Positions 1-64,000 of a DNA stretch of 64,000 nucleotides are shown here, piece after piece. Both the position numbers and the translations under genes were made by a program. Every line of letters starts with the position of its first letter. The first letter of the stretch is position 1. The notes under the pieces were generated by a model. The model was not told where the DNA came from. It ran no database searches and saw only the letters and a list, made by a program, of their open reading frames with translations. Origin of the DNA: a virus (lineage: Duplodnaviria > Heunggongvirae > Uroviricota > Caudoviricetes). Location: the IMG/VR virus record IMGVR_UViG_3300033068_001655; one strand, written 5' to 3'.

Positions 1-153
1 TTTAACTAATACCCTATCACCACTCGATAAAGGAACTGTATCTATTGTTTGTAATCCACTAAGAGTTATATTGTTAACTGTTGCCACTCTACACGGTAAA
101 TTAAAACTAACTCCTTTTATCTGTGAGTAAAATCCTATTCGACTTATTGCCAT
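1..153 (-). CDS. Partial (runs off the window start) tail-associated structural protein
   Basis: Manual translation MAISRIGFYSQIKGVSFNLPCRVATVNNITLSGLQTIDTVPLSSGDRVLVK. The VAT..NITLSG.QTID....GDRVLVK motif is common in phage tail proteins and recurs near the N-terminus of 14378-20197. Confidence 0.7.
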   Translation of the reverse strand, partial: MAISRIGFYSQIKGVSFNLPCRVATVNNITLSGLQTIDTVPLSSGDRVLVK

Positions 154-171
154 TTATTCTTACCTATAATT

Positions 172-1587
172 TTAATAAACCAACATTCTATGTAATATGT
201 TACTTGTGTTAGTTAGCCAATATAACCAGGTCAACTTAACCTCGTTACTTTCAACATATTTAACCCCCCACATTTTATCTCCTAATACCGCAGTAGATTC
301 AGGATAAAGTGTTGTTGTAAGTGGTTCAAGATAGTTACCAGAAATGCTAAATTTAAACATACGACCTGTTACATCTTTTCTAATGTAAATATATCTATCC
401 ATTTTAGCATATGAACTACCGGTAGTGAATGTTTCCACTTGACCTACATAAGTAATTAAAAGCCAAGTATTTAATGCAATATCATATCTGTCTAAAGTTG
501 ATGTTGCACCACCTCTAAAACTGTAGACATATCTACCATTTCTAATATTACTTTCATCGCCCCATCCAGTTGACCCCAGAATACCCACCCAGTTAGCACT
601 CATTCCTGTACTTGGTGCACCACCTCTTGCAACTCCTGGTGATAATGTAGTCCAGGTATTTCCACTAATTGAATAACGATACATAGTTACAGCGTTATTT
701 CCTAATAGATAGATAAAATCATCATTACCCTCTATTGAATATTCAGATGTGGTATCTGGTGTTACTGTCCAGTTTGATGTAACAGTAATTTGTGTTCCTG
801 TGTTTGATGCAATAGTTCTAACTTGACCGATACCAGTACCCGCAGTTATTCTGATTTGATAATTGGTCCATTGGTTAGTTGTCCAAGATTTGGTAGAATT
901 ACTTAAAGTGTTTGTTGTTCCTGCTGTTGCGGTTCCAGATGCAAATATATCATAACTTGGTGTGACAACCATTTTACCATCAGTACCCCAAGTTGCAGGT
1001 GTACCAGTTACTGAATATGCGGTCCAAACACCTGTAAGAGGGTCGTAACTTTTAAAAGAAGTTGCTGACGTAGTACCTGCATTCCAAATAAAGAATCTAC
1101 CAGTACTTACTACAAATGTATCATTATTGGCCACAGCATTAGGTAGAGCACTAAATATAAATGTATTTGTACCACCTGCTGTGATAATCATATCTGTTAT
1201 TGTTCTTTCTAAACCAGCATTTGATCCTGTTAGGAATCTAATTATAGAACCTCTACCTAAACCATTTACTGCAGTTGCGGTAGTAGCAGTTGTTGTTGTA
1301 CCTCCGTTCGCAGTTAAAGTATTACTCCATCTTGACTTATGTCCACATGAACCGGCACCAAAAGTACCACCTAAAGCACCTGATGGGATTTGAACCCAAC
1401 CATCTTCATCATTATGATATAAGTAATGTACAGTTGCACTTACAACAAACATTATAATGTTATCATCTTCTTTAACATCAGTAATAATAAATGAACCTGT
1501 GGTAGTATTTACTGGAGCAGGAGTCATAAATTGTGGTTCTTTTTTATGAATTAAAGGTACGTTTTTATTTGTAATTGTAATTGCCAT
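172..1587 (-). CDS. Virion structural protein, Kelch-like beta-propeller with inserted Thr/Gly-rich beta-sandwich modules
   Basis: Repeated Y-x-Y/F...W blade ends (FKSYDPLTGVWT, MYRYSISGNTWT, LDRYDIALNTWL). Lies in the structural gene run. Confidence 0.6.
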   Translation of the reverse strand: MAITITNKNVPLIHKKEPQFMTPAPVNTTTGSFIITDVKEDDNIIMFVVSATVHYLYHNDEDGWVQIPSGALGGTFGAGSCGHKSRWSNTLTANGGTTTTATTATAVNGLGRGSIIRFLTGSNAGLERTITDMIITAGGTNTFIFSALPNAVANNDTFVVSTGRFFIWNAGTTSATSFKSYDPLTGVWTAYSVTGTPATWGTDGKMVVTPSYDIFASGTATAGTTNTLSNSTKSWTTNQWTNYQIRITAGTGIGQVRTIASNTGTQITVTSNWTVTPDTTSEYSIEGNDDFIYLLGNNAVTMYRYSISGNTWTTLSPGVARGGAPSTGMSANWVGILGSTGWGDESNIRNGRYVYSFRGGATSTLDRYDIALNTWLLITYVGQVETFTTGSSYAKMDRYIYIRKDVTGRMFKFSISGNYLEPLTTTLYPESTAVLGDKMWGVKYVESNEVKLTWLYWLTNTSNILHRMLVY

Positions 1588-1588
1588 A

Positions 1589-2086
1589 TTATGAGACGTT
1601 AATTTGTATGTTATTTATATTTGACTGAATTGCACCAATATTAACTGTAGAAGGTACCATTGGGTGTGTTGCGTACGTAAAGTTTGTTACGTTATTTACG
1701 TTTGTAATAGTACCACTACTTACTGCAATAGAACCATCAGTGACTGTTACCCTTAAATTGGCAGAAGGGCCACGTAAACCAGAAAGAAAGTTTAATGCAT
1801 CTACTGCATCATAAATATTTTGTAGCCATTCGGTATCTTCATTATCATCATATAAAATCTGTAAAACATCTGTACTATTCATACTAGTAGTATCATATTG
1901 TAAAACTATTATAGAATCTGTAACACTGGTAAAACCTTTACCAGTTACTCCAGTACCATAGATTAAAGTACCTGATGTTTGATTGATAATTGCATACAAT
2001 TTCCTAACATCAAAATCAGATATGTTTGTGTCAATCGTTTTTGTTGATGGTGTGAATATTGGATTGGTTATTATTATTTTCTTCAT
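1589..2086 (-). CDS. Putative tail/virion protein
   Basis: 165 aa (FTPSTKTI...KLYAIINQT..TLIY). Co-oriented in the structural operon, with a TATATA motif just upstream. Confidence 0.55.
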   Translation of the reverse strand: MKKIIITNPIFTPSTKTIDTNISDFDVRKLYAIINQTSGTLIYGTGVTGKGFTSVTDSIIVLQYDTTSMNSTDVLQILYDDNEDTEWLQNIYDAVDALNFLSGLRGPSANLRVTVTDGSIAVSSGTITNVNNVTNFTYATHPMVPSTVNIGAIQSNINNIQINVS

Positions 2087-2108
2087 ATACTATATATTAT
2101 ATTTTTTA

Positions 2109-4469
2109 TTACCCAAATATTATTGCATTTATAATTGATTGATCCTCTGTAATACCACAACATACTGTTGTTCCTATACTTCCATATAATGTTAAAATAT
2201 CAGTTGAACTTGGTGCAGGTCTTTCAGTTGATATTGTTAGTGTGGTTGATACTATTGTATAATCAATTGTATATTTTAATAACTGTCCATTAAGGAAAAA
2301 TTGATGTGTTGTTCCTGGATTTAATGCATTTGCTAATGTAAATGTTTTATTTACACCATCCTTTGTACCAGTAACTAATATCTCTGTTAACGGATCAACA
2401 TTTGGTGTAGTTCCACTTGTTCCACTTGTCCCATCAATACCACTTGTTCCTGAAGAACCACTAGTACCTGATGATCCTGATGTACCCGTACCACTAGTAC
2501 CTGATGATCCTGAAGAACCACTAGTTCCGCTACTCCCTGAAGTTCCAGAAGAACCACTAGAACCAGAAGAACCACTAGTACCTGATGAGCCGGATGTGCC
2601 CGAACTACCACTAGTACCTGATGAGCCACTAGAGCCACTTGAGCCGGATGTTCCTGATGTTCCTGAAGAACCACTACCTGAAGTTCCTGATGAACCACTA
2701 GAACCAGATGTACCACTAGAACCTGATGAGCCACTAGAACCTGATGAGCCACTAGAGCCACTTGTTCCTGAACTACCTGACGTACCACTTGAACCTGAAC
2801 TACCACTTGAACCTGATGAGCCGGATGTACCAGAAGAACCACTAGAACCAGATGTACCAGATGAACCACTAGAACCAGATGTCCCTCTTGTACCAGAACT
2901 ACCAGAAGAACCAGATGTTCCACTAGAACCAGATGAACCAGAAGAACCAGATGTACCCGAAGAGCCACTTGTTCCACTACTTCCTGATGTACCACTAGAA
3001 CCACTAGAACCAGATGTACCAGAACTACCAGAAGAACCAGATGTCCCTCTTGTACCAGAACTACCAGAACTACCAGAAGAACCACTAGAACCTGATGAAC
3101 CAGAAGAACCAGATGTACCCGAAGAGCCACTTGTTCCACTACTTCCTGATGTACCACTAGAACCACTAGAACCAGATGTACCAGAACTACCAGATGTACC
3201 AGAACTACCAGAAGAACCACTAGAACCTGATGAACCACTAGAACCACTAGAACCAGATGTACCAGAACTACCAGATGTACCAGAACTACCAGAAGAACCA
3301 CTTGTTCCACTACTTCCTGATGTACCACTAGAACCACTAGAACCAGATGTACCAGAACTACCAGATGTACCAGAACTACCAGAAGAACCACTAGAACCTG
3401 ATGAACCACTAGAACCACTAGAACCAGATGTACCAGAACTACCAGATGTACCAGAACTACCAGAAGAACCACTTGTTCCACTACTTCCTGATGTACCACT
3501 AGAACCACTAGAACCAGATGTCCCTCTTGTACCAGAAGAACCAGATGTTCCACTAGAACCAGATGTACCCGAAGAGCCACTTGTTCCACTACTTCCTGAT
3601 GTACCAGAAGAACCACTAGAACCAGATGTACCAGAACTACCAGATGTACCAGAACTACCAGATGTACCAGAACTACCAGAAGAACCACTAGAACCTGATG
3701 AACCAGAAGAACCAGATGTACCAGAACTACCAGATGTACCAGAACTACCAGAAGAACCACTAGAACCAGATGTACCACTTGTTCCTGAACTTCCAGAGGA
3801 ACCACTTGATCCAGAGGAACCACTAGAACCAGATGTTCCACTTGAACCAGATGTTCCAGAAGAACCAGAGGTACCAGAGGAACCACTTGAACCCGAAGAT
3901 CCTGATGTGCCACTTGATCCAGATGAACCACTAGAACCAGATGTTCCAGAAGAACCAGAAGTTCCATCAACACCATTTACACCAGATAATCCAGATGTAC
4001 CACTAGAACCAGAACTTCCACTTGAACCCGAAGATCCTGATGTACCAGAACTACCAGATGTACCAGAACTACCAGAAGAACCACTAGAACCAGAAGAACC
4101 AGATGTACCAGATGTACCAGAAGAACCACTACTTCCACTTGAACCAGAAGTTCCACTTGAACCACTAGAACCAGAAGAACCACTAGATCCTGAATTTCCA
4201 TCAAGACCGCTTGTACCAGAAGTTCCATTATATCCACTTGTACCAGAAGTTCCATTATATCCACTTGTACCAGAAGTTCCATTATATCCACTTGTACCAG
4301 AAGTTCCATTATATCCACTTGTACCTGAAGTACTAGCAGTTCCAATATTTGAAAAAGTGACTCCTGCTGATAAATTTAATGGATTTCCATAACCATCATA
4401 GTATAGTCCATCTATTACTTGTACTAAACGACCAAATGGTATATTGTTCATCTCATAATTATTGTTCAT
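2109..4469 (-). CDS. Collagen-like Gly-Ser/Thr-Ser repeat fibre protein with C-terminal beta domain
   Basis: About 640 aa of G-[ST]-S triplets between a normal N-terminus and a C-terminal domain (GTKDGVNKTFTL...FFLNGQLL..DYTI). Confidence 0.8.
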   Translation of the reverse strand: MNNNYEMNNIPFGRLVQVIDGLYYDGYGNPLNLSAGVTFSNIGTASTSGTSGYNGTSGTSGYNGTSGTSGYNGTSGTSGYNGTSGTSGLDGNSGSSGSSGSSGSSGTSGSSGSSGSSGTSGTSGSSGSSGSSGSSGTSGSSGTSGSSGSSGSSGSSGTSGLSGVNGVDGTSGSSGTSGSSGSSGSSGTSGSSGSSGSSGTSGSSGTSGSSGTSGSSGSSGSSGSSGSSGTSGTSGSSGSSGSSGTSGSSGTSGSSGSSGSSGSSGSSGTSGSSGTSGSSGTSGSSGSSGTSGSSGTSGSSGTSGSSGTSGSSGTRGTSGSSGSSGTSGSSGTSGSSGSSGTSGSSGTSGSSGSSGSSGSSGSSGSSGTSGSSGTSGSSGSSGTSGSSGTSGSSGSSGTSGSSGTSGSSGSSGSSGSSGSSGSSGTSGSSGTSGSSGSSGTSGSSGTSGSSGTSGSSGSSGSSGSSGSSGSSGTRGTSGSSGSSGTSGSSGSSGTSGSSGTSGSSGTSGSSGSSGSSGTSGSSGSSGTRGTSGSSGSSGTSGSSGSSGTSGSSGSSGSSGSSGTSGSSGTSGSSGSSGSSGSSGSSGTSGSSGSSGTSGSGSSGTSGTSGSSGSSGSSGTSGSSGTSGSSGTSGSSGSSGSSGTSGSSGTSGSSGSSGTSGTGTSGSSGTSGSSGTSGIDGTSGTSGTTPNVDPLTEILVTGTKDGVNKTFTLANALNPGTTHQFFLNGQLLKYTIDYTIVSTTLTISTERPAPSSTDILTLYGSIGTTVCCGITEDQSIINAIIFG
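2409..4343. repeat. 9-bp-periodic coding repeat (GSS/GTS triplets)
   Basis: Continuous ccagaacta/ccagatgta/ccactagaa-type 9-mers. Includes 4 exact 27-bp copies at 4211-4318 (GYNGTSGTS). Confidence 0.95.
3130..3521. repeat. 171-bp tandem duplication inside the GXS repeat
   Basis: Marker cttgttccactacttcctgat starts at 2968, 3130, 3301, 3472 and 3580. Spacings are 162, 171, 171 and 108 nt, all multiples of 9. Confidence 0.85.
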
Positions 4470-4551
4470 ATTACTATATATAAAAATGAGAACTATTGAA
4501 AATAAAAAATATAAACTTTTTATGAAATAAAATCTTCATAATGTGTCAATA

Positions 4552-4800
4552 TTACTCAATAGGTTCAGACCATTCAGGAGTTGATAAAATATCTAAAATC
4601 TCCTCATAAGTATAAGGACCTTCTTTTGTTTGAAGAGATTGTACTGATTGAGGTATCTCACCGTTCCATTTAACAAAAGTTTTTGTTCCGTCAACCGATT
4701 TTCTTACGGTTTCAATTGAAGTTTCTAAAACTTCTTCAAAATTAATGCTAGTTAATTCACTAACATTAAAAATAATAAATTGTCTATTACTGTATTCCAT
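4552..4800 (-). CDS. Small conserved phage hypothetical protein
   Basis: 82 aa (ETVRKSVDGTKTFVKW...GPYTYEEIL..LSTPEW), a type often seen beside LamG tail genes. Confidence 0.7.
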   Translation of the reverse strand: MEYSNRQFIIFNVSELTSINFEEVLETSIETVRKSVDGTKTFVKWNGEIPQSVQSLQTKEGPYTYEEILDILSTPEWSEPIE

Positions 4801-5536
4801 ATCTTGATTTTGTTACGTTATATATTGTTGTTATTTCTGTTTGAGTTAATACTCTATTGTATATTGATGTCTGTGAAATATTCCCACTCCACCAAAGAGT
4901 TGTTGCATTTACTCTTCCAACTGATAAAGTACTACCTGTAGGTTTACTAGCAATACCCAATTGACTTTCGGTTGTTCTCGGACTTGATGGTATTATTCCT
5001 GAGTTGTCTAATATTCCATTCATATATATTGAGGTATTACTTCCTATATTTGTTATAGTGTAGTTTACCCAAGTGTTTGTTATCACATTATTTGTCGATG
5101 ATAATCCGATATCACCAAAAGCTGCAGTGTATTGAACTTTAACTTTTTGATTTTGGAGATAAATTCTAAAACTGGGTGTTATATTACCCATATCTATTAT
5201 AGCTCTGTCGAAATTAATAAGACCTGTAAATTTAATCCAAAAAGATACCGTATTTTGTGTGTTATAAGTAAAAAGTAAACCGCAATAATCATTCACCCCA
5301 TCAAAACTCCAACTTCCATTACCATCACTCACATATTGGGTTCCGTTTAATAAAGTTCCATTATTATCATTTCCACTTATATAGATAATATAACCACCAA
5401 CATATGGCGGAAATCCGTTATAATATCCAGTTGTGTCTGATGGACCACTTCCTGGATCACCGACATTAAAATTAAAATTACCCTTATTCAATGATAAAGG
5501 TTCCGATGTTGTTGAATATTTAATTGGGTTTGGCAT
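4787..5536 (-). CDS. LamG/concanavalin A-like domain virion protein (short paralog)
   Basis: SWSFDGVNDY, TVSFWIK, IYMNGIL, SIYNRVLT..EI..IYN..K.RYG motifs. Confidence 0.8.
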   Translation of the reverse strand: MPNPIKYSTTSEPLSLNKGNFNFNVGDPGSGPSDTTGYYNGFPPYVGGYIIYISGNDNNGTLLNGTQYVSDGNGSWSFDGVNDYCGLLFTYNTQNTVSFWIKFTGLINFDRAIIDMGNITPSFRIYLQNQKVKVQYTAAFGDIGLSSTNNVITNTWVNYTITNIGSNTSIYMNGILDNSGIIPSSPRTTESQLGIASKPTGSTLSVGRVNATTLWWSGNISQTSIYNRVLTQTEITTIYNVTKSRYGIQ

Positions 5537-5550
5537 ATTATATAAATACT

Positions 5551-7179
5551 TTATATTCCGTATCTTGTTCTTGTTGCGTTAAATATTGTTGTTATTTCTG
5601 ATTGGGTTAATGCGACATTATATTGTTTAACAATCCCAACTTTACCTAAAAACGACCCAGCATACCCGGTCCCAATTGTAATTGGTAAAGAACTGGCGGT
5701 TGCCGAGGAATAGGATGCCGTTGATTGGTTTATTAAAACACCATTTATATACCATTTAACTGTTTTAGTCGGTGTTGATAATTCTCTAACCAATACCACA
5801 AAATACCAGGTATTTAATGTTGTCATAACCGCACCTGAATTAACACCCTGATAAGGATTAGTGTTAGAACCCGCAGTCCCCCAATAATAATTCATTGAAC
5901 CATTGGTTTCATAAGTTATCGTCCCTTCACCTCCGTAAGCCTTGGCATAAAAATTTTGTCTTCTATCTCTTCTTTCAGGATAAACCCAAAAAACTAAAGT
6001 TTGGTCCCCGGTAACTTGCAAACTACTATTATTTGAGATACTAATAGAATCATTTGAACCATCAAATTTCCAACTTCCACCACCTTCACCAACATATTGA
6101 ACACCATTTAACATCGACCCATTATTATCATTTCCACTAATATCATAAGCGGTTGTTGGTGATGTTGCGTACAGATTGGTATTTTGAGCGTCTAATGACA
6201 GAACTAATCCGTCAGTTGGAATAAATCTATTGACTTCAGCGTAATAGTTTTGTAGAACTTCATCGGGTGATAATACTTTTTCATATACCCTATAACTATA
6301 TAAATCACCGTACAGTCTAACAGGGCTAGACGTAAACCATTCTCCTATTGTTGAGGTTCTAAAAGTTAAAAAGTCGGTATAAGTAAATGTTGATGAATAT
6401 ACATTAACCCCATTTACATAAATTATTACAACATTATCTAACCCAACTGTTACTGTTAAATTAAAATCCTCACCTATAGGGTATAAAGGGGTGTTTATAA
6501 ATACAATACCTCTAGTTTCACTTGTACTATCACTACCCGCTAACCAAACGCCACGATTTGGTAATAATCTAAATCTATTACCGGAATAACCTGAAATTTG
6601 TCTTCCATTAGAAGGTGAGATATCAATTGTGTTCAATGTTGCCGATAATGTAAATGGTATACTAACAGTAACTGACGATGATAACAGAATGTAATCATCA
6701 ACACCATCAAAAACTAATGAACCATTATTTTCACTATCATAACCAACACCATTTATTAAATTACCAACTTTACCACTCCCACTTAAATCTTTCCAAGTTG
6801 TTCCGGTTCTTGGATAAGATGACACAAATCCCGCATCCAAATTAAGGACCAATCCATCGGTAACAATTGATGGATAATTATTATTCAAAACGGTCATATT
6901 ACTTTGAGAATTGATCCAAACCAAAGCTTCAGGTACAGTTGAAACACTACCACCCAGTTGTTTAGTTATTGTAATTAAATCATTATCATTTTGAGGGGCA
7001 TATATAGAAGGTCCATTAGAAGTCTTATCTATATAGATCGTATATCCTCCATTTATAGGGGTTATGCCATTATAAAAACCAGTTAAATCGGTTGTTGTAC
7101 TATTTACACCAATATTAAAACCTCCTGATTTTATAGAGTTTGGTAATCTTACTGTATCAAATTTAACTATGTTACCCAT
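5551..7179 (-). CDS. Tandem LamG-like domain virion protein
   Basis: Two DGLVLxLDA...S..G..G.L.NG...FDG.DDY...YxNG...Y..xLxxxE repeats. Confidence 0.85.
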   Translation of the reverse strand: MGNIVKFDTVRLPNSIKSGGFNIGVNSTTTDLTGFYNGITPINGGYTIYIDKTSNGPSIYAPQNDNDLITITKQLGGSVSTVPEALVWINSQSNMTVLNNNYPSIVTDGLVLNLDAGFVSSYPRTGTTWKDLSGSGKVGNLINGVGYDSENNGSLVFDGVDDYILLSSSVTVSIPFTLSATLNTIDISPSNGRQISGYSGNRFRLLPNRGVWLAGSDSTSETRGIVFINTPLYPIGEDFNLTVTVGLDNVVIIYVNGVNVYSSTFTYTDFLTFRTSTIGEWFTSSPVRLYGDLYSYRVYEKVLSPDEVLQNYYAEVNRFIPTDGLVLSLDAQNTNLYATSPTTAYDISGNDNNGSMLNGVQYVGEGGGSWKFDGSNDSISISNNSSLQVTGDQTLVFWVYPERRDRRQNFYAKAYGGEGTITYETNGSMNYYWGTAGSNTNPYQGVNSGAVMTTLNTWYFVVLVRELSTPTKTVKWYINGVLINQSTASYSSATASSLPITIGTGYAGSFLGKVGIVKQYNVALTQSEITTIFNATRTRYGI

Positions 7180-7184
7180 TTATT

Positions 7185-7529
7185 TTAGTAATTAGTATTC
7201 TCATTTTGAATTTTTTCTAAAATGGTTGTATATTCGGCTTTTAGTGCTTCTCTCTTTTCTATTATAGACGGATCTATAGGTGTTCCATCTATAATAAATC
7301 TTTCTATTGCTTCTCTCATTCCTGGTATTTCTGATATTTTATCCGCATATATACATCTTAATTCAGAGATCAAAATTTCTAAATCTTCTACTGGGTTATT
7401 GTATTCTATAACAGTTCCACCAGAATTTAGAAAGTCTAAATAATCAATGTATGATGGATGATTTTCCTCCATTACTACTGGTATACTATCAAATAAGATT
7501 TGTCCTTTTTTATTTATTGTATAACTCAT
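7185..7529 (-). CDS. Putative tail-fibre assembly chaperone-like protein
   Basis: N-terminal NHPSYIDYLDFLNSGG resembles the N.DY..YL.W...G motif of tail chaperones. Lies between fibre-type genes. Confidence 0.4.
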   Translation of the reverse strand: MSYTINKKGQILFDSIPVVMEENHPSYIDYLDFLNSGGTVIEYNNPVEDLEILISELRCIYADKISEIPGMREAIERFIIDGTPIDPSIIEKREALKAEYTTILEKIQNENTNY

Positions 7530-7544
7530 ACTTTTACTTTATTT

Positions 7545-8798
7545 TTAATTACCAAAAAGGTTATTTTTTGTTCCGATTACACCATAATCTTTAAAAGAAA
7601 CACCACTTGCAGTATTTGTACTGATCCAAGTTACTGGATGTAAGTTCGAACCAGTTGAGTAGTCTGATGTTATAGTATTAGAAGTCATTGTCACTACACC
7701 ATTACTTGCAATTTTATATAACTCCATATTTATTGCAGCAACACCAGATATTTTATAAATTCTCATCCTATAAACACTTGTAGTATCAGTGCCTGAAAAA
7801 CCGGAACCCAAATCTAAAGAAGATGCAGTACCTGTATTATCATTCCATATAAAATAAAGATTTGTTGTATCTCTTAATTTTGCCACACCTATACTATTTA
7901 TTAGTGTTGTTGGTTCAACATTAGTTGGTGCAGTTGCTGCATATTGTGAAGATAATCCACAAAAAAATCTAAGTGTACTATTATTTGTTGTTATTCTAAA
8001 TCTTGATGATATATCAAAAGCAAAGTTTGTACCTGCTATTGATGCTGAAGTATAAGGATTACCATATCTTGCAGCAACAGATCCAATTGAACCAGCAGTT
8101 GTAAATTGAATACCCATAGGGTTTTCACTTAATATACCAACTGTTCCAGTTGTTAATATATTTGCGGAAATAAGTCTTAGTAGTGTATATGATGCATTAT
8201 CGGATGGTAACATATAAAAAAGTTGTTTTGCCATAAACCAGTAATTTAAAAAGTTTGTATCATCAATAGCTATTGACATACTTGGTAGTGTAAGAGATGA
8301 TGTTAGTGATAAACTCGTATTTACTGATGTTGTTGATAATGAATTTATTCCGGGTCCTGTTGGACCTATTGGACCATCGATTCCAGAAGTACCAGAGGTT
8401 CCAGAAGTACCAGAGGTTCCAGAAGTACCAGAGGTTCCAGAAGTACCAGAGGTTCCAGATGGTCCGGTTGGTCCAACAATAATACCAACTTGTTCTATTT
8501 GATAATCTATATAATTTTGAATATCTTTGTCAATTAAAAATGGAACTTTAGTGATTAGAGTATCAATTTGCTCTTGTAATCTAATTAAAGCAACTTTTGC
8601 TTCATTCTTACTTGAAAAACTTAGTAATATAACTTTTAATGACTTTAAACTTATTCTTAATATATTATTAATAGCTGCCGTATTTGTGATAACAAACGGA
8701 TCTATTGTATATTTAATATCATTAGTATCATCTAAAATTTTGATACTTTTATCAGATGAAGTAATTGGTCTTAAAAACTTATCGTAACTATAACTCAT
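7545..8798 (-). CDS. Virion structural protein with a short GPT/GTS collagen-like linker
   Basis: GPTGP(SGT)[13 protein letters not shown] linker between two globular regions. Confidence 0.65.
8383..8454. repeat. 18-bp tandem repeat x4 (SGTSGT)
   Basis: ccagaagtaccagaggtt repeated four times. Confidence 0.9.
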
Positions 8799-8812
8799 TA
8801 TTATATTTATTT

Positions 8813-9955
8813 TTATTCAGTTATTGTAAGGTCTATATGAACACCTTCTAATGTATTATGTGCAATATCAGAGAAATTAAATGTTACAGAGTAAGTACCT
8901 GGTAAATTAATAGTTGATAAAGTACTTACAGAGCCGCTTATAATTAAATTAGATGGCATCATAGACATTGTTCCATCTCTATTGTCACTTATTGTATAAA
9001 CTAATAAATCAATCAATGTAGGCTTATCTATGTAAGTTCCACTTGCAGTTCCATAGTCTAATATAGAAATTGTAGTAGAAAATGTTAGACCCATAGATGT
9101 ATCAGGACTATCAACAAAAGAACCATTAAACATAATAAAATCACCAGTTTGACCAACTTGATCATAAAAATAAACTATAGGATCTTCATTATCTGCGGGT
9201 GGATAATCTTCTGCAATATTAATTCCAGGATTTTCAATAACATAATTTAATAATGAGTGTGCTTGATAAGCATCATATTCTGTTAAAAATTGTAAAAATA
9301 TAGTTCCGTAACTAGCATCATCGATAATTAAAATACTACCTGTTTTCTCAATTGTTTCAATATTTGCAATTTCAAAATAAATTAAAGGTCTTACTGGAGT
9401 TCCTTTATCCATAATTTTAATAGATTCCCCTGGTACTTGTGATTGAATATCAGTCCAGTTTAAACCAACAAATGAGGTACTTGATTGATTTATTGAGTCA
9501 TTAAAGAATGTATATGTGTCATCAATAACACCAACCATAACATCTAATGATACCGGATATTTATCACTTGGATTTGATAAGTAAAGTTGTTTGATTCTAT
9601 TAGTTGAGTTACCAGTTAAAACCATCATCTGAGCCATTGGATAAACCTTGGCTAAATCATCGTAGTAACTCCAAGTAATGTAGTTATCCTCTTCAATTAC
9701 AGATTTTTGATTATAAACTGCCTTTATACAAAGAAAAGTAGCATTGTCTCCTAAACCTAAGTGGTTTAATAAGTAATTATTTTGTCCTGCTTTAAGTACT
9801 ATTCTACTTCTAAGAAGTTGTTTGTAAGGCATTCTTAAATCAGAAACAGTAAGTTTATCTACTGTATTTGATCCATCTATTGCTATGAAATCTCCTCCAC
9901 TTACTTTGATATATTGAGCACTAGCTCCAAATAATGATGATGCACATGATGCCAT
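8813..9955 (-). CDS. Putative virion structural protein
   Basis: 380 aa, beta-rich, in the structural operon. TAATATATA upstream. Confidence 0.55.
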   Translation of the reverse strand: MASCASSLFGASAQYIKVSGGDFIAIDGSNTVDKLTVSDLRMPYKQLLRSRIVLKAGQNNYLLNHLGLGDNATFLCIKAVYNQKSVIEEDNYITWSYYDDLAKVYPMAQMMVLTGNSTNRIKQLYLSNPSDKYPVSLDVMVGVIDDTYTFFNDSINQSSTSFVGLNWTDIQSQVPGESIKIMDKGTPVRPLIYFEIANIETIEKTGSILIIDDASYGTIFLQFLTEYDAYQAHSLLNYVIENPGINIAEDYPPADNEDPIVYFYDQVGQTGDFIMFNGSFVDSPDTSMGLTFSTTISILDYGTASGTYIDKPTLIDLLVYTISDNRDGTMSMMPSNLIISGSVSTLSTINLPGTYSVTFNFSDIAHNTLEGVHIDLTITE

Positions 9956-10003
9956 AATAAATTATTTTAATTTTAATGTATATATTAAAATTAAAAAATC
10001 TAT

Positions 10004-12640
10004 TTACTTAATATCCTCAACATTTATTGTATATCTCTCTTTAAGAACTGTAGAATCTGATACTCTAGTAATTTTAATTTTCTTTCCTTTATTTAAACTA
10101 AAATAAGGAACATTTGATAATTGTCCAGATATATCATATGGGAAAGACGCCGATGCACCATAAGAAACAAAACTTTCATTTGTGCTAATATCTAAAATGA
10201 TAGTCTTTGCAGGTGCAGTAGGGACTGACTGAACTGTATATTGTCCAGAAAAATCATATATAGATGATGTACCAATAAATAAGTTATTTAAGTAAAGTGT
10301 ATCTCCAGGTTTGATAGAGTTTGATATTAAAGTTTGATTCTCAACTAAAGTAACTTCTAGCTTAGAACTAACATTCATATTTAATGGTTGTGTTAAATCA
10401 ATATTAAACTTGAAATCTTTCCATAAATAAGCAGAATTAGATTGTTGGGTATTCTGATTATAAAAAACTGGTAAATCAATTGAACCTGCAAGTAAAACTT
10501 GTGTATTTGTACTATTAGTAACTATATCACTGTTCATATAAATATCTAACATCTTATTTTGAGTTGAATAAGGACCACCATTTATATGAATATCTACTGA
10601 TTGTAAATAATATAAATCTTTATCTAAAACAAATAATAGTTTATCATTATTTGGTAAATCAAGCTGTACTTCGTCATCATTAGTAAAGTTAACAAAGAAA
10701 TCTCTATTTGTAGGAACTGCCAAAGTAATTGGTATTGCACCTTGTGAGTTATACATCTCAGAGGCATTATAAACATAAATTCTTTCATAATTAGATGCAA
10801 TTGAGTCTAATTTAATAGAAGGTGGTGTTCCTGGTATAGTAGTTACATTAATTGTTGGTGATGCAACTAGTTGATTAGTTGAATATAATCTTAAAAGTGT
10901 TTCAAGATTGGATATTTTTGCATTTAAAGTATTCAAATCCGTCTGTGTGTAAAGTAAACTTTTTAGATAAGCAACATCATCTCTAACATTTGCTTGTTCA
11001 GCAATTAAATTAATAAAACTGTCATTAGTTGCGGCCAATCTTGACATAGAAGTATTGAATAAATTCATACTAAACATAGAATTTATGGCTTCTGGATTAT
11101 AAGCATCCTGTGGATTCTCATTTATAATGTTAAAGTTTAGGTTTAAACTAAAAGAGTAAGCAGTACCATCTTGAATACCATTAGTTACAAACTTTTTATA
11201 AGTTGGAAATCTTAATGAAGTTTCATCTGAAATAACATTATTATCAGGATTATCCAAGAAAGAAATACCATATAGGTTAGTTCTAACATTACCTGCACTA
11301 TCCTCAACATTGTAATACCACAAAATTGCATTAAATTCAAATGCAGTTGGTGGAGTATTATTTATTTCTAAAGCATTGAACTGGTCAAAGTTTGTTAAAT
11401 TTCGGTTAAGAATATTCATTTTAACATAGTGGTTAGTATTAAAGTCCATAGAGATACCATCAATTGCTTTACCATTGATTACTGGATTATTTATATCACC
11501 AGTAACACCATAATAAGAACCACTTCTTCTTACAGAATCACCATTTGCAGTTTCATATGTAAAATCTAATGTATCAAATTGTCCAAAGTAAGAACCAGGA
11601 TAATTTTGTGGAGTATTTACAATTGGTGAACTAAATGATTCAGCACCAACTATTTCTGGTTGATATTGACTTGGTATAATTGGAAATGTTTGATTTGGTT
11701 TGTAATTAACATCAATCATTGTTCTAAATAAAACATCAGGTGTTTGTCCAGTATGATCTGGTATATGTGCATGTACTTCTGTATAAGAACGATTTGCCTC
11801 TTGTACATTACTAACTCCTTGTATCTCACCAATATATTGTACTAATCTATTATAGACTAATTTTGCTTTTCCGGTAGTTTCAGTAAATCCAAGACCTGAT
11901 GACCAATCAAATGTTACAGAGGTTGAACTAACACTTCTTACTTTTAAATTTATACCGATATTACTGTCTATTCCAACTAGTTCTAAAGCAACAGATGTAT
12001 TAAATACATTATATATATTGACAACATCCCCTGCAACTAAATTAGTTACACTATTAAATGTTACTACTAATTGACCGTTAGGTGCATCGAAACTTACAAT
12101 ATCCCAGTCAACAACTTCTCTTTCTTTCCAGAGATACTCTGGAAAGTATTGATCATCGTTTAAACTAGCTGATTGAAACTCTGCTAAATTACTGAAATAT
12201 TCATCATCTGGGATAGCAGGTTCAAAATCAATTATATTTAACTTCTTAGCCCATTTAAAGAAGATCTTTTCAGTTGTCGTCTCCAAAGCATTATTATCAT
12301 AGTAATAATCTGTGTTATTTAATCTAGACTCTTTTATAACAATTTCTTGGTTAGCAACATAATTTCTTAGTGACTCAATAATTTGTTCTTGATATGTTGC
12401 AGCAGGTGTTGCATTTACTGATTTTCTAAATGCACTCTCAAAATCAAAATAAACAGGTTTTGAAGCAGTTCCTGAACCTGGTTCTAGGTTTTGCTTAGGT
12501 AAATTTAACAAAGTGTATTTAGAGAAATACATTTTGTAATTTGAATTCATATATTGAGCAGAAATATCCTCTGCTGAACTTGGAAATGCATAGAAGGAAG
12601 TACCGTTAGTTTTTAAGGATTTATACAAGGGACAAGACAT
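10004..12640 (-). CDS. Large putative virion structural protein
   Basis: ORF track 10004..12688. The likely start is MSCPLY at 12640, just after TATATA motifs. Confidence 0.6.
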   Translation of the reverse strand: MSCPLYKSLKTNGTSFYAFPSSAEDISAQYMNSNYKMYFSKYTLLNLPKQNLEPGSGTASKPVYFDFESAFRKSVNATPAATYQEQIIESLRNYVANQEIVIKESRLNNTDYYYDNNALETTTEKIFFKWAKKLNIIDFEPAIPDDEYFSNLAEFQSASLNDDQYFPEYLWKEREVVDWDIVSFDAPNGQLVVTFNSVTNLVAGDVVNIYNVFNTSVALELVGIDSNIGINLKVRSVSSTSVTFDWSSGLGFTETTGKAKLVYNRLVQYIGEIQGVSNVQEANRSYTEVHAHIPDHTGQTPDVLFRTMIDVNYKPNQTFPIIPSQYQPEIVGAESFSSPIVNTPQNYPGSYFGQFDTLDFTYETANGDSVRRSGSYYGVTGDINNPVINGKAIDGISMDFNTNHYVKMNILNRNLTNFDQFNALEINNTPPTAFEFNAILWYYNVEDSAGNVRTNLYGISFLDNPDNNVISDETSLRFPTYKKFVTNGIQDGTAYSFSLNLNFNIINENPQDAYNPEAINSMFSMNLFNTSMSRLAATNDSFINLIAEQANVRDDVAYLKSLLYTQTDLNTLNAKISNLETLLRLYSTNQLVASPTINVTTIPGTPPSIKLDSIASNYERIYVYNASEMYNSQGAIPITLAVPTNRDFFVNFTNDDEVQLDLPNNDKLLFVLDKDLYYLQSVDIHINGGPYSTQNKMLDIYMNSDIVTNSTNTQVLLAGSIDLPVFYNQNTQQSNSAYLWKDFKFNIDLTQPLNMNVSSKLEVTLVENQTLISNSIKPGDTLYLNNLFIGTSSIYDFSGQYTVQSVPTAPAKTIILDISTNESFVSYGASASFPYDISGQLSNVPYFSLNKGKKIKITRVSDSTVLKERYTINVEDIK

Positions 12641-12688
12641 AATTAATATATATATTTTAATGTATATATAAAAATAATTATTCTCCAA

Positions 12689-13714
12689 ATGGTTAAAAAT
12701 AATGAATCTAAAGTTGAAATAACAACAAGAAATAAAAAATATTATAATGATAAAAATTATAATTGTAATGTAGGTGATGTTATAGCAATAGACGTAACAA
12801 CAATGTCTAAAAAATCTAAAAATGTAGTCATTGCTATTTGTGAAATATGTGAAGGTGAAAATGAATTATCATTCGTGAAGTATAATATAAATATTGAAAG
12901 GGGAGGTTTTTACTCTTGTAAGAAATGTTCTGATGTTAAAAGAAGAAAAACAACATTTGAGAAATATGGTGTTGAATATATAACTCAACTAAAAGAATTA
13001 AAAGAAAAACAAAGTAATTGGATGTCTTCTAAAGAATTTAGAGATAAATCTAATAAAACACAAATAAATAAATATGGTAGTTTATTTGTACAAACTGATG
13101 ATTTTAAGAAGGATAATTCAGTTAAAATGAAAGAAAATATTAAAAAGAAAAAAGAAAATGGTGAATATTTTACTTTTTTATCATCTAGCGGAAATAATGA
13201 ATTAAAAAAGAAAGGTATGTTTAATAAATATGGTGCATCATATTCATTTCATATACCCGAAATTAAAAAGAAGATACAAGAAAGTAATTTAGAAAAATAT
13301 GGTCATATATCACCATTTGGTAATAAAGAAATACAAGTTGGTATAAAGAATAATATAATTTATAAAAGTTTAGAAAAGGAATGGACTTTTAATGGTGATA
13401 AATACAAATTAGATTTATTTAGAATTTATAGAAGAAAAGTTAGATACGAAACAGACCTTTTAAGAGAAAAGTTATTTAGTGAATGGAATGGTTATGATTA
13501 TTATGATAATGAATATATTAAAGATAATTTCAATCTAAATAAAAATGATAATAACTATCCGTCAATAGACCATAAAATTTCTTGTTTTTATGGATTTATA
13601 AATAATTTAGATACTAGTATTATTTCAGATATATCTAATTTATGTATAACTAAGAGAATTATAAATAGTAAGAAAAGTCAATTAAATGAAGATGAGTTTA
13701 TAAACAAGAGTTAA
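12689..13714 (+). CDS. Free-standing HNH-type homing endonuclease with K-T-x-x-E-K-Y-G repeats
   Basis: CxxC pairs, KTTFEKYG/SNLEKYG repeats, C-terminal SIDHKIS...NLCITKRIINSKK. Antisense to the structural operon. Confidence 0.7.
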   Translation: MVKNNESKVEITTRNKKYYNDKNYNCNVGDVIAIDVTTMSKKSKNVVIAICEICEGENELSFVKYNINIERGGFYSCKKCSDVKRRKTTFEKYGVEYITQLKELKEKQSNWMSSKEFRDKSNKTQINKYGSLFVQTDDFKKDNSVKMKENIKKKKENGEYFTFLSSSGNNELKKKGMFNKYGASYSFHIPEIKKKIQESNLEKYGHISPFGNKEIQVGIKNNIIYKSLEKEWTFNGDKYKLDLFRIYRRKVRYETDLLREKLFSEWNGYDYYDNEYIKDNFNLNKNDNNYPSIDHKISCFYGFINNLDTSIISDISNLCITKRIINSKKSQLNEDEFINKS

Positions 13715-13955
13715 ATACATCAATAGTTTGAGTATATGATAGACCTGATAATTCACCATGAAATTTTTTCAAAAATTCATCTCTCATAGTATTTATATCA
13801 CTATAGTAATTATCATCACTCATGTGTGTAAATTTTGATGATAATTCAATATGTGAATTGTTATATTTATATTCATCTACCCAGTCAAACATTTCTTGAT
13901 TAGGCAAATCACCATCAACATAAAAAAAACTTTTATAACCTTCTAAGTATTTCAT
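13698..13955 (-). CDS. Hypothetical protein (MKYLEGYKSF N-terminus)
   Basis: 85-aa ORF in the operon. Starts with a variant of the shared N-terminal motif. Confidence 0.65.
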   Translation of the reverse strand: MKYLEGYKSFFYVDGDLPNQEMFDWVDEYKYNNSHIELSSKFTHMSDDNYYSDINTMRDEFLKKFHGELSGLSYTQTIDVFNSCL

Positions 13956-14365
13956 TATTTGTTTATCATTTTAACGACTTCCATAAAAGCTCGTTCTGTC
14001 CCTTTAATTACATATTCATATAATCCAAACGCATTTACTTCTGTTGGTGATTCGTCATAAAACTTTATATTATTTAGAATCTCATCAATATCATTTCTGA
14101 ATTTTAAGTAAAAGTCATAAATATCAGAATCATTTATAAATCCTTCAACTTTAACATCTTCAGGGTTTTTCTCAAATGACTCAATAAATGATTTTAGCTC
14201 ACCACCGTTTTTTTGGATAGTGTTTTCAATCATTTTCTGAACTTCTTCCATAACTTCTGGATACTTAGAGTTATCTAAAGTTTTAATACCTTCTGGTGTA
14301 GTTTGCTCAGTTGGTTGCTGTACTTCCTCAGCTTCGTTTATAAATTGTGAATATCTTTTTAACAT
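13955..14365 (-). CDS. Acidic hypothetical protein with capsid-targeting-like N-terminus
   Basis: Starts MLKRYSQFINE. Confidence 0.7.
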   Translation of the reverse strand: MLKRYSQFINEAEEVQQPTEQTTPEGIKTLDNSKYPEVMEEVQKMIENTIQKNGGELKSFIESFEKNPEDVKVEGFINDSDIYDFYLKFRNDIDEILNNIKFYDESPTEVNAFGLYEYVIKGTERAFMEVVKMINK

Positions 14366-14377
14366 AATCTATATATT

Positions 14378-17300
14378 TTAATTCCATTTTGCTTTTTCTC
14401 CAAAAATACCATTATACCAGATACCACCTTTCCAAAGTCCAGTTTCAAAAATACCATTTGTCCAAATACCTGATTCCCAGGTAGCATTTTTAAATCTACT
14501 AACAACTCTTAAATTTGTTTCAACATCAATTGCATATGTACCCTGTGGATTATAATAATAAGGTGAGTCTAAATTGATATAGACTTTTGTTGTTTTATTA
14601 GTAATATCTACATCAGTGTGTAATACTTTATATCTATCGGATGTAAAATAGTTAATATAAGGAATTCCATTAGTTGATAATGTTGATGGTTTATTACTTA
14701 ATATACTAATCTCATCACCTATTTTAAATCTAAACACTCCATTTAATTTAATATAACTATCACCATTTACAGTATCGTTGATAAAATTGATAACTTGAAT
14801 ATCTTCCAATATACCACCATGCCAAGTACCTGCTTTAAAATTAACATCATAAACAATACCACCATATAAATCTCCTGAATACCAGTTACCAGTGTACCAT
14901 ATTGAATATTTATGTGATTCTGAAACTTCTGTTACTCCATTATTATCAGAAAGTAACCTAGAATAGAAACTACCACTTAACCACTCACCTGAATGCCAAT
15001 TTGCGGTTCTACTGTTATAAGCTTTTGTTCCAAATCTTGCAGTATTATTCTTTTCTTCAAAGATACCTTTGTACCACATACCATTTTCAAAATCACCACC
15101 GTTCCATTTTCCGTCAATCCAGAAACTAGCCTCGTTATTACAATTAAGAATACCATTGTTCCAAGTACCAGTTACCCAGATACCACCAGAAAATTCTCCA
15201 TTATTCCAAATACCGTCATTCCAGATACCCTTATACCAATCACCTGCATTCCAAGTACCACCGTACCATCTTCCATCAACCCAAGTACCATCATTCCAAG
15301 TACCATCGTACCATCTACCAGTAAACCAAGTAGATAGTGATTTATCAGATGTATTATTACCAATTTCAACTGAAATTAGATTATCTATAATTTTTTTAGC
15401 ATTCCAAGTACCACCATACCAATCACCAGACTTCCAAGTACCAGATATCCAAGTACCACCAAACCATCTACCACATTCCCATATACCTTTATACCATATT
15501 ATATTTGTACCATCGGTGCCGATAATGGCATCTCTTATTTCGGCCTCTAATATCCAAGGAAATTGTAATGATAGTGTTTCAATAGTTAAACCATCAACTA
15601 ATCTAAATCTAAATTTATTAAAGTCAACATTTACTAAACTATGTATTTCTCCGTTTAGTTTTAAATTATCTACATTTAACTCAATTGCATTTTTACCTCG
15701 TTTATCAATACCAACATCAATGATGTCAACCGGTTGATAATTCAAGAAAGGGTCCATTTTAACATATTTTACAAAACCACTATCATGTGGGACTACTGTA
15801 CCAAGTGGAACATCTATATAGAAACTATTATTACTAATAACCGTAACATTATGATACCCAAAATATTGTTGGTTTAAAAATTCTGATGAGTGTGTACCAC
15901 CATTAAATTCTAAAACTACTGCATCTCCAGTTTTTAAATCATGATCTTCTTTACATATAATATAAAATTGATATTCGGAAGAACCATCTGGTAAATAACT
16001 TGATGTATCTTGTATCTCAATATTATACTCTTTTGATAATCTAGTCATATTCATTGATAACTCATTCTTATGATCAACATAAATTAAAGCAGATAGCTCT
16101 TTAATAGTATCAACATCAGATAATAATATTTTTGCATATGAATCTGTTGATATTTTAAAGTTCATCTCTCTTTCATAAGTATAGAATACTTCTGCAGGGT
16201 TATTTCTAATATTTTCCTTTCTTAATCTAGCTCTTTGAATATTATTTAGTTCTTGTAAATCTTGACTTATTTGTATTAGTTTTCTTCTTGAAATTATATC
16301 GATATAAAGATGGTCCTCATATAAAGTATATTCTATACTTTTATGAAACTCTATAACATATTGAGTAAAACCATCTATCGCACTTTGTTTTGTATCAATA
16401 TACTTCTTCATTACTAATAATCTTTCAGTAGTATACGTACCACCAGTGGTATAAATAGTTACATCAACAAATGTATTAATAAATATACTCTCCCATTCAA
16501 TTCTTAAATCTTCACCAAATCTAATTCTATTACTATTTAAGTCTGGACTCAATCCATTATAATCGGTCTGTACAGTTGTTTTTGTTAGACTATTTGCTCC
16601 TGCACTAGGAATACCTCTATAATCAGGCATTGCCAAATACTCTTTATTTGCATAAAATTTAGGATTACTAACAGTTTTATCATTTAATCCTTCTAAATAA
16701 TCCAATAAATTATATGTTGGTGTATAACCAAATTTTAGGAATCCATCTTTATAAGACATTGTTGCAATAACATTACTTAAACTATCATTTGCAAAAACGT
16801 TTGTTGCTAAATTATAATAAGCAGTTAAGTTATTAAACTTTGCATTTATATCAATACTAGGAATTTCACCGGTAACATTATTATAAACTAATTCATAACC
16901 ATTTGAAATAGGGTGTAAGTTGAAATTTTGTTCTAACTCATCAACACTATGATATTTATTTAAGTTTGTTATAACAATAGGATTTGTAGTTTTTGTTAAA
17001 TTTGTTGTTATATTATCATTAAAGTTAGTAAACATATAGATATACTTGTAATCTCTAGGTGCAAAACGTATTAGTGGACCACCGTTAACATATGTACGCA
17101 TTGTCTTAATTTTATTTACTACAAAATTACCATCAACAACATCACTTTCTAGTCTGATAACATCACCAATATTAACTTTATATGTTGTTGGGACTTTTAA
17201 AACCATTATATAGTCATAAACATATAGTGATTTTAGACTGGTTGCGTGTGTAATTGTAGTAATACCTTGTCCATCAAACTTACTTTGTTCATTGTTTAAA

Positions 17301-20197
17301 ATTGAAGGAGCTAATCTTGATAATTCATACTCTGTATTATCAACACTACTACCAGTAAATTGAATGTATTGTTTAGGACTATATGAGAATGTTGTCGATA
17401 TTTCAACTCTTGTACTCTCATCTAGTGGTATTGTAGTATCAGCATAATATTCAAATGTTTTTGAAGTATCTTTCCAATATGTCAACCAGTTTGTTTCAGA
17501 TTGTGTCATAAAACTTGGTGCAGTTGCACTGTGTACTAGTGGATTAAACCAAAGATTTGATAATGTTTCTGTTAAGTTGATATTTGTTGAATTTGTATAA
17601 ACAAAAGTTAAATCCCAACTTGTTAGTGTTCCAGTGAATACTGGACTTGGTTTACTGATTATAAATGAAATTGGTTCAAATCCAAAAGAATCCAAAAATT
17701 CAGTATTTACAATAAGTGGTGTTACAACATATATAGATAATGTCCAGTTACCTGTAATAGTACCAATTAAATCTGATAATAGTGTGGTATTTGATAAATA
17801 TCCACTTACACCCTTGTTTAAAATTTTATCCATCTGATATGTGTTATTATCATATGATACATCAGATGTGTCTGCAAACTTAGTATATAAACCACTAGTA
17901 GTGAATTTAGTATTTACAAAATCGGTTCCTGTACCAGTATTATCTCTTTTAAGATTTATAATTTTACCATTAGGTGCTTTTAAGTTAACATTCAAGTTAG
18001 TTAGTTGACTACTTGTTAAGTTTAGATTAACAACAATATCTAATGGTTGTGGTAATGCTTGAGTTACCTGAATAGTATTTAAAACATTTGTATTTGTATT
18101 TATTTGAGAACTTGTACTAGAACTAATTGTATAATCAGATTGTGTACCCAATAGGATATTTACTGAGTTTGGTAATCTGTATTCTCCAGTATCAGTAAAG
18201 AAGTTTAATTTACTAGCAATATCATAGTCAAGGAATAACATTTTAGATTTTAATCTTGATTCAAACTTATCGTCAAGTAGTTTAAATGACAATTGACTTA
18301 CTGTTCCACCAGTAAAACTATATGTTGATGACTGTAATAATGAGTTATTTCCACATATTAAAAGTTCGTTATTATAATTGTATATTCTATTAACATATAA
18401 AGAACTTTCTGATTGTGAAACTTGTAAACCAACCACTGTATTTGAATATTGATTATCTACTCCAATATATTGATAGTTGTATAAATCAAAGGTTGATATA
18501 CCCTGGAATGTACCTTGTTCTGTAGTATTGTCCCAACTAAAATAAAACTTTGATGTCCCATTTATATTGGTGATATTTGTAATTCTACCGTGATCTTGTG
18601 ATAAACCTAAATAAATAAAGTCAAAGTGAGGAATAGAATCATTTATATCATAAACAATAACCTTATTATTGTCTGTAGTAAGTAATAGTAATTCCTTGTT
18701 TGGTAAACAAGATGACTGTGTAAAGTATGAAAAACTTAATCCCCAGTTACTTTCTTTATGAACATAAATATCATTAATGTTATCAACTAATAAATACTCT
18801 TCATAATCATCAATGAATCTAGATACTCTTCTTTTATAAACATCCCATCCAGTAATATCCTCGTGTAGTTCTAAAAATACACCTGAATTACCTACAATGT
18901 AAATTGTACTAGATTCGTGGAATATAGCTTTATTGTAATAATAGGCAGAAAAATCATCTACTATAATTTTATCCCAAGTATTACCACCATCTTTTGTAAT
19001 TAAAATAGTATTTAATTCACCTACAATAACACCTTTTAGATTATTATAAAATGAGATGGATTTTAAGTTTGTTTCAAATCCACTATCAATTTTTTTAATA
19101 GAAAAGTCAGATTTACTAACTCTTAGTATAACACCCTCATCACCACAAATCCAATAATACTTATCAGTTTTTGTAATACTTCTTAAATTGACTTTGTACT
19201 TATTTGGAATTATTGTTGATGTTCCATATTGAGTATTTAAAATTACACCAAACTCTCCAACTGCAATTGTTCTTTCCGGAATACTATAAGTTATACCATC
19301 TAAATTAAGTGATTCGTTACCATATTTAACAATATCATAATAGTTTATTTCAAATAAATTATTATAATCAACTCTATTTCTTACCAACCAGTTATGTTTT
19401 TCAATAAATTCTACAGGTTCATTTAATGAAGTAGTAGGATAATATCCATTTAAAAGTCTACTTAGATGAAATTGTTTTTGTGTATTAGTATTTCCTAACT
19501 TAACAGAAACACTATATCTAATACAATCTTCATATAAGGATAAATCATCTGTTTTAGTTAGTCTATTATTATTAAATAAGTAAATACCATTTTCAGAGTT
19601 GTAAAATTTATATTCTATGGTAGTACCATAATCTTGTACAACATAGTAAGGACCTTTAAAGTAAGTATTAGGGTCGGTATCAAATGGCAAAGCAGTTATA
19701 CTCATTTGATCTTTAACCAATAATCTATGTCCGTTTACTAATTTAACACCATCAATAGTTAGATTAGTGAAAACTTCATTTAGATTTGTTATTTGACCAA
19801 CAGTAGCAACATCTACATAAATATAATTTTTAATAGAGTCTTTTATCAACCTATCCGGTGTGAATAGATTTTTTAAAGTTAAACCATACTCAGAAATATA
19901 CTTTTGATAGTAATCAAATTCTGATACTTGATTTATAGGAGTTGCATGTAAAGTTGGAATTACTGCATTACTGTATTGTGATCCATCTAAACTAATAAAC
20001 CAATTTCTAGGTTCATACTCACCTAATATATCATAGATGTTATCTAAATTATTTACTGGTAAATAAGTTGCCCCACTAAGACATTTTGAATAGAATCTGG
20101 TGGATTCTAATTCTTGTTTTAGATAATCAAAATTACTCTTTGATAATAAATCGTTGGTAGTAACCCATTTGTTATAATCACTATTAAATGTCCACAT
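14378..20197 (-). CDS. 1939-aa multidomain virion protein (BNR/YCF48-like propeller, P-domain-like module, C-terminal Trp-Gly pentapeptide repeats)
   Basis: VGEFGVIL, ICGDEGVIL and TKDGGNTW Asp-box; LNVNLKAPNG...GNWTLSI...LTSWDLTF; WxxGx repeats. Confidence 0.75.
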   Translation of the reverse strand: MWTFNSDYNKWVTTNDLLSKSNFDYLKQELESTRFYSKCLSGATYLPVNNLDNIYDILGEYEPRNWFISLDGSQYSNAVIPTLHATPINQVSEFDYYQKYISEYGLTLKNLFTPDRLIKDSIKNYIYVDVATVGQITNLNEVFTNLTIDGVKLVNGHRLLVKDQMSITALPFDTDPNTYFKGPYYVVQDYGTTIEYKFYNSENGIYLFNNNRLTKTDDLSLYEDCIRYSVSVKLGNTNTQKQFHLSRLLNGYYPTTSLNEPVEFIEKHNWLVRNRVDYNNLFEINYYDIVKYGNESLNLDGITYSIPERTIAVGEFGVILNTQYGTSTIIPNKYKVNLRSITKTDKYYWICGDEGVILRVSKSDFSIKKIDSGFETNLKSISFYNNLKGVIVGELNTILITKDGGNTWDKIIVDDFSAYYYNKAIFHESSTIYIVGNSGVFLELHEDITGWDVYKRRVSRFIDDYEEYLLVDNINDIYVHKESNWGLSFSYFTQSSCLPNKELLLLTTDNNKVIVYDINDSIPHFDFIYLGLSQDHGRITNITNINGTSKFYFSWDNTTEQGTFQGISTFDLYNYQYIGVDNQYSNTVVGLQVSQSESSLYVNRIYNYNNELLICGNNSLLQSSTYSFTGGTVSQLSFKLLDDKFESRLKSKMLFLDYDIASKLNFFTDTGEYRLPNSVNILLGTQSDYTISSSTSSQINTNTNVLNTIQVTQALPQPLDIVVNLNLTSSQLTNLNVNLKAPNGKIINLKRDNTGTGTDFVNTKFTTSGLYTKFADTSDVSYDNNTYQMDKILNKGVSGYLSNTTLLSDLIGTITGNWTLSIYVVTPLIVNTEFLDSFGFEPISFIISKPSPVFTGTLTSWDLTFVYTNSTNINLTETLSNLWFNPLVHSATAPSFMTQSETNWLTYWKDTSKTFEYYADTTIPLDESTRVEISTTFSYSPKQYIQFTGSSVDNTEYELSRLAPSILNNEQSKFDGQGITTITHATSLKSLYVYDYIMVLKVPTTYKVNIGDVIRLESDVVDGNFVVNKIKTMRTYVNGGPLIRFAPRDYKYIYMFTNFNDNITTNLTKTTNPIVITNLNKYHSVDELEQNFNLHPISNGYELVYNNVTGEIPSIDINAKFNNLTAYYNLATNVFANDSLSNVIATMSYKDGFLKFGYTPTYNLLDYLEGLNDKTVSNPKFYANKEYLAMPDYRGIPSAGANSLTKTTVQTDYNGLSPDLNSNRIRFGEDLRIEWESIFINTFVDVTIYTTGGTYTTERLLVMKKYIDTKQSAIDGFTQYVIEFHKSIEYTLYEDHLYIDIISRRKLIQISQDLQELNNIQRARLRKENIRNNPAEVFYTYEREMNFKISTDSYAKILLSDVDTIKELSALIYVDHKNELSMNMTRLSKEYNIEIQDTSSYLPDGSSEYQFYIICKEDHDLKTGDAVVLEFNGGTHSSEFLNQQYFGYHNVTVISNNSFYIDVPLGTVVPHDSGFVKYVKMDPFLNYQPVDIIDVGIDKRGKNAIELNVDNLKLNGEIHSLVNVDFNKFRFRLVDGLTIETLSLQFPWILEAEIRDAIIGTDGTNIIWYKGIWECGRWFGGTWISGTWKSGDWYGGTWNAKKIIDNLISVEIGNNTSDKSLSTWFTGRWYDGTWNDGTWVDGRWYGGTWNAGDWYKGIWNDGIWNNGEFSGGIWVTGTWNNGILNCNNEASFWIDGKWNGGDFENGMWYKGIFEEKNNTARFGTKAYNSRTANWHSGEWLSGSFYSRLLSDNNGVTEVSESHKYSIWYTGNWYSGDLYGGIVYDVNFKAGTWHGGILEDIQVINFINDTVNGDSYIKLNGVFRFKIGDEISILSNKPSTLSTNGIPYINYFTSDRYKVLHTDVDITNKTTKVYINLDSPYYYNPQGTYAIDVETNLRVVSRFKNATWESGIWTNGIFETGLWKGGIWYNGIFGEKAKWN
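14381..15496 (-). repeat. W-x-x-G-x pentapeptide coding repeat
   Basis: e.g. WFTGRWYDGTWNDGTWVDGRWYGGTWNAGDWYKGIWNDGIWNNGEFSGGIWVTGTWNNG. Confidence 0.9.
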
Positions 20198-20200
20198 AAA

Positions 20201-20416
20201 TTATTTCTTTACTTTTAGTTCCCAAATAACTGTTTTGCTGTCTAATTTAACATCACTTTTAATTATTTTAACTTTTGACTTCTTTAGAACCACTCTTATA
20301 TCTGATATAAAATTATCATATTGATAAATGTCTTTTATATAGTCAGAAATGTCTATTGAGTAATTAGTTTCATTTGAGAATATTAAATCATAAATTAAAT
20401 CGTCAGTTTTATTCAC
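20201..20416 (-). CDS. Small hypothetical protein (start uncertain)
   Basis: 71-aa GTG-start ORF. An out-of-frame ATG at 20436 follows the TATATA motif. Confidence 0.55.
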   Translation of the reverse strand: MNKTDDLIYDLIFSNETNYSIDISDYIKDIYQYDNFISDIRVVLKKSKVKIIKSDVKLDSKTVIWELKVKK

Positions 20417-20482
20417 AACAAAAAAATTTTTTTCATTGTATATATTAAAATCTAATGACCTTTAAAGAAATAATTGTGATTA

Positions 20483-21274
20483 TTATTGTTGTTTATAACG
20501 TTTCATAATTTCAATTAAGAATGGATCTCTAACAATATCATCTTCTGTAAATTCGATAAATCCTATTCCTTCAACTCCTTGAAGTCTATCCCAAGCATCA
20601 TCTAATCCACATTTCTCTCCTTTATTTAATTTTAAGTCAATTTGGTCAGAATCTCCCATTATTACTAATTTAGATTCTTCTCCCATTCTGGAAATAAATG
20701 TTTTCATTTCTACTGGTGAACAGTTTTGAGATTCGTCAAAAATACAAAAAGAACCAACTGGTTTACCGTTAGCATCCCATTTTCCAAATGTAGATCCTCT
20801 TAGAAAGTTTAAAACAGTGTCTTTAATAACACCTCTTTCTTTTAGTAATTTTGTTGGTTCTGTTCCGATTAGTTTTGTTAAGCTATCGTAAAAGTGTGTA
20901 TAATAACTTAGTGTTTTCTCGTTTATATCTCCAGGTAAAGCACCTAAACCTCTGGTAGATGTTATTTCAACAATTGGTTTTGTTAAAACTATTTGATCAA
21001 TGTTTATTGAAGGGTCTTTAATACATTCTAAAGCTGTTAGTAAAGAAATTAAAGTTTTTCCTGTTCCTGCCGCACCTCTAACAAATGTTATTCTGTTATT
21101 TAAAATGGTGTCATGCATTTCTTTTTGTTTTTTGTTTTTAAATTTACAATTTACCTTAAATTGTGGAGTGCCTTGTGGTATAACTTCTTGTTTTGGTGCT
21201 CTTTTTTTAGGTTCTAATTTTTCCTTTGTTTCGTCTGCAATTGGTTTCTTCGTGGTTCTTCTGCGTACACTCAT
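20483..21274 (-). CDS. phoH: PhoH-family ATPase
   Basis: GAAGTGKT Walker A, LGALPGDI.EK, FLRGSTF, DESQN, GDSDQID, FTEDDIVR. Confidence 0.95.
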   Translation of the reverse strand: MSVRRRTTKKPIADETKEKLEPKKRAPKQEVIPQGTPQFKVNCKFKNKKQKEMHDTILNNRITFVRGAAGTGKTLISLLTALECIKDPSINIDQIVLTKPIVEITSTRGLGALPGDINEKTLSYYTHFYDSLTKLIGTEPTKLLKERGVIKDTVLNFLRGSTFGKWDANGKPVGSFCIFDESQNCSPVEMKTFISRMGEESKLVIMGDSDQIDLKLNKGEKCGLDDAWDRLQGVEGIGFIEFTEDDIVRDPFLIEIMKRYKQQ

Positions 21275-21362
21275 AAATTTAAAGTCTTATTTTTTAATAT
21301 ATATTATATTACTACTTCTCTATAAAGATTAGAAAAGGATTATTAAATTTAATATATATGTT

Positions 21363-22595
21363 ATGTGGACCAAAGAAGAAATAAAATACTTAATTGACAA
21401 TTATTCTAAGATGTCAAATAATGATATTGGTTTAAAATTAAATAAGAGTAAAAAGTCAATCGATTCTAAGGCAATAAAACTTGGTCTAAAAAAAGATAAT
21501 GATTATGTATCGAATATAAATAAGAAAAGAGTTTTGGATAGATGGGGTGATAATATATGGACTAAAGAAGATATTGACTTTTTGGTTACAAATCTGGGTA
21601 ATTTATCAAATTCCGAAATTTCAAAAAAACTAAAAAAAACTACTGCATCAATAAGTTCTAGAATTGGTTTACTTGGATTAAAAAGAATATCTAAATATAA
21701 TGATGAGTTTATAGAAAAGGAACGTTTAAAATATATAACTAAAAGAGAATTGAATTTAATGGATCCTAATTTGTATGCTTGGTTATATAAAAAGAAGAAA
21801 ATGTCAGATTTTTCAAAAGACATGTTGTCAATATCATATAGTACACCACAATTGATATTAAAATATATTTTAGTAAACCTATTAGGTGATAATATGAGAT
21901 ATAATGATAGAAGTGTTATAAAGCCATATGAAATAGATATTTACTATCCTGTATATAAATTAGGGTTTGAGTATGATGGAATGTTTTATCATAAAGACGA
22001 AGACGATAAATTTAAACATAAACTATGTAAAGATTTAGGTATTCTACTGATAACAATTGATGAATTGAAATTGGTTAAGAAAAATTTTATAAATTATGTT
22101 ATGAACATAAAGGAACAATTGATTGATAATTTAGAAATCTTAAATAGTTATTTAAGACTTAATATCGATAAAAATGACATTTTATCTATTCCGATAGATA
22201 ATAAGGAAGTTTTTAAAGGGTTATTTGATATAAACAAATTCAGAACAATCTGTAATGAATATGATGATTATAGTAAATTTATAAAAGAAAGAAAATCTAT
22301 TTACAATAAATTATATTATTTAGGATTACTAGAAGACTTTACAAGTCATATGAAAGTGTATAATACAAAAACAAATGAAGGATTAAAATTCATTTTAGAG
22401 AAAAGAGAATTTTATAAAAAAGGGGATCAAATATTGATAGAATATTGGTATAATAGTATGATAACCCCTTGTGTCATAATAGACATAGTTGGTAGAAAGT
22501 TTAAAGTAAGTCATGATGTAGAAGGTTCTGAAATAAAAAATGCCCCAGATGAAGTAGTTAAATCATCTGATATAATAGATAAATTAAAGAAATGA
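21363..22595 (+). CDS. PD-(D/E)XK endonuclease with N-terminal WTxEE HTH repeats and a C-terminal SH3/Tudor-like tail
   Basis: WTKEE/WTKED repeats; EIDIYYP..KLGFEYDG.FYH; tail KKGDQILIEYWYN...V..D..G..FKVSH. Confidence 0.7.
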   Translation: MWTKEEIKYLIDNYSKMSNNDIGLKLNKSKKSIDSKAIKLGLKKDNDYVSNINKKRVLDRWGDNIWTKEDIDFLVTNLGNLSNSEISKKLKKTTASISSRIGLLGLKRISKYNDEFIEKERLKYITKRELNLMDPNLYAWLYKKKKMSDFSKDMLSISYSTPQLILKYILVNLLGDNMRYNDRSVIKPYEIDIYYPVYKLGFEYDGMFYHKDEDDKFKHKLCKDLGILLITIDELKLVKKNFINYVMNIKEQLIDNLEILNSYLRLNIDKNDILSIPIDNKEVFKGLFDINKFRTICNEYDDYSKFIKERKSIYNKLYYLGLLEDFTSHMKVYNTKTNEGLKFILEKREFYKKGDQILIEYWYNSMITPCVIIDIVGRKFKVSHDVEGSEIKNAPDEVVKSSDIIDKLKK

Positions 22596-22822
22596 AATTA
22601 AAAAAATTTAATGAAACACTAGAGAATAAAAGATTCTTTTTTGACCAAGATTGTTCAAGTCATTGGTATATGGTTCCTGTTGATTTAAAAGATGAGTGGA
22701 GAAGACTAAATACTGATGATGAAGATGATTATGAGACAATTAGTGAATTTGAAGATGTCTTTGGACAATATAGTTTAGGAGGTGGTATTAGTCACATAAC
22801 ATTTGAAAATCCGATAAAATAA
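22592..22822 (+). CDS. Acidic hypothetical protein with capsid-targeting-like N-terminus
   Basis: Starts MKLKKFNETLE. ATGA overlap with the upstream gene. Confidence 0.7.
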   Translation: MKLKKFNETLENKRFFFDQDCSSHWYMVPVDLKDEWRRLNTDDEDDYETISEFEDVFGQYSLGGGISHITFENPIK

Positions 22823-22848
22823 AAAACCCATCATAAGATGGGTTTTTT
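22821..22848. terminator. Bidirectional intrinsic terminator
   Basis: aaaaaacccatc-ataa-gatgggtttttt between convergent genes. Confidence 0.85.
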
Positions 22849-22849
22849 A

Positions 22850-24058
22850 TTAGTCTAACATTTGCTCTACTAAACACTCGTAGAAAAATCTATCATAATC
22901 GTTGTTTTCAACATCTAAGTATTGTTCTTTAATGATGTCAAGTTCTTCATCTTTTAGTTTAATACCATTGTACTTAGTTAAAAGCCAATCGTATTGTTTA
23001 TCATTTCCAACAGAAATCTCAATTAAGTTATTTCCGTTGTCAAAGTAAGTTTTACCTTTTTTTGTTTTTTTACCACCTCTTCTAGTAGAACGTTTACCAC
23101 CATTTCTAACCATCATATCATCTTGGTCTTCCCAATCAGAGTAGTAGTCATAATCTCTATCTTTATTCTTAGTAGAACCACTTCTACTCCAAGAACTACC
23201 TGTATTAGAACGGTATGCAGTACCATAGTTACTCCAATCTGCAGGGTAATCACTTGTTGAATAAGAACTACTTGAGTAAGTAGATTTATAAGTTTTACCT
23301 TCGTAGATAGCAGGATCTCTTTTAGTTGGTAAGTTTTCCCAATCAACAGACAAACAAGCAGTTGATAAGTTTACTAAGTGTCTAATATCTTGATTTTCAT
23401 TTTTAGTGTGTTCTGAGTAATAACCAACAGAAACATTTGTACACTCTGGAATTAAATCTACGAACTCGGCAGAGTCAGTATAAACACCACCATCGTCTTT
23501 AATATATTTTAACTTATCTGATTTATTTAATTGTTGACATAATGCGTCTGCAAATACATCTGAACAACATCTTGCCCAAGATTGGTGTGTAATAATAGAA
23601 GTAGTACCACGTCTATCAAAAGAAATAATACGATCATATTTACCTTTAAATTCACCATATTTTGCAGCCAAACCAGAACCAATACAACCAACTTCTTCAC
23701 CAATGAAAAAGTAATAAGTTCCTGGAATGTTATGTTTCATCATCCAAATCATAATAGATACACCTGCTTTATCATCTGCACCAAGTGTAGTTGTACCATC
23801 AGTTCTAATAGTTTCACCATCAAGAACGTGTCTTACGTCTTCGTGTTTACTAGAAACGGTATCTAAGTGAGAAGCAAAAATAGTTCTTGATTCTCCAATT
23901 GAGTAGAAGTAATTTCCGTGAGTATCTTTATTAAGGTCTTTAGGTAAATAACCAGTTTTAACTAATTCATCGACAATGATATCCTCATAACCGTGAGGGT
24001 AAGTCTTTGAAGTCAGTTTTAAGAATAATTCAGGAATAAATTCGTTTACGTTTATCAT
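22850..24058 (-). CDS. M28/M20-clan zinc peptidase with low-complexity Ser/Tyr/Arg/Lys C-terminal region
   Basis: SHLDTV, GADDKAG, GEEVGCIGS, SFDRRG, YTDS, VGYYSEH. Confidence 0.85.
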   Translation of the reverse strand: MINVNEFIPELFLKLTSKTYPHGYEDIIVDELVKTGYLPKDLNKDTHGNYFYSIGESRTIFASHLDTVSSKHEDVRHVLDGETIRTDGTTTLGADDKAGVSIMIWMMKHNIPGTYYFFIGEEVGCIGSGLAAKYGEFKGKYDRIISFDRRGTTSIITHQSWARCCSDVFADALCQQLNKSDKLKYIKDDGGVYTDSAEFVDLIPECTNVSVGYYSEHTKNENQDIRHLVNLSTACLSVDWENLPTKRDPAIYEGKTYKSTYSSSSYSTSDYPADWSNYGTAYRSNTGSSWSRSGSTKNKDRDYDYYSDWEDQDDMMVRNGGKRSTRRGGKKTKKGKTYFDNGNNLIEISVGNDKQYDWLLTKYNGIKLKDEELDIIKEQYLDVENNDYDRFFYECLVEQMLD

Positions 24059-24075
24059 CTATTTTTTTATTTATA

Positions 24076-24083
24076 CAAATATA
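24076..24083 (-). promoter_or_regulatory. Bacteroidota-type sigma70 -7 element (TATATTTG)
   Basis: Matches TAnnTTTG, 17 nt upstream of the peptidase ATG. Confidence 0.6.
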
Positions 24084-24223
24084 CAACAAAAATTATAAAC
24101 AAACAACAATTTTATAATATATATTGTTATAGCTGTTATATAATTCATGTCGGGTATCAATAGGATACCTTTGAGATTTTAATTTAGAATCAAAGATATG
24201 GATAAAAAAATTAAAAACAAAAA

Positions 24224-25141
24224 ATGGCAAAGAAAACTGCAACAACTATTGTGGCACCAAGTGCTTGGATAGTTAATTCAAATGATAGAGGAAGAAAATC
24301 TGTCAAAAAAGGTAAAGTTTATCTTCAAGATAAAGAAGAATTTCAAATCGAACTTTACAATCCACTACAAAACTGCGTTTTAGCAGACATCAAATTAAAT
24401 GGTAATTCAATTTCTAAGTCAGGTTTAGTATTAAATCCTGGTCAAAGATTTTATTTAGATTGTTTTATTGATGATAAAAAGAAATTCATTTTCAATACTT
24501 ATGAAGTTGATGATAATGATGAAACCCAACAAGCTATTGCTAAAAATGGATTACTAGAAGTTTTCTTCTATAAAGAATCTGTTGTTACCTTAGAAAATTG
24601 GAATGATAAATTTAATCGTATTTTAACTGGTCGAACTTATCCATACTGGGTTTATCCTTGTTATCCTTGGGGTAGTATTTATTATGGTAATGGAACTACT
24701 GCAATTGGTGGTAGTTTAGCACATACTACTACAACAAATGGAAGTTTTGACTTAACAAATATTTCTAATAGTTCTTGTTCTTATTACTCTAATACTACAC
24801 CAATCAATGCTTCTTATACAAGTTCTATAGAAACTGGTAGAATCGAAAAAGGAGAGAAATCTCAACAAAAGTTTGAATCAATTGATATGGATTTTGATAA
24901 ATACTATATTGCTTCAACAATTTTACAAATTTTACCAGAAAGTAGAAAACCAGTTGAAACAAAAGAATTGAAAAAAGAAAGAAGAATTCAATCAGGTTTA
25001 TGGCCAAATCAGGAAAATTATAAGAATAAATCAGAAGATGTGATAGAACTAATAAAAAAACTATCAGAATTACACACTGCTGGTATACTAACAGACGAAG
25101 AATTTACAAATAAGAAAGCAGAATTACTTTCTAAAATATAA
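24224..25141 (+). CDS. Hypothetical protein with C-terminal SHOCT domain
   Basis: C-terminus IELIKKLSELHTAGILTDEEFTNKKAELL. Confidence 0.75.
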   Translation: MAKKTATTIVAPSAWIVNSNDRGRKSVKKGKVYLQDKEEFQIELYNPLQNCVLADIKLNGNSISKSGLVLNPGQRFYLDCFIDDKKKFIFNTYEVDDNDETQQAIAKNGLLEVFFYKESVVTLENWNDKFNRILTGRTYPYWVYPCYPWGSIYYGNGTTAIGGSLAHTTTTNGSFDLTNISNSSCSYYSNTTPINASYTSSIETGRIEKGEKSQQKFESIDMDFDKYYIASTILQILPESRKPVETKELKKERRIQSGLWPNQENYKNKSEDVIELIKKLSELHTAGILTDEEFTNKKAELLSKI

Positions 25142-25165
25142 TTAAACTAATAACAGCTATAGAAT

Positions 25166-25193
25166 AAAGAGGGTTTTTAACTCTCTTTTTTTT
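25166..25193 (+). terminator. Probable intrinsic terminator
   Basis: aaagaggg...ctctctt followed by a T-run. Confidence 0.55.
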
Positions 25194-25204
25194 ATATATA
25201 TGTT

Positions 25205-25714
25205 ATGAAGTACTTAAAAAAGTTTAACGAAAATAAGAATGTAATTGAAGATTTTTTCAAACCTTTAATCAATTTTGAATTGATTGATAATTTAGAAGCT
25301 ATGGTTGTTGAGTTTTTAGATGAAGATTGGACCTTATACTTAACTGTTAGATGTGATGGTAAAAATGGAGACACAAAACATAGTTGGAAACAAAATGAGA
25401 TTTATACATTACTGTATAATAGTGATAGAGAAAGTTACTCATATGGAACTATTGATTTATTTAAAAGAGAACATATACAAGGAATAGGAAGTGTAAAATA
25501 TGATCCATTTGAAGAATATGAGAAAAATGGATTAAACTATGTATTTTCAATACGTAAGAGAATTAGTTCGTCAATGGCAGCGGTTCATTTAGATCAATCT
25601 ACTATTATTTTAAAATCAATAAGAGCTTTATATCCGAATGAGAAAATAGATTTAGAATTAGATTTTGATGAAAGTTCAACATACCCTATAAATACAGAAA
25701 CAAATTACTCATGA
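25205..25714 (+). CDS. Hypothetical protein with capsid-targeting-like N-terminus
   Basis: Starts MKYLKKFNE. TATATA immediately upstream. Confidence 0.7.
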   Translation: MKYLKKFNENKNVIEDFFKPLINFELIDNLEAMVVEFLDEDWTLYLTVRCDGKNGDTKHSWKQNEIYTLLYNSDRESYSYGTIDLFKREHIQGIGSVKYDPFEEYEKNGLNYVFSIRKRISSSMAAVHLDQSTIILKSIRALYPNEKIDLELDFDESSTYPINTETNYS

Positions 25715-26157
25715 AATATTTAAAATTATTTAAAGAATCAAAACTATTTGGACAACACTTAGACGAAAAAGAATTAAGAGAGTTTTGTGAAATGTATCTA
25801 GCTTACTTAATTGATGAAGGATTTGAAGTTAATATTAGTAAAGAACGTGAAGATTCAATAACTTATTATTGGAAAGTTAAGATCTTCAAACTAGAATCAA
25901 AAGATTTATCATACTCACGTATGGAGTATGTTAAGTTCAAATGGAACTCAGTAAAAGATCATTTTATACCATTTTTTAAAATATTGGATGATAAATATAT
26001 AATTAAGAAAAATTACGCTTATACGGTTGCACTTCAAATGGTAAATGGTAGTAAACTTTGGGCAACTAATGATAATATACTAAATGATGATTTTAGTAAA
26101 AATTTCAAGAGAAGTCCTCTTAACTATATAGAAGTAATGTTATACTCTGAAAAATAA
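25711..26157 (+). CDS. Hypothetical protein with capsid-targeting-like N-terminus, paralog of 60095-60514
   Basis: MKYLKLFKES...FCEMYLAYLID...WNSVKDHFIPF. Confidence 0.75.
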   Translation: MKYLKLFKESKLFGQHLDEKELREFCEMYLAYLIDEGFEVNISKEREDSITYYWKVKIFKLESKDLSYSRMEYVKFKWNSVKDHFIPFFKILDDKYIIKKNYAYTVALQMVNGSKLWATNDNILNDDFSKNFKRSPLNYIEVMLYSEK

Positions 26158-26181
26158 AAAACCATCATTAAGATGGTTTTT
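26156..26181. terminator. Bidirectional intrinsic terminator
   Basis: aaaaaaccatc-atta-agatggttttt. Confidence 0.75.
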
Positions 26182-26419
26182 CTGTTTCTTTTATTAAGTC
26201 AAGTATTATTTGTCTATTATCTTTACATTGTTCTAAACACTTTTGTATCATTTCTAATCCACTTGGATGATTTAATAGTTTGTCTAGTCTTTCTTCTGAA
26301 AGTAAATCAACTAAAGTCCAAAATGGTCCTAATTGATTTCTCAGTTTAGCTTGTGGTGTTTCATTTACCCAATTACCATCAATGTCTTTATGACCTGTAC
26401 TTTCACTAAATTTTTTCAT
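26168..26419 (-). CDS. Hypothetical protein
   Basis: 83 aa, starts MKKFSES. Confidence 0.65.
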   Translation of the reverse strand: MKKFSESTGHKDIDGNWVNETPQAKLRNQLGPFWTLVDLLSEERLDKLLNHPSGLEMIQKCLEQCKDNRQIILDLIKETEKPS

Positions 26420-26844
26420 ATACCTAAATCATTTAATTTATTATCTCTAATTATTTTCTTTTTTATTTTACTATACTCACTTAAAGTGAAGTTTCTTATA
26501 TTCAATATTTCTAGTAAATGATCAATTTGTAATTCTGCCTCTTGTTTATCAAGTTCTCCTTTTATTTGATCAATATAATCTAGAAGTTCTTTTGAAATAA
26601 TTTTATACTCTGCTCGGATCTCTCTTAATCTGATTTTATATAAATCACCATCATCAATTGTATAATTATCATTTTCAATTTCTTCAATAGAACTAACTTC
26701 GTCAATATCTTTTTTTCTAATACATCTTAAATCATCATCAATTGGGTTAGTGTTGTTGTAGAAATGATAATAATAATCATAACCATAATCATAATCATTT
26801 CCTCTTTTTACTAACAAAACCACATAAATTAAACTTTCTTTCAT
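26416..26844 (-). CDS. Hypothetical protein with C-terminal RDNKLNDLGI tag
   Basis: 142-aa ORF coupled to its neighbour by an ATGA overlap. Confidence 0.7.
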   Translation of the reverse strand: MKESLIYVVLLVKRGNDYDYGYDYYYHFYNNTNPIDDDLRCIRKKDIDEVSSIEEIENDNYTIDDGDLYKIRLREIRAEYKIISKELLDYIDQIKGELDKQEAELQIDHLLEILNIRNFTLSEYSKIKKKIIRDNKLNDLGI

Positions 26845-26896
26845 ATTTTTAATTTTATTTTATATAGTATTTGAGAGTATATTCCTTTTTGTATTT

Positions 26897-28477
26897 TTAT
26901 AAAAAGTTTTTATAAAAATCTTTTTTAAATGTCCCTATTACCTTTCTATTGATTGACATATCACCAACTGAACAAATTTCCATCAAATCTCTAAATTGTT
27001 TAGTATCGAATGCTCTTTTAATATCACTTAAATTATCTTTATCATCTATAATAGCATATGAAAATTGTGTTAGTCCATAAACACCATCTTCATCTATAAA
27101 ACTACCCGCAGAAGATATTCTAAAATTACTCCAAACCAATTTAGGTATTCCAAAATGCCCATTATTTTTAGTATTTGAATACCACATTGTTAAAACATCA
27201 CCACTTTTTACGGTATAGATACATGGATATTTAAAATTATTATCTTGTATTTTAGATAAGTGATCTCTTTGTGTGTGATAAGAACTATCTGATATTATCT
27301 TAACTCTATCCTCATTATCATTTGCCAGTAATGATGTAAATAGTTTAAACATACCATTAGGTATGAATTCCATTTTAGAAAGATTTGCCTTCTCGATACT
27401 ACCATCCTGACATTTAATAGTAGTATCCAAAATACAATTTTGATTACATAAAATATAATAATCAAATCTAGTTTCGGCACCAAACATTTTCAATCCTTGT
27501 TTCTCATTAAAAACTTGTAATTCTAGTATTTGTTTTTCTTTTAACATATTTTGTGTTTCTTTAAAAACACCATCAACATTTCTCCATCCACTTGGATGAA
27601 CCATAACCATATATTTATTATCACCTAATATTTTAAGTGATTTTTTTACAAAGAGTTGCCATATTGGTTGTGTTTTGGTAAATCCTTCTTGTTGAACTTG
27701 ATATGGTGGATTCTGTATGATTAAATCAAACTTATCAACCTTCCAAACGTCTTTCATGTGTATATTGAAATCTTCCTCTAAAAAACTACCAAAGTAAGTA
27801 TTGGTTTTATATTCATCATAAGGGTCAATAGCACACAACCATAGGAAGGCATTACGACTTTGTAATTCACCGTAATATAAACATTTTTCTACAATGTGTT
27901 TAAATCTTACCTCCGGATCCTCAAAGCCTTTAACATCCTTCAATCCATTCATAAACTTAGCAGCACATATAATCAAAAATGTTCCTATACCAGCAGAACT
28001 ATCTAAAACCTTATGTTCTGGATTCTTCCAAAAATCTTCATCATATTTTTCGACTAAATCGACCATAGGACGAGCCAATTCATCCATAGGTGTCATTATC
28101 TCACCATGAGTTTTTCGTTCAACCTCGGCAACCTTAATAAACTCTCTAAACATTTTTACAAGATCTTTTAAATGTTCTATTTTAGATACTTTATTTCCAG
28201 TTATTTTTTCACGTAATTTATCCCATGAATATTGATCATCATCCATTAGTGATAAAATCGCAAGTCTTTTTTTGTGTAGCGGTAGTGATTTAATATAATT
28301 CATTAAATCAGTATCATTAGAATATTTAACCAACATAAGATTATCTATAACTAGTTCATAAATATTCTTATCTCCGGTTCTTTTGTAAATATTATCAACA
28401 TTACAAGAAGCACTTGAAAAGGTGTTTCCATAAACATTTGTTATTTGTAATTCATTTATTATCATATTTCTATCCAT
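26897..28477 (-). CDS. Gamma-class N6-adenine DNA methyltransferase (Eco57I/TaqI-like)
   Basis: GEIMTP, motif I LDSSAGIG, motif IV IIQNPPY, HPSGW, F.AETRFDY; TRD-like C-terminus. Confidence 0.9.
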   Translation of the reverse strand: MDRNMIINELQITNVYGNTFSSASCNVDNIYKRTGDKNIYELVIDNLMLVKYSNDTDLMNYIKSLPLHKKRLAILSLMDDDQYSWDKLREKITGNKVSKIEHLKDLVKMFREFIKVAEVERKTHGEIMTPMDELARPMVDLVEKYDEDFWKNPEHKVLDSSAGIGTFLIICAAKFMNGLKDVKGFEDPEVRFKHIVEKCLYYGELQSRNAFLWLCAIDPYDEYKTNTYFGSFLEEDFNIHMKDVWKVDKFDLIIQNPPYQVQQEGFTKTQPIWQLFVKKSLKILGDNKYMVMVHPSGWRNVDGVFKETQNMLKEKQILELQVFNEKQGLKMFGAETRFDYYILCNQNCILDTTIKCQDGSIEKANLSKMEFIPNGMFKLFTSLLANDNEDRVKIISDSSYHTQRDHLSKIQDNNFKYPCIYTVKSGDVLTMWYSNTKNNGHFGIPKLVWSNFRISSAGSFIDEDGVYGLTQFSYAIIDDKDNLSDIKRAFDTKQFRDLMEICSVGDMSINRKVIGTFKKDFYKNFL

Positions 28478-28716
28478 ATTTTATTGAATAATATATCAAT
28501 ATCATCATAACTTATATGATTATCATTTAAGTATGTTTCCATTTTTACTATTTTATCTTTTATTTTTTCATCTAACTTTTTATTTGTATTCTCCTCTATC
28601 ATATAGAATCCTATATCATCACCATAAGGAAAGTTCCATCTATCATCATAGTAATAAAAAGCAGATCTTACTGCTAATAAAAAATCGGAATTATCCACAA
28701 ACTCATTTACTATCAT
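28462..28716 (-). CDS. Hypothetical protein
   Basis: 84-aa ORF overlapping the MTase start. Confidence 0.55.
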   Translation of the reverse strand: MIVNEFVDNSDFLLAVRSAFYYYDDRWNFPYGDDIGFYMIEENTNKKLDEKIKDKIVKMETYLNDNHISYDDIDILFNKIWIEI

Positions 28717-29049
28717 ATCATTTCATAATTTTTTATACCTTTTACTTCCTGGTCTTTTGAAAGAAAGGTTATGACTAATAAAGTATTTTTATCAACATTT
28801 ATTAGTATTTTAAATTGGTTTTTAAAGTCGAAAAATACTACATCACCTTTTAAACTATTTTTTATACAACGGTCTATTATTTTCTCGACTATTTTCCCAA
28901 AATCATTTGTATCTTTTATTAAACTTCTTTTAATAAGTTTGTCATTTAGGTCGTGTTCATTTGTATGATTATATTTTATAACCCAACCTATAACTTTTTA
29001 TGTTATTTATTGACTCTAAATATAACTTAAATCTTTTGAGAAATCTCAT
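28713..29049 (-). pseudogene. Frameshifted gene (about 111 aa if repaired) with capsid-targeting-like N-terminus
   Basis: MRFLKRFKLYLESINNIK from ATG 29049 stops after 26 codons. Removing one base from the homopolymer at 28995-28999 joins it to an open frame (GWVIKYNHTNEHDL...LLVITFL...NYEMI) ending at 28713 with an ATGA overlap. Confidence 0.65.
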
Positions 29050-29074
29050 AATATATAATACTTTTTCTTATATA

Positions 29075-31282
29075 TTATAATCTACCTATCAAATCTTTTT
29101 TACTCATTGAGTTTAGTTCTAATTTCTTTTTTTCTTCTTCAATATCTAAAATCAATTGAGCATCTTCATCTTGAACTTCGATCTTAACACGTTCAAGTGT
29201 TTTTTTGAAACTATCCTTATCAAAATCTATTGTGTAAGGGACTGATACATCGGAGTCTGGTCTATTAGGATCCGAACCACCTTTACCATCATCGTCAATA
29301 GGAACAATATCCCATTTGTCCTCTGGAATACCTTGTTCTTTTAAATATCTAATTATATCTTTAAGTCGTTGAACAAATGTTTCATCGCTATCAACTACTA
29401 AATATATAATATTATATGGTTTTAACCAACCTACTGGACTATCTAGTGTGATTTCACCTCTTTCAAACCTTTGAGTATCTGAATATAATGCTCTATCCGA
29501 ACGACCAATTGCTTGTTGTGATCCAATTATATTCATCATTCTACCAATAAGACCAGAGTTTAGGTTAGGTATATTTATGCCCTCCTTAGCAACAGAGTGT
29601 TGGTGTAATATATTATTACCGGACTCACGTATGAGGTCCATTATGGATTCTCTATCACCAGTAGTGGTTTCGGCGGCCATAAAATGATTATTTACTTCTG
29701 GTAAATATCTACTCATTTCATCACTACTTGCTATATGACGACAACCTTCTACGTGATCTCCAAATGTGATTAAGTTAGGTTCTTCATAATAATTTTTTAA
29801 ATCATTAAATGCGGAAATTATAGCAACTCCTTCATTTTGTGCTTTATCTAAATCTAATCCTTTTTTGGAAGCATTTCTTTTATCCTCACTTGAATTACGG
29901 AATTGTTTAACTCTAATAATTTTAAATATTAGAAATGGACAAACAAATCCTCTTACTCTCAAATCATTTCTATTTACATTGGCAAGTAGTGGTCCAAATA
30001 GATCTTCGTTAAAAGAACTTAAAATCTCACCATTTTTATTACTAGCACTATAAAATATAGAACCGTCTGTTCTATCGGAATTATTTTTAAGATATTCTGC
30101 GATCTCTAATTGTTCTGCTCTATCACTTGAATTAGAAATAATGTTATGATATTCATCAACTAATTCTAAACCAATTCTAATATTTTTTTCTTGTAATTTC
30201 TCTACTATACTAGAATATTTTAAACTTTGTGATTTCATTGTTGTAAATACAACAACTTTTCTTCCTTTTGACATTTCAGTTTCTATGAAAGAAACAATTT
30301 TATCCTTATCTAATTCTTGTACTACATTTACTAATTGAGGATTAAACTTTGGTCTCCCACCAGATTTAATGATTAAACAAGAAACCCCACTATCAACCTC
30401 TTTACCATCCTCGGTTTTATAACCAAACATTTTCCATTTATAAAACTCTCTAAATGTTTGATCTATAAGTGATCTTGTAGGTAAAACCATAACTGCTAGT
30501 TTCTTACCATATTTTTTAAAAGCATTATCAATGTTGTAATATTGACAAAGAGTTTTACCTGCTCCGGTTGAAGCACCTACTTTACCTTTTGATAAAGTTC
30601 CATCTAAAACTTTTTCGGTACCTAAATATTTTACTCCGTCTTTTTCATGTCCATTTAAGATCCAATCTTGTATCTCTCTTGGAGTATATGGATCTTCAAA
30701 CTTATCCTCAACAGATTCCTTTATACATTTTCTAAAATCATCCCAGAACTTTGGGTCTCTTTCGATCCAATATTCTTGTGTATCTCTACCGATTACTCTA
30801 CGTTTATTTCTAGCAGTTGTATATTGATAATGGAAGAGGTCGTCTCTATCATCAATATTTATGAATAATACATTATTATCTTTTTCTATACCCATATCAC
30901 TAGCAATAGCACTATTTATTGCTAATTCTCCAATAGTAAATTGGTGTCTTGGATTACCTCTCCATTTAGATTGTATTTGACCGGCATTTTCAAATAAACT
31001 AGTATATGTAAAATCATAACCCATTGTAAATGGATTATCACTTGTATCTCTAATATCTTTAATACCCAAAATAGGACTTTCATTATATCTAATACAAAAA
31101 TATTGAGTAAATATTTCAAATGGCATTCCTACACCATTTCTATATTCTTCTGTATCATGTGATCCTAAACTTTCACCATATCTTTTAATGGCAGTATTCA
31201 TTTCTTCATATGAATTGACATTTTCAAAAACTTTGTCTTTTTGTATTTTATATACTGACTGGTGTGTAATTATTTTAATCAT
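29075..31282 (-). CDS. SF2 (DExH) helicase with N-terminal Mrr-like PD-(D/E)XK nuclease (Type ISP/Res-like)
   Basis: STGAGKT, LVDEYH, SAS, KEGINIP, QAIGRSDR; N-terminal FEIF...GYDF...IQSKW. Confidence 0.8.
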   Translation of the reverse strand: MIKIITHQSVYKIQKDKVFENVNSYEEMNTAIKRYGESLGSHDTEEYRNGVGMPFEIFTQYFCIRYNESPILGIKDIRDTSDNPFTMGYDFTYTSLFENAGQIQSKWRGNPRHQFTIGELAINSAIASDMGIEKDNNVLFINIDDRDDLFHYQYTTARNKRRVIGRDTQEYWIERDPKFWDDFRKCIKESVEDKFEDPYTPREIQDWILNGHEKDGVKYLGTEKVLDGTLSKGKVGASTGAGKTLCQYYNIDNAFKKYGKKLAVMVLPTRSLIDQTFREFYKWKMFGYKTEDGKEVDSGVSCLIIKSGGRPKFNPQLVNVVQELDKDKIVSFIETEMSKGRKVVVFTTMKSQSLKYSSIVEKLQEKNIRIGLELVDEYHNIISNSSDRAEQLEIAEYLKNNSDRTDGSIFYSASNKNGEILSSFNEDLFGPLLANVNRNDLRVRGFVCPFLIFKIIRVKQFRNSSEDKRNASKKGLDLDKAQNEGVAIISAFNDLKNYYEEPNLITFGDHVEGCRHIASSDEMSRYLPEVNNHFMAAETTTGDRESIMDLIRESGNNILHQHSVAKEGINIPNLNSGLIGRMMNIIGSQQAIGRSDRALYSDTQRFERGEITLDSPVGWLKPYNIIYLVVDSDETFVQRLKDIIRYLKEQGIPEDKWDIVPIDDDGKGGSDPNRPDSDVSVPYTIDFDKDSFKKTLERVKIEVQDEDAQLILDIEEEKKKLELNSMSKKDLIGRL

Positions 31283-31296
31283 AGTTAAATTATTTT

Positions 31297-32298
31297 TTAC
31301 AAAGATAATAATTTTTTTAAATCTTCGTAGTTTTTATCGATTAAAAATATAAAGTTGTATCCTACTTTTTTGGAAAATTGCTCTTTTGTTTTATTTTCAG
31401 TCAAATCTTTATCATAAGTCCAAGAAGATTTTACTTCACAAATGAGATTTGATCTAGGTATATAAAAGTCGGAATGATACTTTCTCTCTTTATTATCTAA
31501 TGTATAATCGATGGTAGGTCCCTTTTCAAATAAAATATTATTTTCTATACAAAAGTTTATAAAATCCAATTCATATGTTCCTTGATATGTTATATCAAGA
31601 TTATTATGTTTTATTATTCTGTAGGAACTTTTATGTGCCTTATCAAAGATTTCTATATTTTTCATTACATTATCAACCCCATATCGTTCAAGATTAGTAT
31701 TTTTAATCTTATCTTTTATTTCTTGATTTTGAAAGACATTTTCTACACCGTATCTATCATTTATAGTTTTTACTATTTTTGTTTTAATTTTCTCATTATG
31801 AAAACTATATTTACATCCATATTTTTCAAGATTGGTCTTATACATTTTATTCTTTACATCTTGATTTTTAGACGATACTTCAAATCCATATCTTTCAAGA
31901 TTAGTAGTTTTAGTTTTCTCCAAGTATTCATTTGTTTTTGAATAATTACTTACACCATATTTTTCAAGATTAGTTGATTTTGATTTATTTACAATACTTA
32001 AACTTTTTTCCTTATCATTATGTAATTCCTTTATCTTTAAACTTCTAGATTCCTTAGCACATTCATTACATTTATATAAGTTGTTTCTTTTTATATTACC
32101 AGTATAGTTATAGTATTTTATGTTATTCGATGAATTACATATATCACAATAACAATCTAGTTTTATAGCAGAGGTTTCTATTAAATCTTCAATTTTAATA
32201 GTTATTTTTTTATTACACTTAATGTCATATCCTTTATCCTTATAATAGTTTATGGTCTTACCATTACCAACTATTTCAATTTCTTTAATTAAAATCAT
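31297..32298 (-). CDS. Free-standing PD-(D/E)XK endonuclease with KTNLEKYG repeats
   Basis: CDIC/CNEC, five or more TNLE[KR]YG-like repeats, YHSDFYIP..NLICEVKS. Confidence 0.75.
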   Translation of the reverse strand: MILIKEIEIVGNGKTINYYKDKGYDIKCNKKITIKIEDLIETSAIKLDCYCDICNSSNNIKYYNYTGNIKRNNLYKCNECAKESRSLKIKELHNDKEKSLSIVNKSKSTNLEKYGVSNYSKTNEYLEKTKTTNLERYGFEVSSKNQDVKNKMYKTNLEKYGCKYSFHNEKIKTKIVKTINDRYGVENVFQNQEIKDKIKNTNLERYGVDNVMKNIEIFDKAHKSSYRIIKHNNLDITYQGTYELDFINFCIENNILFEKGPTIDYTLDNKERKYHSDFYIPRSNLICEVKSSWTYDKDLTENKTKEQFSKKVGYNFIFLIDKNYEDLKKLLSL

Positions 32299-32462
32299 AG
32301 TATAATTCTTTTTAATTTTTCATTTTTACTATTCTTCATTAAATCTTGATAAATCAGCCACTCAATATATTTTGATTTATTTACAAACTCTTCATTTATT
32401 ATTTCATCCAATTTTCTGTCTATTGAGATCGATACTTTTACTTTCGTTTTATTGCTTTCCAT
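32295..32462 (-). CDS. Ribbon-helix-helix (CopG/Arc-like) protein, missing from the ORF track
   Basis: Manual translation MESNKTKVKVSISIDRKLDEIINEEFVNKSKYIEWLIYQDLMKNSKNEKLKRIIL (55 aa). ATGA overlap with the endonuclease. Confidence 0.7.
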   Translation of the reverse strand: MESNKTKVKVSISIDRKLDEIINEEFVNKSKYIEWLIYQDLMKNSKNEKLKRIIL

Positions 32463-32564
32463 ATTTTTAATTTTCTTTTATTATATATATTAAGTTTCAA
32501 AAGCGAAAAAGTGGTATTTTAGTAGAATTATTAAACTTTTTTCAAAAAAAATTATATTATTTAT

Positions 32565-32753
32565 ATGCCAAGGAAAAAAATAACAGAAGACAAGAAAAAA
32601 ATTAAAACTGGGGTCACGATAAATAGTGATGTAGTTAATTTAATGGATGAACTTCTTGAAGATATAGGTAATACTAATCGTTCAAGATATATCGAAAAAT
32701 TGATAAGAGAAGACCTTGAAAAAAGAGGTAAAGATGTCAGTAAAGATTTTTAA
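32565..32753 (+). CDS. Ribbon-helix-helix protein (divergent)
   Basis: KTGVTINSDVVNLMDE...NRSRYIEKLIREDL. Confidence 0.75.
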   Translation: MPRKKITEDKKKIKTGVTINSDVVNLMDELLEDIGNTNRSRYIEKLIREDLEKRGKDVSKDF

Positions 32754-32754
32754 T

Positions 32755-32786
32755 AAAAAAGACCTACAAATTGTAGGTCTTTTTTT
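32755..32786. terminator. Bidirectional intrinsic terminator
   Basis: aaaaaagacctaca-aat-tgtaggtctttttt. Confidence 0.85.
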
Positions 32787-33363
32787 ATTTTTGTAAGTTC
32801 ATATATTCTTTTAGTTTCAATAAAATATAATCGGTTATAAGATCAGATGGTTGAATATCTTTTAATCTTTTTACATCAATTTTTACTGATTTAGACATTG
32901 CCTCGTGTTTTGTGCCGTCTCCCTTCGCAATTACTTCCTTATAATCTTTCTCATGTAAAGGAATTATATAAGGATAAACCTTATTAGCATTCATTTTAGT
33001 TAAGAAAAGTGGTCTCAATGGTTCTAGTTCAAAGTCTTCTCTTAAAACAATACCAGCTTCTTCTTCAAGTTCTCTAGTAATTGCTAAGTCGTGTGCTTCT
33101 CCTTCTTCAACACCTCCACCGACTAATGTAAGGTGGTATTCGGTACCATCAGTATATTTGAATGTTGGGATATATTCATATCTTAAAATTACTTGATTTG
33201 ACTCAATTAAGTATGGAATACATACAACATAATCTTTGTGTCTTACAACCGACCAGTCTTCAAATTTAATGACTGACATATGTTTATCTTGATAAACTGG
33301 TTCTAGTTTATCTTTTTTAAAATCTTCTTTTGGTTTTAATTTTGAAAATTTAGACATGCTCAT
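32785..33363 (-). CDS. Nudix hydrolase (ADP-ribose pyrophosphatase-like)
   Basis: Nudix box GGGVEEGEAHDLAITRELEEEAG. Confidence 0.85.
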   Translation of the reverse strand: MSMSKFSKLKPKEDFKKDKLEPVYQDKHMSVIKFEDWSVVRHKDYVVCIPYLIESNQVILRYEYIPTFKYTDGTEYHLTLVGGGVEEGEAHDLAITRELEEEAGIVLREDFELEPLRPLFLTKMNANKVYPYIIPLHEKDYKEVIAKGDGTKHEAMSKSVKIDVKRLKDIQPSDLITDYILLKLKEYMNLQK

Positions 33364-34075
33364 ATTCTAATTTATCTCTTTTTATATCTCTGTTTATCTT
33401 ACTACAGAGTGGTTGTAAATTACTATAATGGTTTAACCTAATTATATCATCCTCAGTTTTTGCGGAGGATATTGGTATAATATGATCTATATCCCAACCA
33501 TAATTTAATTCACCATTATATAAACCATGATTTTCCCAGTTCATCCAAGCTTCAAATTTAGATTCTAAATGTAGTTTAAGTTCTTCAAATGAACAACCTA
33601 ATATTAGTTCTGTTTTTGACTCCTTTAAATATCCTGCTTTTCTTAGATTTGATTTTATGGAGGTTCTTATATTAGAACTTAGTTTATATAAAGGGTCTGT
33701 TTTCTTTTTATAGTTTTCATACTCACGTCTATATTCTCTTAGAGATTCACGTTTTTTGATTCTATATTCCTTATAATATTCGCTTTGGTATTCATCATTT
33801 CTATTTTCCTTTACTCTATTACAAATATTCTCTTTATTTTCAATATAATATTCTTTCTTTTTAATAGATATTTTTTCTTTATTTATAATATTATATTCTT
33901 TATTATAATTTCTTTGTTGATCTGGTGTATATGAACTTTTATATACATAATTTTTACTACTTCTATATTTTTTAGTACACTCTATACACTCATTTCTATA
34001 ACCATCTTTACTATCATTTCTAATGGGAAATAATTTATATTCTTTTTCGATATTACATTTTTTACAAAATTTCAT
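33350..34075 (-). CDS. HNH homing endonuclease, family copy 1
   Basis: N-terminal CKKC...CIEC; C-terminal WDIDHIIP...NHYSNLQPLCSKINR. Confidence 0.85.
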   Translation of the reverse strand: MKFCKKCNIEKEYKLFPIRNDSKDGYRNECIECTKKYRSSKNYVYKSSYTPDQQRNYNKEYNIINKEKISIKKKEYYIENKENICNRVKENRNDEYQSEYYKEYRIKKRESLREYRREYENYKKKTDPLYKLSSNIRTSIKSNLRKAGYLKESKTELILGCSFEELKLHLESKFEAWMNWENHGLYNGELNYGWDIDHIIPISSAKTEDDIIRLNHYSNLQPLCSKINRDIKRDKLEYEHV

Positions 34076-34092
34076 ATCTTATATATTAAATT

Positions 34093-34728
34093 TTAATAAC
34101 GGTAATTACGTGTAGCTTTTCTACATTTGATTTGTGATTTCACATTATTTAATTCAGAAGTACCTGCTTCTAAACGAGCAGAACGTCTTTTTAAAACTAA
34201 GCCTTCAATCATATCAATTTCCACTAAATCATTATACAAATCTAAGAAGTTTGCAGTATATGATTTAACACGGTAAATATTTTCTGAAATACCATATAAG
34301 TAAGGTTTATCACTATTTTCTGTACCATATAATTGGTCAAGTAAAACAACTCTTTCTTCAAAAGTTTTTCCTACTAAAGAGTCACCATCTAAAACAAGAA
34401 TATCAAATATAACAAACTTGTGATTGAAAACTTTACGATTTTCATCACTTTTTGATTTATTCATATACTCACCGTTGATTACCATCCATTCACCGTTTCC
34501 ACGGTACATAGATTTTATCTCTTCGTCGGTAAGTCGAAAGTTAGTAAGTCTAGAGTTGTGTCTATTCATTACAATGTGTTTTTCACCATTTGTATAAATA
34601 GTAGTATTAGAACCATTAAGTTTTGGTTGTGCTAGAAGTGTATTATTATCCCAAAAGTCTAAATCACTAGACATTATTGCATTCTTGGGTCTGGGTGGAA
34701 AAATATACTTGTAATTATTATATTTCAT
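34093..34728 (-). CDS. Minimal ATP-dependent ligase (adenylation domain only)
   Basis: Motif I QPKLNG, III INGEY, IIIa FVIFDIL, IV EGLVLKR, V KCRK. No OB-fold. Likely start MKYNNY at 34728. Confidence 0.8.
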   Translation of the reverse strand: MKYNNYKYIFPPRPKNAIMSSDLDFWDNNTLLAQPKLNGSNTTIYTNGEKHIVMNRHNSRLTNFRLTDEEIKSMYRGNGEWMVINGEYMNKSKSDENRKVFNHKFVIFDILVLDGDSLVGKTFEERVVLLDQLYGTENSDKPYLYGISENIYRVKSYTANFLDLYNDLVEIDMIEGLVLKRRSARLEAGTSELNNVKSQIKCRKATRNYRY

Positions 34729-34747
34729 AGAGATAATTATTATTCTA

Positions 34748-34755
34748 CAAATATA
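34748..34755 (-). promoter_or_regulatory. Bacteroidota-type -7 element (TATATTTG)
   Basis: TAnnTTTG match upstream of the ligase, just downstream of a terminator. Confidence 0.6.
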
Positions 34756-34766
34756 CAACAAAAAAA

Positions 34767-34796
34767 TAAATCCACCAAAAAAATGGTGGATATTTA
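34767..34796. terminator. Intrinsic terminator hairpin
   Basis: tccacca-aaaaaa-tggtgga flanked by A/T runs. Confidence 0.65.
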
Positions 34797-34836
34797 TGCA
34801 ACATCATGATATACTATATAATATAATCGCCTGGGA

Positions 34837-35421
34837 TTACCAGTTTATATTTTTAAATATAACAAATAAGTCTATTAAGTGTTTTCTTTTAGCAGTGAAT
34901 TGGTAGTTTTCTGCATTATCTACCATTTGTATTTTTTGTTCTACGATTTGTAGAGGGTCTTGTATCTTCAATTCTTTCCCTTTAAAAGTAAAAGTATTAT
35001 ATTTTACTTTATTATCATCATTTAAAAAGAAATCTACATTAAAAGTCAGTCTTTTACGAAAGATATTTCTCCATTTGAAATTTTCGGTAATATATTGATA
35101 ACCAATTCTCGTAGAAGTAGTTTCTATATTTTCATCACCATATCTGTTTTTATGACACGATCCGACAGGTCTTTTATCGACAATCAAATCTAAGTCTGAC
35201 ATATCTCTATATATTAAACCATATAGATTTAATGCTAATGATCCAGATATAACTGCATCTGAATAATTATCTACAATGAAATCTAATTCTCTTGAGTATA
35301 AATCACTAAGATTATCTTTTACCTTAAATTTTATATCTTCGGTAACCATTCTAATCTTTAGATTTCTCATTTCACTTAAAGGTGAAAAGTCGTCTGGTAT
35401 TGATAAAATTGATCCTACCAT
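34837..35421 (-). CDS. Pol-beta superfamily nucleotidyltransferase-like protein
   Basis: ISGSLAL...DMSDLDLIV (GS...DxD) plus a later VDFF strand. Confidence 0.65.
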   Translation of the reverse strand: MVGSILSIPDDFSPLSEMRNLKIRMVTEDIKFKVKDNLSDLYSRELDFIVDNYSDAVISGSLALNLYGLIYRDMSDLDLIVDKRPVGSCHKNRYGDENIETTSTRIGYQYITENFKWRNIFRKRLTFNVDFFLNDDNKVKYNTFTFKGKELKIQDPLQIVEQKIQMVDNAENYQFTAKRKHLIDLFVIFKNINW

Positions 35422-35537
35422 TCTGATTGATTTAATTCTTCTTGCATTAGTTCATACTCTAAAAAGTCTCTATACATTGCGTCTAAAGATTCCATTTGTT
35501 CAGCTGAGTAAAATTCGTAGTCGTAGTCTTGGTACAT
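35415..35537 (-). CDS. 40-aa highly acidic peptide, missing from the ORF track
   Basis: Manual translation MYQDYDYEFYSAEQMESLDAMYRDFLEYELMQEELNQSEW. Has its own promoter and overlaps the next start. Confidence 0.6.
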   Translation of the reverse strand: MYQDYDYEFYSAEQMESLDAMYRDFLEYELMQEELNQSEW

Positions 35538-35557
35538 AGTTTTCTTATTTTGTTCTA

Positions 35558-35565
35558 CAAAGATA
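35558..35565 (-). promoter_or_regulatory. Bacteroidota-type -7 element (TATCTTTG)
   Basis: TAnnTTTG match 20 nt upstream of the acidic peptide ATG. Confidence 0.6.
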
Positions 35566-35576
35566 CAAAATTTATT

Positions 35577-35993
35577 TTAAATAGTAAAGCCAGTTTGTAA
35601 ATTATTTACAAATCTTTCCGGTAAATAAACATTTTTTAACATTACTGCTTTCTTGAAAAGTGGTGCAATTTGTTCTACTGTAAAATAAGCTAAATTACAA
35701 CCTAATTCAACTACATAGAATGTTAAATCTTGATTATCTTTAGCAAATTGGATAAAAGTATCAATTCCTTCTTTTACTTCTTGTAAAGAAACAGGTTGAT
35801 AATCCTTTCGTAATTCTTTTGTTATTATTGCATATGATTGTCCTTGTAGACCGGTGGATTGACCATATATGGCACCAAATTTAAGACGAGCTGTTAAGGC
35901 AGCTCCTTTTCCGTGTCTACCTTGACGGTTAGAACCAAATACAAAGATTTCATTTTGTTTTAATTCTTTTATGTAGTTAGGAGTTATATACAT
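35577..35993 (-). CDS. A1S_2505-family / macro-domain-like phage protein
   Basis: IFVFGSNRQGRHGKGAA..A..KFGA.YG...GLQGQSYAI; VELGCNLAY. Confidence 0.75.
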   Translation of the reverse strand: MYITPNYIKELKQNEIFVFGSNRQGRHGKGAALTARLKFGAIYGQSTGLQGQSYAIITKELRKDYQPVSLQEVKEGIDTFIQFAKDNQDLTFYVVELGCNLAYFTVEQIAPLFKKAVMLKNVYLPERFVNNLQTGFTI

Positions 35994-36342
35994 CTTTTTT
36001 AATTAAATCACCAATTTTTGGTTTTTCTATTATTCCAGTTCCACCAGGAAGACCTAGTAAGTCATTTATTTTTCTTTCTCTTAAAACAGACTTTGAATAA
36101 AAGGATTGCATATCTATCGCACGATATGGTAGATATAAATTTTTTAATCTTCTGTATCTTGGACCACAAATGGTTTCTAAAAAAATTTCTTTTTCTATAT
36201 CTTTATTTAGATAACCATAATCTTCCATATCATAATAAGAAAGTGACTCGTAGTAGTCATAGTAATCCCACCACATTGTGTGTTCACTTTCAATTTCAGC
36301 TCTAAATATTTTTGCTTCGTAAGTTTTATTTAGTGGTCTCAT
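35977..36342 (-). CDS. Hypothetical protein with RERKINDLLG tag
   Basis: 121-aa ORF in the operon. Confidence 0.6.
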   Translation of the reverse strand: MRPLNKTYEAKIFRAEIESEHTMWWDYYDYYESLSYYDMEDYGYLNKDIEKEIFLETICGPRYRRLKNLYLPYRAIDMQSFYSKSVLRERKINDLLGLPGGTGIIEKPKIGDLIKKDVYNS

Positions 36343-36378
36343 TAAACAATAAATTTTTTTCTTTTATAGAAGTATATA

Positions 36379-36810
36379 TTAGTTGATTAAATCCAACAAA
36401 TGTGCAACTCTATTAAATATTTTATCTTTTGCTTCTTCTTTTGTTAAAAATCCACACCAATCTAACTCTTCAATTTGAAGATTTTCAGTAGGAATAACCT
36501 CACTTTTTAATCCTATTTCAGAAATGTCATTTATATAAACGGTATATAAATATAATCTTTTATAAGTATTACCATGTTTATCAGTATAGTTTATAATGAT
36601 GGCTTCATCAGGATTACTAATTTGTTCTTTAGTAATAGTAATAGAAGTTTCTTCTGCTAATTCTCTAATTGCAGCATCTTTTTTCTTTTCGTCTTTTTCA
36701 ATTCCACCTTTTGGAAATGAGAATGTTCCTTTCCATCTTGCATTAGTTGCGTGTGAAAGAAGGATTTTATTTTTATTTAAAATTATTATTACTCCTGCTG
36801 ATTTTTTCAT
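36379..36810 (-). CDS. Nudix hydrolase
   Basis: FPKGGIEKDEKKKDAAIRELAEET. Confidence 0.9.
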   Translation of the reverse strand: MKKSAGVIIILNKNKILLSHATNARWKGTFSFPKGGIEKDEKKKDAAIRELAEETSITITKEQISNPDEAIIINYTDKHGNTYKRLYLYTVYINDISEIGLKSEVIPTENLQIEELDWCGFLTKEEAKDKIFNRVAHLLDLIN

Positions 36811-37205
36811 TGTATTCCTAAATCTTTTAACTTATTATCTCTTTTTAGAGCTTTTTTGACATCATCTGGTATATCACCAACAAATCCATCCCAATCTTTT
36901 ATTTTTGTAACTGCTTGATTTGATACAATTATATCTTTAATCTCTTTTTTAATTTCTTTAGCGTGTAGTCCTATACCAACTAATGCCGCATTATTAGGGT
37001 TTAAACATATCATTTCGGTTTTTGTTTCTGTTTCAGTTGCACCTAAACCAAACCAAGTCTTTCTCGTAATTACTTTATCTACTTTCTTATAAACAAATAA
37101 ATTATGATATACGTTAGTATATCTCTTTCTAATATCAAAATAATATGTTTCACCGTCCTCAAATATGAAGGGTGTCATTTCAACTATGATTTCATCTTTC
37201 TCCAT
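36807..37205 (-). CDS. Hypothetical protein with C-terminal RDNKLKDLGI tag
   Basis: 132-aa ORF with ATGA coupling. Confidence 0.7.
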   Translation of the reverse strand: MEKDEIIVEMTPFIFEDGETYYFDIRKRYTNVYHNLFVYKKVDKVITRKTWFGLGATETETKTEMICLNPNNAALVGIGLHAKEIKKEIKDIIVSNQAVTKIKDWDGFVGDIPDDVKKALKRDNKLKDLGIQ

Positions 37206-37823
37206 TTAATTAAATGTTAAGTTATAAACCTCTTGTATTGCCAAAATACCATTTGGTTTTATCTCTCTTGTTCCAATTCCTGCAAAATTTTCAGAGGTAA
37301 TAACAGGTGTGCCTTTTAATTCTCTAAATGATAATGATGTATAAGACCATCTAAACCATTTATCTTTCTCTTGATCAAAAACATAGACTGTTTTTCTATT
37401 ATCTATTGCCATTTGAACTGCATAACCTGTACCACCATCAACTACTTGAAGTTCTGATTTATTATAAAACCCTTTTGAACCTTTTTTACCTGGTTCTATT
37501 ATAGTTCCAATTGCAAAAACTTCATCAGAGTATTTAACTTGAGCCCAATTTCTTGTAAGTAAATTCATAAACCTATGAATACCGTATCTATTTAAAGAAC
37601 GATTTGCTAATTGAATAGCTTTAACTCCTTCTTCATAATCAGAATCACTGATTTCTACTTTGTTTTCAGTAGTGTGATATTTTGTCTTATAGGAATAAGC
37701 TTTTGTTTTCACACCATACTTAGTACCTATAGTTTCCCAAGCGGTGTCAGAACCTTCTGCACCACCAGAGTGACATACTAATCTATCTAACCTAATAGGT
37801 TCATTTCCAAATATATCTATCAT
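37206..37823 (-). CDS. SLOG-superfamily (YspA/YAcAr-like) nucleotide-binding protein
   Basis: HSGGAEGSD, RNWAQV, GGTGYAV, FAGIGTR. Likely start MIDIF at 37823. Confidence 0.65.
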   Translation of the reverse strand: MIDIFGNEPIRLDRLVCHSGGAEGSDTAWETIGTKYGVKTKAYSYKTKYHTTENKVEISDSDYEEGVKAIQLANRSLNRYGIHRFMNLLTRNWAQVKYSDEVFAIGTIIEPGKKGSKGFYNKSELQVVDGGTGYAVQMAIDNRKTVYVFDQEKDKWFRWSYTSLSFRELKGTPVITSENFAGIGTREIKPNGILAIQEVYNLTFN

Positions 37824-37972
37824 ATGTCCCAAACTTTTTTACAATCATTACAGGTATGTCTATCAAATTTAATACCATAACTCATTCTTTTACCTACTAT
37901 TATAGGACCATTAGTTCTTCTGAACTTTTTCTCAATAGTTACATTTTCTGAACCACAACTACATTTTATCAT
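37820..37972 (-). CDS. 50-aa zinc-ribbon protein, missing from the ORF track
   Basis: MIKCSCGSENV...HTCNDCKKVWDI. ATGA overlaps at both ends. Confidence 0.65.
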   Translation of the reverse strand: MIKCSCGSENVTIEKKFRRTNGPIIVGKRMSYGIKFDRHTCNDCKKVWDI

Positions 37973-38382
37973 ACTCCTAATTTTTTTAATTTATAGTCTC
38001 TTATCATAGTCATAAGGTTTTTATCTATTTCTTTCATATCATTAATTAAATTATTATTTAATTCATTTATGAGTAAAATGTCATTTATCTTATCTTTTGA
38101 TAACATCAAAAAGTATTTTGGATCTGTCCCTGGTATTTTCATATAGTAATTTTGTTGAGGTAGAGACCAATTTATTTCCCAAACATCTTTACATATTGTT
38201 GTACCTATTATATAATTTTCTATCACAATCATTGTCATATGTTTACTCATTTTCTTTGAATAAACTTTTACATTAAATCTAGTTAATTCTTCATTATATT
38301 TTATGTGATTAGTTTCAGTAATCTTGTATTTATCCTCAAAGAAAACTTCATTGAGTAATTCTCTTAAATCATTTGTATTCAT
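37969..38382 (-). CDS. Hypothetical protein with C-terminal RDYKLKKLGV tag
   Basis: 137-aa ORF. Confidence 0.65.
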   Translation of the reverse strand: MNTNDLRELLNEVFFEDKYKITETNHIKYNEELTRFNVKVYSKKMSKHMTMIVIENYIIGTTICKDVWEINWSLPQQNYYMKIPGTDPKYFLMLSKDKINDILLINELNNNLINDMKEIDKNLMTMIRDYKLKKLGV

Positions 38383-38693
38383 ATACCTAATTCTTTTAAT
38401 TTTTGTTCTCTTGAATATGCTATAAAATCCTCTTCTTGTGTAATAAAATATTCATTCATTTCTTCTTCTGTGAAGTAATACCACTTAACTCTTTCTGAAT
38501 ATGCAAGGTTCCACCAATCTTTTTTATTTGATGCAAATTCATCTTCAACACAAAATCCATAACCTTCTTTATCAGTAGCTGCATTCCAAGTCAAATCACC
38601 ACAACCTTTTATGTTGTAGTGACTTTTAACTTTTAGTGTTTCATATTCTTTTACACAAACAACACAAGTACCCATTTCAAATCTATCGTCCAT
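38379..38693 (-). CDS. Hypothetical protein with C-terminal REQKLKELGI tag
   Basis: 104-aa ORF. Confidence 0.65.
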   Translation of the reverse strand: MDDRFEMGTCVVCVKEYETLKVKSHYNIKGCGDLTWNAATDKEGYGFCVEDEFASNKKDWWNLAYSERVKWYYFTEEEMNEYFITQEEDFIAYSREQKLKELGI

Positions 38694-38856
38694 ATAAAGA
38701 AAGTATTTTATGTTTTCTTAATTCTATTCTTTTAAGTATTTTCTTAATCTCTGTAGCTCTTTTAATTGTTCCAGAGGTAGAAATTCTTTCTGTTCCATAA
38801 TGAGAGTTTAACTGTAATTTCAACCAAGCTAACTCTGACTTTAACTTATTACCCAT
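38683..38856 (-). CDS. 57-aa basic protein with RKHKILSL tag, missing from the ORF track
   Basis: MGNKLKSELAWLKLQLNSHYGTERISTSGTIKRATEIKKILKRIELRKHKILSLYGR. Overlaps both neighbours. Confidence 0.55.
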   Translation of the reverse strand: MGNKLKSELAWLKLQLNSHYGTERISTSGTIKRATEIKKILKRIELRKHKILSLYGR

Positions 38857-39424
38857 GATGATCGATTTTGTGTATCTCTCTTTTACTCATTATAGAGTAA
38901 ATTTCATTGATGTGATAAGGTCTAAAATCTTTGTGAGTATCTATACCAACATCCATTGATTTTCCATAATCAGGAATACTTCCGTGTGAATGTCCGTAAA
39001 GGTGTATTGTACCTCTATGTGATTTAGGCCAAACTCTGTGTGAGTAGTGTGATAAATGGAATTTTTGTTTTCCAATATAACCTGTGTAAACATACCCAAC
39101 ACTTGTAAAAAGTTCTTGTAATTCTAATGAATCCTCGATTTCTTCATCGTGGTTTCCTAAAATTAAATGAATGTTTTTACAAATTAAAGAGTTTCTAAAT
39201 TCTCTTACTGAACTAGCATTTCCAAATGAAAAGTCACCAAGGTGATATAAAGTATCATCCTCTTTAACATATTTGTTGATGTTAGTAATAAGTGCTTCGT
39301 TCATTTGTTGAACGCTTTTAAACTTTCTGAACCCGTCTGTCCAACGAGAAACCTCTTTTCCCGCGATGTTCTTGTGATCATAATGTGTATCACTTGTGAA
39401 CCATATATTCATTTCTTTTTTCAT
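38849..39424 (-). CDS. Calcineurin-like metallophosphoesterase
   Basis: SDTHYDH, LGDF, GNHD, LSHY, GHSH. Likely start MKKE at 39424. Confidence 0.9.
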   Translation of the reverse strand: MKKEMNIWFTSDTHYDHKNIAGKEVSRWTDGFRKFKSVQQMNEALITNINKYVKEDDTLYHLGDFSFGNASSVREFRNSLICKNIHLILGNHDEEIEDSLELQELFTSVGYVYTGYIGKQKFHLSHYSHRVWPKSHRGTIHLYGHSHGSIPDYGKSMDVGIDTHKDFRPYHINEIYSIMSKREIHKIDHHG

Positions 39425-39430
39425 TTGGGA

Positions 39431-39438
39431 CAAATATA
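39431..39438 (-). promoter_or_regulatory. Bacteroidota-type -7 element (TATATTTG)
   Basis: Heads the minus-strand metabolic operon. Confidence 0.55.
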
Positions 39439-39463
39439 CGAAAAAAAGTTTTATATATACATT

Positions 39464-39709
39464 ATGATTATAAAAAGTTTTGAAAAGTTTAATGAGGGTT
39501 TAAATGACCCAATTTTCACAGATGAAATTCCTCATTATGGTGATGTATTTACTATACCTGAGTTTAAAGAAGCTATCGAAGATGGTGATATAACAAAAAA
39601 TGATGGTGCTGGTTATTATTCAGATGGATTACATATGAGTAGAAAACATCCCGTATTTAGTGCGGAACAACCAGATGGTGCAAGATATGTAATTTGGTTT
39701 AATAAATAA
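39464..39709 (+). CDS. Hypothetical protein with capsid-targeting-like N-terminus
   Basis: Likely start MIIKSFEKFNE at 39464, after TATATA. Confidence 0.65.
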   Translation: MIIKSFEKFNEGLNDPIFTDEIPHYGDVFTIPEFKEAIEDGDITKNDGAGYYSDGLHMSRKHPVFSAEQPDGARYVIWFNK

Positions 39710-39724
39710 AAAATAAATAAAGAT

Positions 39725-39955
39725 ATGATAAAAAGATTTAATGATTTTCTAAAAGAAAGTTATAGACCTAATGAAGGTCAAGATGGTTCTGTTAGTATTA
39801 CTTTAAGTGATGAAGATTTAGAGTTATTTCAAACAGAAGGTTCTTTAAGAACTTTGATTACTGATGAGAAGATTTCTTTAGTTGGTAAAGAACTTTGGTA
39901 TCATGAAGATGACCAACAAACAATTGATACACTAAGTAATTACTTTAGTTTATAA
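39725..39955 (+). CDS. Acidic hypothetical protein with capsid-targeting-like N-terminus
   Basis: Starts MIKRFNDFLKES. Confidence 0.65.
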   Translation: MIKRFNDFLKESYRPNEGQDGSVSITLSDEDLELFQTEGSLRTLITDEKISLVGKELWYHEDDQQTIDTLSNYFSL

Positions 39956-39960
39956 AAAAT

Positions 39961-39988
39961 AAAAACCAACTATTTAGTTGGTTTTTTT
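39961..39988. terminator. Bidirectional intrinsic terminator
   Basis: aaaaaccaacta-tt-tagttggttttttt. Confidence 0.8.
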
Positions 39989-40698
39989 ATGTATATCTTT
40001 AAACTATCCCACAATATTTGATAAATATCATCAATTTGATCATATTTAATTTTAATTAAATTTATATAGTTCTCCTCACAATAATCATTCTTTAGTTTAT
40101 CAATGATTTTCATTCTATTATATGTTTTTAGGCCACCTAAACTATCAATTGGTTCAAAATGATATAACCCTTCAAATTCAATTATTGTTCGTATGGAAGT
40201 AAGATAAAAGTCAAATAATATGTTATTTATACTTTTTTTATGTTCAAACTCTAAATTAAACTTATTTAAAAAACTAATAATCTCATTTTCACCTTCTAAG
40301 TCATATTTATTTAATAAGTCATTTAATAGTGATTCTTCATTTTTTCTAAATTCTGGTGCAGAACCTTCTAAATGTGATTTGGCTCTTTGTTCATAAACTA
40401 CACCATTATAAATAACTTTTATATTATTTAAAGCTCCTTCATATTTGGTTAAAGAATAGTCATACTTATCTCCCCAAACTTTCTTTGCTTCTAAAATATA
40501 TTCTTCTGTTGTCTTTTTGTAAATAACTTTCTCTGGACATCTTCCGTTTAGATGTTTTATTACTCTTTGATAATAAATAACTCCATCAAACTTAACTTTT
40601 ATAGTATCCGATGTCTTAACCTTATCAGGTAAATCTACATATTCATACTTATATCCGTGTAGATTTCTTGCCTTATCTAAAAATTTCATTCTATCCAT
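39970..40698 (-). CDS. Free-standing PD-(D/E)XK (DUF559/Vsr-like) endonuclease with two N-terminal repeats
   Basis: F..KA...HG.KY.Y repeats; FDFYL....IIEFEG.YH...K.DYC. Confidence 0.75.
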   Translation of the reverse strand: MDRMKFLDKARNLHGYKYEYVDLPDKVKTSDTIKVKFDGVIYYQRVIKHLNGRCPEKVIYKKTTEEYILEAKKVWGDKYDYSLTKYEGALNNIKVIYNGVVYEQRAKSHLEGSAPEFRKNEESLLNDLLNKYDLEGENEIISFLNKFNLEFEHKKSINNILFDFYLTSIRTIIEFEGLYHFEPIDSLGGLKTYNRMKIIDKLKNDYCEENYINLIKIKYDQIDDIYQILWDSLKIYIKKPTK

Positions 40699-40807
40699 AA
40701 GTTATATATAAAAAAATTATACCCTCTTTCAAAACTTTTTTAAAAAATGTTGAAAGGGGAGAGTAAAAAGTTTATATATACATTATAAGAAAAATTAAAT
40801 TAAGAAT

Positions 40808-42037
40808 ATGGCAAAACAAGTTAAAGAAGGAAAAAAATTTGAATTTAGTAAAGTAGGAACTATATTAGATAATATTGCAAAATCAGTTCCAATCGTTATT
40901 GAAAAAGAAGTAAAAGAAAAATCTTTTATATCTACAGGATGTTATTTACTAGACGCGGCACTTTCTGCAAAATTAGTAAACGGAGGAATCTTAGGTGGTC
41001 GTATCTTTGGTCTATTGGGAGAATCAGGTGCTGGTAAATCATTTATTGCTTACTCTATTTGTAAATCCGCACAAAAATCAGGTTACTCTGTAATCTATAT
41101 TGATACTGAAAACTCTATCGACTTAGAAGGTATTACAAAATTTGGTATTGATAATAACAATGATAAGTTTAGATTGATTAGATCTAATAAAGTAGAAGAT
41201 ATTAACATTTCTATTACACAATTATTAGATGAATTAAAAGAAGCTAAAATGGATGGATTTGAAATCCCTAAAATTATAATTGTACTTGACTCAATCGGTA
41301 TGATGTCTTCTAATAAAGAGAAAGAAGATTTATTAAAAGGTGCTATGAAACAAGATATGACAAGAGCAAAAGGATTAAATGCACTTTTCAGAAGTATTAG
41401 TTCTGACTTAGGTTTCTTAGATATTCCAATGGTTTGTTGTAACCACACATACTTATCTCAAGATTTATTCCCTAAAGAGATTTCTAAAGGTGGTATGGGT
41501 CTTGTTTACTCTGCATCAGTATTAGGATTTTTAAGTAAATCAAAATTGAAAACTGGTGAAGAAGATGATATGGACTTAGGACAATCAGGTATTTCAGTTC
41601 TATTTAAAACACAGAAGAATAGATTAGCAAAACCTAAAAAGATTAGATTTGATATATCATTTGCACACGGTATGAATCCTTATACTGGATTAGATGCTTT
41701 CTGTAGACCAGAATACTTTAATCAAATTGGTATTGCTAAAGGTAAAATGGAAGTTGATAAGTCAACTGGTGAAATGAAATTTATTCCAGGTGGAATTAGA
41801 TGGTATGTTGATCACTTAAACAAATCAGTAACAACTAAGCAATTATTTACACAAGAAGTATTTACGCAGGAAGTGTTAGAGAAAATGGCACCAATCGTAA
41901 ATGATTACTTTAGATTTAAGTCTTTAGATGAAATAGACGAAGTAGAAAAAGAATTTAATAGTATTATCGGTGATGAAGATGATGATACAGATGATAACGG
42001 ATTTACTTCAGCAGATGCTGATGATATTTTCGGATAA
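40808..42037 (+). CDS. uvsX: RecA/UvsX-like recombinase
   Basis: ISTG..LLD, GESGAGKS, YIDTEN, IVLDSIG, DMTRAK, NHTY, GG.G..YSAS. Confidence 0.9.
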   Translation: MAKQVKEGKKFEFSKVGTILDNIAKSVPIVIEKEVKEKSFISTGCYLLDAALSAKLVNGGILGGRIFGLLGESGAGKSFIAYSICKSAQKSGYSVIYIDTENSIDLEGITKFGIDNNNDKFRLIRSNKVEDINISITQLLDELKEAKMDGFEIPKIIIVLDSIGMMSSNKEKEDLLKGAMKQDMTRAKGLNALFRSISSDLGFLDIPMVCCNHTYLSQDLFPKEISKGGMGLVYSASVLGFLSKSKLKTGEEDDMDLGQSGISVLFKTQKNRLAKPKKIRFDISFAHGMNPYTGLDAFCRPEYFNQIGIAKGKMEVDKSTGEMKFIPGGIRWYVDHLNKSVTTKQLFTQEVFTQEVLEKMAPIVNDYFRFKSLDEIDEVEKEFNSIIGDEDDDTDDNGFTSADADDIFG

Positions 42038-42092
42038 AAATTAAAACCCCTTAAATAAGTGGGTTTAAAACAAAAAAAAATAAATAAATATT

Positions 42093-42266
42093 ATGACAAA
42101 ACAAGAAATTTTTGACCAATTAAAAACTTTGTGGGAACAATTTGATACAAACCACAACAAAACAACTAAAAAATCTGATGCAGACGCTCGTAAAGCATTA
42201 GGTGAAATCAAAAAATTGGTTACTCCTTATAGAGCGGCATCGGTTAATGAAGCTAAAGCTGAGTAA
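42093..42266 (+). CDS. 57-aa Hc1/histone H1-like helical protein, missing from the ORF track
   Basis: MTKQEIFDQLKTLWEQF...KKSDADARKALGEIKKLVTPYRAASV resembles the ARK....K....R..S pattern of Bacteroidota Hc1 proteins. Confidence 0.6.
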   Translation: MTKQEIFDQLKTLWEQFDTNHNKTTKKSDADARKALGEIKKLVTPYRAASVNEAKAE

Positions 42267-42343
42267 TTTGTAGTAGTTTATAGTTTATAGTTTCCTTATT
42301 TCTCAAATAAGGTGGTGGATGTTCGACTTAACCGGTTGACCCT

Positions 42344-42377
42344 AAAAAACCCTCAAAGTAATAGTTGAGGGTTTTTT
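42344..42377. terminator. Bidirectional intrinsic terminator
   Basis: aaaaaaccctcaa...ttgagggtttttt. Confidence 0.8.
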
Positions 42378-42921
42378 ATTTGTCGTCTATATATTCTAGT
42401 TTTGTTCTATAATAGAATAATCCCCAGTAAATAAATATAGCAGAGTTATAAATATAAAAGAATATTCTTAATGAGTCTTTATTTGATGTATAATCTAAAA
42501 TATCTAATGTTAGTGTGGTAATCATTACAATGATGTAAATCCAAAGTATTCTATTTGATTTACGTGAGTATAAATACTTTTTAATTGAATTTAGTGATAT
42601 AAATCTTTTGTGTATCAAACCCTCAATTTGGTTATCTCTATTACAAGAAGTGCACATATGAATATTCTCACTTTTTGGGTTTCGATTTAATCTTTCAAAT
42701 ATATCGCGTAATTTATTAAGTCTTTGTGTCTCTCTTTGGATATCTGTTTGAATATTACTTTCGTCAAAAATTTCCTCTTTGCAAGAATAACATCGCACAC
42801 CTTGTTTGACATCAAAAGAAATATTTTTTCTATCCTTATTCTTTCTATTTAAAAGGAAATAAATTCCCATTATTAAAAGAGTTGATAATGATATTAAAGT
42901 TCTAAGTAAGGCAAGTGTCAT
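42376..42921 (-). CDS. Membrane protein with a CxxC...CxxC zinc site
   Basis: One N-terminal and two C-terminal hydrophobic segments; CYSC and CTSC. Confidence 0.65.
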   Translation of the reverse strand: MTLALLRTLISLSTLLIMGIYFLLNRKNKDRKNISFDVKQGVRCYSCKEEIFDESNIQTDIQRETQRLNKLRDIFERLNRNPKSENIHMCTSCNRDNQIEGLIHKRFISLNSIKKYLYSRKSNRILWIYIIVMITTLTLDILDYTSNKDSLRIFFYIYNSAIFIYWGLFYYRTKLEYIDDK

Positions 42922-42922
42922 A

Positions 42923-43375
42923 TTATGAAAGTATTAATTCTAAAAATTTATCTCTTTTTTCTTGTTTTGAGAGTGATTTAAGACAGTTTGGTCCTAATCC
43001 ATTCTCTATACTAGATGGTACGGTTAAAGCTTTACCACACTTTCCACATTTACCTTCGTGCCATATCTCAACAAAATCTTGAAGTGTATTAGTTCTTAAT
43101 CTATTAAGAACATAATTAAAAACCTTTACAGATTGTGCGTCCTGTGATATAACAGATTTCTTTGAGTGTTTAAAATAACCATTGGCACAAGTACCAATAT
43201 AAGTATAAGTATCTGGTCCAGATAAAACTTTAACAAAAAATAAGTTGCTTTCTTTTGATAACTTTAAAGTAAATGTAAATCTATTATCAGTAAGTGTATT
43301 GATAACAGTAAATGTTGAATTACCTGCAAAAATAAATTTAAGTGCGTCGGTATGATTTAATTTATTTCCTTTCAT
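42923..43375 (-). CDS. DUF6011-like zinc-finger protein
   Basis: HEGKCGKCGKALTVPSSIENGLGPNC. Confidence 0.7.
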   Translation of the reverse strand: MKGNKLNHTDALKFIFAGNSTFTVINTLTDNRFTFTLKLSKESNLFFVKVLSGPDTYTYIGTCANGYFKHSKKSVISQDAQSVKVFNYVLNRLRTNTLQDFVEIWHEGKCGKCGKALTVPSSIENGLGPNCLKSLSKQEKRDKFLELILS

Positions 43376-43392
43376 TTAGTATATTATTTCTA

Positions 43393-43400
43393 CAAATATA
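43393..43400 (-). promoter_or_regulatory. Bacteroidota-type -7 element (TATATTTG)
   Basis: TAnnTTTG match 17 nt upstream of ATG 43375. Confidence 0.6.
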
Positions 43401-43459
43401 CAATAATTTTTTTAATAACCAAATTAAAAAGGAAAACATGTAGCATTACTATATAGTTT

Positions 43460-44167
43460 ATGAAATATAACATTATAGCAATCGACCCTTCTCTTATATC
43501 AACTGCATTGGTTGTTTCATCAGGAGATACATTTAAAATTTACAATTATTGTAGAGAATCAAAAGCATTTGGTAAAAAAGGAATTACAAAATGGTTTGGT
43601 TTAGCAGAAGAATTTATTACTTATAAATTTATTGAATACCGTGAATATAAAGATTATTCAGAAGGTGAATTAGTTAAATTAAAAGATTATGATAAAATCA
43701 GTGATACTATTATTTCTGATATTTTAGAAAACATTGATCCTAAAAAACCTACTAAAATTGGAATCGAAGGTTATTCATTCTCATCTGCAGCAGGAGATAT
43801 TATTGATTTAGTTACCTTTTCTACTATTCTAAGAAAGAAGTTATTTGATAAAATATCTGAAGATATATTTGTTCTTTCACCTTCTACATTAAAGTTAGAA
43901 TCTTGTAAACTAACTTACCCACCAATCAATATTGGTATAAAAAAAGAAAAATTGATATATAAAAATAATGTCGGTATATCTGGTGGTTCTTTCACAAAAA
44001 CTGATATTTTCTTATCAATAGTAGATAATAACAATTGGGATGATTATTGGACAAAACATTGTAGATTTTCCAAAGAAGATATACTTTCTATAAAAACTAT
44101 ACCAAAACCTTATGAGGATGTAAATGATAGTTTTATTATATTTAAGTATTTAAGTGGTCTCTCTTAA
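43460..44167 (+). CDS. RuvC-like Holliday junction resolvase (RNase H fold)
   Basis: IAIDPSL..T, IGIEGYSF, SPSTLK, DVNDS. Confidence 0.75.
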   Translation: MKYNIIAIDPSLISTALVVSSGDTFKIYNYCRESKAFGKKGITKWFGLAEEFITYKFIEYREYKDYSEGELVKLKDYDKISDTIISDILENIDPKKPTKIGIEGYSFSSAAGDIIDLVTFSTILRKKLFDKISEDIFVLSPSTLKLESCKLTYPPINIGIKKEKLIYKNNVGISGGSFTKTDIFLSIVDNNNWDDYWTKHCRFSKEDILSIKTIPKPYEDVNDSFIIFKYLSGLS

Positions 44168-44927
44168 TATATCTATTAGTATAACTACAGAGTGGTTGTA
44201 AATTACTATAATGATTTAACCTAATTATATCATCCTCGGTTTTTGCTAAGGATATTGGTATTTTATGATCTATGTCCCAACCATAATTTAGTTCACCATT
44301 ATATAATCCTTTATTCTCCCAAGTCATCCAATCTTCAAACATTGTCTCTAGATATACTTTAAATTCATCAAAGGTACATCCTAATATCTCATATGTTCTT
44401 GATGATTTTTTATATCCATTTCTTTTAAAACATTCATATATACTATTTCTTATACTTTTTTCTAATGAAAAAAGAATATCATTTTTTAATCTCTCTTTTC
44501 TTTTAGTGTTTTTTGTAGTTTTGTAATTAAATTGATAGTCTTTTATCTTATCTTTATTTTCTTCTCTATACTTTTTAGATTTTAATAAAAAATCTTCTCT
44601 ATTATCTTGGTAATATTCTTGTTTTTTTAACCTTTGTATCTCTTTATTTTCTTCTCTCCAATTTTTATTATATTCAGAAATTTTTATTTTATCCTCATCT
44701 GTAAAACTATTTCTTTTTATTTTATCTTTTTGTAAAATTAAATCAATATTTTCTTCTCTCCAATCCTTTTTATATTGTAATAAAGTATCTTTATTCTCTA
44801 CATAATATGACTTTGCTTTTTCATTATGACATTTTTTACAAATACTTCGGTATCCATCTTTTTTAGGGTTTTTATAAAAGTTACTTACATCTTTTATCTC
44901 TTTACATTTAGTACATTCTTTTTCCAT
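44142..44927 (-). CDS. HNH homing endonuclease, family copy 2
   Basis: CTKC...CKKC; WDIDHKIP...NHYSNLQPLCSYTNR. Confidence 0.85.
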   Translation of the reverse strand: MEKECTKCKEIKDVSNFYKNPKKDGYRSICKKCHNEKAKSYYVENKDTLLQYKKDWREENIDLILQKDKIKRNSFTDEDKIKISEYNKNWREENKEIQRLKKQEYYQDNREDFLLKSKKYREENKDKIKDYQFNYKTTKNTKRKERLKNDILFSLEKSIRNSIYECFKRNGYKKSSRTYEILGCTFDEFKVYLETMFEDWMTWENKGLYNGELNYGWDIDHKIPISLAKTEDDIIRLNHYSNLQPLCSYTNRYIKRDHLNT

Positions 44928-45009
44928 ATTATATATATTAAATTACTAAAATGGATATGTTTTATTTTTAAAAAAGAAAACCAATAATATTATTGGTTTA
45001 TTTTATCTA

Positions 45010-45615
45010 TTAAATTTTTCTATCAGGTCCTTCATTTATAACAGTCACTTTGATATTATTGGCATTTGACTTGATTATTTCTATTTCCTCTTCTGTAAAA
45101 GTAATAGTAGAAGCAACTCTTTTATATTTATTTATTATTATTTCTTTTATAAATTTAGGTTCTAAGTAATCTTTTTTTGATAGTATTTTCTCTTCTGATG
45201 AATATCGACTATTATATAATCCCCAATATGAATCTTTTTTATTTTTTGGATTTTTTGTAAAGAAAATTTCTGATGGTGCTCTTAAATTACATGGTTCTAT
45301 TTTATAATTATTAGAAATTGCATAACCATCTAAAACAAATGTAATAGGATATCTATATTTTGTTGAAGAATCTCTGGTTACTGATATTGTTTTTAGTTTA
45401 TCGGATTTCAAAAAATCCCAATGTTTTCTGCTATAAACATTATCTTTTTTCAACATTGGTTTCCAAACTCCATGATCAGAAAACTTAAATCCATTTTTCA
45501 AGATGTTTAATGTTGTTTCAACTGCACTTTTATGGTCTACCATTCTCCAAAGAGAATGAAACAGTACATCATAGTTTTTCGATTCAAAAAATTTAAAAGT
45601 ATTTAGATGTTTCAT
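45010..45615 (-). CDS. Putative ADP-ribosyltransferase-fold protein with capsid-targeting-like N-terminus
   Basis: MKHLNTFKFFES; LFHS...ILKNGF...ISVTRD...SEEKI pattern (H, S/T, E). Confidence 0.5.
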   Translation of the reverse strand: MKHLNTFKFFESKNYDVLFHSLWRMVDHKSAVETTLNILKNGFKFSDHGVWKPMLKKDNVYSRKHWDFLKSDKLKTISVTRDSSTKYRYPITFVLDGYAISNNYKIEPCNLRAPSEIFFTKNPKNKKDSYWGLYNSRYSSEEKILSKKDYLEPKFIKEIIINKYKRVASTITFTEEEIEIIKSNANNIKVTVINEGPDRKI

Positions 45616-47694
45616 TTATGAATTTCTTGCTTTTAATTCTTTAACATATTTTAAAGTTTCTGCTTTAGTTTCTGGACTACTACTTCTTGAAACATCTATC
45701 CATTCAAATAAATCATTCCAATCTTTTTCAGTATATTTTTTATAAACTCCAGTTTTTTCAAAATAATCTAAACATTCAGTTCTACCATAGTCAGTTGCCC
45801 ATTTAGTAATCATACCTCCTTTAAAGTAAAGTGTTTCTACAATATCTTTTCTTTCAAGGTATTTCATCATCATTAAGAATGATTCCCAATAAGGTTCTCC
45901 TTTTTTCTTAACTGCCGAACCTGGTGCATTTAATGTATCATAAGTACCTGAGAAACATTTTCTTAATGGCATGTTATGGCTAAATAATGGATCTAAACCG
46001 GCTTTCAAACAGTAATCAAGAGCTTCTGTATCAGGTACAACACTTTTGAATACGTCAGAAGTCATCTCTGAACCATAATCAACTAAAAGTTTGATCATTT
46101 TAAGATTAGTTGCTTTAGAGATAGGTGCATCTTTACCTTTTGTTAAGTTAGGTTGTCCACCTAATTTTAGGATTAGTTCTACTTTCTCATAATTATCTTC
46201 AGCAACTGCATTAAATAAACACTTACCATTATCTTTATTGATGTCTGCACCATATTCAGTAACATATTCAATAATTTTTGCAATACTTATACCTGGTTTA
46301 ACAATTTCTCTATTTGCTTCTTTAGCTTTTTGTCTTTTTCTAATTTCTTCACCATCCATTGGTAAGAAGAATGACCAAAGATCTTTATCAATATTATATT
46401 CATTTTCCCATCTTTTTAAGATGTTTTTAAACTCTTGAGTTGAAACTGAGTGGTCAGGTCTATTGTGACATGCTCTAACTCTTTGTCCTGGCTCAATTGT
46501 AATACCAATTGTAGAGAAGTTATCTCTTAAAGGCACGTGGAAATTATAAATATAATATTGTTTATTATCATGACTTTCTACATAATTATCCCATTGATAT
46601 TTACTATCTTTAATACAGTGAGAAGTGTGACCATTTATGATTTGATTTGCTGCAAATGAATTTACCTCTAAAATAAGAATACCATTCTCATTAAATACTT
46701 TCTCAACCCCTGCTGCTCCTAATCTTGCATTACAAGTAGTAATCAATTCATTAAATTTAGTGAAACCATCCATTTCATATGAAGATAAGTGACCATTTGC
46801 GGCAATAATAAATGCGTGAATGTTAGCATATCTTCTTAATGTTGATTGGTAAACCATTTTACCAAAAGTTGGATTTGGACTACCATCTGGTTTTAAAGGT
46901 CTTGTATCTGGTGCCATTCTACCAAAGAAGTCATCCCAACCTTTTTTAGCTTTAGCTTCATCATAAGTACCATCGTCATTTAAACCTAATTGTTCAAAAC
47001 CAACTGCTACTTCTAAAAACTTTTCTTTATTTAAGTCAGATGCTTCATCATATGATTTTTTTAACTCAGGAGTTAAAGTATCATACATTTTTTTAATCTT
47101 TCTCGATTGTTCTAATCTATCTAAACCATCTGTTAGTAACTCAACATTATTTGGTATATTTTCGTCAATAAAATTAGCATCAAATTGAACCTTTTTGAAA
47201 GTTCCTTTTGGATTCTCAATTGATAAGTTTTGTAAAATATCTTTATTTTGTAATAATCTTCTATAGATAATTGATAGTTCCTCTAATGGTACATTTTCAA
47301 AATAATAGAAATAAGTAAAGTTTGACAACCATCCAATATTATCTCTATCTAGTTGAAATTCTTTTACTCCTTTAGGACCTTTAACACTAGTTTTTAATCC
47401 TCTAACTGATACGAACTCAGGACTTCTTTCAAATGTTCTTAATAAATCAGGTGTTACTGAAATATCTCTAAGTTTCATTTTAAGTTGTTCTCTTTGTTCA
47501 GGTGCAAAGTCAATTAATCTAACAGATCTAATCTCTTTATGTTCTATTTGTGCACCTAATTCACCTTTAAGAATATCAAGTTCTTTTGCGGCAGTTAGTA
47601 AAACATATCTTTCTTTTAAGAATTTCTTAGCTTTATCTAAGTTCTCATTTAAAGTATCTGTTCCTAAAAATTGGTTATATTTAAAAAGTTTCAT
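45616..47694 (-). CDS. Ankyrin-repeat protein with capsid-targeting-like N-terminus
   Basis: GADINKDNGKCLFNAV..DNYEKVELILKLGG, LKMIKLLVDYGS, LDYCLKAGLDP. Confidence 0.7.
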   Translation of the reverse strand: MKLFKYNQFLGTDTLNENLDKAKKFLKERYVLLTAAKELDILKGELGAQIEHKEIRSVRLIDFAPEQREQLKMKLRDISVTPDLLRTFERSPEFVSVRGLKTSVKGPKGVKEFQLDRDNIGWLSNFTYFYYFENVPLEELSIIYRRLLQNKDILQNLSIENPKGTFKKVQFDANFIDENIPNNVELLTDGLDRLEQSRKIKKMYDTLTPELKKSYDEASDLNKEKFLEVAVGFEQLGLNDDGTYDEAKAKKGWDDFFGRMAPDTRPLKPDGSPNPTFGKMVYQSTLRRYANIHAFIIAANGHLSSYEMDGFTKFNELITTCNARLGAAGVEKVFNENGILILEVNSFAANQIINGHTSHCIKDSKYQWDNYVESHDNKQYYIYNFHVPLRDNFSTIGITIEPGQRVRACHNRPDHSVSTQEFKNILKRWENEYNIDKDLWSFFLPMDGEEIRKRQKAKEANREIVKPGISIAKIIEYVTEYGADINKDNGKCLFNAVAEDNYEKVELILKLGGQPNLTKGKDAPISKATNLKMIKLLVDYGSEMTSDVFKSVVPDTEALDYCLKAGLDPLFSHNMPLRKCFSGTYDTLNAPGSAVKKKGEPYWESFLMMMKYLERKDIVETLYFKGGMITKWATDYGRTECLDYFEKTGVYKKYTEKDWNDLFEWIDVSRSSSPETKAETLKYVKELKARNS

Positions 47695-47710
47695 TCAATT
47701 ATATTTATTT

Positions 47711-49471
47711 TTATCTTCTTGTGTGTTGGTTTTCGTTTATTCTTTCTAACTCTCTTAAATAGATTTCTGCACCTTCTTTAAGAAATCCACTAAGTCTTCT
47801 AACTTCATCATAATCACCTGCATCCAATGCAGTATCTATAAGATCTTGGATATCTCTTTTTCTCATCTTTGATAGATCATCATCTGAATAAACACCATCA
47901 TCTACTGGTTCTTCTTGTTTTGTTAAACCTAATCCTAAAGGATCTTCATCCTCTGTATCAGGTTCATCATAGTTAGCAGCTGGTCCTAATTTTTGTTCTA
48001 ATTCCCAATCTTTAATTGCTTTTTCATAAGCTTCTTCCGTATCTACAATATGTTTGATTAAACCTTCTATTACAGTTTTTGCCAATGATTCATTAAATCT
48101 TTCTTGATTGATTACAAATACTATTCTACCACGGTTACGATTGAAGAATCCACCATTACCTGCTTCAGTTGTTTTATCAAAAACTGAAAGTAAACTATTG
48201 AATACTTCTAAGAATTTTTCATCTGTTAAAGCTAAAGCTGCTTCTTTTTTAAGAGCATCTCCAACTTCCTTATTAGTTTTTGCAACTTCGTTTGCTTTTG
48301 CTGTCAATCTTTCTTTATCATTTGCTAAAAGTCTAAATACTCTAGTTCTCATTTGTTTATATTTTTGAGAATCTTTACAAGCATTGATAAAGTCATTAAA
48401 CATTGCTTGTGCAGTTACACCATATCTAAAATCTTGTGCTTCATCTAAGAATGAAGAAGTTGCAGCTTTTACTTTCTTAGCAAACTCTTTATCTTTTTTA
48501 ATTGCCGCAGATTGAATTAGTAAATAAATACCTTTAACTGTCTCGTGAATTAACATTGGAAAGTCAACACCAACAGCTTTAACAGTTATTTTTCTATAGT
48601 CTTGATTTTCTTTTAACAATTGAATTGAGAATGTACTGTTATTTATACTTTCCCAAGTTACATCAGTTGCACCTGCCATACCACCTGAGTTACCACTCAT
48701 CATTCTAGCTTTTTGTTGAATAGGAATAGCCCAGTCCATTTTATCTGCAATATCAGACATCTCACCCCATATTCTTAGAATTCTTTGTCCGTTATTACCA
48801 AATATTCTTTGTAAACCATCCTCAACAATAGGAGATGCTTTGATAATATCTTTAGTAGCTTTACCTTCTCCTTGTGTTAGCATATTAAGAATTTTCTTCT
48901 TCATTGCTGCATTTAAAACACTACCAGTAGGTTGTTCGTCCTCTGGAGTTTCATCATTATCTTCACCACCATCATTTGAACAAGATCCACCAGAACATTG
49001 ACTATCTTGATCTTCTTCGTCTTCATCATCACTTTCGTGTGTTTCATCCTCACGTGGATTTCTTTCTGGTGTTGGTGGAACATCTCCTAAATCGGGAACG
49101 TTTTGATTAACTTGACCAGGCATTACTAATCTTATATCAAGTTCAACTGGTTTTGAAGAAGCTTCTAAAATATCACCATATTCATCCATAATAACATCTT
49201 TTGCAAGATTTTGTATAGCTTCTACTCTTTCTTGCATTTGTGCTCTACCTAAAGGTCTACCGTCAGGTCCTTGCATCATCATTTGTCCAGATTGCATCAT
49301 TAGTTGATGAAATTCTGGCCAAAGGTGATTTCTTACTTGACTTTCGTCATCTGGTCTAACACCTAAGTTTCTTTCTGCTTCCTCTTCAGCATTTCTCATG
49401 AAATCTCTAGGAACTCCAGAATTACCTCTTAAATCTATTTCTTCTTTTATAAAATCGGAAAATCTTTTCAT
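47711..49471 (-). CDS. 586-aa hypothetical protein with capsid-targeting-like N-terminus and an acidic linker
   Basis: Starts MKRFSDFIKEE; FPMLIHETVKG segment. Confidence 0.7.
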   Translation of the reverse strand: MKRFSDFIKEEIDLRGNSGVPRDFMRNAEEEAERNLGVRPDDESQVRNHLWPEFHQLMMQSGQMMMQGPDGRPLGRAQMQERVEAIQNLAKDVIMDEYGDILEASSKPVELDIRLVMPGQVNQNVPDLGDVPPTPERNPREDETHESDDEDEEDQDSQCSGGSCSNDGGEDNDETPEDEQPTGSVLNAAMKKKILNMLTQGEGKATKDIIKASPIVEDGLQRIFGNNGQRILRIWGEMSDIADKMDWAIPIQQKARMMSGNSGGMAGATDVTWESINNSTFSIQLLKENQDYRKITVKAVGVDFPMLIHETVKGIYLLIQSAAIKKDKEFAKKVKAATSSFLDEAQDFRYGVTAQAMFNDFINACKDSQKYKQMRTRVFRLLANDKERLTAKANEVAKTNKEVGDALKKEAALALTDEKFLEVFNSLLSVFDKTTEAGNGGFFNRNRGRIVFVINQERFNESLAKTVIEGLIKHIVDTEEAYEKAIKDWELEQKLGPAANYDEPDTEDEDPLGLGLTKQEEPVDDGVYSDDDLSKMRKRDIQDLIDTALDAGDYDEVRRLSGFLKEGAEIYLRELERINENQHTRR

Positions 49472-49472
49472 A

Positions 49473-49664
49473 TTATTTAAAGTAATTATTTATTTCTTGT
49501 TTCTTTTCACCTGGTAGATCTTTGTAAAGTCTAGCAAATCTATCAATTACATCCTCTGCAGTTGCTTCTAAAATATCTTCTTCAACTACTGGGTTTACTA
49601 CCTTTGTAGGTGGTTCCATTGTAACTTCCTCAGTAAACATTTTATATTTTTTTATAAATCCCAT
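49473..49664 (-). CDS. Small protein with capsid-targeting-like N-terminus
   Basis: Starts MGFIKKYKMFTEE. Confidence 0.65.
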   Translation of the reverse strand: MGFIKKYKMFTEEVTMEPPTKVVNPVVEEDILEATAEDVIDRFARLYKDLPGEKKQEINNYFK

Positions 49665-49746
49665 AATAATGTTATTAAATTTTAATATATATATTAAAAA
49701 TTATATATCAAAAAATAATATATAAAGAAAAAATAATAAATTTATT

Positions 49747-50268
49747 ATGAGAAAATTTTCTACAATTAGAAAAATATACGAAGCAGATGAGGTAGTTGCT
49801 GCTAATCTTCCTCAAACTACTACTGAAGTAGATACAACTAAAGTTGAACAACCAGAACCTCAGCCACAACCAGAGACTACCGAAAATGCAGGTACTGCAG
49901 TTGCACTTTTTTCTAAGTTATTTGAATCAAGAGAAATGGCACATATCTACCACTTACAAGTAAATGGTGAACAAGGTTCTCATGCTGCACATAGTGCATT
50001 AAATGATTATTATGAAGGTGTATTAGATTTTATTGATGACTTAATTGAAACTTATCAAGGTCAATACGGTATTGTTGATGGTTATGAAACAATCGATACT
50101 ACCGAAACTAAAACTAAAGATAAGGTTGAATACTTTGAAGGTTTGGTAGAGTTTGTAAAACATGGTAGAAAAGCTATATCACTAGAAGATACACACTTAC
50201 ATAGTATAATTGATGATATTGTTGTTTTAATTTATAGAACTCTTTACAAATTGAAATTTACTAAATAA
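49747..50268 (+). CDS. Ferritin/Dps-like four-helix protein (DUF5856-like)
   Basis: AHIYHL...SHAAHSAL..YY...D..D.L.E..QG.YG...Y..LYKL. Confidence 0.7.
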   Translation: MRKFSTIRKIYEADEVVAANLPQTTTEVDTTKVEQPEPQPQPETTENAGTAVALFSKLFESREMAHIYHLQVNGEQGSHAAHSALNDYYEGVLDFIDDLIETYQGQYGIVDGYETIDTTETKTKDKVEYFEGLVEFVKHGRKAISLEDTHLHSIIDDIVVLIYRTLYKLKFTK

Positions 50269-50269
50269 C

Positions 50270-50299
50270 AAAAAAACCACTCAATTGAGTGGGTTTTTT
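50270..50299. terminator. Bidirectional intrinsic terminator
   Basis: aaaaaaaccactca-at-tgagtgggtttttt. Confidence 0.8.
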
Positions 50300-50511
50300 A
50301 TATCTATTGTTGTGTAAAAATTGTTGTTTACTTTTTTAGTTGCATATCTACTTTTCATTATACTTTCTGCCGATGACATTCCAAGTAATCTTCTAATTTT
50401 ACTTTTTCTAAAATAGTTTTTATATTGTATAGTAGTTATACTTTGTGTAGTCACATAAGGTACATAGATATATCCTGATTTCATACCTTTATCTTTTCTA
50501 CCTACTAACAT
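50281..50511 (-). CDS. 76-aa protein resembling the C-terminus of T4-like major capsid protein gp23, carrying an RKSKIRRLLG tag
   Basis: LVGRK...SGYIYVPYV...MKSRYA, compared with gp23 VG.K...G..YAPYV...KTRY. Confidence 0.55.
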   Translation of the reverse strand: MLVGRKDKGMKSGYIYVPYVTTQSITTIQYKNYFRKSKIRRLLGMSSAESIMKSRYATKKVNNNFYTTIDIKNPLN

Positions 50512-50632
50512 TAAATAATCTCTTTATTTTATTTTTTCTGTATGTAGGTCTCATTTTTAACCACATCATCCAACCAGTATTATACTGATTATTTATATTA
50601 TTAGTTCCTGGCCAACCTGCTGCAAATGACAT
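50498..50632 (-). CDS. 44-aa protein with RKNKIKRLF tag, missing from the ORF track
   Basis: MSFAAGWPGTNNINNQYNTGWMMWLKMRPTYRKNKIKRLFNVSR. Confidence 0.5.
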   Translation of the reverse strand: MSFAAGWPGTNNINNQYNTGWMMWLKMRPTYRKNKIKRLFNVSR

Positions 50633-50652
50633 ATTATTATATTATCTAAAAG

Positions 50653-50973
50653 TTATTTGTTTTCAGTATAAAGGTATTTTCTACCATCTTGGTTATATGA
50701 ATCTAAATTATTTACAACAGTATCTAATTTGTCTATACAATCATCCAAGTCTTTTTTAATAACTTGTAAAGCCGCAATTGAATCATCTATCTGGTCATTA
50801 CTTTTTGTAGAGTTATTTTTATAGTTACTTAATTCTGTACCAAGTGTATCTATCGTTTTTGCTTTATCTTCAACATTTGCGATAAAATCTTTTAACTCTT
50901 CCATCATTTCACCAATTCTTTCTGGAGAAATATCAACTTGTTCTTCACTTTCAAAAAATCTTCTTATTTTCAT
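50653..50973 (-). CDS. Coiled-coil protein with capsid-targeting-like N-terminus
   Basis: Starts MKIRRFFESEE; heptad-rich. Confidence 0.7.
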   Translation of the reverse strand: MKIRRFFESEEQVDISPERIGEMMEELKDFIANVEDKAKTIDTLGTELSNYKNNSTKSNDQIDDSIAALQVIKKDLDDCIDKLDTVVNNLDSYNQDGRKYLYTENK

Positions 50974-51007
50974 TTTGTTGGAATATAATTTTAATATATA
51001 TATTATT

Positions 51008-51691
51008 ATGAAAAGATCAAAATACTTAATAACCGAACTATCTGAATTTAATTTACAAAGAATGAATTCTGATTCTGTTCAAGCATCAGCACACGTTGAT
51101 GATCCTTCTTTATCTATTAACGCATTTGATAAGAATCAAGATATGATTAGACAAGCAATGTCTCGTATTAATGACATTATGTATAATTTGAAAGGAACTA
51201 ACGCATATAAAGCACTTAGAAGTAGATTAGCATTAGAAGATCAAGATATTACTGCATTAAAAGTTTTAAGAATCGTTAAATCAACATCATTAAAATATGA
51301 TGTTTATATCACATTTACAATTGGTGAAGAAGAATATTGGGGTGTAGTTGAAGATATAATGTCTACCTCACCAGAGTTTACATCAGAAGTTTTTAAAGAC
51401 TATGATCTATACCAACCAAAAGAGTGGATTATTAAAATAAAAGGTTTAGTTATTAAAACATTAAAAACTTGGTTGAAACCAGAACCAGGAACCTATAAAT
51501 TATTAAATAATGAAGTAATTTGCTACTCGGTTGAAACTGGAAAACAATTAAGAATGGAATCTGGAATTGAAATTGAAGTAATTAGAGCACATAGTGATAA
51601 GATAATTATAAAACATGATACTGATGTATATAACTTAGTTGGAGATAATTACATTTACTTCAATTGGTGGTTTGAGAAAATAGAAGAATAA
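51008..51691 (+). CDS. Hypothetical protein
   Basis: Likely start MKRSKYLITELSEFN at 51008, after TAATATATA. Confidence 0.7.
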   Translation: MKRSKYLITELSEFNLQRMNSDSVQASAHVDDPSLSINAFDKNQDMIRQAMSRINDIMYNLKGTNAYKALRSRLALEDQDITALKVLRIVKSTSLKYDVYITFTIGEEEYWGVVEDIMSTSPEFTSEVFKDYDLYQPKEWIIKIKGLVIKTLKTWLKPEPGTYKLLNNEVICYSVETGKQLRMESGIEIEVIRAHSDKIIIKHDTDVYNLVGDNYIYFNWWFEKIEE

Positions 51692-51720
51692 AAAAAGAGA
51701 CTTTAAAAGTCTCTTTTTTT
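51691..51720. terminator. Bidirectional intrinsic terminator
   Basis: aaaaaaagagactt-ta-aaagtctctttttt. Confidence 0.8.
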
Positions 51721-51723
51721 ACA

Positions 51724-54700
51724 TTAAGGAATTACAAATTTTAAATTACCAGTAACACTCTCTCTATAAAGCATACCTATTGACAATTGAGTTTTTGCTA
51801 CTGCATTACTTCCATATTCAGGTATTGTTGTATTAAAAATTGTACCACCTGATAATTCTATATTTGTTCCGTCAACCCATAATAATCCAGGTTTAATACT
51901 TATATTTGTAAAAGGTAGTCTCTTATTACCATACCAATAATAATCACTCATATAGGAATTTATTATACTAAATCCATATAATGTAAATTTAACTGAGGAA
52001 CCAGCTGAATTTACAGCTTTTATTAAATAACCCCAAGGTTGTGAATTTAATTTTAATGATTTAAAATTGACTTGATGTGATATATATGGATTATTGTGTG
52101 AAATATTATAACTTACTTTAATATAATTATTATAAAATAAATTAGTAACAAATCCACCACCATTAGCAGAGAAACTACACATCTTACCATTGTATTGATC
52201 ATACGTATTAGTACCAGTATTATTATTTTCAAGAAACACAAATGAATCTGCACCACCTGCACTTTGACCAGTATTTTGTTGTGTATAAAAATCACCACCA
52301 TGTGAAAAACTAGAACCATCTTTTAGATAAACATCATATACATGATTACAAGGTAGATGTACTTTTCTAGTTTGTACTATTTCTCCATGAGTACCAGAGC
52401 TTAGTGTTGGTGTAGTGGAATTTCTTTTAAAGATATATCCTATTCTAACTGCAGCATTATTTACTGGATTTGAGATAGTATTTCCATCAGAATCTCTCCA
52501 AGTTCCTGATATTCCAAGTAGGTGCCAGTTATTGGTATTACCAAGTGTTACTATTTCATAATAAGTACCTGCCCCAGTATCTGTTATAGGATAACTCCAA
52601 CTACTTGGAATATATTTTACTTTAGAGTATATAACTCTTTGATAACTTCTTCTCATATATATTCTTCCATTATCAGAGTATATTCCTGCGTAATTTTTTA
52701 AATATATCATGTGTTGTTCAAAACTATTGACTTCTATACTACCATTGAGAAATAGTGACTCACGATAAGGTAGATTTCTACCCTCTACGTGAATTACACC
52801 ATAATCAGGAGTAAATGTTGTAATATGACCAAACATTTGTGTTCCTTCTCTATATATCGGTACATTATCTTCATCAGTTAAAGCAGTATAATTTACTGTA
52901 GTAGATGGTGAAAATGTTGTTGATGATGTTAGTGGGAAACTAATTGGTGCCGTTGTAGTTGTATTTCTAGTAACTGTATTTGAATTAAGAGTTGTTAAAT
53001 CAATATAAAGTTGATTTGATCCATTAGTGCTATATGTTATATATGGATCTCTATTAAATAGTTCTAAATTACTTTTTAAATTTGATAAAGTGATTGCGGT
53101 ACTTGTTCCTAATGGACATTGAGTGTTACTATTTATAGTTGCACTACTATTAAATGTTTTATCAAGCATCAATAGATCAGAATATGATTCACCGTTTAGT
53201 AAAATATCGTGTGTAAATTTTGTTCCAGTTGTAGGATTACCTGTTAGAGTTATTGTAAATCTCACTACTTTATTTTGTGGTGGTGTAGTCCCGTAAGAAA
53301 TATCAACACCTTGTGGTAATCTATCCATTTGTAAAAGGATACTACCTCCTACACTTCCTACAGTTAACGAACACCCGTTTTCTACAATAAAACTATTCAG
53401 TGTAACATTATTATAATCATAACTATTACTACCAACCGCTCTAAAAAACCCTTTTCTTTTTGGATGATTACTGTGAAATGTAAGTGTACCATTTCCTTCT
53501 ACTTTACAACTAATACTGTGGTTAAATTGCCCAGGTCCAGCAGGTCCTGAACTAGAAAAAGTGGTATCTGCCAATGCTCCAGTAACAAGTGGTTTCATAT
53601 CAAACATCCACTCTAAATTATTACCATCTGTAGTATCTGGTATATAAAGATGTGAAGAATAGCCACCTTTTTCTAAGAAATACGTTACACTATTTATTGC
53701 AAGATTTTCCTCTACCCATAAAAAAGATTGTATAACAACTCTAGTTGGGTTTAGATTTTGCCATTTTTCAATTGGGTTACCACCGTTTATAGCAGGATTT
53801 GGTATAATTGGTGGTGTTATTCCAGGATTTGCTCTATTTAAAATCTTATCAAGACATGCTTTTATACTTTTAAATGGTTTAGAACGAGTTCCTAACTCTT
53901 CTGTTCCTGGATATAAAGCATTTACATAATAATCAGTGCCTTCAAATGTAGCAGGAACTTCAACTTTTATAATACCTGAGTTTTCAGTAATTGCCAAACT
54001 ATCTGATGTAATTTTCTTAAATTTATGACGATAATCACTATCTAAACCATCATATACCTCAATACCAACACCTGAGAAAGTAACACCGGCTTTACTTTCT
54101 ATTCTAATATCATCAGTATTATCATCAATTTGAAGACCGGTTGATACTAATTGTTTAAATTGTAATGTTCCCTCACCAGTAAGTGGATCAATAGATATTC
54201 CTTGATAAACATTACCAGTTGATAGATTTGCGATAGCTGCCGTAGTAGGACTCAATGTTAAATTTGATGCACTAGTAAATGGCATTATTGTAGTAAGTAA
54301 ATCCCAAGTTGTAACACCAGATATATTCTTTAAAAGATATGTAAGTCCTGGTGTAAAAGGATTAGGTGGGGTTATTCTCGCTAAACTTAAATACCCAGTA
54401 GTTATATTAGGAGCATGTATATTAGTAATAAGACTTCCATTTCCTACAAAATTATTATTCGTTCTAATATTACCAGAAACGTGAAGTCCTGGAATAGTAG
54501 AACCTGGAGAAGGTGTTGTAAGACCCAATCCAATATGAGATAAGTTATCAAATAGTAAACTTTTTGTTAAAAGTGTTTGATTATTCGCAAATTTAACAAC
54601 ATAGTTCTCAAAACCGGTGTTACCTGTTGCAGCGTTTTCTACTAAAGCACCAGTTGTGTTTTCATTTATCCATTGAGTGCCATCCCAAACATAAGGAACA

Positions 54701-54885
54701 TTGACATTAAAATCCCAAATTCTAAGACCTGGATATTTATAAATTATATCTTCTTTATATTTATAAAAAGGTGTAGGATATAATGATGGGTTGCTGTTAG
54801 GCAAAGATTGAGAACCAACTACAAATCTATTATCTATAGGGTTATTTATATCTACTTGAAAATTATCTACTATTATTATTGACAT
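51724..54885 (-). CDS. 1053-aa putative tail fibre/spike protein
   Basis: Mosaic, beta-rich; YYVN...G.E..G....PFKSI motif typical of beta-helix N-caps. Confidence 0.6.
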   Translation of the reverse strand: MSIIIVDNFQVDINNPIDNRFVVGSQSLPNSNPSLYPTPFYKYKEDIIYKYPGLRIWDFNVNVPYVWDGTQWINENTTGALVENAATGNTGFENYVVKFANNQTLLTKSLLFDNLSHIGLGLTTPSPGSTIPGLHVSGNIRTNNNFVGNGSLITNIHAPNITTGYLSLARITPPNPFTPGLTYLLKNISGVTTWDLLTTIMPFTSASNLTLSPTTAAIANLSTGNVYQGISIDPLTGEGTLQFKQLVSTGLQIDDNTDDIRIESKAGVTFSGVGIEVYDGLDSDYRHKFKKITSDSLAITENSGIIKVEVPATFEGTDYYVNALYPGTEELGTRSKPFKSIKACLDKILNRANPGITPPIIPNPAINGGNPIEKWQNLNPTRVVIQSFLWVEENLAINSVTYFLEKGGYSSHLYIPDTTDGNNLEWMFDMKPLVTGALADTTFSSSGPAGPGQFNHSISCKVEGNGTLTFHSNHPKRKGFFRAVGSNSYDYNNVTLNSFIVENGCSLTVGSVGGSILLQMDRLPQGVDISYGTTPPQNKVVRFTITLTGNPTTGTKFTHDILLNGESYSDLLMLDKTFNSSATINSNTQCPLGTSTAITLSNLKSNLELFNRDPYITYSTNGSNQLYIDLTTLNSNTVTRNTTTTAPISFPLTSSTTFSPSTTVNYTALTDEDNVPIYREGTQMFGHITTFTPDYGVIHVEGRNLPYRESLFLNGSIEVNSFEQHMIYLKNYAGIYSDNGRIYMRRSYQRVIYSKVKYIPSSWSYPITDTGAGTYYEIVTLGNTNNWHLLGISGTWRDSDGNTISNPVNNAAVRIGYIFKRNSTTPTLSSGTHGEIVQTRKVHLPCNHVYDVYLKDGSSFSHGGDFYTQQNTGQSAGGADSFVFLENNNTGTNTYDQYNGKMCSFSANGGGFVTNLFYNNYIKVSYNISHNNPYISHQVNFKSLKLNSQPWGYLIKAVNSAGSSVKFTLYGFSIINSYMSDYYWYGNKRLPFTNISIKPGLLWVDGTNIELSGGTIFNTTIPEYGSNAVAKTQLSIGMLYRESVTGNLKFVIP

Positions 54886-54903
54886 AAACTATATATATTT
54901 TTT

Positions 54904-56427
54904 TTAATATCTAAATTGGTATTTTACATTAGGAGGACCAATAGGTGTTATTATTTGTCTTTTATAAACTTTAAAACTTCTATTTGCCCAATAACTTTGT
55001 GGTGATCCAAGTGTTAAGGTTGATTGTGTAAAGAATCCAATAACATCATTATCATCACCATCTATAATTTGTGTTAAATCAGGATAACTTGCATCATACA
55101 TAAAATATAAGTATTGTCCCGTAGATCCTGTTAGATAAAGTTCTTTATCTCCCTGTGTTTCAACTAATTTTGTTAGTGATATTTGAGTTAGATTACTAAA
55201 CGAACTCACTGAGCTTACTCCATAAAAATAAGGAATAATACCTTGTATGAAAGTACTTGCGGTTGCATTTTTTGTACCATCAGTAACACTAATTGAGAAA
55301 ACAATTGGGTCTTCACCTAATTGGTTATTTGGTATTTGACCAGTAGAACTTCCAGAAACAGTGATGTGATCAGTGGTTGTAATTGCATCAACAACTGCCG
55401 GTGTCATATTTGTCAAACTTGCAATTTGTGTTGCATTAGTTCTCTTAGTAATTGTATAATCGAGTATAACTGTAGGATATGTTCCCAGCTCATAATAATT
55501 ATTATTAGTAGTTATAGTACATAAAGGACCTAAATAAGGATAAAGTATTCTTCTTAAAACTTCTGAAATAGCAACATTGTTAAATGTTGTACCTATTGGT
55601 ATTCCACCAAATGGTCTAGGTGTATAATCGGTTGAATTTAACTCTAATGAATAACCATTTACATTTGTAGGATTTCCGTATAATGTTAGTGTCTCACTAG
55701 AAGTACCAATTGTACTTAAAACTGGAAGAGTTAGTTCCTCCCATTGTACTCTACCATTTCTCCAAACAAAAGTTTTACTTTCTAGTCCAGATGAAGTAGC
55801 ACTTTCTATAGATGTTGGTAATTGAATTGTATTTAATGAAAATGTTCCTTGTAAATAATCATTTATATTTTCATAATTTCTAATGTTTACATTACCTACT
55901 TTAGCAACAAAGTCAATAGATAAAGATTCTGTGGCACCAGAAACAAATTCACTTTGAATAAATGGTGCAACTGTATATAATCCAGTATTCTTACCAGATA
56001 ATATAGACATTCTAGTTATTGTATTTGAAACTGTATCTGGTTTAGTATTAAATAGGAAAATATCCACGTCACTATCAAGTAATTGAGTGTCAGACATAAT
56101 ATCATGTGAATTATCATATGATTGAGTACCCGAATAGGATCTTTTACCTATAAATAATTTCTTTTTAATATCTCTATCATTTGGATCGGTTGCATCTAAA
56201 CCAATATATCTTTCAGTATTACTAGAAATAGATGATGCAGTTGATGTTTGTTTAAAAGGAACACTAGACCATAAAGATAAAACTGCGTTACGTATATCTT
56301 TAGGATCGATAAGTTTATCTACGTTATCCTTTAAGGTTAAAAGTATATCATCAAAATTACTTTGTATATGAAGTGGATAACTATTCGCTTCTGTAATCTG
56401 ACCATTGTTTATACTGAATGTTCCCAT
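54904..56427 (-). CDS. Virion structural protein, paralog A
   Basis: Aligns along its length with 56434-58044 (TFSIN.GQ.TE, I.P.D.R.A.LS.W, NGYSLE, L..ILYPY..P). Confidence 0.7.
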   Translation of the reverse strand: MGTFSINNGQITEANSYPLHIQSNFDDILLTLKDNVDKLIDPKDIRNAVLSLWSSVPFKQTSTASSISSNTERYIGLDATDPNDRDIKKKLFIGKRSYSGTQSYDNSHDIMSDTQLLDSDVDIFLFNTKPDTVSNTITRMSILSGKNTGLYTVAPFIQSEFVSGATESLSIDFVAKVGNVNIRNYENINDYLQGTFSLNTIQLPTSIESATSSGLESKTFVWRNGRVQWEELTLPVLSTIGTSSETLTLYGNPTNVNGYSLELNSTDYTPRPFGGIPIGTTFNNVAISEVLRRILYPYLGPLCTITTNNNYYELGTYPTVILDYTITKRTNATQIASLTNMTPAVVDAITTTDHITVSGSSTGQIPNNQLGEDPIVFSISVTDGTKNATASTFIQGIIPYFYGVSSVSSFSNLTQISLTKLVETQGDKELYLTGSTGQYLYFMYDASYPDLTQIIDGDDNDVIGFFTQSTLTLGSPQSYWANRSFKVYKRQIITPIGPPNVKYQFRY

Positions 56428-56433
56428 TTCTTA

Positions 56434-58044
56434 TTAAAATATAAATTTAAAATTACCAGATGCACTACCTCCACTTGGACCTGGATATGAACACTGATAT
56501 TTAGTTCTCCAAATTGTAAATGTAACTGGATAACCTTGTACACCAGGATTCACATAATTTAACACAGAACTAGTAAACCCTGAATATATCTCAGATGTTC
56601 TATTGTGCATTATAAAATCATTTGGATCTTTAACCTGTTGTAAACCTCTTTGACTATCTGGTAATAATGGGTTATTCCAAACTTGATCATTACGGTGTAT
56701 AAAATATAAATACCCTTCACCATTATATGGTAACGTTATTGAATTACTCGCTCCTGGATAAGGTAATATTGTTTTATTTAATGATGTTGCAATTGTGGTA
56801 AAGTTTGATATACTTGTTATTAAAGATGTTGTAAATCCATATATCACCGGATAAACAAATTGTAAAGATGCTGTAGCACTATAAGAAAATGTCGTCAATG
56901 ATGAATCTGATACATTTAAGTTCCAATTTTGTGTTGAAGTAATTGAACTAAATGTTGCAACTGAAATAGTCGCACCTGCAAATGTACCAGGTATTCCAGA
57001 AAGTTGTAATCCAACATAACTTGTATTTGGTACAACTTGATAATTAAAAATCTTTTCAGATGTATTTCTTTGATAAGTTGTTAGTTTGTATGTTAAAACA
57101 GCTGAAGCGGTTTTACCAACCTCTGCATATATTGTACCAGTTGCATTATTTACAATACTTAACTCTAAAACTGGTGGTGTATATGGATATAAAAGTTCTT
57201 TTAAAACTTCGGTAATTGGCCAGTTTTGGTATCCAGAACCATTATAGAATGAATTACCAGAGAATGATGCGCCCATTTCTATACCACCAATAGTTGTAGG
57301 AACATCATTAGAATCAATAAATTCTAATGAATAACCATTTAAACTAACGGTACTACCATAAATATTTGTTGCATAACCAGGAGTACCAATTACATTAAGT
57401 GTAATTGTAGGGTCTTCCCATTTTAAATAACCACTTGGATAAGTACCTCTATATCTTAATATTCTACCATCTGATGCAGATCCAAATGTTTCTGCAACTG
57501 TAGGAAAAACAATATCATTGATTGAAACTCTACCTGTTTGTGAGAAAAGATTTATACCACCAGTTTGTGATGGATTTATAATATTAAGATCTGTTTTAGT
57601 TCCATCACTATATGATTCGATATAAGGTGCAAACCTATATAATGCAGAATTAGTACCAGATAAAATCGCAATCTTAGTTGAACTTTGAGTTACTGTGTCA
57701 GGTTTTGTGTTAAATAAAAATATATCTGTTTCAGAACTTAAAAGAAAGTTACTCATAACATCTAAGTTACCATATCCTCTTTTACCTATAAGAATTTTTT
57801 GTTTAATATCTCTGTTACCAGGGTTGCTAGAATCTAATCCAATATACTCATAGTTTGCAAGTGAATTTGGTGTTGTTATCTTAAAAGGAGAATTTGCCCA
57901 AGTTGATAAAAAAGCATCTCTAACATCTCTTGGAGATATTAACTTTTGTGTATTATCTTGAATATCATTTAAAACCGAAAGAATATTTGGCTTTCTAGTT
58001 GATTCTGTTAATTGTCCGGAGTTAATGCTAAAAGTAGCTGGCAT
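56434..58044 (-). CDS. Virion structural protein, paralog B
   Basis: Tandem paralog of 54904-56427. Confidence 0.7.
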   Translation of the reverse strand: MPATFSINSGQLTESTRKPNILSVLNDIQDNTQKLISPRDVRDAFLSTWANSPFKITTPNSLANYEYIGLDSSNPGNRDIKQKILIGKRGYGNLDVMSNFLLSSETDIFLFNTKPDTVTQSSTKIAILSGTNSALYRFAPYIESYSDGTKTDLNIINPSQTGGINLFSQTGRVSINDIVFPTVAETFGSASDGRILRYRGTYPSGYLKWEDPTITLNVIGTPGYATNIYGSTVSLNGYSLEFIDSNDVPTTIGGIEMGASFSGNSFYNGSGYQNWPITEVLKELLYPYTPPVLELSIVNNATGTIYAEVGKTASAVLTYKLTTYQRNTSEKIFNYQVVPNTSYVGLQLSGIPGTFAGATISVATFSSITSTQNWNLNVSDSSLTTFSYSATASLQFVYPVIYGFTTSLITSISNFTTIATSLNKTILPYPGASNSITLPYNGEGYLYFIHRNDQVWNNPLLPDSQRGLQQVKDPNDFIMHNRTSEIYSGFTSSVLNYVNPGVQGYPVTFTIWRTKYQCSYPGPSGGSASGNFKFIF

Positions 58045-58093
58045 CTAATTAAATTCTTTTTATGTATATATAAAAAATTTAGGACTACTTTAT

Positions 58094-58120
58094 AAAAAAA
58101 GTCCAACTTTCGTTGGACTT
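58094..58120 (-). terminator. Intrinsic terminator
   Basis: aagtccaac-tttc-gttggactt, with the T-run on the minus strand. Confidence 0.75.
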
Positions 58121-58123
58121 GTA

Positions 58124-58525
58124 TTAGTTAAATAAGAATTCTAATTTTATTAAATCTTTAACTTTTGCGGTTGTTAAACCTAAATCTTCAAATTCAATCT
58201 TTTCAAATGGAAGTTCTGTTTCGATTTCCATCAATTCACTCATTTCTTTTGTGAACTCCTCAACATTTGTTATGCTTACAGTTCCTTCAATTGGATTACC
58301 ATCTTGTCCTTTAGGAATTACTGGTTTTCCTTCATCATCTTTCTCAACCCACTTATCTAAGATTTTTTTCTCCATCTTTAACTTATCTTCAACAATAGAT
58401 GATAACTCTTTAATTATTCTTGTCAATTTAAAAGCAACACCTGCTTTAATATCAAGTTCAATTAAACCATTCAATGCTGAAATTGTATCATTAGTAAGCT
58501 GTGAATTTTTAATTATAATACTCAT
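58124..58525 (-). CDS. Conserved helical phage hypothetical protein
   Basis: 133-aa ORF. Confidence 0.65.
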   Translation of the reverse strand: MSIIIKNSQLTNDTISALNGLIELDIKAGVAFKLTRIIKELSSIVEDKLKMEKKILDKWVEKDDEGKPVIPKGQDGNPIEGTVSITNVEEFTKEMSELMEIETELPFEKIEFEDLGLTTAKVKDLIKLEFLFN

Positions 58526-58549
58526 TTTTAAACTTTTATTTTTATATAA

Positions 58550-59263
58550 CTATATATCAGTTTTGTTTACTTCCTCCAATCTTTTTTTAATTATCTCAAA
58601 GTACTTTTCTTCTTTCTCAATTAAAATATACCTTCTATCTAATAGAAATGCTGCATGACCAGTTGTCCCCGTTCCTGCAAATGAATCTAAAACTACATCT
58701 CCAGGATTGGAATGTTTCTTTATTAAATCCTTCATTAGCTCTAGTGGCTTTTGAGTAGGATGTTCATATCTTTCCTTACCGTGACAAATTGGATATTTAT
58801 AAAATCCGTTATCATACTCAGAATGAAATGTCGGTTTTTTATCCTTTACGAATGTAAAGAAGTATTCAGTTGCATTTGATAAATAGTTTGTTTTTGAGTT
58901 AATTGGAACCGGGTTATTTTTAATCCAACATCCGACTCTGGGTTGTTTAAACTTAACCATTTCTGCAGTTTCTTTTAATTCATTAGATTTCCATATATCA
59001 TAAAAAACTATTAAAGTACCGCCTTTTTTTAAAACTCTATAGTATTGTTGGAAAAGTTCTTCCCAATTTAATTCTTTTTTATCCCATTCACCAAAATCAA
59101 TTGAAATGTTGTATTTAGAAGCCATCTCTTTTGATGTACTTTCGGAAATACCTTTAAATCCAGAGTTTCGAGAAATATTATATGGTGGATCTATTAAAAC
59201 TAAATCGACAGAATTACTTTCAATCTTTAATAATTCTTCGTAACAATCACCATTTATAATCAT
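58550..59263 (-). CDS. Orphan beta-class N4C/N6A DNA methyltransferase
   Basis: LIDPPY, HPTQKP, VLDSFAGTGTT (motif IV before motif I). Confidence 0.9.
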   Translation of the reverse strand: MIINGDCYEELLKIESNSVDLVLIDPPYNISRNSGFKGISESTSKEMASKYNISIDFGEWDKKELNWEELFQQYYRVLKKGGTLIVFYDIWKSNELKETAEMVKFKQPRVGCWIKNNPVPINSKTNYLSNATEYFFTFVKDKKPTFHSEYDNGFYKYPICHGKERYEHPTQKPLELMKDLIKKHSNPGDVVLDSFAGTGTTGHAAFLLDRRYILIEKEEKYFEIIKKRLEEVNKTDI

Positions 59264-59313
59264 AAAAGTATATATTAGTACTCCATGAGCCCCTAAAAAA
59301 TAATATATAACTT

Positions 59314-60078
59314 ATGATAATAGAATTTTTTAGAAGATTATTTGTAAGGAAGAAAAAAATAGACATTAAACTATTACCATCTCAAGGATTATTCTACAAA
59401 GAAGACTTTGAAGTGACTATTAGACCTGCAAGTAAAAAAGATATAGAAGATTACGAAAAAAACTATGTTAGAGATGATGTTGGTGTTGTAATCTATTACA
59501 TTAAGAAAGTAGTTGAAAGAAATATAACTTTGAGTAAAGGATATAAATATGAAGATCTTAAATCAATTGATGTTATATTTATTTTCTTGGAAATTGTTAA
59601 ACTAACAAAAGGTAGAGCAATAAATTTAGTTTTCTTTGATAAAGAAAAAGATAAAAATGAGAAAATTGAGTTTGGTACAAAAAACTTTAATTACTTTCAA
59701 TTAGGTGATTTAGTAAATTACTATGATTATAAAAATAGATGTTTTGTAGTTGATGGTTATAAATATACTTTGCCTTCTATTGGAGTTGAAAATAGTTTAA
59801 CTAACTTTTTGATTATAAAATCTGCTGAAGAAAACTCAGGAGTTTATAATACTTACTTTTATGATTTTACACACTTTGTAGGTCATAAGAACCACTTAAA
59901 ATATAGTGAAATTGAAAACCTTTTACAAATCTTTAACTTTGATATGGAGTCAGAAGAAGTAGTTAAAATCAAAAGAATTATAACAATGTTTGCACCTATA
60001 CAAAGATATTCACTAGTTAAAGATGGTAGAGTAATTGAAATGACATCTAAGATAAACCTTGAAAAAATCTGGAAATAA
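59314..60078 (+). CDS. T4 gp26-like baseplate hub assembly protein
   Basis: LLPSQGLFY...VTIRPAS..D...D...IFLEI pattern. Confidence 0.55.
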   Translation: MIIEFFRRLFVRKKKIDIKLLPSQGLFYKEDFEVTIRPASKKDIEDYEKNYVRDDVGVVIYYIKKVVERNITLSKGYKYEDLKSIDVIFIFLEIVKLTKGRAINLVFFDKEKDKNEKIEFGTKNFNYFQLGDLVNYYDYKNRCFVVDGYKYTLPSIGVENSLTNFLIIKSAEENSGVYNTYFYDFTHFVGHKNHLKYSEIENLLQIFNFDMESEEVVKIKRIITMFAPIQRYSLVKDGRVIEMTSKINLEKIWK

Positions 60079-60094
60079 TTTTAATATATAGTTT

Positions 60095-60514
60095 ATGAGA
60101 TATTTAAAATTATTTGAGAGTTTTAATGAAAATGAAATAATAGATTTTTGTGAAACATATCTAGCTTATTTGTTAGATGATACAACATTTAAGATTAGAG
60201 TATTGGATAATAGATATTGCTCTCAGGGTACTCAATATGGTGGAGGTGGTGTATCAGAAAGTTCTAATTCAGTACTTTCACTTTATAGAGAAAAAGACAC
60301 TTCTACATCAGGTATGCCACAACCAATGACATTTTACTGGAATGATATTAAAGATCGATTTATACCATTTCTAACTATGTTAGACAAGAGTTATGAAATT
60401 TTAAATATTACTTTTGCCAGTCATGTATTCTCATATAGAGATATTAAATTAGATGATATTGAAGATGGTGTTAAATTTGCAATTAGAAATATTATCATAT
60501 CAATAAAAAAATAA
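60095..60514 (+). CDS. Hypothetical protein with capsid-targeting-like N-terminus, paralog of 25711-26157
   Basis: MRYLKLFESFNE..IIDFCETYLAYLLD...WNDIKDRFIPF. Confidence 0.75.
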   Translation: MRYLKLFESFNENEIIDFCETYLAYLLDDTTFKIRVLDNRYCSQGTQYGGGGVSESSNSVLSLYREKDTSTSGMPQPMTFYWNDIKDRFIPFLTMLDKSYEILNITFASHVFSYRDIKLDDIEDGVKFAIRNIIISIKK

Positions 60515-60538
60515 AACCCACCAATTGGTGGGTTTTTA
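60514..60538. terminator. Bidirectional intrinsic terminator
   Basis: aaaacccacc-aatt-ggtgggttttt. Confidence 0.85.
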
Positions 60539-60539
60539 A

Positions 60540-61988
60540 TTAAAGTTGAATAGCTTTAATTTCATTGAAAAGAGCTTTCTTATCCATTTCCATCATCTTC
60601 ATTACGTCGAAAACTTTATCGGAAAAACCAGTCAAAGCAAATACATTGTTTTCTGGAAACTGCATTGTGCCTAGTCCGGCAAGATCCCAAGAGTAAACAT
60701 AAGGATTTGCATCATACGTTTTCTTATATTGTTTGAACTCAGTAGTTGGACTTGTGTAACCAACCCATCCTTGCATATCTGAAAGGATAACAACTCTATC
60801 ATACTTTTTATTAGCAGTTGTAAAGATAGATTTGAAGTTTGTTCCACCTCCAGAATATCTAAAACTATTTCTAATAGTCATAACAGAATCCATTGGATTG
60901 TATGACTTATAATCAGATCTTGTTGCAAATGTTAAAACATCTGCGTTGTTAGCTTTTGCTAAAATTGCACCAAATAATGAAGCAATTTCAGATGGTCTAC
61001 CACTCATAGATCCAGAAACGTCCATAACAACTAATGTATCACCATCAAACTTAGGAACATTACACATAGAAACTTCTAATGCTTGATTGATAGCAACTAA
61101 AATATCTCTAACTTCTTTTGAAGAACCCATTTTACTGATTTCTTCATATGCAGTTGCAAATCTGAATGGTAAAACTCTTGACTTAGAAATCAATCTTTCG
61201 TCTACAAGTAATTCACAAGCAACTGGAACTAACTTAGGAGCTTGGCTTATAATGTTTCTAAGGTTTCTTAAAAGAGCAAAATAACCAATCTTTCTTGATG
61301 TAAGAAGTTCTGTCCAAGCATCCGCTTTTAATTGTGCCAAATCTTCTTCATTCTCAGCAACTTGTCCTGCTTGAGAAAGTTTAGCTTCCCAAGTATCAGT
61401 GTTTTTTAATTCACCTTTAACAAGTAATTCTAAAGCAGTCTTATTTTTATCAGTTGGAACTGGGTGTACAATGTTCACTAAGTCAACTAATTTAAGATCT
61501 TTATTTTTACCAGAGTATTTTGCCAATTGGTAAGCATCAAACTTATCAAAAGCTTTAGCAAATCCTTTTTTCAAAGAGTTTGGAAACTTTGGATTGTCTT
61601 TACTTGTTTTATGCATTAAATAGTATGACATAATCTCAGTCATATCATCAACACGAACTACAACTTTGTCATAGAAGTTTTTACCTAATTCAGTACCTTT
61701 CAACTCTGATGTTAATTCACCAGCTAAAGCGTGAGTAATACTTCTCATACCAAATTTATCACGAGCATAAATTGCTGCTTTTGCTGCAAATTCTGGATCT
61801 ACTTTCTTAACTAAGTTTCTTAAATCTTTTAATGTATCATTACCAGATTTGTAAAATTGATCATTTACAAATGAAGTTAATAACATAGATACTAAAGCTA
61901 ATTCATTTGTTTGAGAATAAGCTTCTCCACCTGCTAAGTTAGTAGTTAGTGTTTTAGGTTCTTTTACTGTTGTGTTAAATTTACTCAT
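60540..61988 (-). CDS. rsr: Ro60/Rsr TROVE-domain RNA-binding protein with vWA domain
   Basis: NLAGGEAY, AAIYAR...GMR, FDAYQLAKY, DLV..VHP, TWE..LS, ALLRNLRN, SRVLPFRF; vWA DVSGSM MIDAS, GGTN, SDMQ. Confidence 0.92.
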   Translation of the reverse strand: MSKFNTTVKEPKTLTTNLAGGEAYSQTNELALVSMLLTSFVNDQFYKSGNDTLKDLRNLVKKVDPEFAAKAAIYARDKFGMRSITHALAGELTSELKGTELGKNFYDKVVVRVDDMTEIMSYYLMHKTSKDNPKFPNSLKKGFAKAFDKFDAYQLAKYSGKNKDLKLVDLVNIVHPVPTDKNKTALELLVKGELKNTDTWEAKLSQAGQVAENEEDLAQLKADAWTELLTSRKIGYFALLRNLRNIISQAPKLVPVACELLVDERLISKSRVLPFRFATAYEEISKMGSSKEVRDILVAINQALEVSMCNVPKFDGDTLVVMDVSGSMSGRPSEIASLFGAILAKANNADVLTFATRSDYKSYNPMDSVMTIRNSFRYSGGGTNFKSIFTTANKKYDRVVILSDMQGWVGYTSPTTEFKQYKKTYDANPYVYSWDLAGLGTMQFPENNVFALTGFSDKVFDVMKMMEMDKKALFNEIKAIQL

Positions 61989-62036
61989 GAGTTCTAATTA
62001 TATTTATAGTTATACTTAAAATAAGTATAAAGTTTT

Positions 62037-62195
62037 TTATATATCTTTTGTTTTATCAATTATAACTTTCTCTATAAAGGAGCTATAATTTTCTATACCA
62101 TTTTCTTCACAATACTTAACCCACATTTCATATACTCTTGGATCAACTGAAAATGATATTGTTTTCTTTTTATCCTTTTCCTTCTTTAATTTCAT
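62037..62195 (-). CDS. Ribbon-helix-helix protein, missing from the ORF track
   Basis: Manual translation MKLKKEKDKKKTISFSVDPRVYEMWVKYCEENGIENYSSFIEKVIIDKTKDI (52 aa). Confidence 0.7.
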   Translation of the reverse strand: MKLKKEKDKKKTISFSVDPRVYEMWVKYCEENGIENYSSFIEKVIIDKTKDI

Positions 62196-62333
62196 ATCTA
62201 TAAACTATTTTTTTGTTTCAATATAACATATATATTAAATCATTAAAATTGTTGAAAAATAATTAAAAAATTATTGTAAAATTATTGTTTTTGGCTTTGG
62301 TTATTTAATATATACTAAAAAGAAATAGATAAT

Positions 62334-62516
62334 ATGAAAAGAAAAGTTAAAATAAAAAAAGTGAATGCGTCGATAACTCTTGATCCGAAGGTTCTTGAAA
62401 TAGTAGATTCTAGTTTTTCAAATAGATCAAAGTTTATAGAAAACATAATTATCGAAGAGCTATGTAAAAATGAACTCTTTAAGAATGAATTAAAAAAACT
62501 AAAAATTATTATATGA
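62334..62516 (+). CDS. Ribbon-helix-helix protein
   Basis: ASITLDPKVLEIVDS.FSNRSKFIENII. ATGA overlap with the HNH gene. Confidence 0.75.
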   Translation: MKRKVKIKKVNASITLDPKVLEIVDSSFSNRSKFIENIIIEELCKNELFKNELKKLKIII

Positions 62517-63136
62517 AAGTATGTATAGAATGTAATCTTGAGTTAGATGATGTATTTTTCAAAAAATATACAAGAAAAAGATGTATAGATTGTTATAGAA
62601 ATTATTACAGAGAATATGAGAGTAAGAATAGAGAAAGAATAAGAAACAGACAAAGAGAATATCAAGCGAAAAATGTTTCAAGTTTACAAGAAAAAAGAAA
62701 AAAATATAGAGAGATAAATAAGGATAGAATAAAAGAAAATTATATAAATTTTATAAATAAAAATCCAAACTATAATACTCTATATTCTAGAAAAAGATAT
62801 AATAATGATGATTTATTCAGGCTTATTAGAAATTATAGAAATCTAATTTCACTTGCCTTTAAGAATTCAAAATTTATAAAATCTGCTAATAGTGAAGAGA
62901 TTTTGGGTTGTACATTTGAAGACTTGAAAAAATACCTGGAAAGTAAGTTTGAGCCTTGGATGACTTGGGAAAATAGAGGTCTATATAATGGTGAGTTTAA
63001 TTATGGTTGGGATATAGATCACATCATACCTATATCATCTGCTAATTCTGAAAATGATATTATAAAATTAAGCCATTATACTAATTTACAACCTCTTTGT
63101 AGTAAAATAAATAGAGAAATTAAAAGAAATAATTAA
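62513..63136 (+). CDS. HNH homing endonuclease, family copy 3
   Basis: CIEC...CIDC; WDIDHIIP...HYTNLQPLCSKINR. Confidence 0.85.
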   Translation: MKVCIECNLELDDVFFKKYTRKRCIDCYRNYYREYESKNRERIRNRQREYQAKNVSSLQEKRKKYREINKDRIKENYINFINKNPNYNTLYSRKRYNNDDLFRLIRNYRNLISLAFKNSKFIKSANSEEILGCTFEDLKKYLESKFEPWMTWENRGLYNGEFNYGWDIDHIIPISSANSENDIIKLSHYTNLQPLCSKINREIKRNN

Positions 63137-63169
63137 GACCAGAATTACTAATTAGTAACTCTGGTCTTA
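63134..63169. terminator. Hairpin between the convergent HNH gene and the ncRNA transcript
   Basis: taagaccaga...tctggtctta inverted repeat. Confidence 0.7.
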
Positions 63170-63180
63170 TTATAATTTAT

Positions 63181-63383
63181 GCAAACAAGAAAACTAGCCT
63201 AAGCGTCACAAAGAATTCTACATAAACTCTGCCGATGTTGAAGTGACATCTCACTCATGCCCTATTAAGGTGGAATCTGATACCTGACTTTCTTGCCCGA
63301 AGGGAGCAGCCGTAGCCTGACTTTGCTCGTTCATAGATATGTAATTAATGCATCGAAGTATCTTAGAACTTTACTATGTTTGC
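63181..63383 (-). ncRNA. Candidate Ro60-associated (Y-like) structured RNA A, 203 nt
   Basis: Ends pair (GCAAACA/UGUUUGC; UCUAAG/CUUAGG). GC-richer than its surroundings, cUUCGg tetraloop, no ORF. Confidence 0.65.
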
Positions 63384-63400
63384 TTTATTTTAATAATAAA

Positions 63401-63474
63401 ATCAGAGAAATTTATTAGAGAGGTTGTTTAGCGATACCAAAAATTGCGATGTAGCTCTCTAATTTACTACTGAT
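63401..63474 (-). ncRNA. Candidate Ro60-associated structured RNA B, 74 nt
   Basis: AUCAG/CUGAU and UUAGAGAG/CUCUCUAA stems with the same linker motifs as RNA A. Confidence 0.6.
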
Positions 63475-63592
63475 GTTTATGTTATAGAAAACAATTAAAA
63501 AAAGTTTAATCTATTTTTAATTATTTTTATGTATATAGTAACCTTTGAAATTTCAATTTTTTCCAAGGTGGATTTTTTACAGAAGTAATTTT

Positions 63593-64000
63593 TTAAGATG
63601 GAAGTTTCATATACCTTCTTTTATCTTTTAATAGTTTATGGTTAGTTACTGAACCTAATATAAATTTTCTTAGTCCTTTATTTTCTATATTTGTTCCATC
63701 TCCTTTATGAATTAAAATGAGTGAACTTATTGGTATCGGATCAGGGGTTGCTATAAAAACATTTTTACCTATTGGACCATTAACATCTATATACCATTTG
63801 TTAGTAATATTTTTGGTATTTATAGCCCATACATCCCAATCATATCCTGCGTCAAACCATTCTTCAGGTTCTTTGGTATTAGCGGCGAAAACAGCTTTAA
63901 CTTTTTCATTTCCGTATGCATTAGCCCAGTTACCTCCAGTTGGAAGTATTCCATTAGATTGTATAAAATCTCTAAATTTAGGATCAGCTATATGATAAAC
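63593..64000 (-). CDS. Partial ORF (runs off the window end), ART/Tpt1-like fold candidate
   Basis: Manual translation VYHIADPKFRDFIQSNGILPTGG...KAVFAA...DVWAIN...IPISSL...MKLPS*. The YH...I...GIxP pattern is ART-like. Confidence 0.5.
   Translation of the reverse strand, partial: VYHIADPKFRDFIQSNGILPTGGNWANAYGNEKVKAVFAANTKEPEEWFDAGYDWDVWAINTKNITNKWYIDVNGPIGKNVFIATPDPIPISSLILIHKGDGTNIENKGLRKFILGSVTNHKLLKDKRRYMKLPS

Follow-up and report, generated by a model that had tools for sequence, protein, structure and literature searches.

RESULTS AND DISCUSSION

A shared N-terminal peptide in the 64-kb window

Across the 64-kb window (the whole stretch of DNA analyzed here, part of an uncultivated huge phage), about one in seven genes begins with a shared N-terminal peptide of 8 to 12 residues, referred to below as the tag, giving ∼12 to 15 tagged genes out of 75. 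An initial annotation had listed 17 such starts, and all 17 coincided with the ATG of an open frame on the implied strand. The shared motif it described was present far above chance but proved looser than the proposed formula, M-[KR]-x(0-3)-[KR]-[FY]-x-x-F-x(0-3)-E, which was matched literally at three starts (14365, 39725, and 49471) and not at the remaining 14. Explicit patterns were used in place of an EM search for motifs, which settled on a generic amphipathic pattern (lambda 0.48). A strict two-part definition (a basic/aromatic N-terminal pattern plus [FY]-x(0-2)-E-[SENAD] inside the first 16 residues) was satisfied by 9 of the 17 starts (14365, 25205, 25711, 29049, 39725, 45615, 49471, 49664, and 60095), and every strict match in the window began at the start Met. 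Loose patterns added three more (22592, 39464, and 50973); another three (13955, 47694, and 49747) were variants with the Glu or the second aromatic missing at its expected position, and two (26419 and 51008) were doubtful. The count of 17 was thus somewhat high, with 12 solid tags and 3 variants. The genes are listed below by coordinate, with a slash at the end of the tag.

13698 to 13955, minus strand: degenerate tag MKYLEGYKSFF on an 85-aa protein; MKYL..YK.F resembles the MKYLKxYKIFES class, without the Glu
13955 to 14365, minus strand: strict tag MLKRYSQFINE/A on a 136-aa protein; T4-like spacing (Y-x-x-F-I-x-E), acidic linker next
22592 to 22822, plus strand: loose tag MKLKKFNE/T on a 76-aa protein
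25205 to 25714, plus strand: strict tag MKYLKKFNE/N on a 169-aa protein; TATATA 4 to 5 nt upstream of the ATG
25711 to 26157, plus strand: strict tag MKYLKLFKE/S on a 148-aa protein; paralogue of 60095 to 60514
26168 to 26419, minus strand: doubtful start MKKFSES on an 83-aa protein; fits the weakest patterns only
28717 to 29049, minus strand: strict tag-bearing start MRFLKRFKLYLE/S; 26-codon frame, lower coordinate approximate
39464 to 39709, plus strand: loose tag MIIKSFEKFNE/G on an 81-aa protein; TATATA 4 nt upstream of the ATG
39725 to 39955, plus strand: strict tag MIKRFNDFLKE/S on a 76-aa protein; T4-like spacing
45010 to 45615, minus strand: strict tag MKHLNTFKFFE/S on a 201-aa protein
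45616 to 47694, minus strand: variant tag MKLFKYNQFLG...LNE/N on a 692-aa protein; aromatic pair kept, Glu shifted to residue 17
47711 to 49471, minus strand: strict tag MKRFSDFIKE/E on a 586-aa protein
49473 to 49664, minus strand: strict tag MGFIKKYKMFTE/E on a small, acidic 63-aa protein
49747 to 50268, plus strand: variant tag MRKFSTIRKIYE/A on a 173-aa protein, then a Q/T/P/E-rich linker, then DUF5856 (Dps-like)
50653 to 50973, minus strand: loose tag MKIRRFFE/S on a 106-aa protein
51008 to 51691, plus strand: doubtful start MKRSKYLITELSEFNLQ on a 227-aa protein; N terminus conserved in the orthologue, outside the tag pattern
60095 to 60514, plus strand: strict tag MRYLKLFE/S on a 139-aa protein; TATATA 4 to 5 nt upstream of the ATG

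The tagged proteins had been described as unrelated, which holds for all of them except the paralogous pair 25711 and 60095. The start at 29049 probably heads a frameshifted tagged gene, because ∼95 codons are open in another frame past an A5 run. Pfam and PHROG searches were blank for most tagged window proteins (25205 to 25714 among them), and a meaningful domain match was obtained for just one, to a weak Dps-like family: in the protein at 49747 to 50268, DUF5856 (E value of 5 × 10−15) starts at residue 47 to 78 and phrog_858 covers residues 47 to 172, further matches being weak and to Dps proteins only. The N terminus of this family is conserved, while its linker varies in length. The 586-aa protein belongs to a family whose contigs reach 640 kb, and its first 35 residues are conserved across 120 homologues; in public metagenomes, homologues are present on 610- to 650-kb contigs. 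Its AlphaFold model (pLDDT 66) has a low-confidence helix at residues 2 to 9; searches with this model returned a single uncharacterized phage protein from BFVD and nothing from the PDB, and comparison of the protein with the ESM Atlas gave no usable match. Megablast of 12 kb of the window against phage records returned no matches.

Frequency and codon usage of the tag

Among the 2,271 ATG triplets of the window (both strands), the strict tag occurred nine times, each time at an ORF start, and the pattern [KR][FYLI]x(1-3)Fx(0-3)E was found at 9 of 74 window N termini compared to 0.47 expected from internal windows. In LR745206, a 634-kb relative with 925 genes, the literal formula matched 30 genes, against expectations of 0.6 (internal windows) and 2.9 (column shuffles, which preserve positional composition), and it matched 0.05% of spurious ATG ORFs; true gene starts in this genome carried the tag 10 to 60 times more often than spurious ORFs or internal Met. 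Tag density was 0.14 per kb in both the window and LR745206, compared to 0.005 in Lak-C1 and 0.006 in T4. Lak-C1, a huge phage of 25.7% GC, is more AT-rich, yet lacks the tag. Synonymous codon usage within the tag, for K, Y, F, E, N, and both Ser codon boxes, equaled that of the genome. The concern that the motif might be no commoner than AT-rich codon bias predicts is contradicted by the spurious ORFs, the codon usage, and Lak-C1. The tag is real and specific, with selection acting at the protein level.

Tagged genes of a 634-kb relative

The tag is a transferable module on otherwise unrelated proteins. In LR745206, 80 to 127 of the 925 genes are tagged, and 80 tagged proteins form 74 clusters without mutual BLAST relation; explanations by codon bias, paralogy, or a nucleotide cassette were rejected on the basis of these 74 clusters together with the shuffles, spurious ORFs, and codon usage. 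Among the LR745206 proteins with a tag are three enzymes: an RNA ligase of the Rnl1 type, a nucleotidyltransferase of the CCA type, and a fusion of a 2H-phosphoesterase with a DEDD exonuclease. Homologues of the ligase and the nucleotidyltransferase in LR756501 and Lak-C1 are untagged, and alignments with them begin directly past the tag. PHROG profiles likewise start shortly past the tag in three window proteins; phrog_12267 begins at residue 13 of 22592 to 22822, immediately past the tag, and phrog_14149 at residue 19 of 39464 to 39709.

The tag Glu, which is P1 by definition of the tagged set, lies at residue 8, 9, 11, or 12 in 73 of the 80 proteins; P3 is F, I, L, or Y in 59 (74%), and P1′ is S, N, A, or E. 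Several subclasses can be distinguished (M-K-Y-L-K-x-F-x-E, M-K-Y-L-K-x-Y-K-I-F-E, and M-I-K-K-Y-x-x-F-I-x-E). Of the 12 window genes with solid tags, 7 lack an orthologue in LR745206. The orthologue of 13955 to 14365 retains the tag (MIKKYLQFIKE/A), and those of 39725 to 39955 and 50653 to 50973 begin MIKKWNQFNES and MKIKRLYEN, respectively; the orthologue of 45616 to 47694 begins MKLHKYNHFLG...LNE. In the block from 45010 to 51691 nearly all genes are tagged, and its synteny is kept in LR745206.

Promoters of tagged genes

The initial annotation placed many tagged genes behind a late-type TATATA motif. The sequence bears this out, but most window genes, including those for UvsX and PhoH, lie behind the same motif, as do methylase and endonuclease genes, so that tagged and untagged window genes cannot be told apart by promoter class. 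The label “late promoter” is unsupported, since UvsX and PhoH share the motif and no homologue of T4 gp55 (gp55-type late sigma) was detectable in three relatives. Across LR745206, [TA]ATATATA heads the units of 72 of the 80 tagged genes compared to 40% of untagged genes, and the host-type TAnnTTTG precedes none of the 80 compared to 18% of untagged genes (Fisher, P = 6 × 10−11), a difference replicated in LR756501. The [TA]ATATATA motif is also found upstream of portal, protease, and head genes.

A protease-scaffold with tag-like repeats in relatives

A Peptidase_S77 (gp21-family) prohead protease was found in six of six relatives searched (phrog_207, E value of 3 × 10−30), with His and Ser motifs that align with T4 gp21, and in LR745206, LR756502, LR756504, and LR756501 the Peptidase_S77/phrog_207 gene lies between those for the portal and the major head protein. 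In the relatives the protease is fused to a scaffold-like C-terminal tail of 10 to 14 tandem tag-like units (N-I-x-Y-S-E-Y-I-A-E-N-L-D-K, core Y-S-E-Y-I-A-E). In a blind proteome scan with [FY]xx[FY][ILVF]xE, this protease-scaffold ranked first in both LR745206 (11 of 63 to 64 internal matches across two gene sets, to be counted as one evolutionary event and not 11) and LR756501 (14 of 41). Lak-C1, a single negative genome, has neither tag-like repeats nor tag. The protease gene is absent from the 64-kb window, and the protease-scaffold was seen in relatives only. The evidence for a link to head assembly (protease repeats, T4 residues, and promoter classes) all comes from relatives.

Comparison with the T4 capsid-targeting sequence

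In the T4 capsid-targeting sequence (CTS), MKTYQEFIAE, residues 4 and 7 serve targeting and residues 8 and 10 serve processing (PMC9026906), and gp21 cleaves after L/I-x-E (PMC9026906; PMC8442874). The proposed resemblance of the tag to this sequence is real and specific: aromatics at T4 positions 4 and 7 and I/L-x-Glu at positions 8 to 10 are kept, and in the 586-aa protein F4, F7, I8, and E10 occupy the same positions as T4 Y4, F7, I8, and E10. The T4 aromatic spacing recurs in 13955 to 14365, 39725 to 39955, and 47711 to 49471, which make up only part of the tagged set. As with the CTS of T4 IPII and IPIII and the IPI propeptide, a peptide of ∼10 residues stands at the N terminus of otherwise unrelated proteins; aromatics three apart are followed by I/L-x-Glu in both, a gp21-family protease occurs in the lineage (here, in relatives), and the set of carrier genes is accessory and variable.

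The two systems also differ. T4 has two to three carriers in ∼260 ORFs, compared to ∼12 to 15 of 75 genes in the window and 80 to 127 of 925 in LR745206; several subclasses of tag occur here, with MKYLKxFxE spacing its aromatics by four where T4 has three; and T4 gp21 and gp22 lack tag-core repeats, of which the relatives' protease-scaffold has 10 to 14. The function of the tag, unlike that of the CTS, is a prediction from sequence, and a peptide this short cannot establish homology with the CTS.

Possible function of the tag

On balance, we lean toward the tag being a lineage-specific counterpart of the T4 CTS that loads cargo via a protease-scaffold core. The basic/aromatic amphipathic peptide would dock its protein onto the scaffolding core while the prohead assembles; to judge from close relatives, this core may consist at least partly of the long C-terminal repeat tail of the gp21-type protease. 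Once the shell had assembled, the protease would cut past the Glu (hydrophobic-x-Glu, then Ser, Asn, Ala, or Glu), and the tag would depart, leaving the cargo in the head beside the DNA. For the tagged proteins we infer docking, cleavage, virion retention, and host delivery, and the tag may mark proteins that the virus brings into its host. The initial annotation saw in them host-takeover or anti-defense effectors, which for the window proteins is conjecture, the single meaningful domain match being the weak Dps-like one. The CTS mechanism is known from three T4 proteins, and its docking partner in T4 is, to our knowledge, still undefined; a scaffold with tag repeats suggests a concrete candidate for that partner. 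A more specific version, which we put forward only tentatively, is that the tag is itself one unit of the scaffold repeat, such that cargo would co-assemble with the 10- to 14-unit array and be released by the fused protease, and ∼100 proteins per genome would be delivered premade with the DNA. If so, the delivered set would include RNA-repair enzymes, a 2H-phosphoesterase/exonuclease, and a Dps-like protein, and the injected proteome of a whole uncultivated huge-phage clade could be read from its genomes.

Rather unlikely, in our judgment, is the alternative that the tag, though an N-terminal signal specific to the lineage, serves another role (possible candidates being a protease/chaperone recognition or degradation tag, an assembly handle for another phage structure, or a regulatory helix) and resembles the T4 CTS and the scaffold repeat through convergence. 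The tag is just 8 to 12 residues long, and short, aromatic, amphipathic helices with a final Glu could evolve repeatedly; the tagged RNA ligase, nucleotidyltransferase, and 2H-phosphoesterase/exonuclease fusion could work in the cytoplasm; the TATATA promoter is not confined to structural genes; and ∼100 cargo species per genome would be unprecedented, far beyond any phage known to us. However, the conserved positions are the four that matter in the T4 CTS, in each of two divergent genomes the prohead protease-scaffold is the lone protein with repeats of the tag core, and Lak-C1 lacks both tag and repeat.

We consider it improbable that the tag targets the prohead core but that its carriers are mostly parts of the core, scaffold, or internal body (compare T4 gp67/gp68 and the phiKZ inner body), degraded or retained with the DNA but inactive on the host. 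Several tagged window proteins are small, acidic, or of low complexity (49473 to 49664 and the linker of 49747 to 50268), one member has a Dps-like, DNA-binding fold, and the nearly fully tagged block from 45010 to 51691 is syntenic in LR745206, all as this reading would have it. In contrast, the three tagged LR745206 enzymes are hard to read as structural, and 7 of the 12 solid window genes have no LR745206 orthologue, as expected of accessory cargo.

That the motif arose as a side effect of AT-rich codon bias, of limits that leaderless or Shine-Dalgarno-less mRNAs place on translation initiation, of paralogy, or of a conserved DNA cassette for recombination is barely credible: a genome GC of 27 to 29%, the commonness of Lys at position 2 across all bacteria, TATATA just 4 to 5 nt upstream of the ATG in many genes, and the paralogy of 25711 and 60095 speak for it, whereas the tag is almost never found on spurious ORFs or internal Met of the same DNA, column shuffles give 2.9 matches against 30 observed, the more AT-rich Lak-C1 has no tag, synonymous codons (including both Ser codon boxes) are those of the genome, the 80 tagged proteins form 74 unrelated clusters, and close TATATA occurs in only 30% of tagged genes and also in 90 untagged ones.

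In the literature searched, no published account linked huge phages with capsid targeting. If the tag works as the T4 CTS does, a list of the proteins that uncultivated huge phages package, and probably inject, could be drawn up from sequence in a clade where almost all genes are of unknown function. This would point to proteins acting ahead of any phage gene expression and would extend the mechanism of three T4 proteins to about one-tenth of the proteome of a ∼630-kb genome. A further use could be in loading large capsids with foreign proteins, for which the tag is a candidate handle.

Comparison with other targeting peptides and capsid capacity

Three other kinds of targeting peptide were compared with the tag. 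It does not match the Sec, Tat, or lipoprotein signal type, for which a hydrophobic core of at least seven residues after a basic N-region was taken as the criterion: in sequences read by eye, K/R, aromatic, and acidic residues alternate with no hydrophobic run, and the tag ends in Glu. Encapsulins bring diverse enzymes into an HK97-fold shell by means of a short terminal peptide, which makes their cargo predictable from sequence; these peptides bind the shell itself and are usually C-terminal and uncleaved. They share with the tag a short terminal peptide on diverse proteins and differ from it in sequence and in involving no virus or DNA, as well as in shell binding and lack of cleavage if the tag acts as proposed.

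In phiKZ-like giants (phiKZ, 201phi2-1, and SPN3US), head proteins are cut after Glu by a gp21-related protease, and prohead targeting has been ascribed to their propeptides (PMC5694885). A gp21-related protease, seen here in relatives, and a cut after Glu, predicted for the tag, would be common to both systems. The phiKZ-like propeptides, however, are mostly >100 residues long and cut at A/S-x-E (PMC5694885), compared to 8 to 12 residues and a hydrophobic P3 for the tag, and they occur on 8 to 19 proteins with no common N-terminal consensus, which the tag has. The long A/S-x-E type is not matched by the tagged set of LR745206, in which P3 is Ala in 2 of 80 proteins and is not Ser in any of the commonest classes. 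One copy each of the 80 tagged proteins would come to about 2 MDa (17,819 aa), which on grounds of capacity favors the cargo reading, as the ejection proteins of SPN3US total >40 MDa (PMC7411985).

Relatives of the window

The window (GC content 26 to 39%) encodes collagen-like tail fibers, PhoH, a UvsX-type recombinase, a helicase, a Ro/TROVE-like RNA-binding protein and several homing-endonuclease-like proteins. Its closest relatives are the uncultured huge phages LR745206 (634,780 bp) and LR756502 (642,428 bp), whose UvsX is 74% identical to that of the window; LR756504, LR756501/3 (735 kb), LR756500 and the Lak phages are more remote. BLAST homologues in LR745206 were found for 35 of 74 window ORFs, arranged in syntenic blocks.

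An N-terminal tag on many genes

All 17 coordinates listed in the initial annotation as starting with a motif like the T4 capsid-targeting sequence (CTS) are ATG starts of open frames. The motif is real but looser and slightly less frequent than claimed: the formula M-[KR]-x(0-3)-[KR]-[FY]-x-x-F-x(0-3)-E matches three starts, a strict definition (basic/aromatic N terminus plus [FY]-x(0-2)-E-[SENAD] within 16 residues) nine, and loose patterns add three. The proteins are in general unrelated, as had been stated, the sole exception being the paralogous pair 25711 and 60095.
Variant tags: starts 13955, 47694, 49747
Doubtful tags: starts 26419, 51008
Start 29049 most likely heads a frameshifted tagged gene, since at 28717-29049 (minus strand) 26 codons with a perfect tag are followed, after an A5 run, by ~95 open codons in another frame; the break may reflect slippage, an assembly error or pseudogenization. 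Across the LR745206 genome, the sub-classes MKYLKxF(N/E)E(S/N), MK(Y/H)LKxYK(I/L)FE(S/A) and M(I/L)xKKYxxF(I/L)xE were recognized.

The tag is more frequent than expected by chance. The two strands of the window hold 2271 ATG triplets; the strict tag occurred at nine of them, always (9/9) at ORF starts. In LR745206 the first formula matched 30 of 925 genes; internal windows predict 0.6 matches, and shuffles preserving the composition of each N-terminal column predict 2.9. The tag was 10 to 63 times commoner where genes really start than at the beginning of 1932 spurious ATG ORFs, and it was scarce behind 3069 internal Met residues. Tag density, counted independently of gene annotation, was 0.141 per kb in the window and 0.142 in LR745206, 0.048 in LR756501 and 0.053 in LR756500, and 0.005 in Lak-C1 and 0.006 in T4. 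AT-rich codon bias, named at the outset as the explanation that would undo the claim, is rejected as the origin of the tag because Lak-C1 (GC 25.7%) exceeds the window in AT content yet has few tags. It is the peptide that is under selection and not a DNA or mRNA motif: synonymous Lys, Tyr, Phe, Glu and Asn codons inside the tag are used as elsewhere in the genome, as are the TCN and AGT boxes of Ser.

Modularity and putative cargo

The tag is a modular addition to otherwise unrelated proteins. With the first 20 residues trimmed, BLAST sorted the 80 tagged LR745206 proteins into 74 mutually unrelated clusters, and among orthologues the tag is kept although the remainder of the protein diverges. 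In the family of the 586-residue window protein (47711-49471, minus strand), the first 35 residues are nearly invariant across 120 homologues at overall identities down to 46%; in that of the 173-residue protein (49747-50268, plus strand), MKKFSTIRK(I/V)YE is retained and the linker after it varies in length. PHROG profiles begin only at residues 13, 19 and 47 of the window proteins at 22592, 39464 and 49747. An Rnl1-type ligase is tagged in LR745206 and untagged in LR756501, the alignment beginning at residues 16 and 2, respectively; a CCA-type nucleotidyltransferase shows the same contrast between LR745206 (tagged) and Lak-C1 (untagged).

Tagged proteins are mostly dark matter. Confident Pfam matches in LR745206 were to an Rnl1-type RNA ligase, a PolyA_pol-head nucleotidyltransferase, a 2H-phosphoesterase fused to a DEDD exonuclease, an M15 peptidase and DUF6576; Acb1, DHH and MazE-like matches fell under Pfam cut-offs. 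The only informative tagged case in the window is 49747-50268, in which tag and low-complexity linker precede DUF5856/phrog_858, with weak similarity to Dps proteins only; a fold search with the 586-residue protein gave no informative match. One copy each of the 80 tagged proteins comes to about 2 MDa, compared with >40 MDa of ejection proteins carried by SPN3US (PMC7411985), so capacity poses no obstacle.

Promoter classes

Tagged genes are not host-promoter early genes: in LR745206, 72 of 80 lie in TATATA transcription units and none in units headed by a second promoter-like motif, TAnnTTTG(T/A)A, versus 40% and 18% of untagged genes (Fisher P = 6e-11), a difference replicated in LR756501 (P = 0.011). 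The second motif resembles Bacteroidota housekeeping promoters (-7 element) and hints at a Bacteroidota host and an early gene class that host polymerase would read. TATATA lies 10 to 11 or 26 to 28 nt (distance peaks) before the ATG and stands upstream of portal, protease and head genes in LR745206. It does precede tagged genes, as the initial annotation had it, but its description as "late-type" is unsupported, since nearly all window genes, UvsX and PhoH among them, share it and no gp55 homologue was found in the three relatives searched. In about 100 LR745206 genes a TAATATATA-type motif ends only 4 to 5 nt before the ATG (second peak 26 to 28 nt), a spacing at which mRNAs would have little or no leader; a Shine-Dalgarno sequence was not visible before most genes. 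Motifs upstream of window genes were as follows.
TAATATATA-type: 2109-4469, 1589-2086, 25205, 39464, 51724-54885, 60095
TAnnTTTG(T/A)A: 22850-24058, 29075-31282, 34093-34728, 42923-43375 (among them a peptidase-like gene and a helicase)

Likeness to T4 and the prohead protease

The T4 CTS is MKTYQEFIAE (PMC8442874); suppressor analysis assigned targeting to residues 4 and 7 and processing to residues 8 and 10, with gp21 cleaving after L/I-x-E (PMC9026906), and giant-phage proteases also cleave after Glu (PMC5694885). The 586-residue window protein has F4, F7, I8 and E10, and in 13955-14365 and 39725-39955 this pattern recurs with a one-residue shift. Among the 80 tags, the residue two before the tag Glu is F, I, L or Y in 74%, and Ser, Asn, Ala or Glu follows the putative cut. 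As a positive control, the tag pattern recovered ipII and ipIII from T4, plus gp61.1 (AF158101 18966-19130), a hypothetical protein of 54 residues whose N terminus, MKTFKEFIKED, is CTS-like.

Evidence on the head module comes from the relatives' genomes, not from the window. Peptidase_S77 matched in 6/6 relatives searched (frames of 595 to 811 residues); the LR745206 gene sits between portal (phrog_213) and major head protein (phrog_138), and its product matches phrog_207 (head maturation protease) and aligns with T4 gp21 over GELNHP/GEFDHP and VSSRGLG/VSSRAAG. Its C-terminal tail carries 10 to 11 tandem 14-residue units, N-I-x-Y-S-E-Y-I-A-E-N-L-D-K. LR756502, LR756504 and LR756501 share the conserved repeats, LR756500 has a degenerate form and Lak-C1 has none. 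In a blind all-protein scan for the tag core [FY]xx[FY][ILVF]xE, this protease-scaffold protein ranked first in LR745206 (11 of 63 or 64 internal matches, depending on which of two gene sets was used) and in LR756501 (14 of 41); T4 has no comparable array. Tag enrichment parallels the repeats, being strong in LR745206 and LR756501, of variant form (MKYIK..Y..F..E) in LR756500 and missing from Lak-C1. This co-occurrence points to head assembly but is suggestive rather than proof, because the repeats represent a single evolutionary event and the negative case is the single genome of Lak-C1.

The best reading, to which we give slightly better than even credence, is that the tag would, as in T4, target proteins to the prohead and be cleaved there, on an unprecedented scale; a literature search turned up no publication that connects huge phages with capsid targeting. 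A rival reading keeps the head as destination and makes the tagged proteins core components, not effectors; the enzymes among the tagged LR745206 proteins speak against this. By the other, the tag is another kind of N-terminal signal, to be set against the T4 likeness and the protease repeats.

Additional features

A 1691-residue LR756501 protein (21458-26533, minus strand), second to the protease-scaffold with seven internal tag-core copies, is a candidate for a further scaffold-like or core protein. Two phrog_4191 "peptidase" paralogues, for which a Pfam search was blank, occur in LR745206 (202934-204292 and 276022-277188); one directly follows the major head gene, flanked by two tagged genes, and window 22850-24058, behind a host-type promoter, is orthologous to the other. 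The Ro/TROVE-like protein (60540-61988, minus strand; phrog_850, E = 9e-45) shares 76% identity with the LR745206 orthologue. The tail-fiber module at 1-8800, with collagen-like repeats (2109-4469 and neighbors), has no LR745206 homologue and looks like a swapped host-recognition cassette; GC is raised to 38.6% in the first 4 kb. Three repeated small-gene families look like mobile endonuclease cassettes scattered over the region.
33350-34075, 44142-44927, 62513-63136: Cys-rich endonuclease-like paralogues (43 to 51% identity)
12689-13714, 31297-32298: homing-endonuclease-like paralogue pair
32295-32462, 32565-32753, 62334-62516: short basic ORFs beside endonuclease-like genes

Follow-up and report, generated by a model that had tools for sequence, protein, structure and literature searches.

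Conservation of the Ro60-Y RNA particle extends from bacteria to humans. To our knowledge, the only effector domains understood for Y RNAs are a tRNA-like module and a PNPase-binding loop. A 64-kb stretch of DNA from a giant bacteriophage, here called the window, carries a Ro60-like gene and, upstream on the same strand, two noncoding elements. The question raised by this locus is whether these elements are RNA partners of the phage protein and, if so, what kind of RNA they are.

60540-61988, minus strand: Ro60/Rsr-type gene with TROVE and vWA parts, 482 aa (Pfam, translation, alignment with phiLo Ro60)

A complete minus-strand TROVE+vWA protein had been proposed from the nucleotide sequence, and the domain and structure comparisons bear this out. 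Pfam identified TROVE (PF05731; E 2.5e-18, 66.9 bits versus a cut-off of 23) and VWA_CoxE (26.8 bits versus a cut-off of 26.4) in the 482-aa protein; the match to vWA_Ro60 was weak and fell under its cut-off (21.1 versus 27.7 bits). The vWA part of the translation contains a MIDAS-like DVSGS motif that aligns with the DVSGS of the Ro60 protein of Thermus phage phiLo. This is the nearest solved structure (9KOP/9L5Y), and residues 13-475 align with it at an E value of 8e-25. Human Ro60, Rsr (2NVO), and Xenopus Ro60 (1YVP) gave weaker, partial alignments.

The element farther from the gene, RNA1, is a minimal Y-like RNA with the following parts.

63400-63473, minus strand: RNA1, 74 nt (model R1, covariation)
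63470-63473 with 63402-63405, minus strand: terminal stem P1
63469, minus strand: bulged U
63464-63468 with 63406-63410, minus strand: helix H
63411-63413, minus strand: 3-nt bulge
63455-63463 with 63414-63422, minus strand: stem P2
63447-63454, minus strand: motif CUACAUCG

Its ends pair (UCAG with CUGA), its loop is 32 nt long, and its minimum free energy (MFE) has a z-score of -2.29. A covariance model of RNA1 (model R1) matched this element with 73.3 bits (E 7e-14), its sole match in the 64-kb window. Across 34 matches, 93% of the cells are paired and 16 of the 19 pairs show compensatory changes, a result equaled by 0 of 500 shuffles.

The second element, RNA2, combines a Y-like core with a large module.

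63181-63383, minus strand: RNA2, 203 nt (table of 29 homologues, pair counts, RNAalifold)
63377-63383 with 63181-63187, minus strand: terminal stem P1
63376, minus strand: bulged U
63371-63375 with 63188-63192, minus strand: helix H
63193-63195, minus strand: 3-nt bulge
63362-63370 with 63196-63203, minus strand: stem P2
63354-63361, minus strand: motif AUACUUCG
63208-63255, minus strand: 3' domain (alignment A4, n = 18)
63242-63255, minus strand: hairpin A, loop GAUG
GAUG loop of hairpin A with CAUC at 63234-63237, minus strand: H-type pseudoknot
63208-63232, minus strand: hairpin B, with a conserved 13-nt loop

The ends of RNA2 also pair (GCAAACA with UGUUUGC). In P1, all 140 of 140 cells are paired, with several pair types and variation at 6 of 7 positions, and the pair counts for P2 show GU/AU/GC exchanges. 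The 3' domain is 95.7% paired across the 18 sequences of A4, with double changes at 7 pairs (0 of 500 shuffles). Within it, 3 of the 5 pairs of the pseudoknot helix are compensatory, and other variants pair GGCCA with UGGCC or GGUCA with UGACC. The structured module measures 133 nt in the window and is variable across the family (130 to 220 nt), and the whole RNA of 203 nt corresponds to 218 to 293 nt in relatives. By eye, many relatives also show a possible local alternative to P2, in which AUAGUU pairs with a downstream AACUAU.

RNA1 and RNA2 present the same elements in the same order: a terminal stem, a bulged U, a short imperfect helix, a 3-nt bulge, a stem of 9 to 10 bp, and a WUACUUCG motif predicted to be single stranded. 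The core helix consists of 2+2 bp with a conserved pyrimidine mismatch. A model derived from RNA1 also aligns end to end with RNA2, at 63180-63383, with 133 nt taken up as an insert (15.9 bits, E 0.003), and the predicted common core is strongly supported by covariation. A covariance model of this shared core (model R2) gave a single further match in the rest of the window, at chance level (55167-55227, E 0.49). The core does not have the geometry of an archaeal-type bulge-helix-bulge splicing motif, which was considered and ruled out: it has a 1-nt bulge, 5 positions, and a 3-nt bulge, not 3/4/3.

The pair is not peculiar to this phage. Conserved copies of RNA1 and RNA2 are present in more than 40 related contigs of phages, directly upstream of the Ro60 gene. 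Of 42 TROVE loci, 40 contain a single match to model R1, and each of these matches lies upstream of the TROVE gene and on its strand. Each of 24 IMG/VR contigs has one copy of the 3' motif of RNA2, and TROVE is adjacent in all that can be judged except one (L043), a 103-kb fragment in which the RNAs are intact and there is no TROVE gene. Conservation and covariation near other TROVE genes were thus both found (40 of 42 loci; 16 of 19 RNA1 pairs). The sequence-only reading had placed two noncoding elements with pairing ends here; their positions stand, and the specificity of R1 together with the covariation puts them far beyond chance.

A conserved intergenic sequence without RNA function, such as a protein-binding DNA site or the remnant of a mobile element, would agree with two results. 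No Rfam family matches the elements, and RNA2, folded as a single sequence, is thermodynamically no more stable than shuffled controls (z = +0.79); support for the predicted RNA2 structure is purely comparative. Against this reading stand dozens of compensatory pair changes, the pseudoknot included, across sequences that have diverged in primary sequence. The G-U pairs are strand specific and fix the RNAs to the minus strand, the GC content rises to 43 to 45% at 63200-63350 versus about 25% in the surroundings, and the unit has a dedicated terminator. Because of the covariation, we regard a conserved sequence without RNA function as effectively refuted.

Which RNA family the two elements belong to was assessed by searches with known models. 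At the gathering threshold, Rfam assigned no family to RNA1 or RNA2 in the whole window or in 19 relatives. At E ≤ 10, a scan of window positions 61900-64000 and of one relative (L009) found no YrlA, Y_RNA, or tRNA, only chance snoRNA and terminator-like matches, and ARAGORN found no tRNA in the window. The proposal that these RNAs lack a YrlA-type T-arm or tRNA-like domain agrees with these scans. The YrlA search was capable of detection, because the same model (RF02553; gathering threshold, 69 bits) finds weak YrlA-like elements in Streptomyces phage BRock and in csAssE-Sib. In csAssE-Sib, model R2 matches positions 996-1130 (E 4e-7) around a full-length, sub-threshold Rfam YrlA match, in which the YrlA consensus cggCgaAUGCuugg aligns with AAGGUGAUACUUCGG (AUACUU with the consensus AUGCUU). 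No literal copy of GNCGAAN0-1G occurs near the 5' end of either RNA; RNA2 has ...UAAGAUACUUCGAUG and RNA1 has ...AGAGCUACAUCGCAA. In the csAssE-Sib alignment, the motif of RNA1 and RNA2 occupies the position of the YrlA motif, and its letters differ.

A Y-RNA-type helix had been thought to be missing, which is wrong: in both RNAs the paired ends make a stem, which is followed by one bulged nucleotide and a short helix that is conserved. They share with the metazoan and Deinococcus Y RNAs (Y_RNA, Yrn1) the pairing of the 5' and 3' ends into a stem and a conserved helix with one bulged nucleotide, past which comes a large loop or module (PMC4030889; 10.1101/312249). The helix itself is AGYGA/UUNCU here versus GGUCCGA/UUGACC there. 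Recognition of Y RNAs by Ro60 depends primarily on a single bulged C (PMC4030889); the bulged nucleotide is U in the clade of the window and C in one relative (L028). Characterized Y RNAs are 80 to 130 nt long, so that RNA1 is slightly shorter and RNA2 two to three times longer. Since the RNAs have the bulged terminal stem and helix, and since the core encloses the csAssE-Sib YrlA match, RNA1 and RNA2 are divergent members of the Y RNA family and putative Ro60 ligands. The suggestion of an uncatalogued class therefore holds in that Rfam has no entry for them, but not in the sense of a separate class.

Y RNAs are known to be modular, with a stem for binding and a module for the effector (bioRxiv 10.1101/312249). 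Like YrlA and YrlB (RF02553; PMC4201824), the RNAs of the window have this layout, and in both cases there are several RNAs per locus beside Ro60, cotranscribed in YrlA and YrlB and probably cotranscribed in the window. RNA1 resembles YrlB as a small partner without a tRNA-like domain, and the csAssE-Sib core encloses a YrlA-like tRNA mimic. Unlike in YrlA, T and D arms are missing from both RNAs of the window, and the 130- to 220-nt module of RNA2 is not tRNA-like. A phage Ro60 with two upstream Y-like RNAs has been published previously (PMC4201824; PMC12135203; phiLo, 2025), and the locus is a variant of this known partnership, not a new kind of system. In phiLo, two Y-like RNAs (Yrl1, Yrl2; 9KOP, 9L5Y) also lie just upstream of Ro60, which binds both RNAs and host PNPase (PMC12135203). 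The phiLo RNAs are defined by a CGAA motif in place of the WUACUUCG seen here and are not matched by the core model, and RNA2 bears a much larger, pseudoknotted module. Model R2 had no match beside Ro60 in phiLo, Vibrio phage phiKT1024, BRock, or PhiCrAssBcn17, and the core is therefore clade specific and not universal.

The arrangement of the locus bears on how the RNAs might act.

61983-63134, no strand assigned: inserted mobile cassette of ~1.15 kb between the RNAs and the Ro60 gene (from relatives without it)
62037-62195, minus strand: small ORF in the cassette
62334-62516, plus strand: 60-aa ORF in the cassette
62513-63136, plus strand: 207-aa HNH-like ORF in the cassette (weak Pfam HNH, E 0.0035)
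63134-63169, minus strand: intrinsic-terminator-like hairpin closing the RNA unit (terminator scan, 16-pair stem)
63499-63509, minus strand: conserved box TTAAACTTTTT upstream of RNA1, candidate promoter element (upstream alignment)

The RNAs lie upstream of the Ro60 gene and on its strand, as proposed from the sequence; they are not immediately upstream in this phage, where ~1.15 kb with opposite-strand genes intervenes. This cassette is an insertion, because relatives have only 45 to 48 nt at the same place (45 nt in L002, a 95%-identical relative, and 48 nt in L001). A twin cassette occupies the same site in L043 (60% and 98% amino acid identity), and the HNH part is multicopy in LR756502. 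The neighboring HNH gene raised the question of whether RNA2 is a group I intron or an RNA associated with HNH genes; this was ruled out, since the RNA is present in relatives that lack an HNH gene.

The terminator scan found 1 site versus 0.3 expected. In relatives, the hairpin is kept as GACCAGA...TCTGGTC and leads into a run of T ~40 nt ahead of the Ro60 ATG, and nearly all of them leave little room for a separate promoter. The box TTAAACTTTTT occurs in 7 copies in the window versus 2.6 expected, and we regard it, by inference, as a candidate promoter element; a sigma-70 promoter scan gave fewer sites than in shuffles. With linkage at more than 40 loci, strong covariation, and a terminator of their own, the two structured RNAs are dedicated companions of the phage Ro60 gene, as the sequence-only reading had it.

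The layout in relatives also invites a different explanation, namely that the two elements serve the Ro60 mRNA as a cis-acting leader or attenuator. Read-through of the terminator would then be governed by the binding of Ro60, or of some other factor, to the structured leader, and no function in trans would be left to the RNAs. The RNAs and terminator directly precede the Ro60 ATG in nearly all relatives, where Ro60 expression probably depends on read-through. We nevertheless consider this explanation improbable. The cassette with its opposite-strand genes uncouples the RNAs from the gene in this phage, and both RNAs are intact; they are likewise intact in the TROVE-less L043 fragment; the same core occurs in tRNA arrays 100 to 150 kb from TROVE; and no alternative pairing between the RNAs and the terminator was seen. 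Because the RNAs have their own terminator and persist both beside the cassette and in L043, they putatively act in trans, and autoregulation could coexist with this role.

The reading that we prefer, at a probability of about 0.78, is that Ro60 and the two RNAs of this phage locus together form a ribonucleoprotein of the Y RNA type, with a docking platform common to both RNAs, RNA1 serving as gate or competitor and RNA2 as effector tether. RNA1 and RNA2 would be made as one transcript of ~345 nt, from a promoter near 63500 to the terminator at 63134-63169, that may be cut in the 12- to 16-nt AU-rich spacer or used as a tandem RNA. Both would present the same Ro60 platform, equivalent to the Ro60-binding module of Y RNAs. 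As the bare platform, RNA1 could gate the Ro60 surface or compete for it, while the pseudoknotted module of RNA2 would tether Ro60 to an effector. The host probably supplies this effector as one of its own enzymes, perhaps PNPase or another exoribonuclease, because related genomes encode neither the PNPase core nor RtcB: PF01138 and PF01139 were both absent from five related genomes. The window likewise has no RtcB among its ORFs of 380 to 590 aa, in agreement with the sequence-only reading. As in the related genomes, no PNPase is encoded by phiLo, which recruits that of its host (PMC12135203). The decoy and RNA-repair roles that had been suggested for the particle are speculation.

Model R2 also finds YrlA-like and tRNA-like elements beside Ro60 genes in crAss-like phages, where some core-enclosed sequences beside TROVE are annotated as tRNA-Tyr or tRNA-Gln. 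In related huge phages, core copies inside the tRNA arrays abut or enclose tRNA-like sequences. L028 contains three tandem cores with a tRNA-like insert in the third, and its UACUUCG motif sits where the 5' acceptor strand would be. Together with L028, tRNA-like arms are found in L031, csAssE-Sib, cr111_1, and the tRNA-array copies. Since the core is also present in arrays far from TROVE, it may be recognized by a factor other than Ro60.

These tRNA associations (the cores in arrays, the annotated tRNAs enclosed beside TROVE, and the motif that replaces the acceptor strand in L028) would suit a core that serves as the handle of an enzyme that processes tRNA or handles other RNA, with Ro60 adjacency reflecting shared regulation or substrates and the RNAs being only clients of Ro60. 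We judge this unlikely, because the core accompanies TROVE in every locus of this Ro60 protein clade, aligns with the Rfam YrlA model at the end that Rsr binds, and has the bulged-stem design of a known Ro60 site (PMC4030889). The enzyme handle and the Ro60 ribonucleoprotein are not exclusive, since YrlA RNAs are themselves tRNA-enzyme substrates while bound by Rsr (PMC4201824).

Within the Ro60 ribonucleoprotein reading, the strongly covarying core unites Y-like RNAs of minimal, tRNA-like, and large pseudoknotted form in a single family, and it provides the basis for an Rfam entry that is missing from current annotation. RNA2 adds a new structured module, and identifying its partner should be feasible. 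The findings also suggest that some annotated tRNAs beside crAss-like TROVE genes are Y RNA modules and not ordinary tRNAs, and that some elements of huge-phage tRNA arrays are likewise Y RNA modules. A broader proposal, which we offer tentatively and to which we give well under even odds, is that the core is a portable Ro60-docking handle that Bacteroidota phages (huge phages and Crassvirales) have grafted onto varied RNA cargos (a bare loop, tRNA mimics within tRNA arrays, and the large pseudoknotted RNA2 module), and that the RNA2 module is a previously unknown, non-tRNA-like effector-binding domain with a partner outside those known for Y RNAs. If true, such a handle would tie phage Ro60 to the phage tRNA pool, for example in the surveillance or shielding of tRNAs during infection.

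The minus-strand gene at 60540-61988 encodes a 482-aa protein in which Pfam matches a TROVE domain (E = 2.5e-18) and a vWA domain with DVSGS as a MIDAS-like motif. The closest solved homologue is Ro60 of Thermus phage phiLo (E = 8e-25, residues 13-475), confirming the TROVE-vWA assignment of the sequence-only reading. By tblastn, 98 phage records contain a TROVE gene, so carriage of Ro60 by a phage is in itself unremarkable. Two non-coding elements, RNA1 and RNA2, lie upstream:

60540-61988, minus strand, Ro60 gene (482 aa) with TROVE and vWA domains (Pfam)
63134-63169, minus strand, terminator-like hairpin after RNA1 and RNA2
63181-63383, minus strand, RNA2, ORF-free, upstream of the Ro60 gene
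63400-63473, minus strand, RNA1, ORF-free, upstream of the Ro60 gene

GC content is 43-45% across RNA2 versus ~25% in its flanks. The box TTAAACTTTTT at 63499-63509, upstream of RNA1, is conserved in relatives. Its motif, TWAAACTTTWT, occurs seven times in the window (2.6 expected; other sites at 14058, 25217, 30605, 31998, 32531, and 39443) and may be a phage promoter element. In three contigs, L024 (3463-4164), L025, and L032, the Ro60 gene is broken after about residue 158 by ~700 nt holding a 224-aa HNH-motif ORF, with both Ro60 parts in one frame. Either a split gene or an intron carrying a homing endonuclease could account for this arrangement; no intron family was found with Rfam.

The structure of RNA1 was assessed by comparison. 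Among 14 aligned homologues, the inner stem covaries and 92% of cells are paired across the full structure, which was equaled by none of 500 shuffles. The covariance model R1 was built from this full structure. In 34 model-aligned matches, 93% of cells are paired, compensatory changes occur in 16 of 19 pairs, and the covariation score is 0.455 versus 0.149 when shuffled and ≤0.11 with slid partners; this alignment was fitted to R1, which favors the structure, and an independent MAFFT alignment agrees.

R1 matches exactly once per locus at 40 of 42 Ro60 loci, always upstream and on the strand of the gene, and only once in the 64-kb window. In LR745206, the nearest database relative (an uncultured phage genome of 634,780 bp), RNA1, RNA2, and the terminator immediately precede the Ro60 start codon, and the same order is found in IMG/VR contigs with Ro60 67-95% identical. 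A 3′ motif of RNA2 gave one match per contig in 24 contigs of an IMG/VR scan, adjoining the Ro60 gene in every judgeable contig except L043. Collecting TROVE loci from related phages and modeling them, as had been proposed, yielded both covariation and linkage to Ro60, and the two predicted noncoding elements stand as ORF-free, covarying, and Ro60 linked.

The window departs from this order. Positions 61983-63134 stand in place of only 45 nt of L002, a related contig with Ro60 95% identical, and this insertion has split the RNAs from the Ro60 gene. Its ORFs are as follows:

within 61983-63134, minus strand, ORF 1, small (52 aa), divergent
within 61983-63134, plus strand, ORF 2, 60 aa, overlapped by the 207-aa ORF
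within 61983-63134, plus strand, ORF 3, 207 aa, weak HNH match

Two different phages carry the mobile cassette immediately behind the RNA2 terminator (window 62037-63136; L043 6034-6836), and identity between the twins is 60% for the HNH proteins and 98% for the 60-aa ORFs. A portion of the cassette is multicopy in LR756502. L043 retains RNA1 and RNA2 intact, and a TROVE gene is absent from its 103-kb fragment (estimated 18% complete). In place of Ro60, after the RNAs and cassette, L043 6958-9150 carries a 730-aa DEAD/ResIII helicase and a methylase.

RNA1 and RNA2 share a core whose elements follow in this order:

P1, terminal stem, 4 bp in RNA1 and 7 bp in RNA2
bulged U, single nucleotide on the 5′ strand after P1
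five-position helix, AGYGA/UUNCU, central position almost always a mismatch in RNA2 (1/20 paired)
3-nt bulge, 3′ strand, between this helix and P2
P2, 9-10 bp
WUACUUCG, single-stranded motif after P2

In 20 distinct RNA2 sequences, P1 is paired in 140/140 cells, with variants that include GCAAACA/UGUUUGC, GCAGACA/UGUCUGC, GCAAGCA/UGCUUGC, ACAGACA/UGUCUGU, GAGGACA/UGUCCUC, and ACAAAUA/UAUUUGU; P2 of RNA2 shows U-G, G-U, A-U, and G-C exchanges. The many G-U pairs identify the minus strand as the one transcribed. The broader, RNA1-derived core model R2, run with filters off on 421 nt, covers RNA2 from end to end by admitting a 133-nt insertion (15.9 bits, E = 0.003).

In RNA2, a segment of 130-220 nt between WUACUUCG and the 3′ strand of P2 differs greatly among subclades, and does so even when the window is compared with L002. 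Its conserved 3′ part comprises hairpin A, an H-type pseudoknot in which the hairpin A loop pairs with a stretch downstream, and hairpin B, whose 13-nt loop is conserved. Across 18 sequences, 95.7% of cells in this part are paired, with double changes in seven pairs (0/500 shuffles). The pseudoknot helix is compensatory in three of five pairs (variants GAUGG/CUAUC, UAUGG/CUAUA, AAUGG/CCAUU, GAUGU/ACAUC, GGCCA/UGGCC, and GGUCA/UGACC). Folded as a single sequence, RNA2 is no better than shuffles, so the case for it rests on comparison. At 63340-63372, 5′-strand AUAGUU (AGUUC in the window) can also pair locally with AACUAU (GAAC) 25-35 nt downstream, as in relatives, which would be an alternative to P2.

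Y RNAs are modular, with a 5′/3′ stem that holds the Ro60 site and a second, effector module (10.1101/312249). Within the stem, one bulged C is the primary Ro60 determinant and is kept in bacteria (PMC4030889), and YrlA-type RNAs with a tRNA-like module adjoin Ro60 in >250 bacteria and phages (PMC4201824). In phiLo, two Y-like RNAs encoded upstream are bound by Ro60, which together with them also binds host PNPase (PMC12135203). The core of RNA1 and RNA2 fits this design. In L028, a GC-richer relative, the bulged nucleotide is C and three tandem cores precede the Ro60 gene, the third holding a tRNA-like body (Rfam tRNA, 52 bits; ARAGORN tRNA-Tyr). R2 cores also lie upstream of Ro60 genes in L026, L027, L031, L034, several MAG contigs, and the crAss-like phages csAssE-Sib and cr111_1. 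The csAssE-Sib core (996-1130, E = 4e-7) surrounds a full-length, subthreshold Rfam YrlA match (28.5 bits versus a threshold of 69), in which the YrlA consensus cggCgaAUGCuugg aligns to AAGGUGAUACUUCGG; P2 and AUACUU therefore lie where YrlA has GNCGAA(N)G, its proposed Rsr-binding motif.

In the window, ARAGORN found no tRNA and no Rfam family reached its gathering threshold; 61900-64000 has no Rfam match to Y_RNA, YrlA, or tRNA at E ≤ 10. Since Rfam includes YrlA and sees weak relatives, this blank means that T and D arms are truly absent, in line with the missing YrlA T-arm noted from sequence alone. RNA1 is comparable to the small partner YrlB; YrlA carries a tRNA mimic as its module, whereas RNA2 carries a new, non-tRNA-like module at the same position. 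We conclude from these comparisons that RNA1 and RNA2 are divergent Y-like RNAs. Given the shared core and the csAssE-Sib alignment, they belong among the Y RNAs, as a new variant, and do not form the uncatalogued class that had been suggested. The Ro60-RNA feature itself is well supported, and linkage, covariation, and the Y RNA-like core argue for the phage ribonucleoprotein first proposed. The crAss-like relatives point to a host in the Bacteroidota.

R2 searches of whole related genomes revealed further cores at a distance of 100-150 kb from Ro60. These sit inside arrays of tRNA genes, directly adjoining tRNAs and sharing their strand. Some are minimal, and others surround tRNA-like bodies, among them bodies identified by ARAGORN as tRNA-Ile(tat) or tRNA-Leu(taa). 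The array cores, and the tRNA calls enclosed by cores beside TROVE genes, are as follows:

LR745206, array cores at 342958-343030 (L074 1001-1073), 369032-369174 (L075 1001-1143), and 388894-389002 (L076 1001-1109)
other related huge phages, array cores at L077, L078, and L079, each 1001-1118
csAssE-Sib, L064 1138-1269, core-enclosed tRNA call beside TROVE (annotated tRNA-Tyr 1166-1238)
cr111_1, L081 889-1021, core-enclosed tRNA call beside TROVE (annotated tRNA-Gln 917-992)
L028 2852-2979, core-enclosed tRNA call beside TROVE (ARAGORN tRNA-Tyr)

The three calls beside TROVE may be tRNA-mimic modules of Y RNAs rather than ordinary tRNAs. The array cores support action in trans and suggest a link with tRNA biology; their distance from the Ro60 gene would also suit recognition of the core by a factor other than Ro60, which may occur. 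Streptomyces phage BRock has an Rfam manA RNA match just under threshold (L065 3579-3742, 49.7 bits versus 55.2), located downstream of the TROVE gene and flanked by tRNA genes.

For a core bound by Ro60, we infer the following mechanism. The RNA unit would be transcribed from a promoter near 63500 (candidate box 63499-63509) to the terminator, and the tandem RNA1-RNA2 would serve uncut or be cleaved within the AU-rich spacer. Read-through of the terminator is probably needed for Ro60 expression in relatives, so autoregulation may be an additional role; in the window, the insertion has brought the gene under the upstream region that the cassette supplies. Five related genomes (three of them ≥95% complete) lack both RtcB and a PNPase core, and no size-matched ORF in the window is RtcB, as the sequence-only reading held. 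Ro60 would dock on the core of both RNAs, with RNA1 gating or titrating it and RNA2 tethering it to an effector; given the lack of RtcB and PNPase, this effector would be either an enzyme of the host or an unrecognized phage protein.

What the first reader, a model, noticed from the sequence alone, without database searches (positions are those of the whole stretch)
63181..63474. RNA A and RNA B share one closing-stem signature around unrelated interiors
Both read (minus strand): stem1 - UAGUAAA - stem2 - N - UAC(U/A)UCG - variable insert - stem2' - short linker - UUUCU - stem1'. Stem sequences differ but still pair (GCAAACA/UGUUUGC vs AUCAG/CUGAU; UCUAAG/CUUAGG vs UUAGAGAG/CUCUCUAA), which is covariation within one genome. 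The invariant linkers look like a protein-recognition site. The insert (about 150 nt vs 24 nt) looks like an exchangeable payload, matching the modular design of Y RNAs. A U-G pair and the cUUCGg loop favour the minus strand.
Basis: seen in the sequence. Interest (0 to 1): 0.75.

Follow-up and report, generated by a model that had tools for sequence, protein, structure and literature searches.

The report
Ro60-binding handle on two phage RNAs
Two small RNA genes of a giant phage share a base-paired "handle" that most likely docks them onto the phage's ring-shaped Ro60 protein. This is the known Y-RNA kind of system, but the longer RNA carries a pseudoknotted domain, found only in this phage clade, where bacterial Y RNAs carry a tRNA look-alike.

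Summary
Observation confirmed. On the minus strand, RNA B (63474-63401) and RNA A (63383-63181) share one closing architecture (2 matches in the window, 0.03 expected). It is most likely the Ro60-binding module of Yrl-type Y RNAs. A Ro60/TROVE gene lies 1.2 kb downstream; in about 50 related large-phage loci B, A and a terminator sit directly before it. Over 195 TROVE loci the handle lies upstream on the same strand 320 times out of 333. Both stems covary. The "linkers" pair with each other into a bulged helix and are not invariant (consensus GYAGYRA...GWUACUUCG...UUWCUC). In bacteria the same handle closes YrlA tRNA mimics, tRNA-like bodies, T arms or short loops, so the payload is exchangeable. 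B is a YrlB-like hairpin. A's payload is not tRNA-like; its 3' part is a covarying pseudoknot plus hairpin, single-copy and confined to one phage Ro60 clade. One metatranscriptome contig covers just B+A (weak support). Ro60 binding and A's partner are untested. This scan already reported the same family in other phage genomes. Verdict: new variant of a known kind.

The parts
63482..63507 (-). Promoter-like element (AAACTTTT ... TATAA) in front of RNA B; putative
   Evidence: AAACTTTT followed by an AT-rich TATAA-like block precedes B in most of 42 related loci. 3 matches in the window vs 1.18 expected, not significant on its own.
63401..63474 (-). RNA B: 74-nt hairpin Y RNA (YrlB-like): handle plus 24-nt loop
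   Evidence: 88.7% of cells paired, 9 of 10 stem2 pairs with double changes.
63181..63383 (-). RNA A: 203-nt long Y RNA: handle plus 150-nt non-tRNA payload
   Evidence: 96.5% of cells paired over 45 sequences; no tRNA or Rfam YrlA hit.
63354..63383 (-). 5' strand of A's handle: stem1, bulged U, AGUAA, stem2, GAUACUUCG (counterparts of GNCGAAN0-1G and YUAY)
   Evidence: comparison with PMC4201824.
63181..63203 (-). 3' strand of A's handle: stem2', pyrimidine tract ending CU, stem1'
63208..63256 (-). Conserved 3' payload domain of A: hairpin 63255-63242 whose loop GAUG (63250-63247) pairs with CAUC (63237-63234) as an H-type pseudoknot, then a stem 63232-63208
   Evidence: Pseudoknot helix 89.7% paired, 3 of 4 pairs with double changes (rows). 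Found once per genome and only in this phage clade.
63134..63169 (-). 16-bp terminator hairpin ending the B-A unit; its U-tract is replaced here by the edge of the inserted cassette
   Evidence: z -7.35; in L243 the identical hairpin is followed by a T run; conserved in relatives.
62037..63136 (.). Inserted cassette (HNH ORF 62513-63136 +, small ORFs 62334-62516 + and 62037-62195 -) separating the RNAs from Ro60; not part of the RNAs
   Evidence: Absent at this site in L243 and L001-L003; homologous cassette behind the RNAs in L274 and L061; HNH Pfam E 0.0035, below cut-off.
60540..61988 (-). Ro60/Rsr orthologue (TROVE + vWA, 482 aa), the likely binding partner
   Evidence: Pfam TROVE 2.5e-18; phiLo Ro60 8e-25; predicted fold matches phiLo, Deinococcus, Xenopus and human Ro60, TM 0.57-0.70.

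Best explanation
The shared signature is the Ro60-binding module of two phage-encoded Y RNAs. B and A are transcribed as one roughly 320-nt unit ending at the terminator and are probably trimmed into two RNAs (inferred). In each, the 5' and 3' ends form stem1, a bulged pyrimidine, AG/CU, an asymmetric internal loop and stem2, followed by the conserved UACUUCG (pairing shown by covariation). The phage's own Ro60 binds this handle on the outside of its ring (inferred from gene linkage and from homologues). B, a bare hairpin, would stabilise or gate the ring like YrlB/Yrn2. A uses the same handle to tether a clade-specific pseudoknot domain, in place of YrlA's tRNA mimic, to Ro60, so as to bring in an effector. 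My best guess for the effector (about 0.35-0.4) is host PNPase or another RNA-decay enzyme, as shown in vitro for Thermus phage phiLo; next is the phage's own Rnl1/Rnl2-type RNA repair enzymes (about 0.25). The confidence value below is for the handle being a Ro60-bound Y-RNA module.
For: Ro60 gene on the same strand 1.2 kb away, and 300-550 nt away in relatives. 320 of 333 handles upstream on the TROVE strand over 195 loci. Motif-first search recovers TROVE in 47/94 and 37/56 hits, none on the opposite strand, and in 14 of 47 remaining records elsewhere on the contig. In 20 bacterial genomes 12 of 13 model hits fall in the TROVE locus (against ranges). Same handle consensus on short RNAs, A RNAs and RNAs with T- and D-arms; the latter score against Rfam YrlA at E 4e-6 to 5e-3, below the gathering score. 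Covariation beats all 500 shuffles on paired cells and covariation score, and beats slid registers. A metatranscriptome contig covers 63164-63486 only (weak). Literature: Y RNAs are modular, lie within 4 kb of Ro60 on the same strand, come at least two per locus, and carry GNCGAAN0-1G and YUAY (PMC4201824); phiLo Ro60 binds two Yrls and attenuates host PNPase (PMC12135203). Five near-complete relatives lack PNPase and RtcB; 4 have Rnl1 and 3 an Rnl2-type ligase.
Against: No binding data. The literal GNCGAA/CGAA motif, each base of which matters for phiLo Ro60, is absent from both window RNAs (UAGUAAA); GCGA is present in 32 of 46 related A RNAs. Rfam gives no Y-family hit on the window even at E 10. 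A is longer than the 80-130 nt quoted for characterised Y RNAs and has no folding-energy signal; its stem2 has pairing probabilities near 0.2 in the single-sequence ensemble. One complete 131-kb phage has a full handle and no detectable TROVE (L113). Related sequences can pass the shuffle control without structure, and the effector is a guess.
Confidence: 0.88

Rival explanations
1. The handle is a processing or stability signal read by a host nuclease or tRNA-maturation factor, not by Ro60. It releases small RNAs from polycistronic tRNA-type transcripts, and the link with TROVE reflects shared RNA-repair neighbourhoods.
For: The handle copies away from TROVE that I fetched lie in or at the end of tRNA arrays. 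A complete phage has a handle without detectable TROVE (L113).
Against: Real tRNAs in the same arrays lack the handle. Position relative to TROVE is very tight. The architecture matches the described Ro60 site. A TROVE-less phage could be using the host's Ro60.
Confidence: 0.06
2. B and A are cis-acting elements of the Ro60 mRNA leader (riboswitch or autoregulatory attenuator acting on the terminator).
For: In relatives they lie directly upstream of the Ro60 start with a terminator in between.
Against: The terminator does not overlap A. A 1.1-kb divergent cassette between RNAs and gene is tolerated in this genome and in L274. Handles also occur downstream of TROVE and in arrays of up to five with tRNA-like payloads. 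No riboswitch family matches.
Confidence: 0.04
3. A DNA-level inverted repeat, mobile-element end or chance resemblance between two AT-rich hairpins.
For: AT-rich sequence; B folds as well or better on the plus strand; an HNH cassette is adjacent.
Against: 0.03 expected by chance; single-copy per genome; G-U over A-C 160:16; conserved in relatives that lack the cassette.
Confidence: 0.02

Closest known systems
YrlA/YrlB Y RNAs with Rsr (Chen et al. 2014, PMC4201824; Rfam RF02553; structure in bioRxiv 10.1101/312249)
   Same: Two RNAs on the Ro60 strand within 4 kb; 5'/3' closing stem with a conserved 5' purine-rich motif and a YUAY-like element after the upper stem; one short hairpin RNA and one with a large effector module. 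The very same handle closes YrlA-type T-acceptor-D domains beside bacterial members of this TROVE clade.
   Different: Handle consensus is GYAGYRA...GWUACUUCG...UUWCUC, with both strands conserved, not literal GNCGAAN0-1G. A has no D or T arm, is about 200-300 nt in the family and ends in a pseudoknot. No Rfam hit.
Thermus phage phiLo Ro60 with Yrl1 and Yrl2 (PMC12135203; PDB 9KOP, 9L5Y)
   Same: Phage-encoded Ro60 (best sequence and fold match), two Y-like RNAs upstream, stem-bulge-stem site, no phage PNPase.
   Different: About 25% protein identity; phiLo RNAs use a CGAA motif; no pseudoknot domain described; PNPase recruitment is shown there and untested here.
Deinococcus radiodurans Rsr/Yrn1/PNPase (RYPER) and metazoan Ro60/Y RNA
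   Same: Modular RNA: bulged-helix Ro60 site plus a separate effector-binding end; polycistronic precursor.
   Different: Different sequence (GGUCCGA-type helix) and, per PMC4201824, a separate lineage; different effector module.

Membership tests
Bacterial/phage Y RNAs (Yrl type) | Encoded within about 4 kb of a Ro60 orthologue, on the same strand | tested here: met
   1.2 kb here, 300-550 nt in relatives; protein verified by Pfam, PDB and fold.
Bacterial/phage Y RNAs (Yrl type) | Long stem from paired 5' and 3' ends with a bulge or internal loop | tested here: met
   Covariation in 30 B and 45 A sequences; computational only.
Bacterial/phage Y RNAs (Yrl type) | 5' motif GNCGAAN0-1G | tested here: inconclusive
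   Not literal in the window (UAGUAAA). The same position reads GYRA in the family, GCGA in 32/46 A RNAs and 16/46 YrlA-type RNAs.
Bacterial/phage Y RNAs (Yrl type) | Conserved YUAY after the upper stem | tested here: met
   CUAC in B; AUAC in A (first base differs); UUAC is the family majority (feature).
Bacterial/phage Y RNAs (Yrl type) | [quoted passage not shown] | tested here: met
   B plus A in about 50 loci; feature.
Bacterial/phage Y RNAs (Yrl type) | Expressed as discrete small RNAs | tested here: inconclusive
   One 344-nt metatranscriptome contig covers 63164-63486 in a close strain; contigs cannot show ends, strand or level, and only one study shows it.
Bacterial/phage Y RNAs (Yrl type) | Bound and stabilised by Ro60 | not testable with these tools
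   Needs EMSA or pull-down.
YrlA (RF02553) | tRNA-like effector domain with T arm, acceptor-like hairpin and D arm | tested here: not met
   No ARAGORN, Rfam or T/D-motif hit in A or B or in their phage homologues. Neither RNA is a YrlA.
Ro60/TROVE proteins (partner) | HEAT-repeat TROVE ring closed by a vWA domain | tested here: met

The most novel reading that the evidence does not exclude
The handle is a portable Ro60 address tag onto which different RNA modules have been grafted, and RNA A is a new Y-RNA class whose pseudoknot domain recruits a host or phage factor that is not a tRNA-recognising protein or PNPase, giving megaphages a new Ro60 ribonucleoprotein for counter-defence or RNA repair.
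Probability: 0.3. Interest if true: 0.75.

Novelty: new variant of a known kind. Interest (0 to 1): 0.5.

Why it matters
What the effector module of bacterial Y RNAs does is an open question (PMC4201824). This locus gives a natural domain swap: one handle and one Ro60 clade, with a tRNA mimic in bacteria and a pseudoknot domain in giant phages, plus a payload-free control (RNA B) in the same transcript. Pull-downs with A, B and handle/payload chimeras would separate Ro60 binding from effector recruitment. The handle consensus also finds many Y RNAs that the Rfam YrlA model misses at its gathering score, including ones without tRNA features. The system type itself, phage Ro60 with two Y RNAs, is published, and this scan has seen the same A/B family before, which limits the surprise.

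Tried and rejected
Rfam at gathering and at E 10: nothing credible on A or B. ARAGORN: no tRNA or tmRNA in the window. Single-sequence folding does not support A (z +0.77; one search used a range that cut off the 3' stem and should be ignored, and the window row of alignment A3 lacks its last 7 nt for the same reason). By eye I compared A's interior with HDV-like, hammerhead, twister and pistol ribozymes, RNase P, SRP and c-di-GMP riboswitch layouts recalled from memory; the topologies do not fit and Rfam finds none. A 27-codon frame inside A is not conserved in homologues. Sigma-70 promoter scan gave fewer sites than shuffles. No own genome was held. Three of four RNA runs (X1, X13, X14) had no cover over the RNAs; a part without cover proves nothing. 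The small-share runs I did not lay are no evidence. The B-trained model does not detect A in local mode, so single-copy statements rest on separate models for B and for A's 3' domain. Two further viral pattern scans found no new homologues of the window's short A subtype, so the 5' half of its payload (63353-63257) has no covariation support. My module detector requires stem closure, so I did not use its output for covariation; alignment A4 was left untested for that reason. The first tree script mislabelled three bacterial loci and was corrected. Two reviews (PMC10870794, PMC6047535) and PMC6542706 were not held, and the supplement of PMC4201824 was unavailable, so I cannot exclude that some handle-bearing YrlA RNAs of this clade are listed there. 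No complex prediction was run: the tool does not score RNA partners.

Full report
Observation. The minus strand holds two elements as described: B at 63474-63401 and A at 63383-63181, 17 nt apart, followed by a 16-bp hairpin at 63169-63134. The 5' half of the signature occurs twice in the window against 0.03 expected. Folding of the single sequences is unconvincing: B scores z -2.05 on the minus and -3.40 on the plus strand, A z +0.77. The case therefore rests on comparison.

Context. The window is from a tailed phage (tail fibre, helicase and UvsX-like hits). ORF 61988-60540 is Ro60: TROVE and vWA domains, best PDB match phiLo Ro60, predicted fold matching phage, bacterial and animal Ro60. 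Its closest annotated-collection relative (76%) is in a 634,780-bp uncultured phage that has B, A and the terminator directly upstream. Nearly all large-phage loci of this TROVE group have the same order: promoter-like AT tract, B, A, terminator, Ro60. L243 is 98.7% identical to the window over the RNA region, with a T run after the hairpin and Ro60 right behind. In the window an HNH cassette has been inserted just after the hairpin; a homologous cassette follows the RNAs in L274 and L061. The 1.2-kb gap is thus secondary.

Structure of the handle. In sequence-only alignments the closing helices covary. For B, 88.7% of cells pair, 11 pairs show double changes and 9 of 10 stem2 pairs do. For A, 96.5% pair and 13 pairs show double changes. 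Slid registers fall to 29-51%. G-U cells outnumber A-C cells 160 to 16 in this orientation, which fixes the strand. Relatedness inflates such counts, so I weigh the many distinct pair types in stem2 more than the shuffle result.

Link to Ro60. Protein first: over 195 TROVE loci from phages, MAGs and metagenomes a handle detector gave 320 hits upstream on the same strand, 8 downstream, 3 inside the gene and 2 on the other strand. Motif first: DNA patterns over IMG/VR gave 94 and 56 hits, of which 47 and 37 have TROVE on the same strand in the fetched stretch and none on the opposite strand; 14 of 47 remaining, mostly fragmentary, records have TROVE elsewhere. Whole records: the B model hits once in 19 of 24 phage records, and 12 of 13 hits in 20 bacterial genomes fall in the TROVE locus. 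Exceptions exist: extra copies in tRNA arrays and one complete phage without detectable TROVE.

Exchangeable payload. Among distinct upstream elements 92 are short hairpins like B, 46 carry a YrlA-type T arm, acceptor-like hairpin and D arm, 56 are long without tRNA features, and 92 are other. The last group includes T-arm-only, D-anticodon-T ordered and unrelated inserts. All share one consensus, GYAGYRA...GWUACUUCG...UUWCUC. The T-D forms score against Rfam YrlA below the gathering threshold. Related handles close YrlA-type domains next to Ro60 in the cultured phages BRock, Atuin and CcrColossus. By position these elements correspond to the GNCGAAN0-1G and YUAY motifs of Chen et al. 2014. 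This is the main reason to call the handle a Y-RNA module.

What is new in A. A and its homologues (about 200-300 nt) have no tRNA features. The 5' half of the payload varies by gain and loss of hairpins; the window's version is a short one that lacks the first hairpin pair of most relatives. The 3' part is conserved: a hairpin whose loop pairs downstream, then a further stem. The pseudoknot helix changes on both sides in several lineages (GAUG/CAUC, UAUG/UAUA, AAUG/CAUU, GACC/GGUC). A model of this domain hits only members of this phage group, once per genome, and none of the bacterial TROVE loci tested. On a TROVE tree all 52 A-bearing proteins fall in one clade of 57 (support 0.91; the other five loci are cut off upstream), whose neighbours carry a short RNA or YrlA-type arrays (outgroup sampling limited to best hits). 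The simplest reading is that A replaced YrlA in this phage lineage.

Expression. One freshwater metatranscriptome has a 344-nt contig covering 63164-63486 with 9 differences, with adapter sequence on the terminator side and separate from the Ro60 contig. This fits a B-A precursor, but contigs cannot show ends, strand or level, DNA carry-over is possible and it is one study. It is weak support.

Mechanism. Shown: sequence, pairing by covariation, gene linkage, payload exchange, Ro60 fold. Inferred: Ro60 binds the handle (0.88); B gates or stabilises the ring; A tethers an effector. Five near-complete relatives encode neither PNPase nor RtcB, while most encode Rnl1 and several an Rnl2-type ligase far from the locus. 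With the phiLo result that phage Ro60 plus Yrl binds and slows host PNPase, host PNPase is the leading candidate (about 0.35-0.4), phage RNA repair the second (about 0.25), and a nuclease-resistant decoy or gate the third.

Verdict. The system is of a known kind and B is an ordinary member. A works like a Y RNA but is not a YrlA, and I found no description of its domain in Rfam or in the papers searched. The scan reported the same A/B family in other phage genomes; those notes agree but are not independent evidence. New variant of a known kind; interest 0.5.

Noticed in passing
L324:4319-4440 +; L323:4840-4960 +; L331:3783-3905 + (phage csAssE-Sib); L027:4854-4980 +: Handle-closed RNAs whose payload is a tRNA body in normal D-anticodon-T order with an intact anticodon loop (UAU, UAA, UUU, GUA) and the handle in place of the acceptor stem. 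ARAGORN, Rfam or the record annotate them as tRNAs. They may be Ro60-tethered decoys for anticodon nucleases, and may be mis-annotated tRNAs.
   Followed up: partly
L113:5990-6080 - (130,845-bp complete phage): A full handle with short payload in a complete phage genome with no detectable TROVE or DUF2828 gene; possibly a Y RNA aimed at the host's Ro60.
   Followed up: partly
window 62037-63136; L274:1320-2950; L061:6040-6840: The same HNH plus two-small-gene cassette sits behind the Y-RNA terminator in three genomes. The window's RNAs are nearly identical to L243 while its Ro60 is closer to L001-L003 (95% vs 85%), a mosaic that suggests recombination or homing at this site.
   Followed up: partly
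L023, L024, L031, L295 (TROVE match spans 2130 nt): TROVE genes interrupted by about 700 extra bases, probably an intron or inserted element; a contig in run X1 also has 719 extra letters inside the TROVE gene.
   Followed up: no
L212:3433-3668, L233:3431-3669, L235:3433-3669, L236:944-1126, L239:3485-3676, L306:913-1243: Other long, non-tRNA payloads (180-330 nt) on the same handle in Verrucomicrobia MAGs and a metagenome contig, unrelated to A's pseudoknot domain.
   Followed up: no
L329:7415-8310 (crAss phage PhiCrAssBcn17, host Bacteroides intestinalis): Downstream of the TROVE gene of a cultured crAss-like phage lie several GUUACUUC-bearing tRNA-like units; a culturable system for testing related handles.
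   Followed up: no
L332:4579-4742 (Streptomyces phage BRock): Sub-threshold Rfam manA RNA match (49.7 bits, E 7.5e-10) in the tRNA array near the Ro60 gene.
   Followed up: no
window 60513-60536: Intrinsic terminator right after the Ro60 gene, between convergent genes.
   Followed up: no
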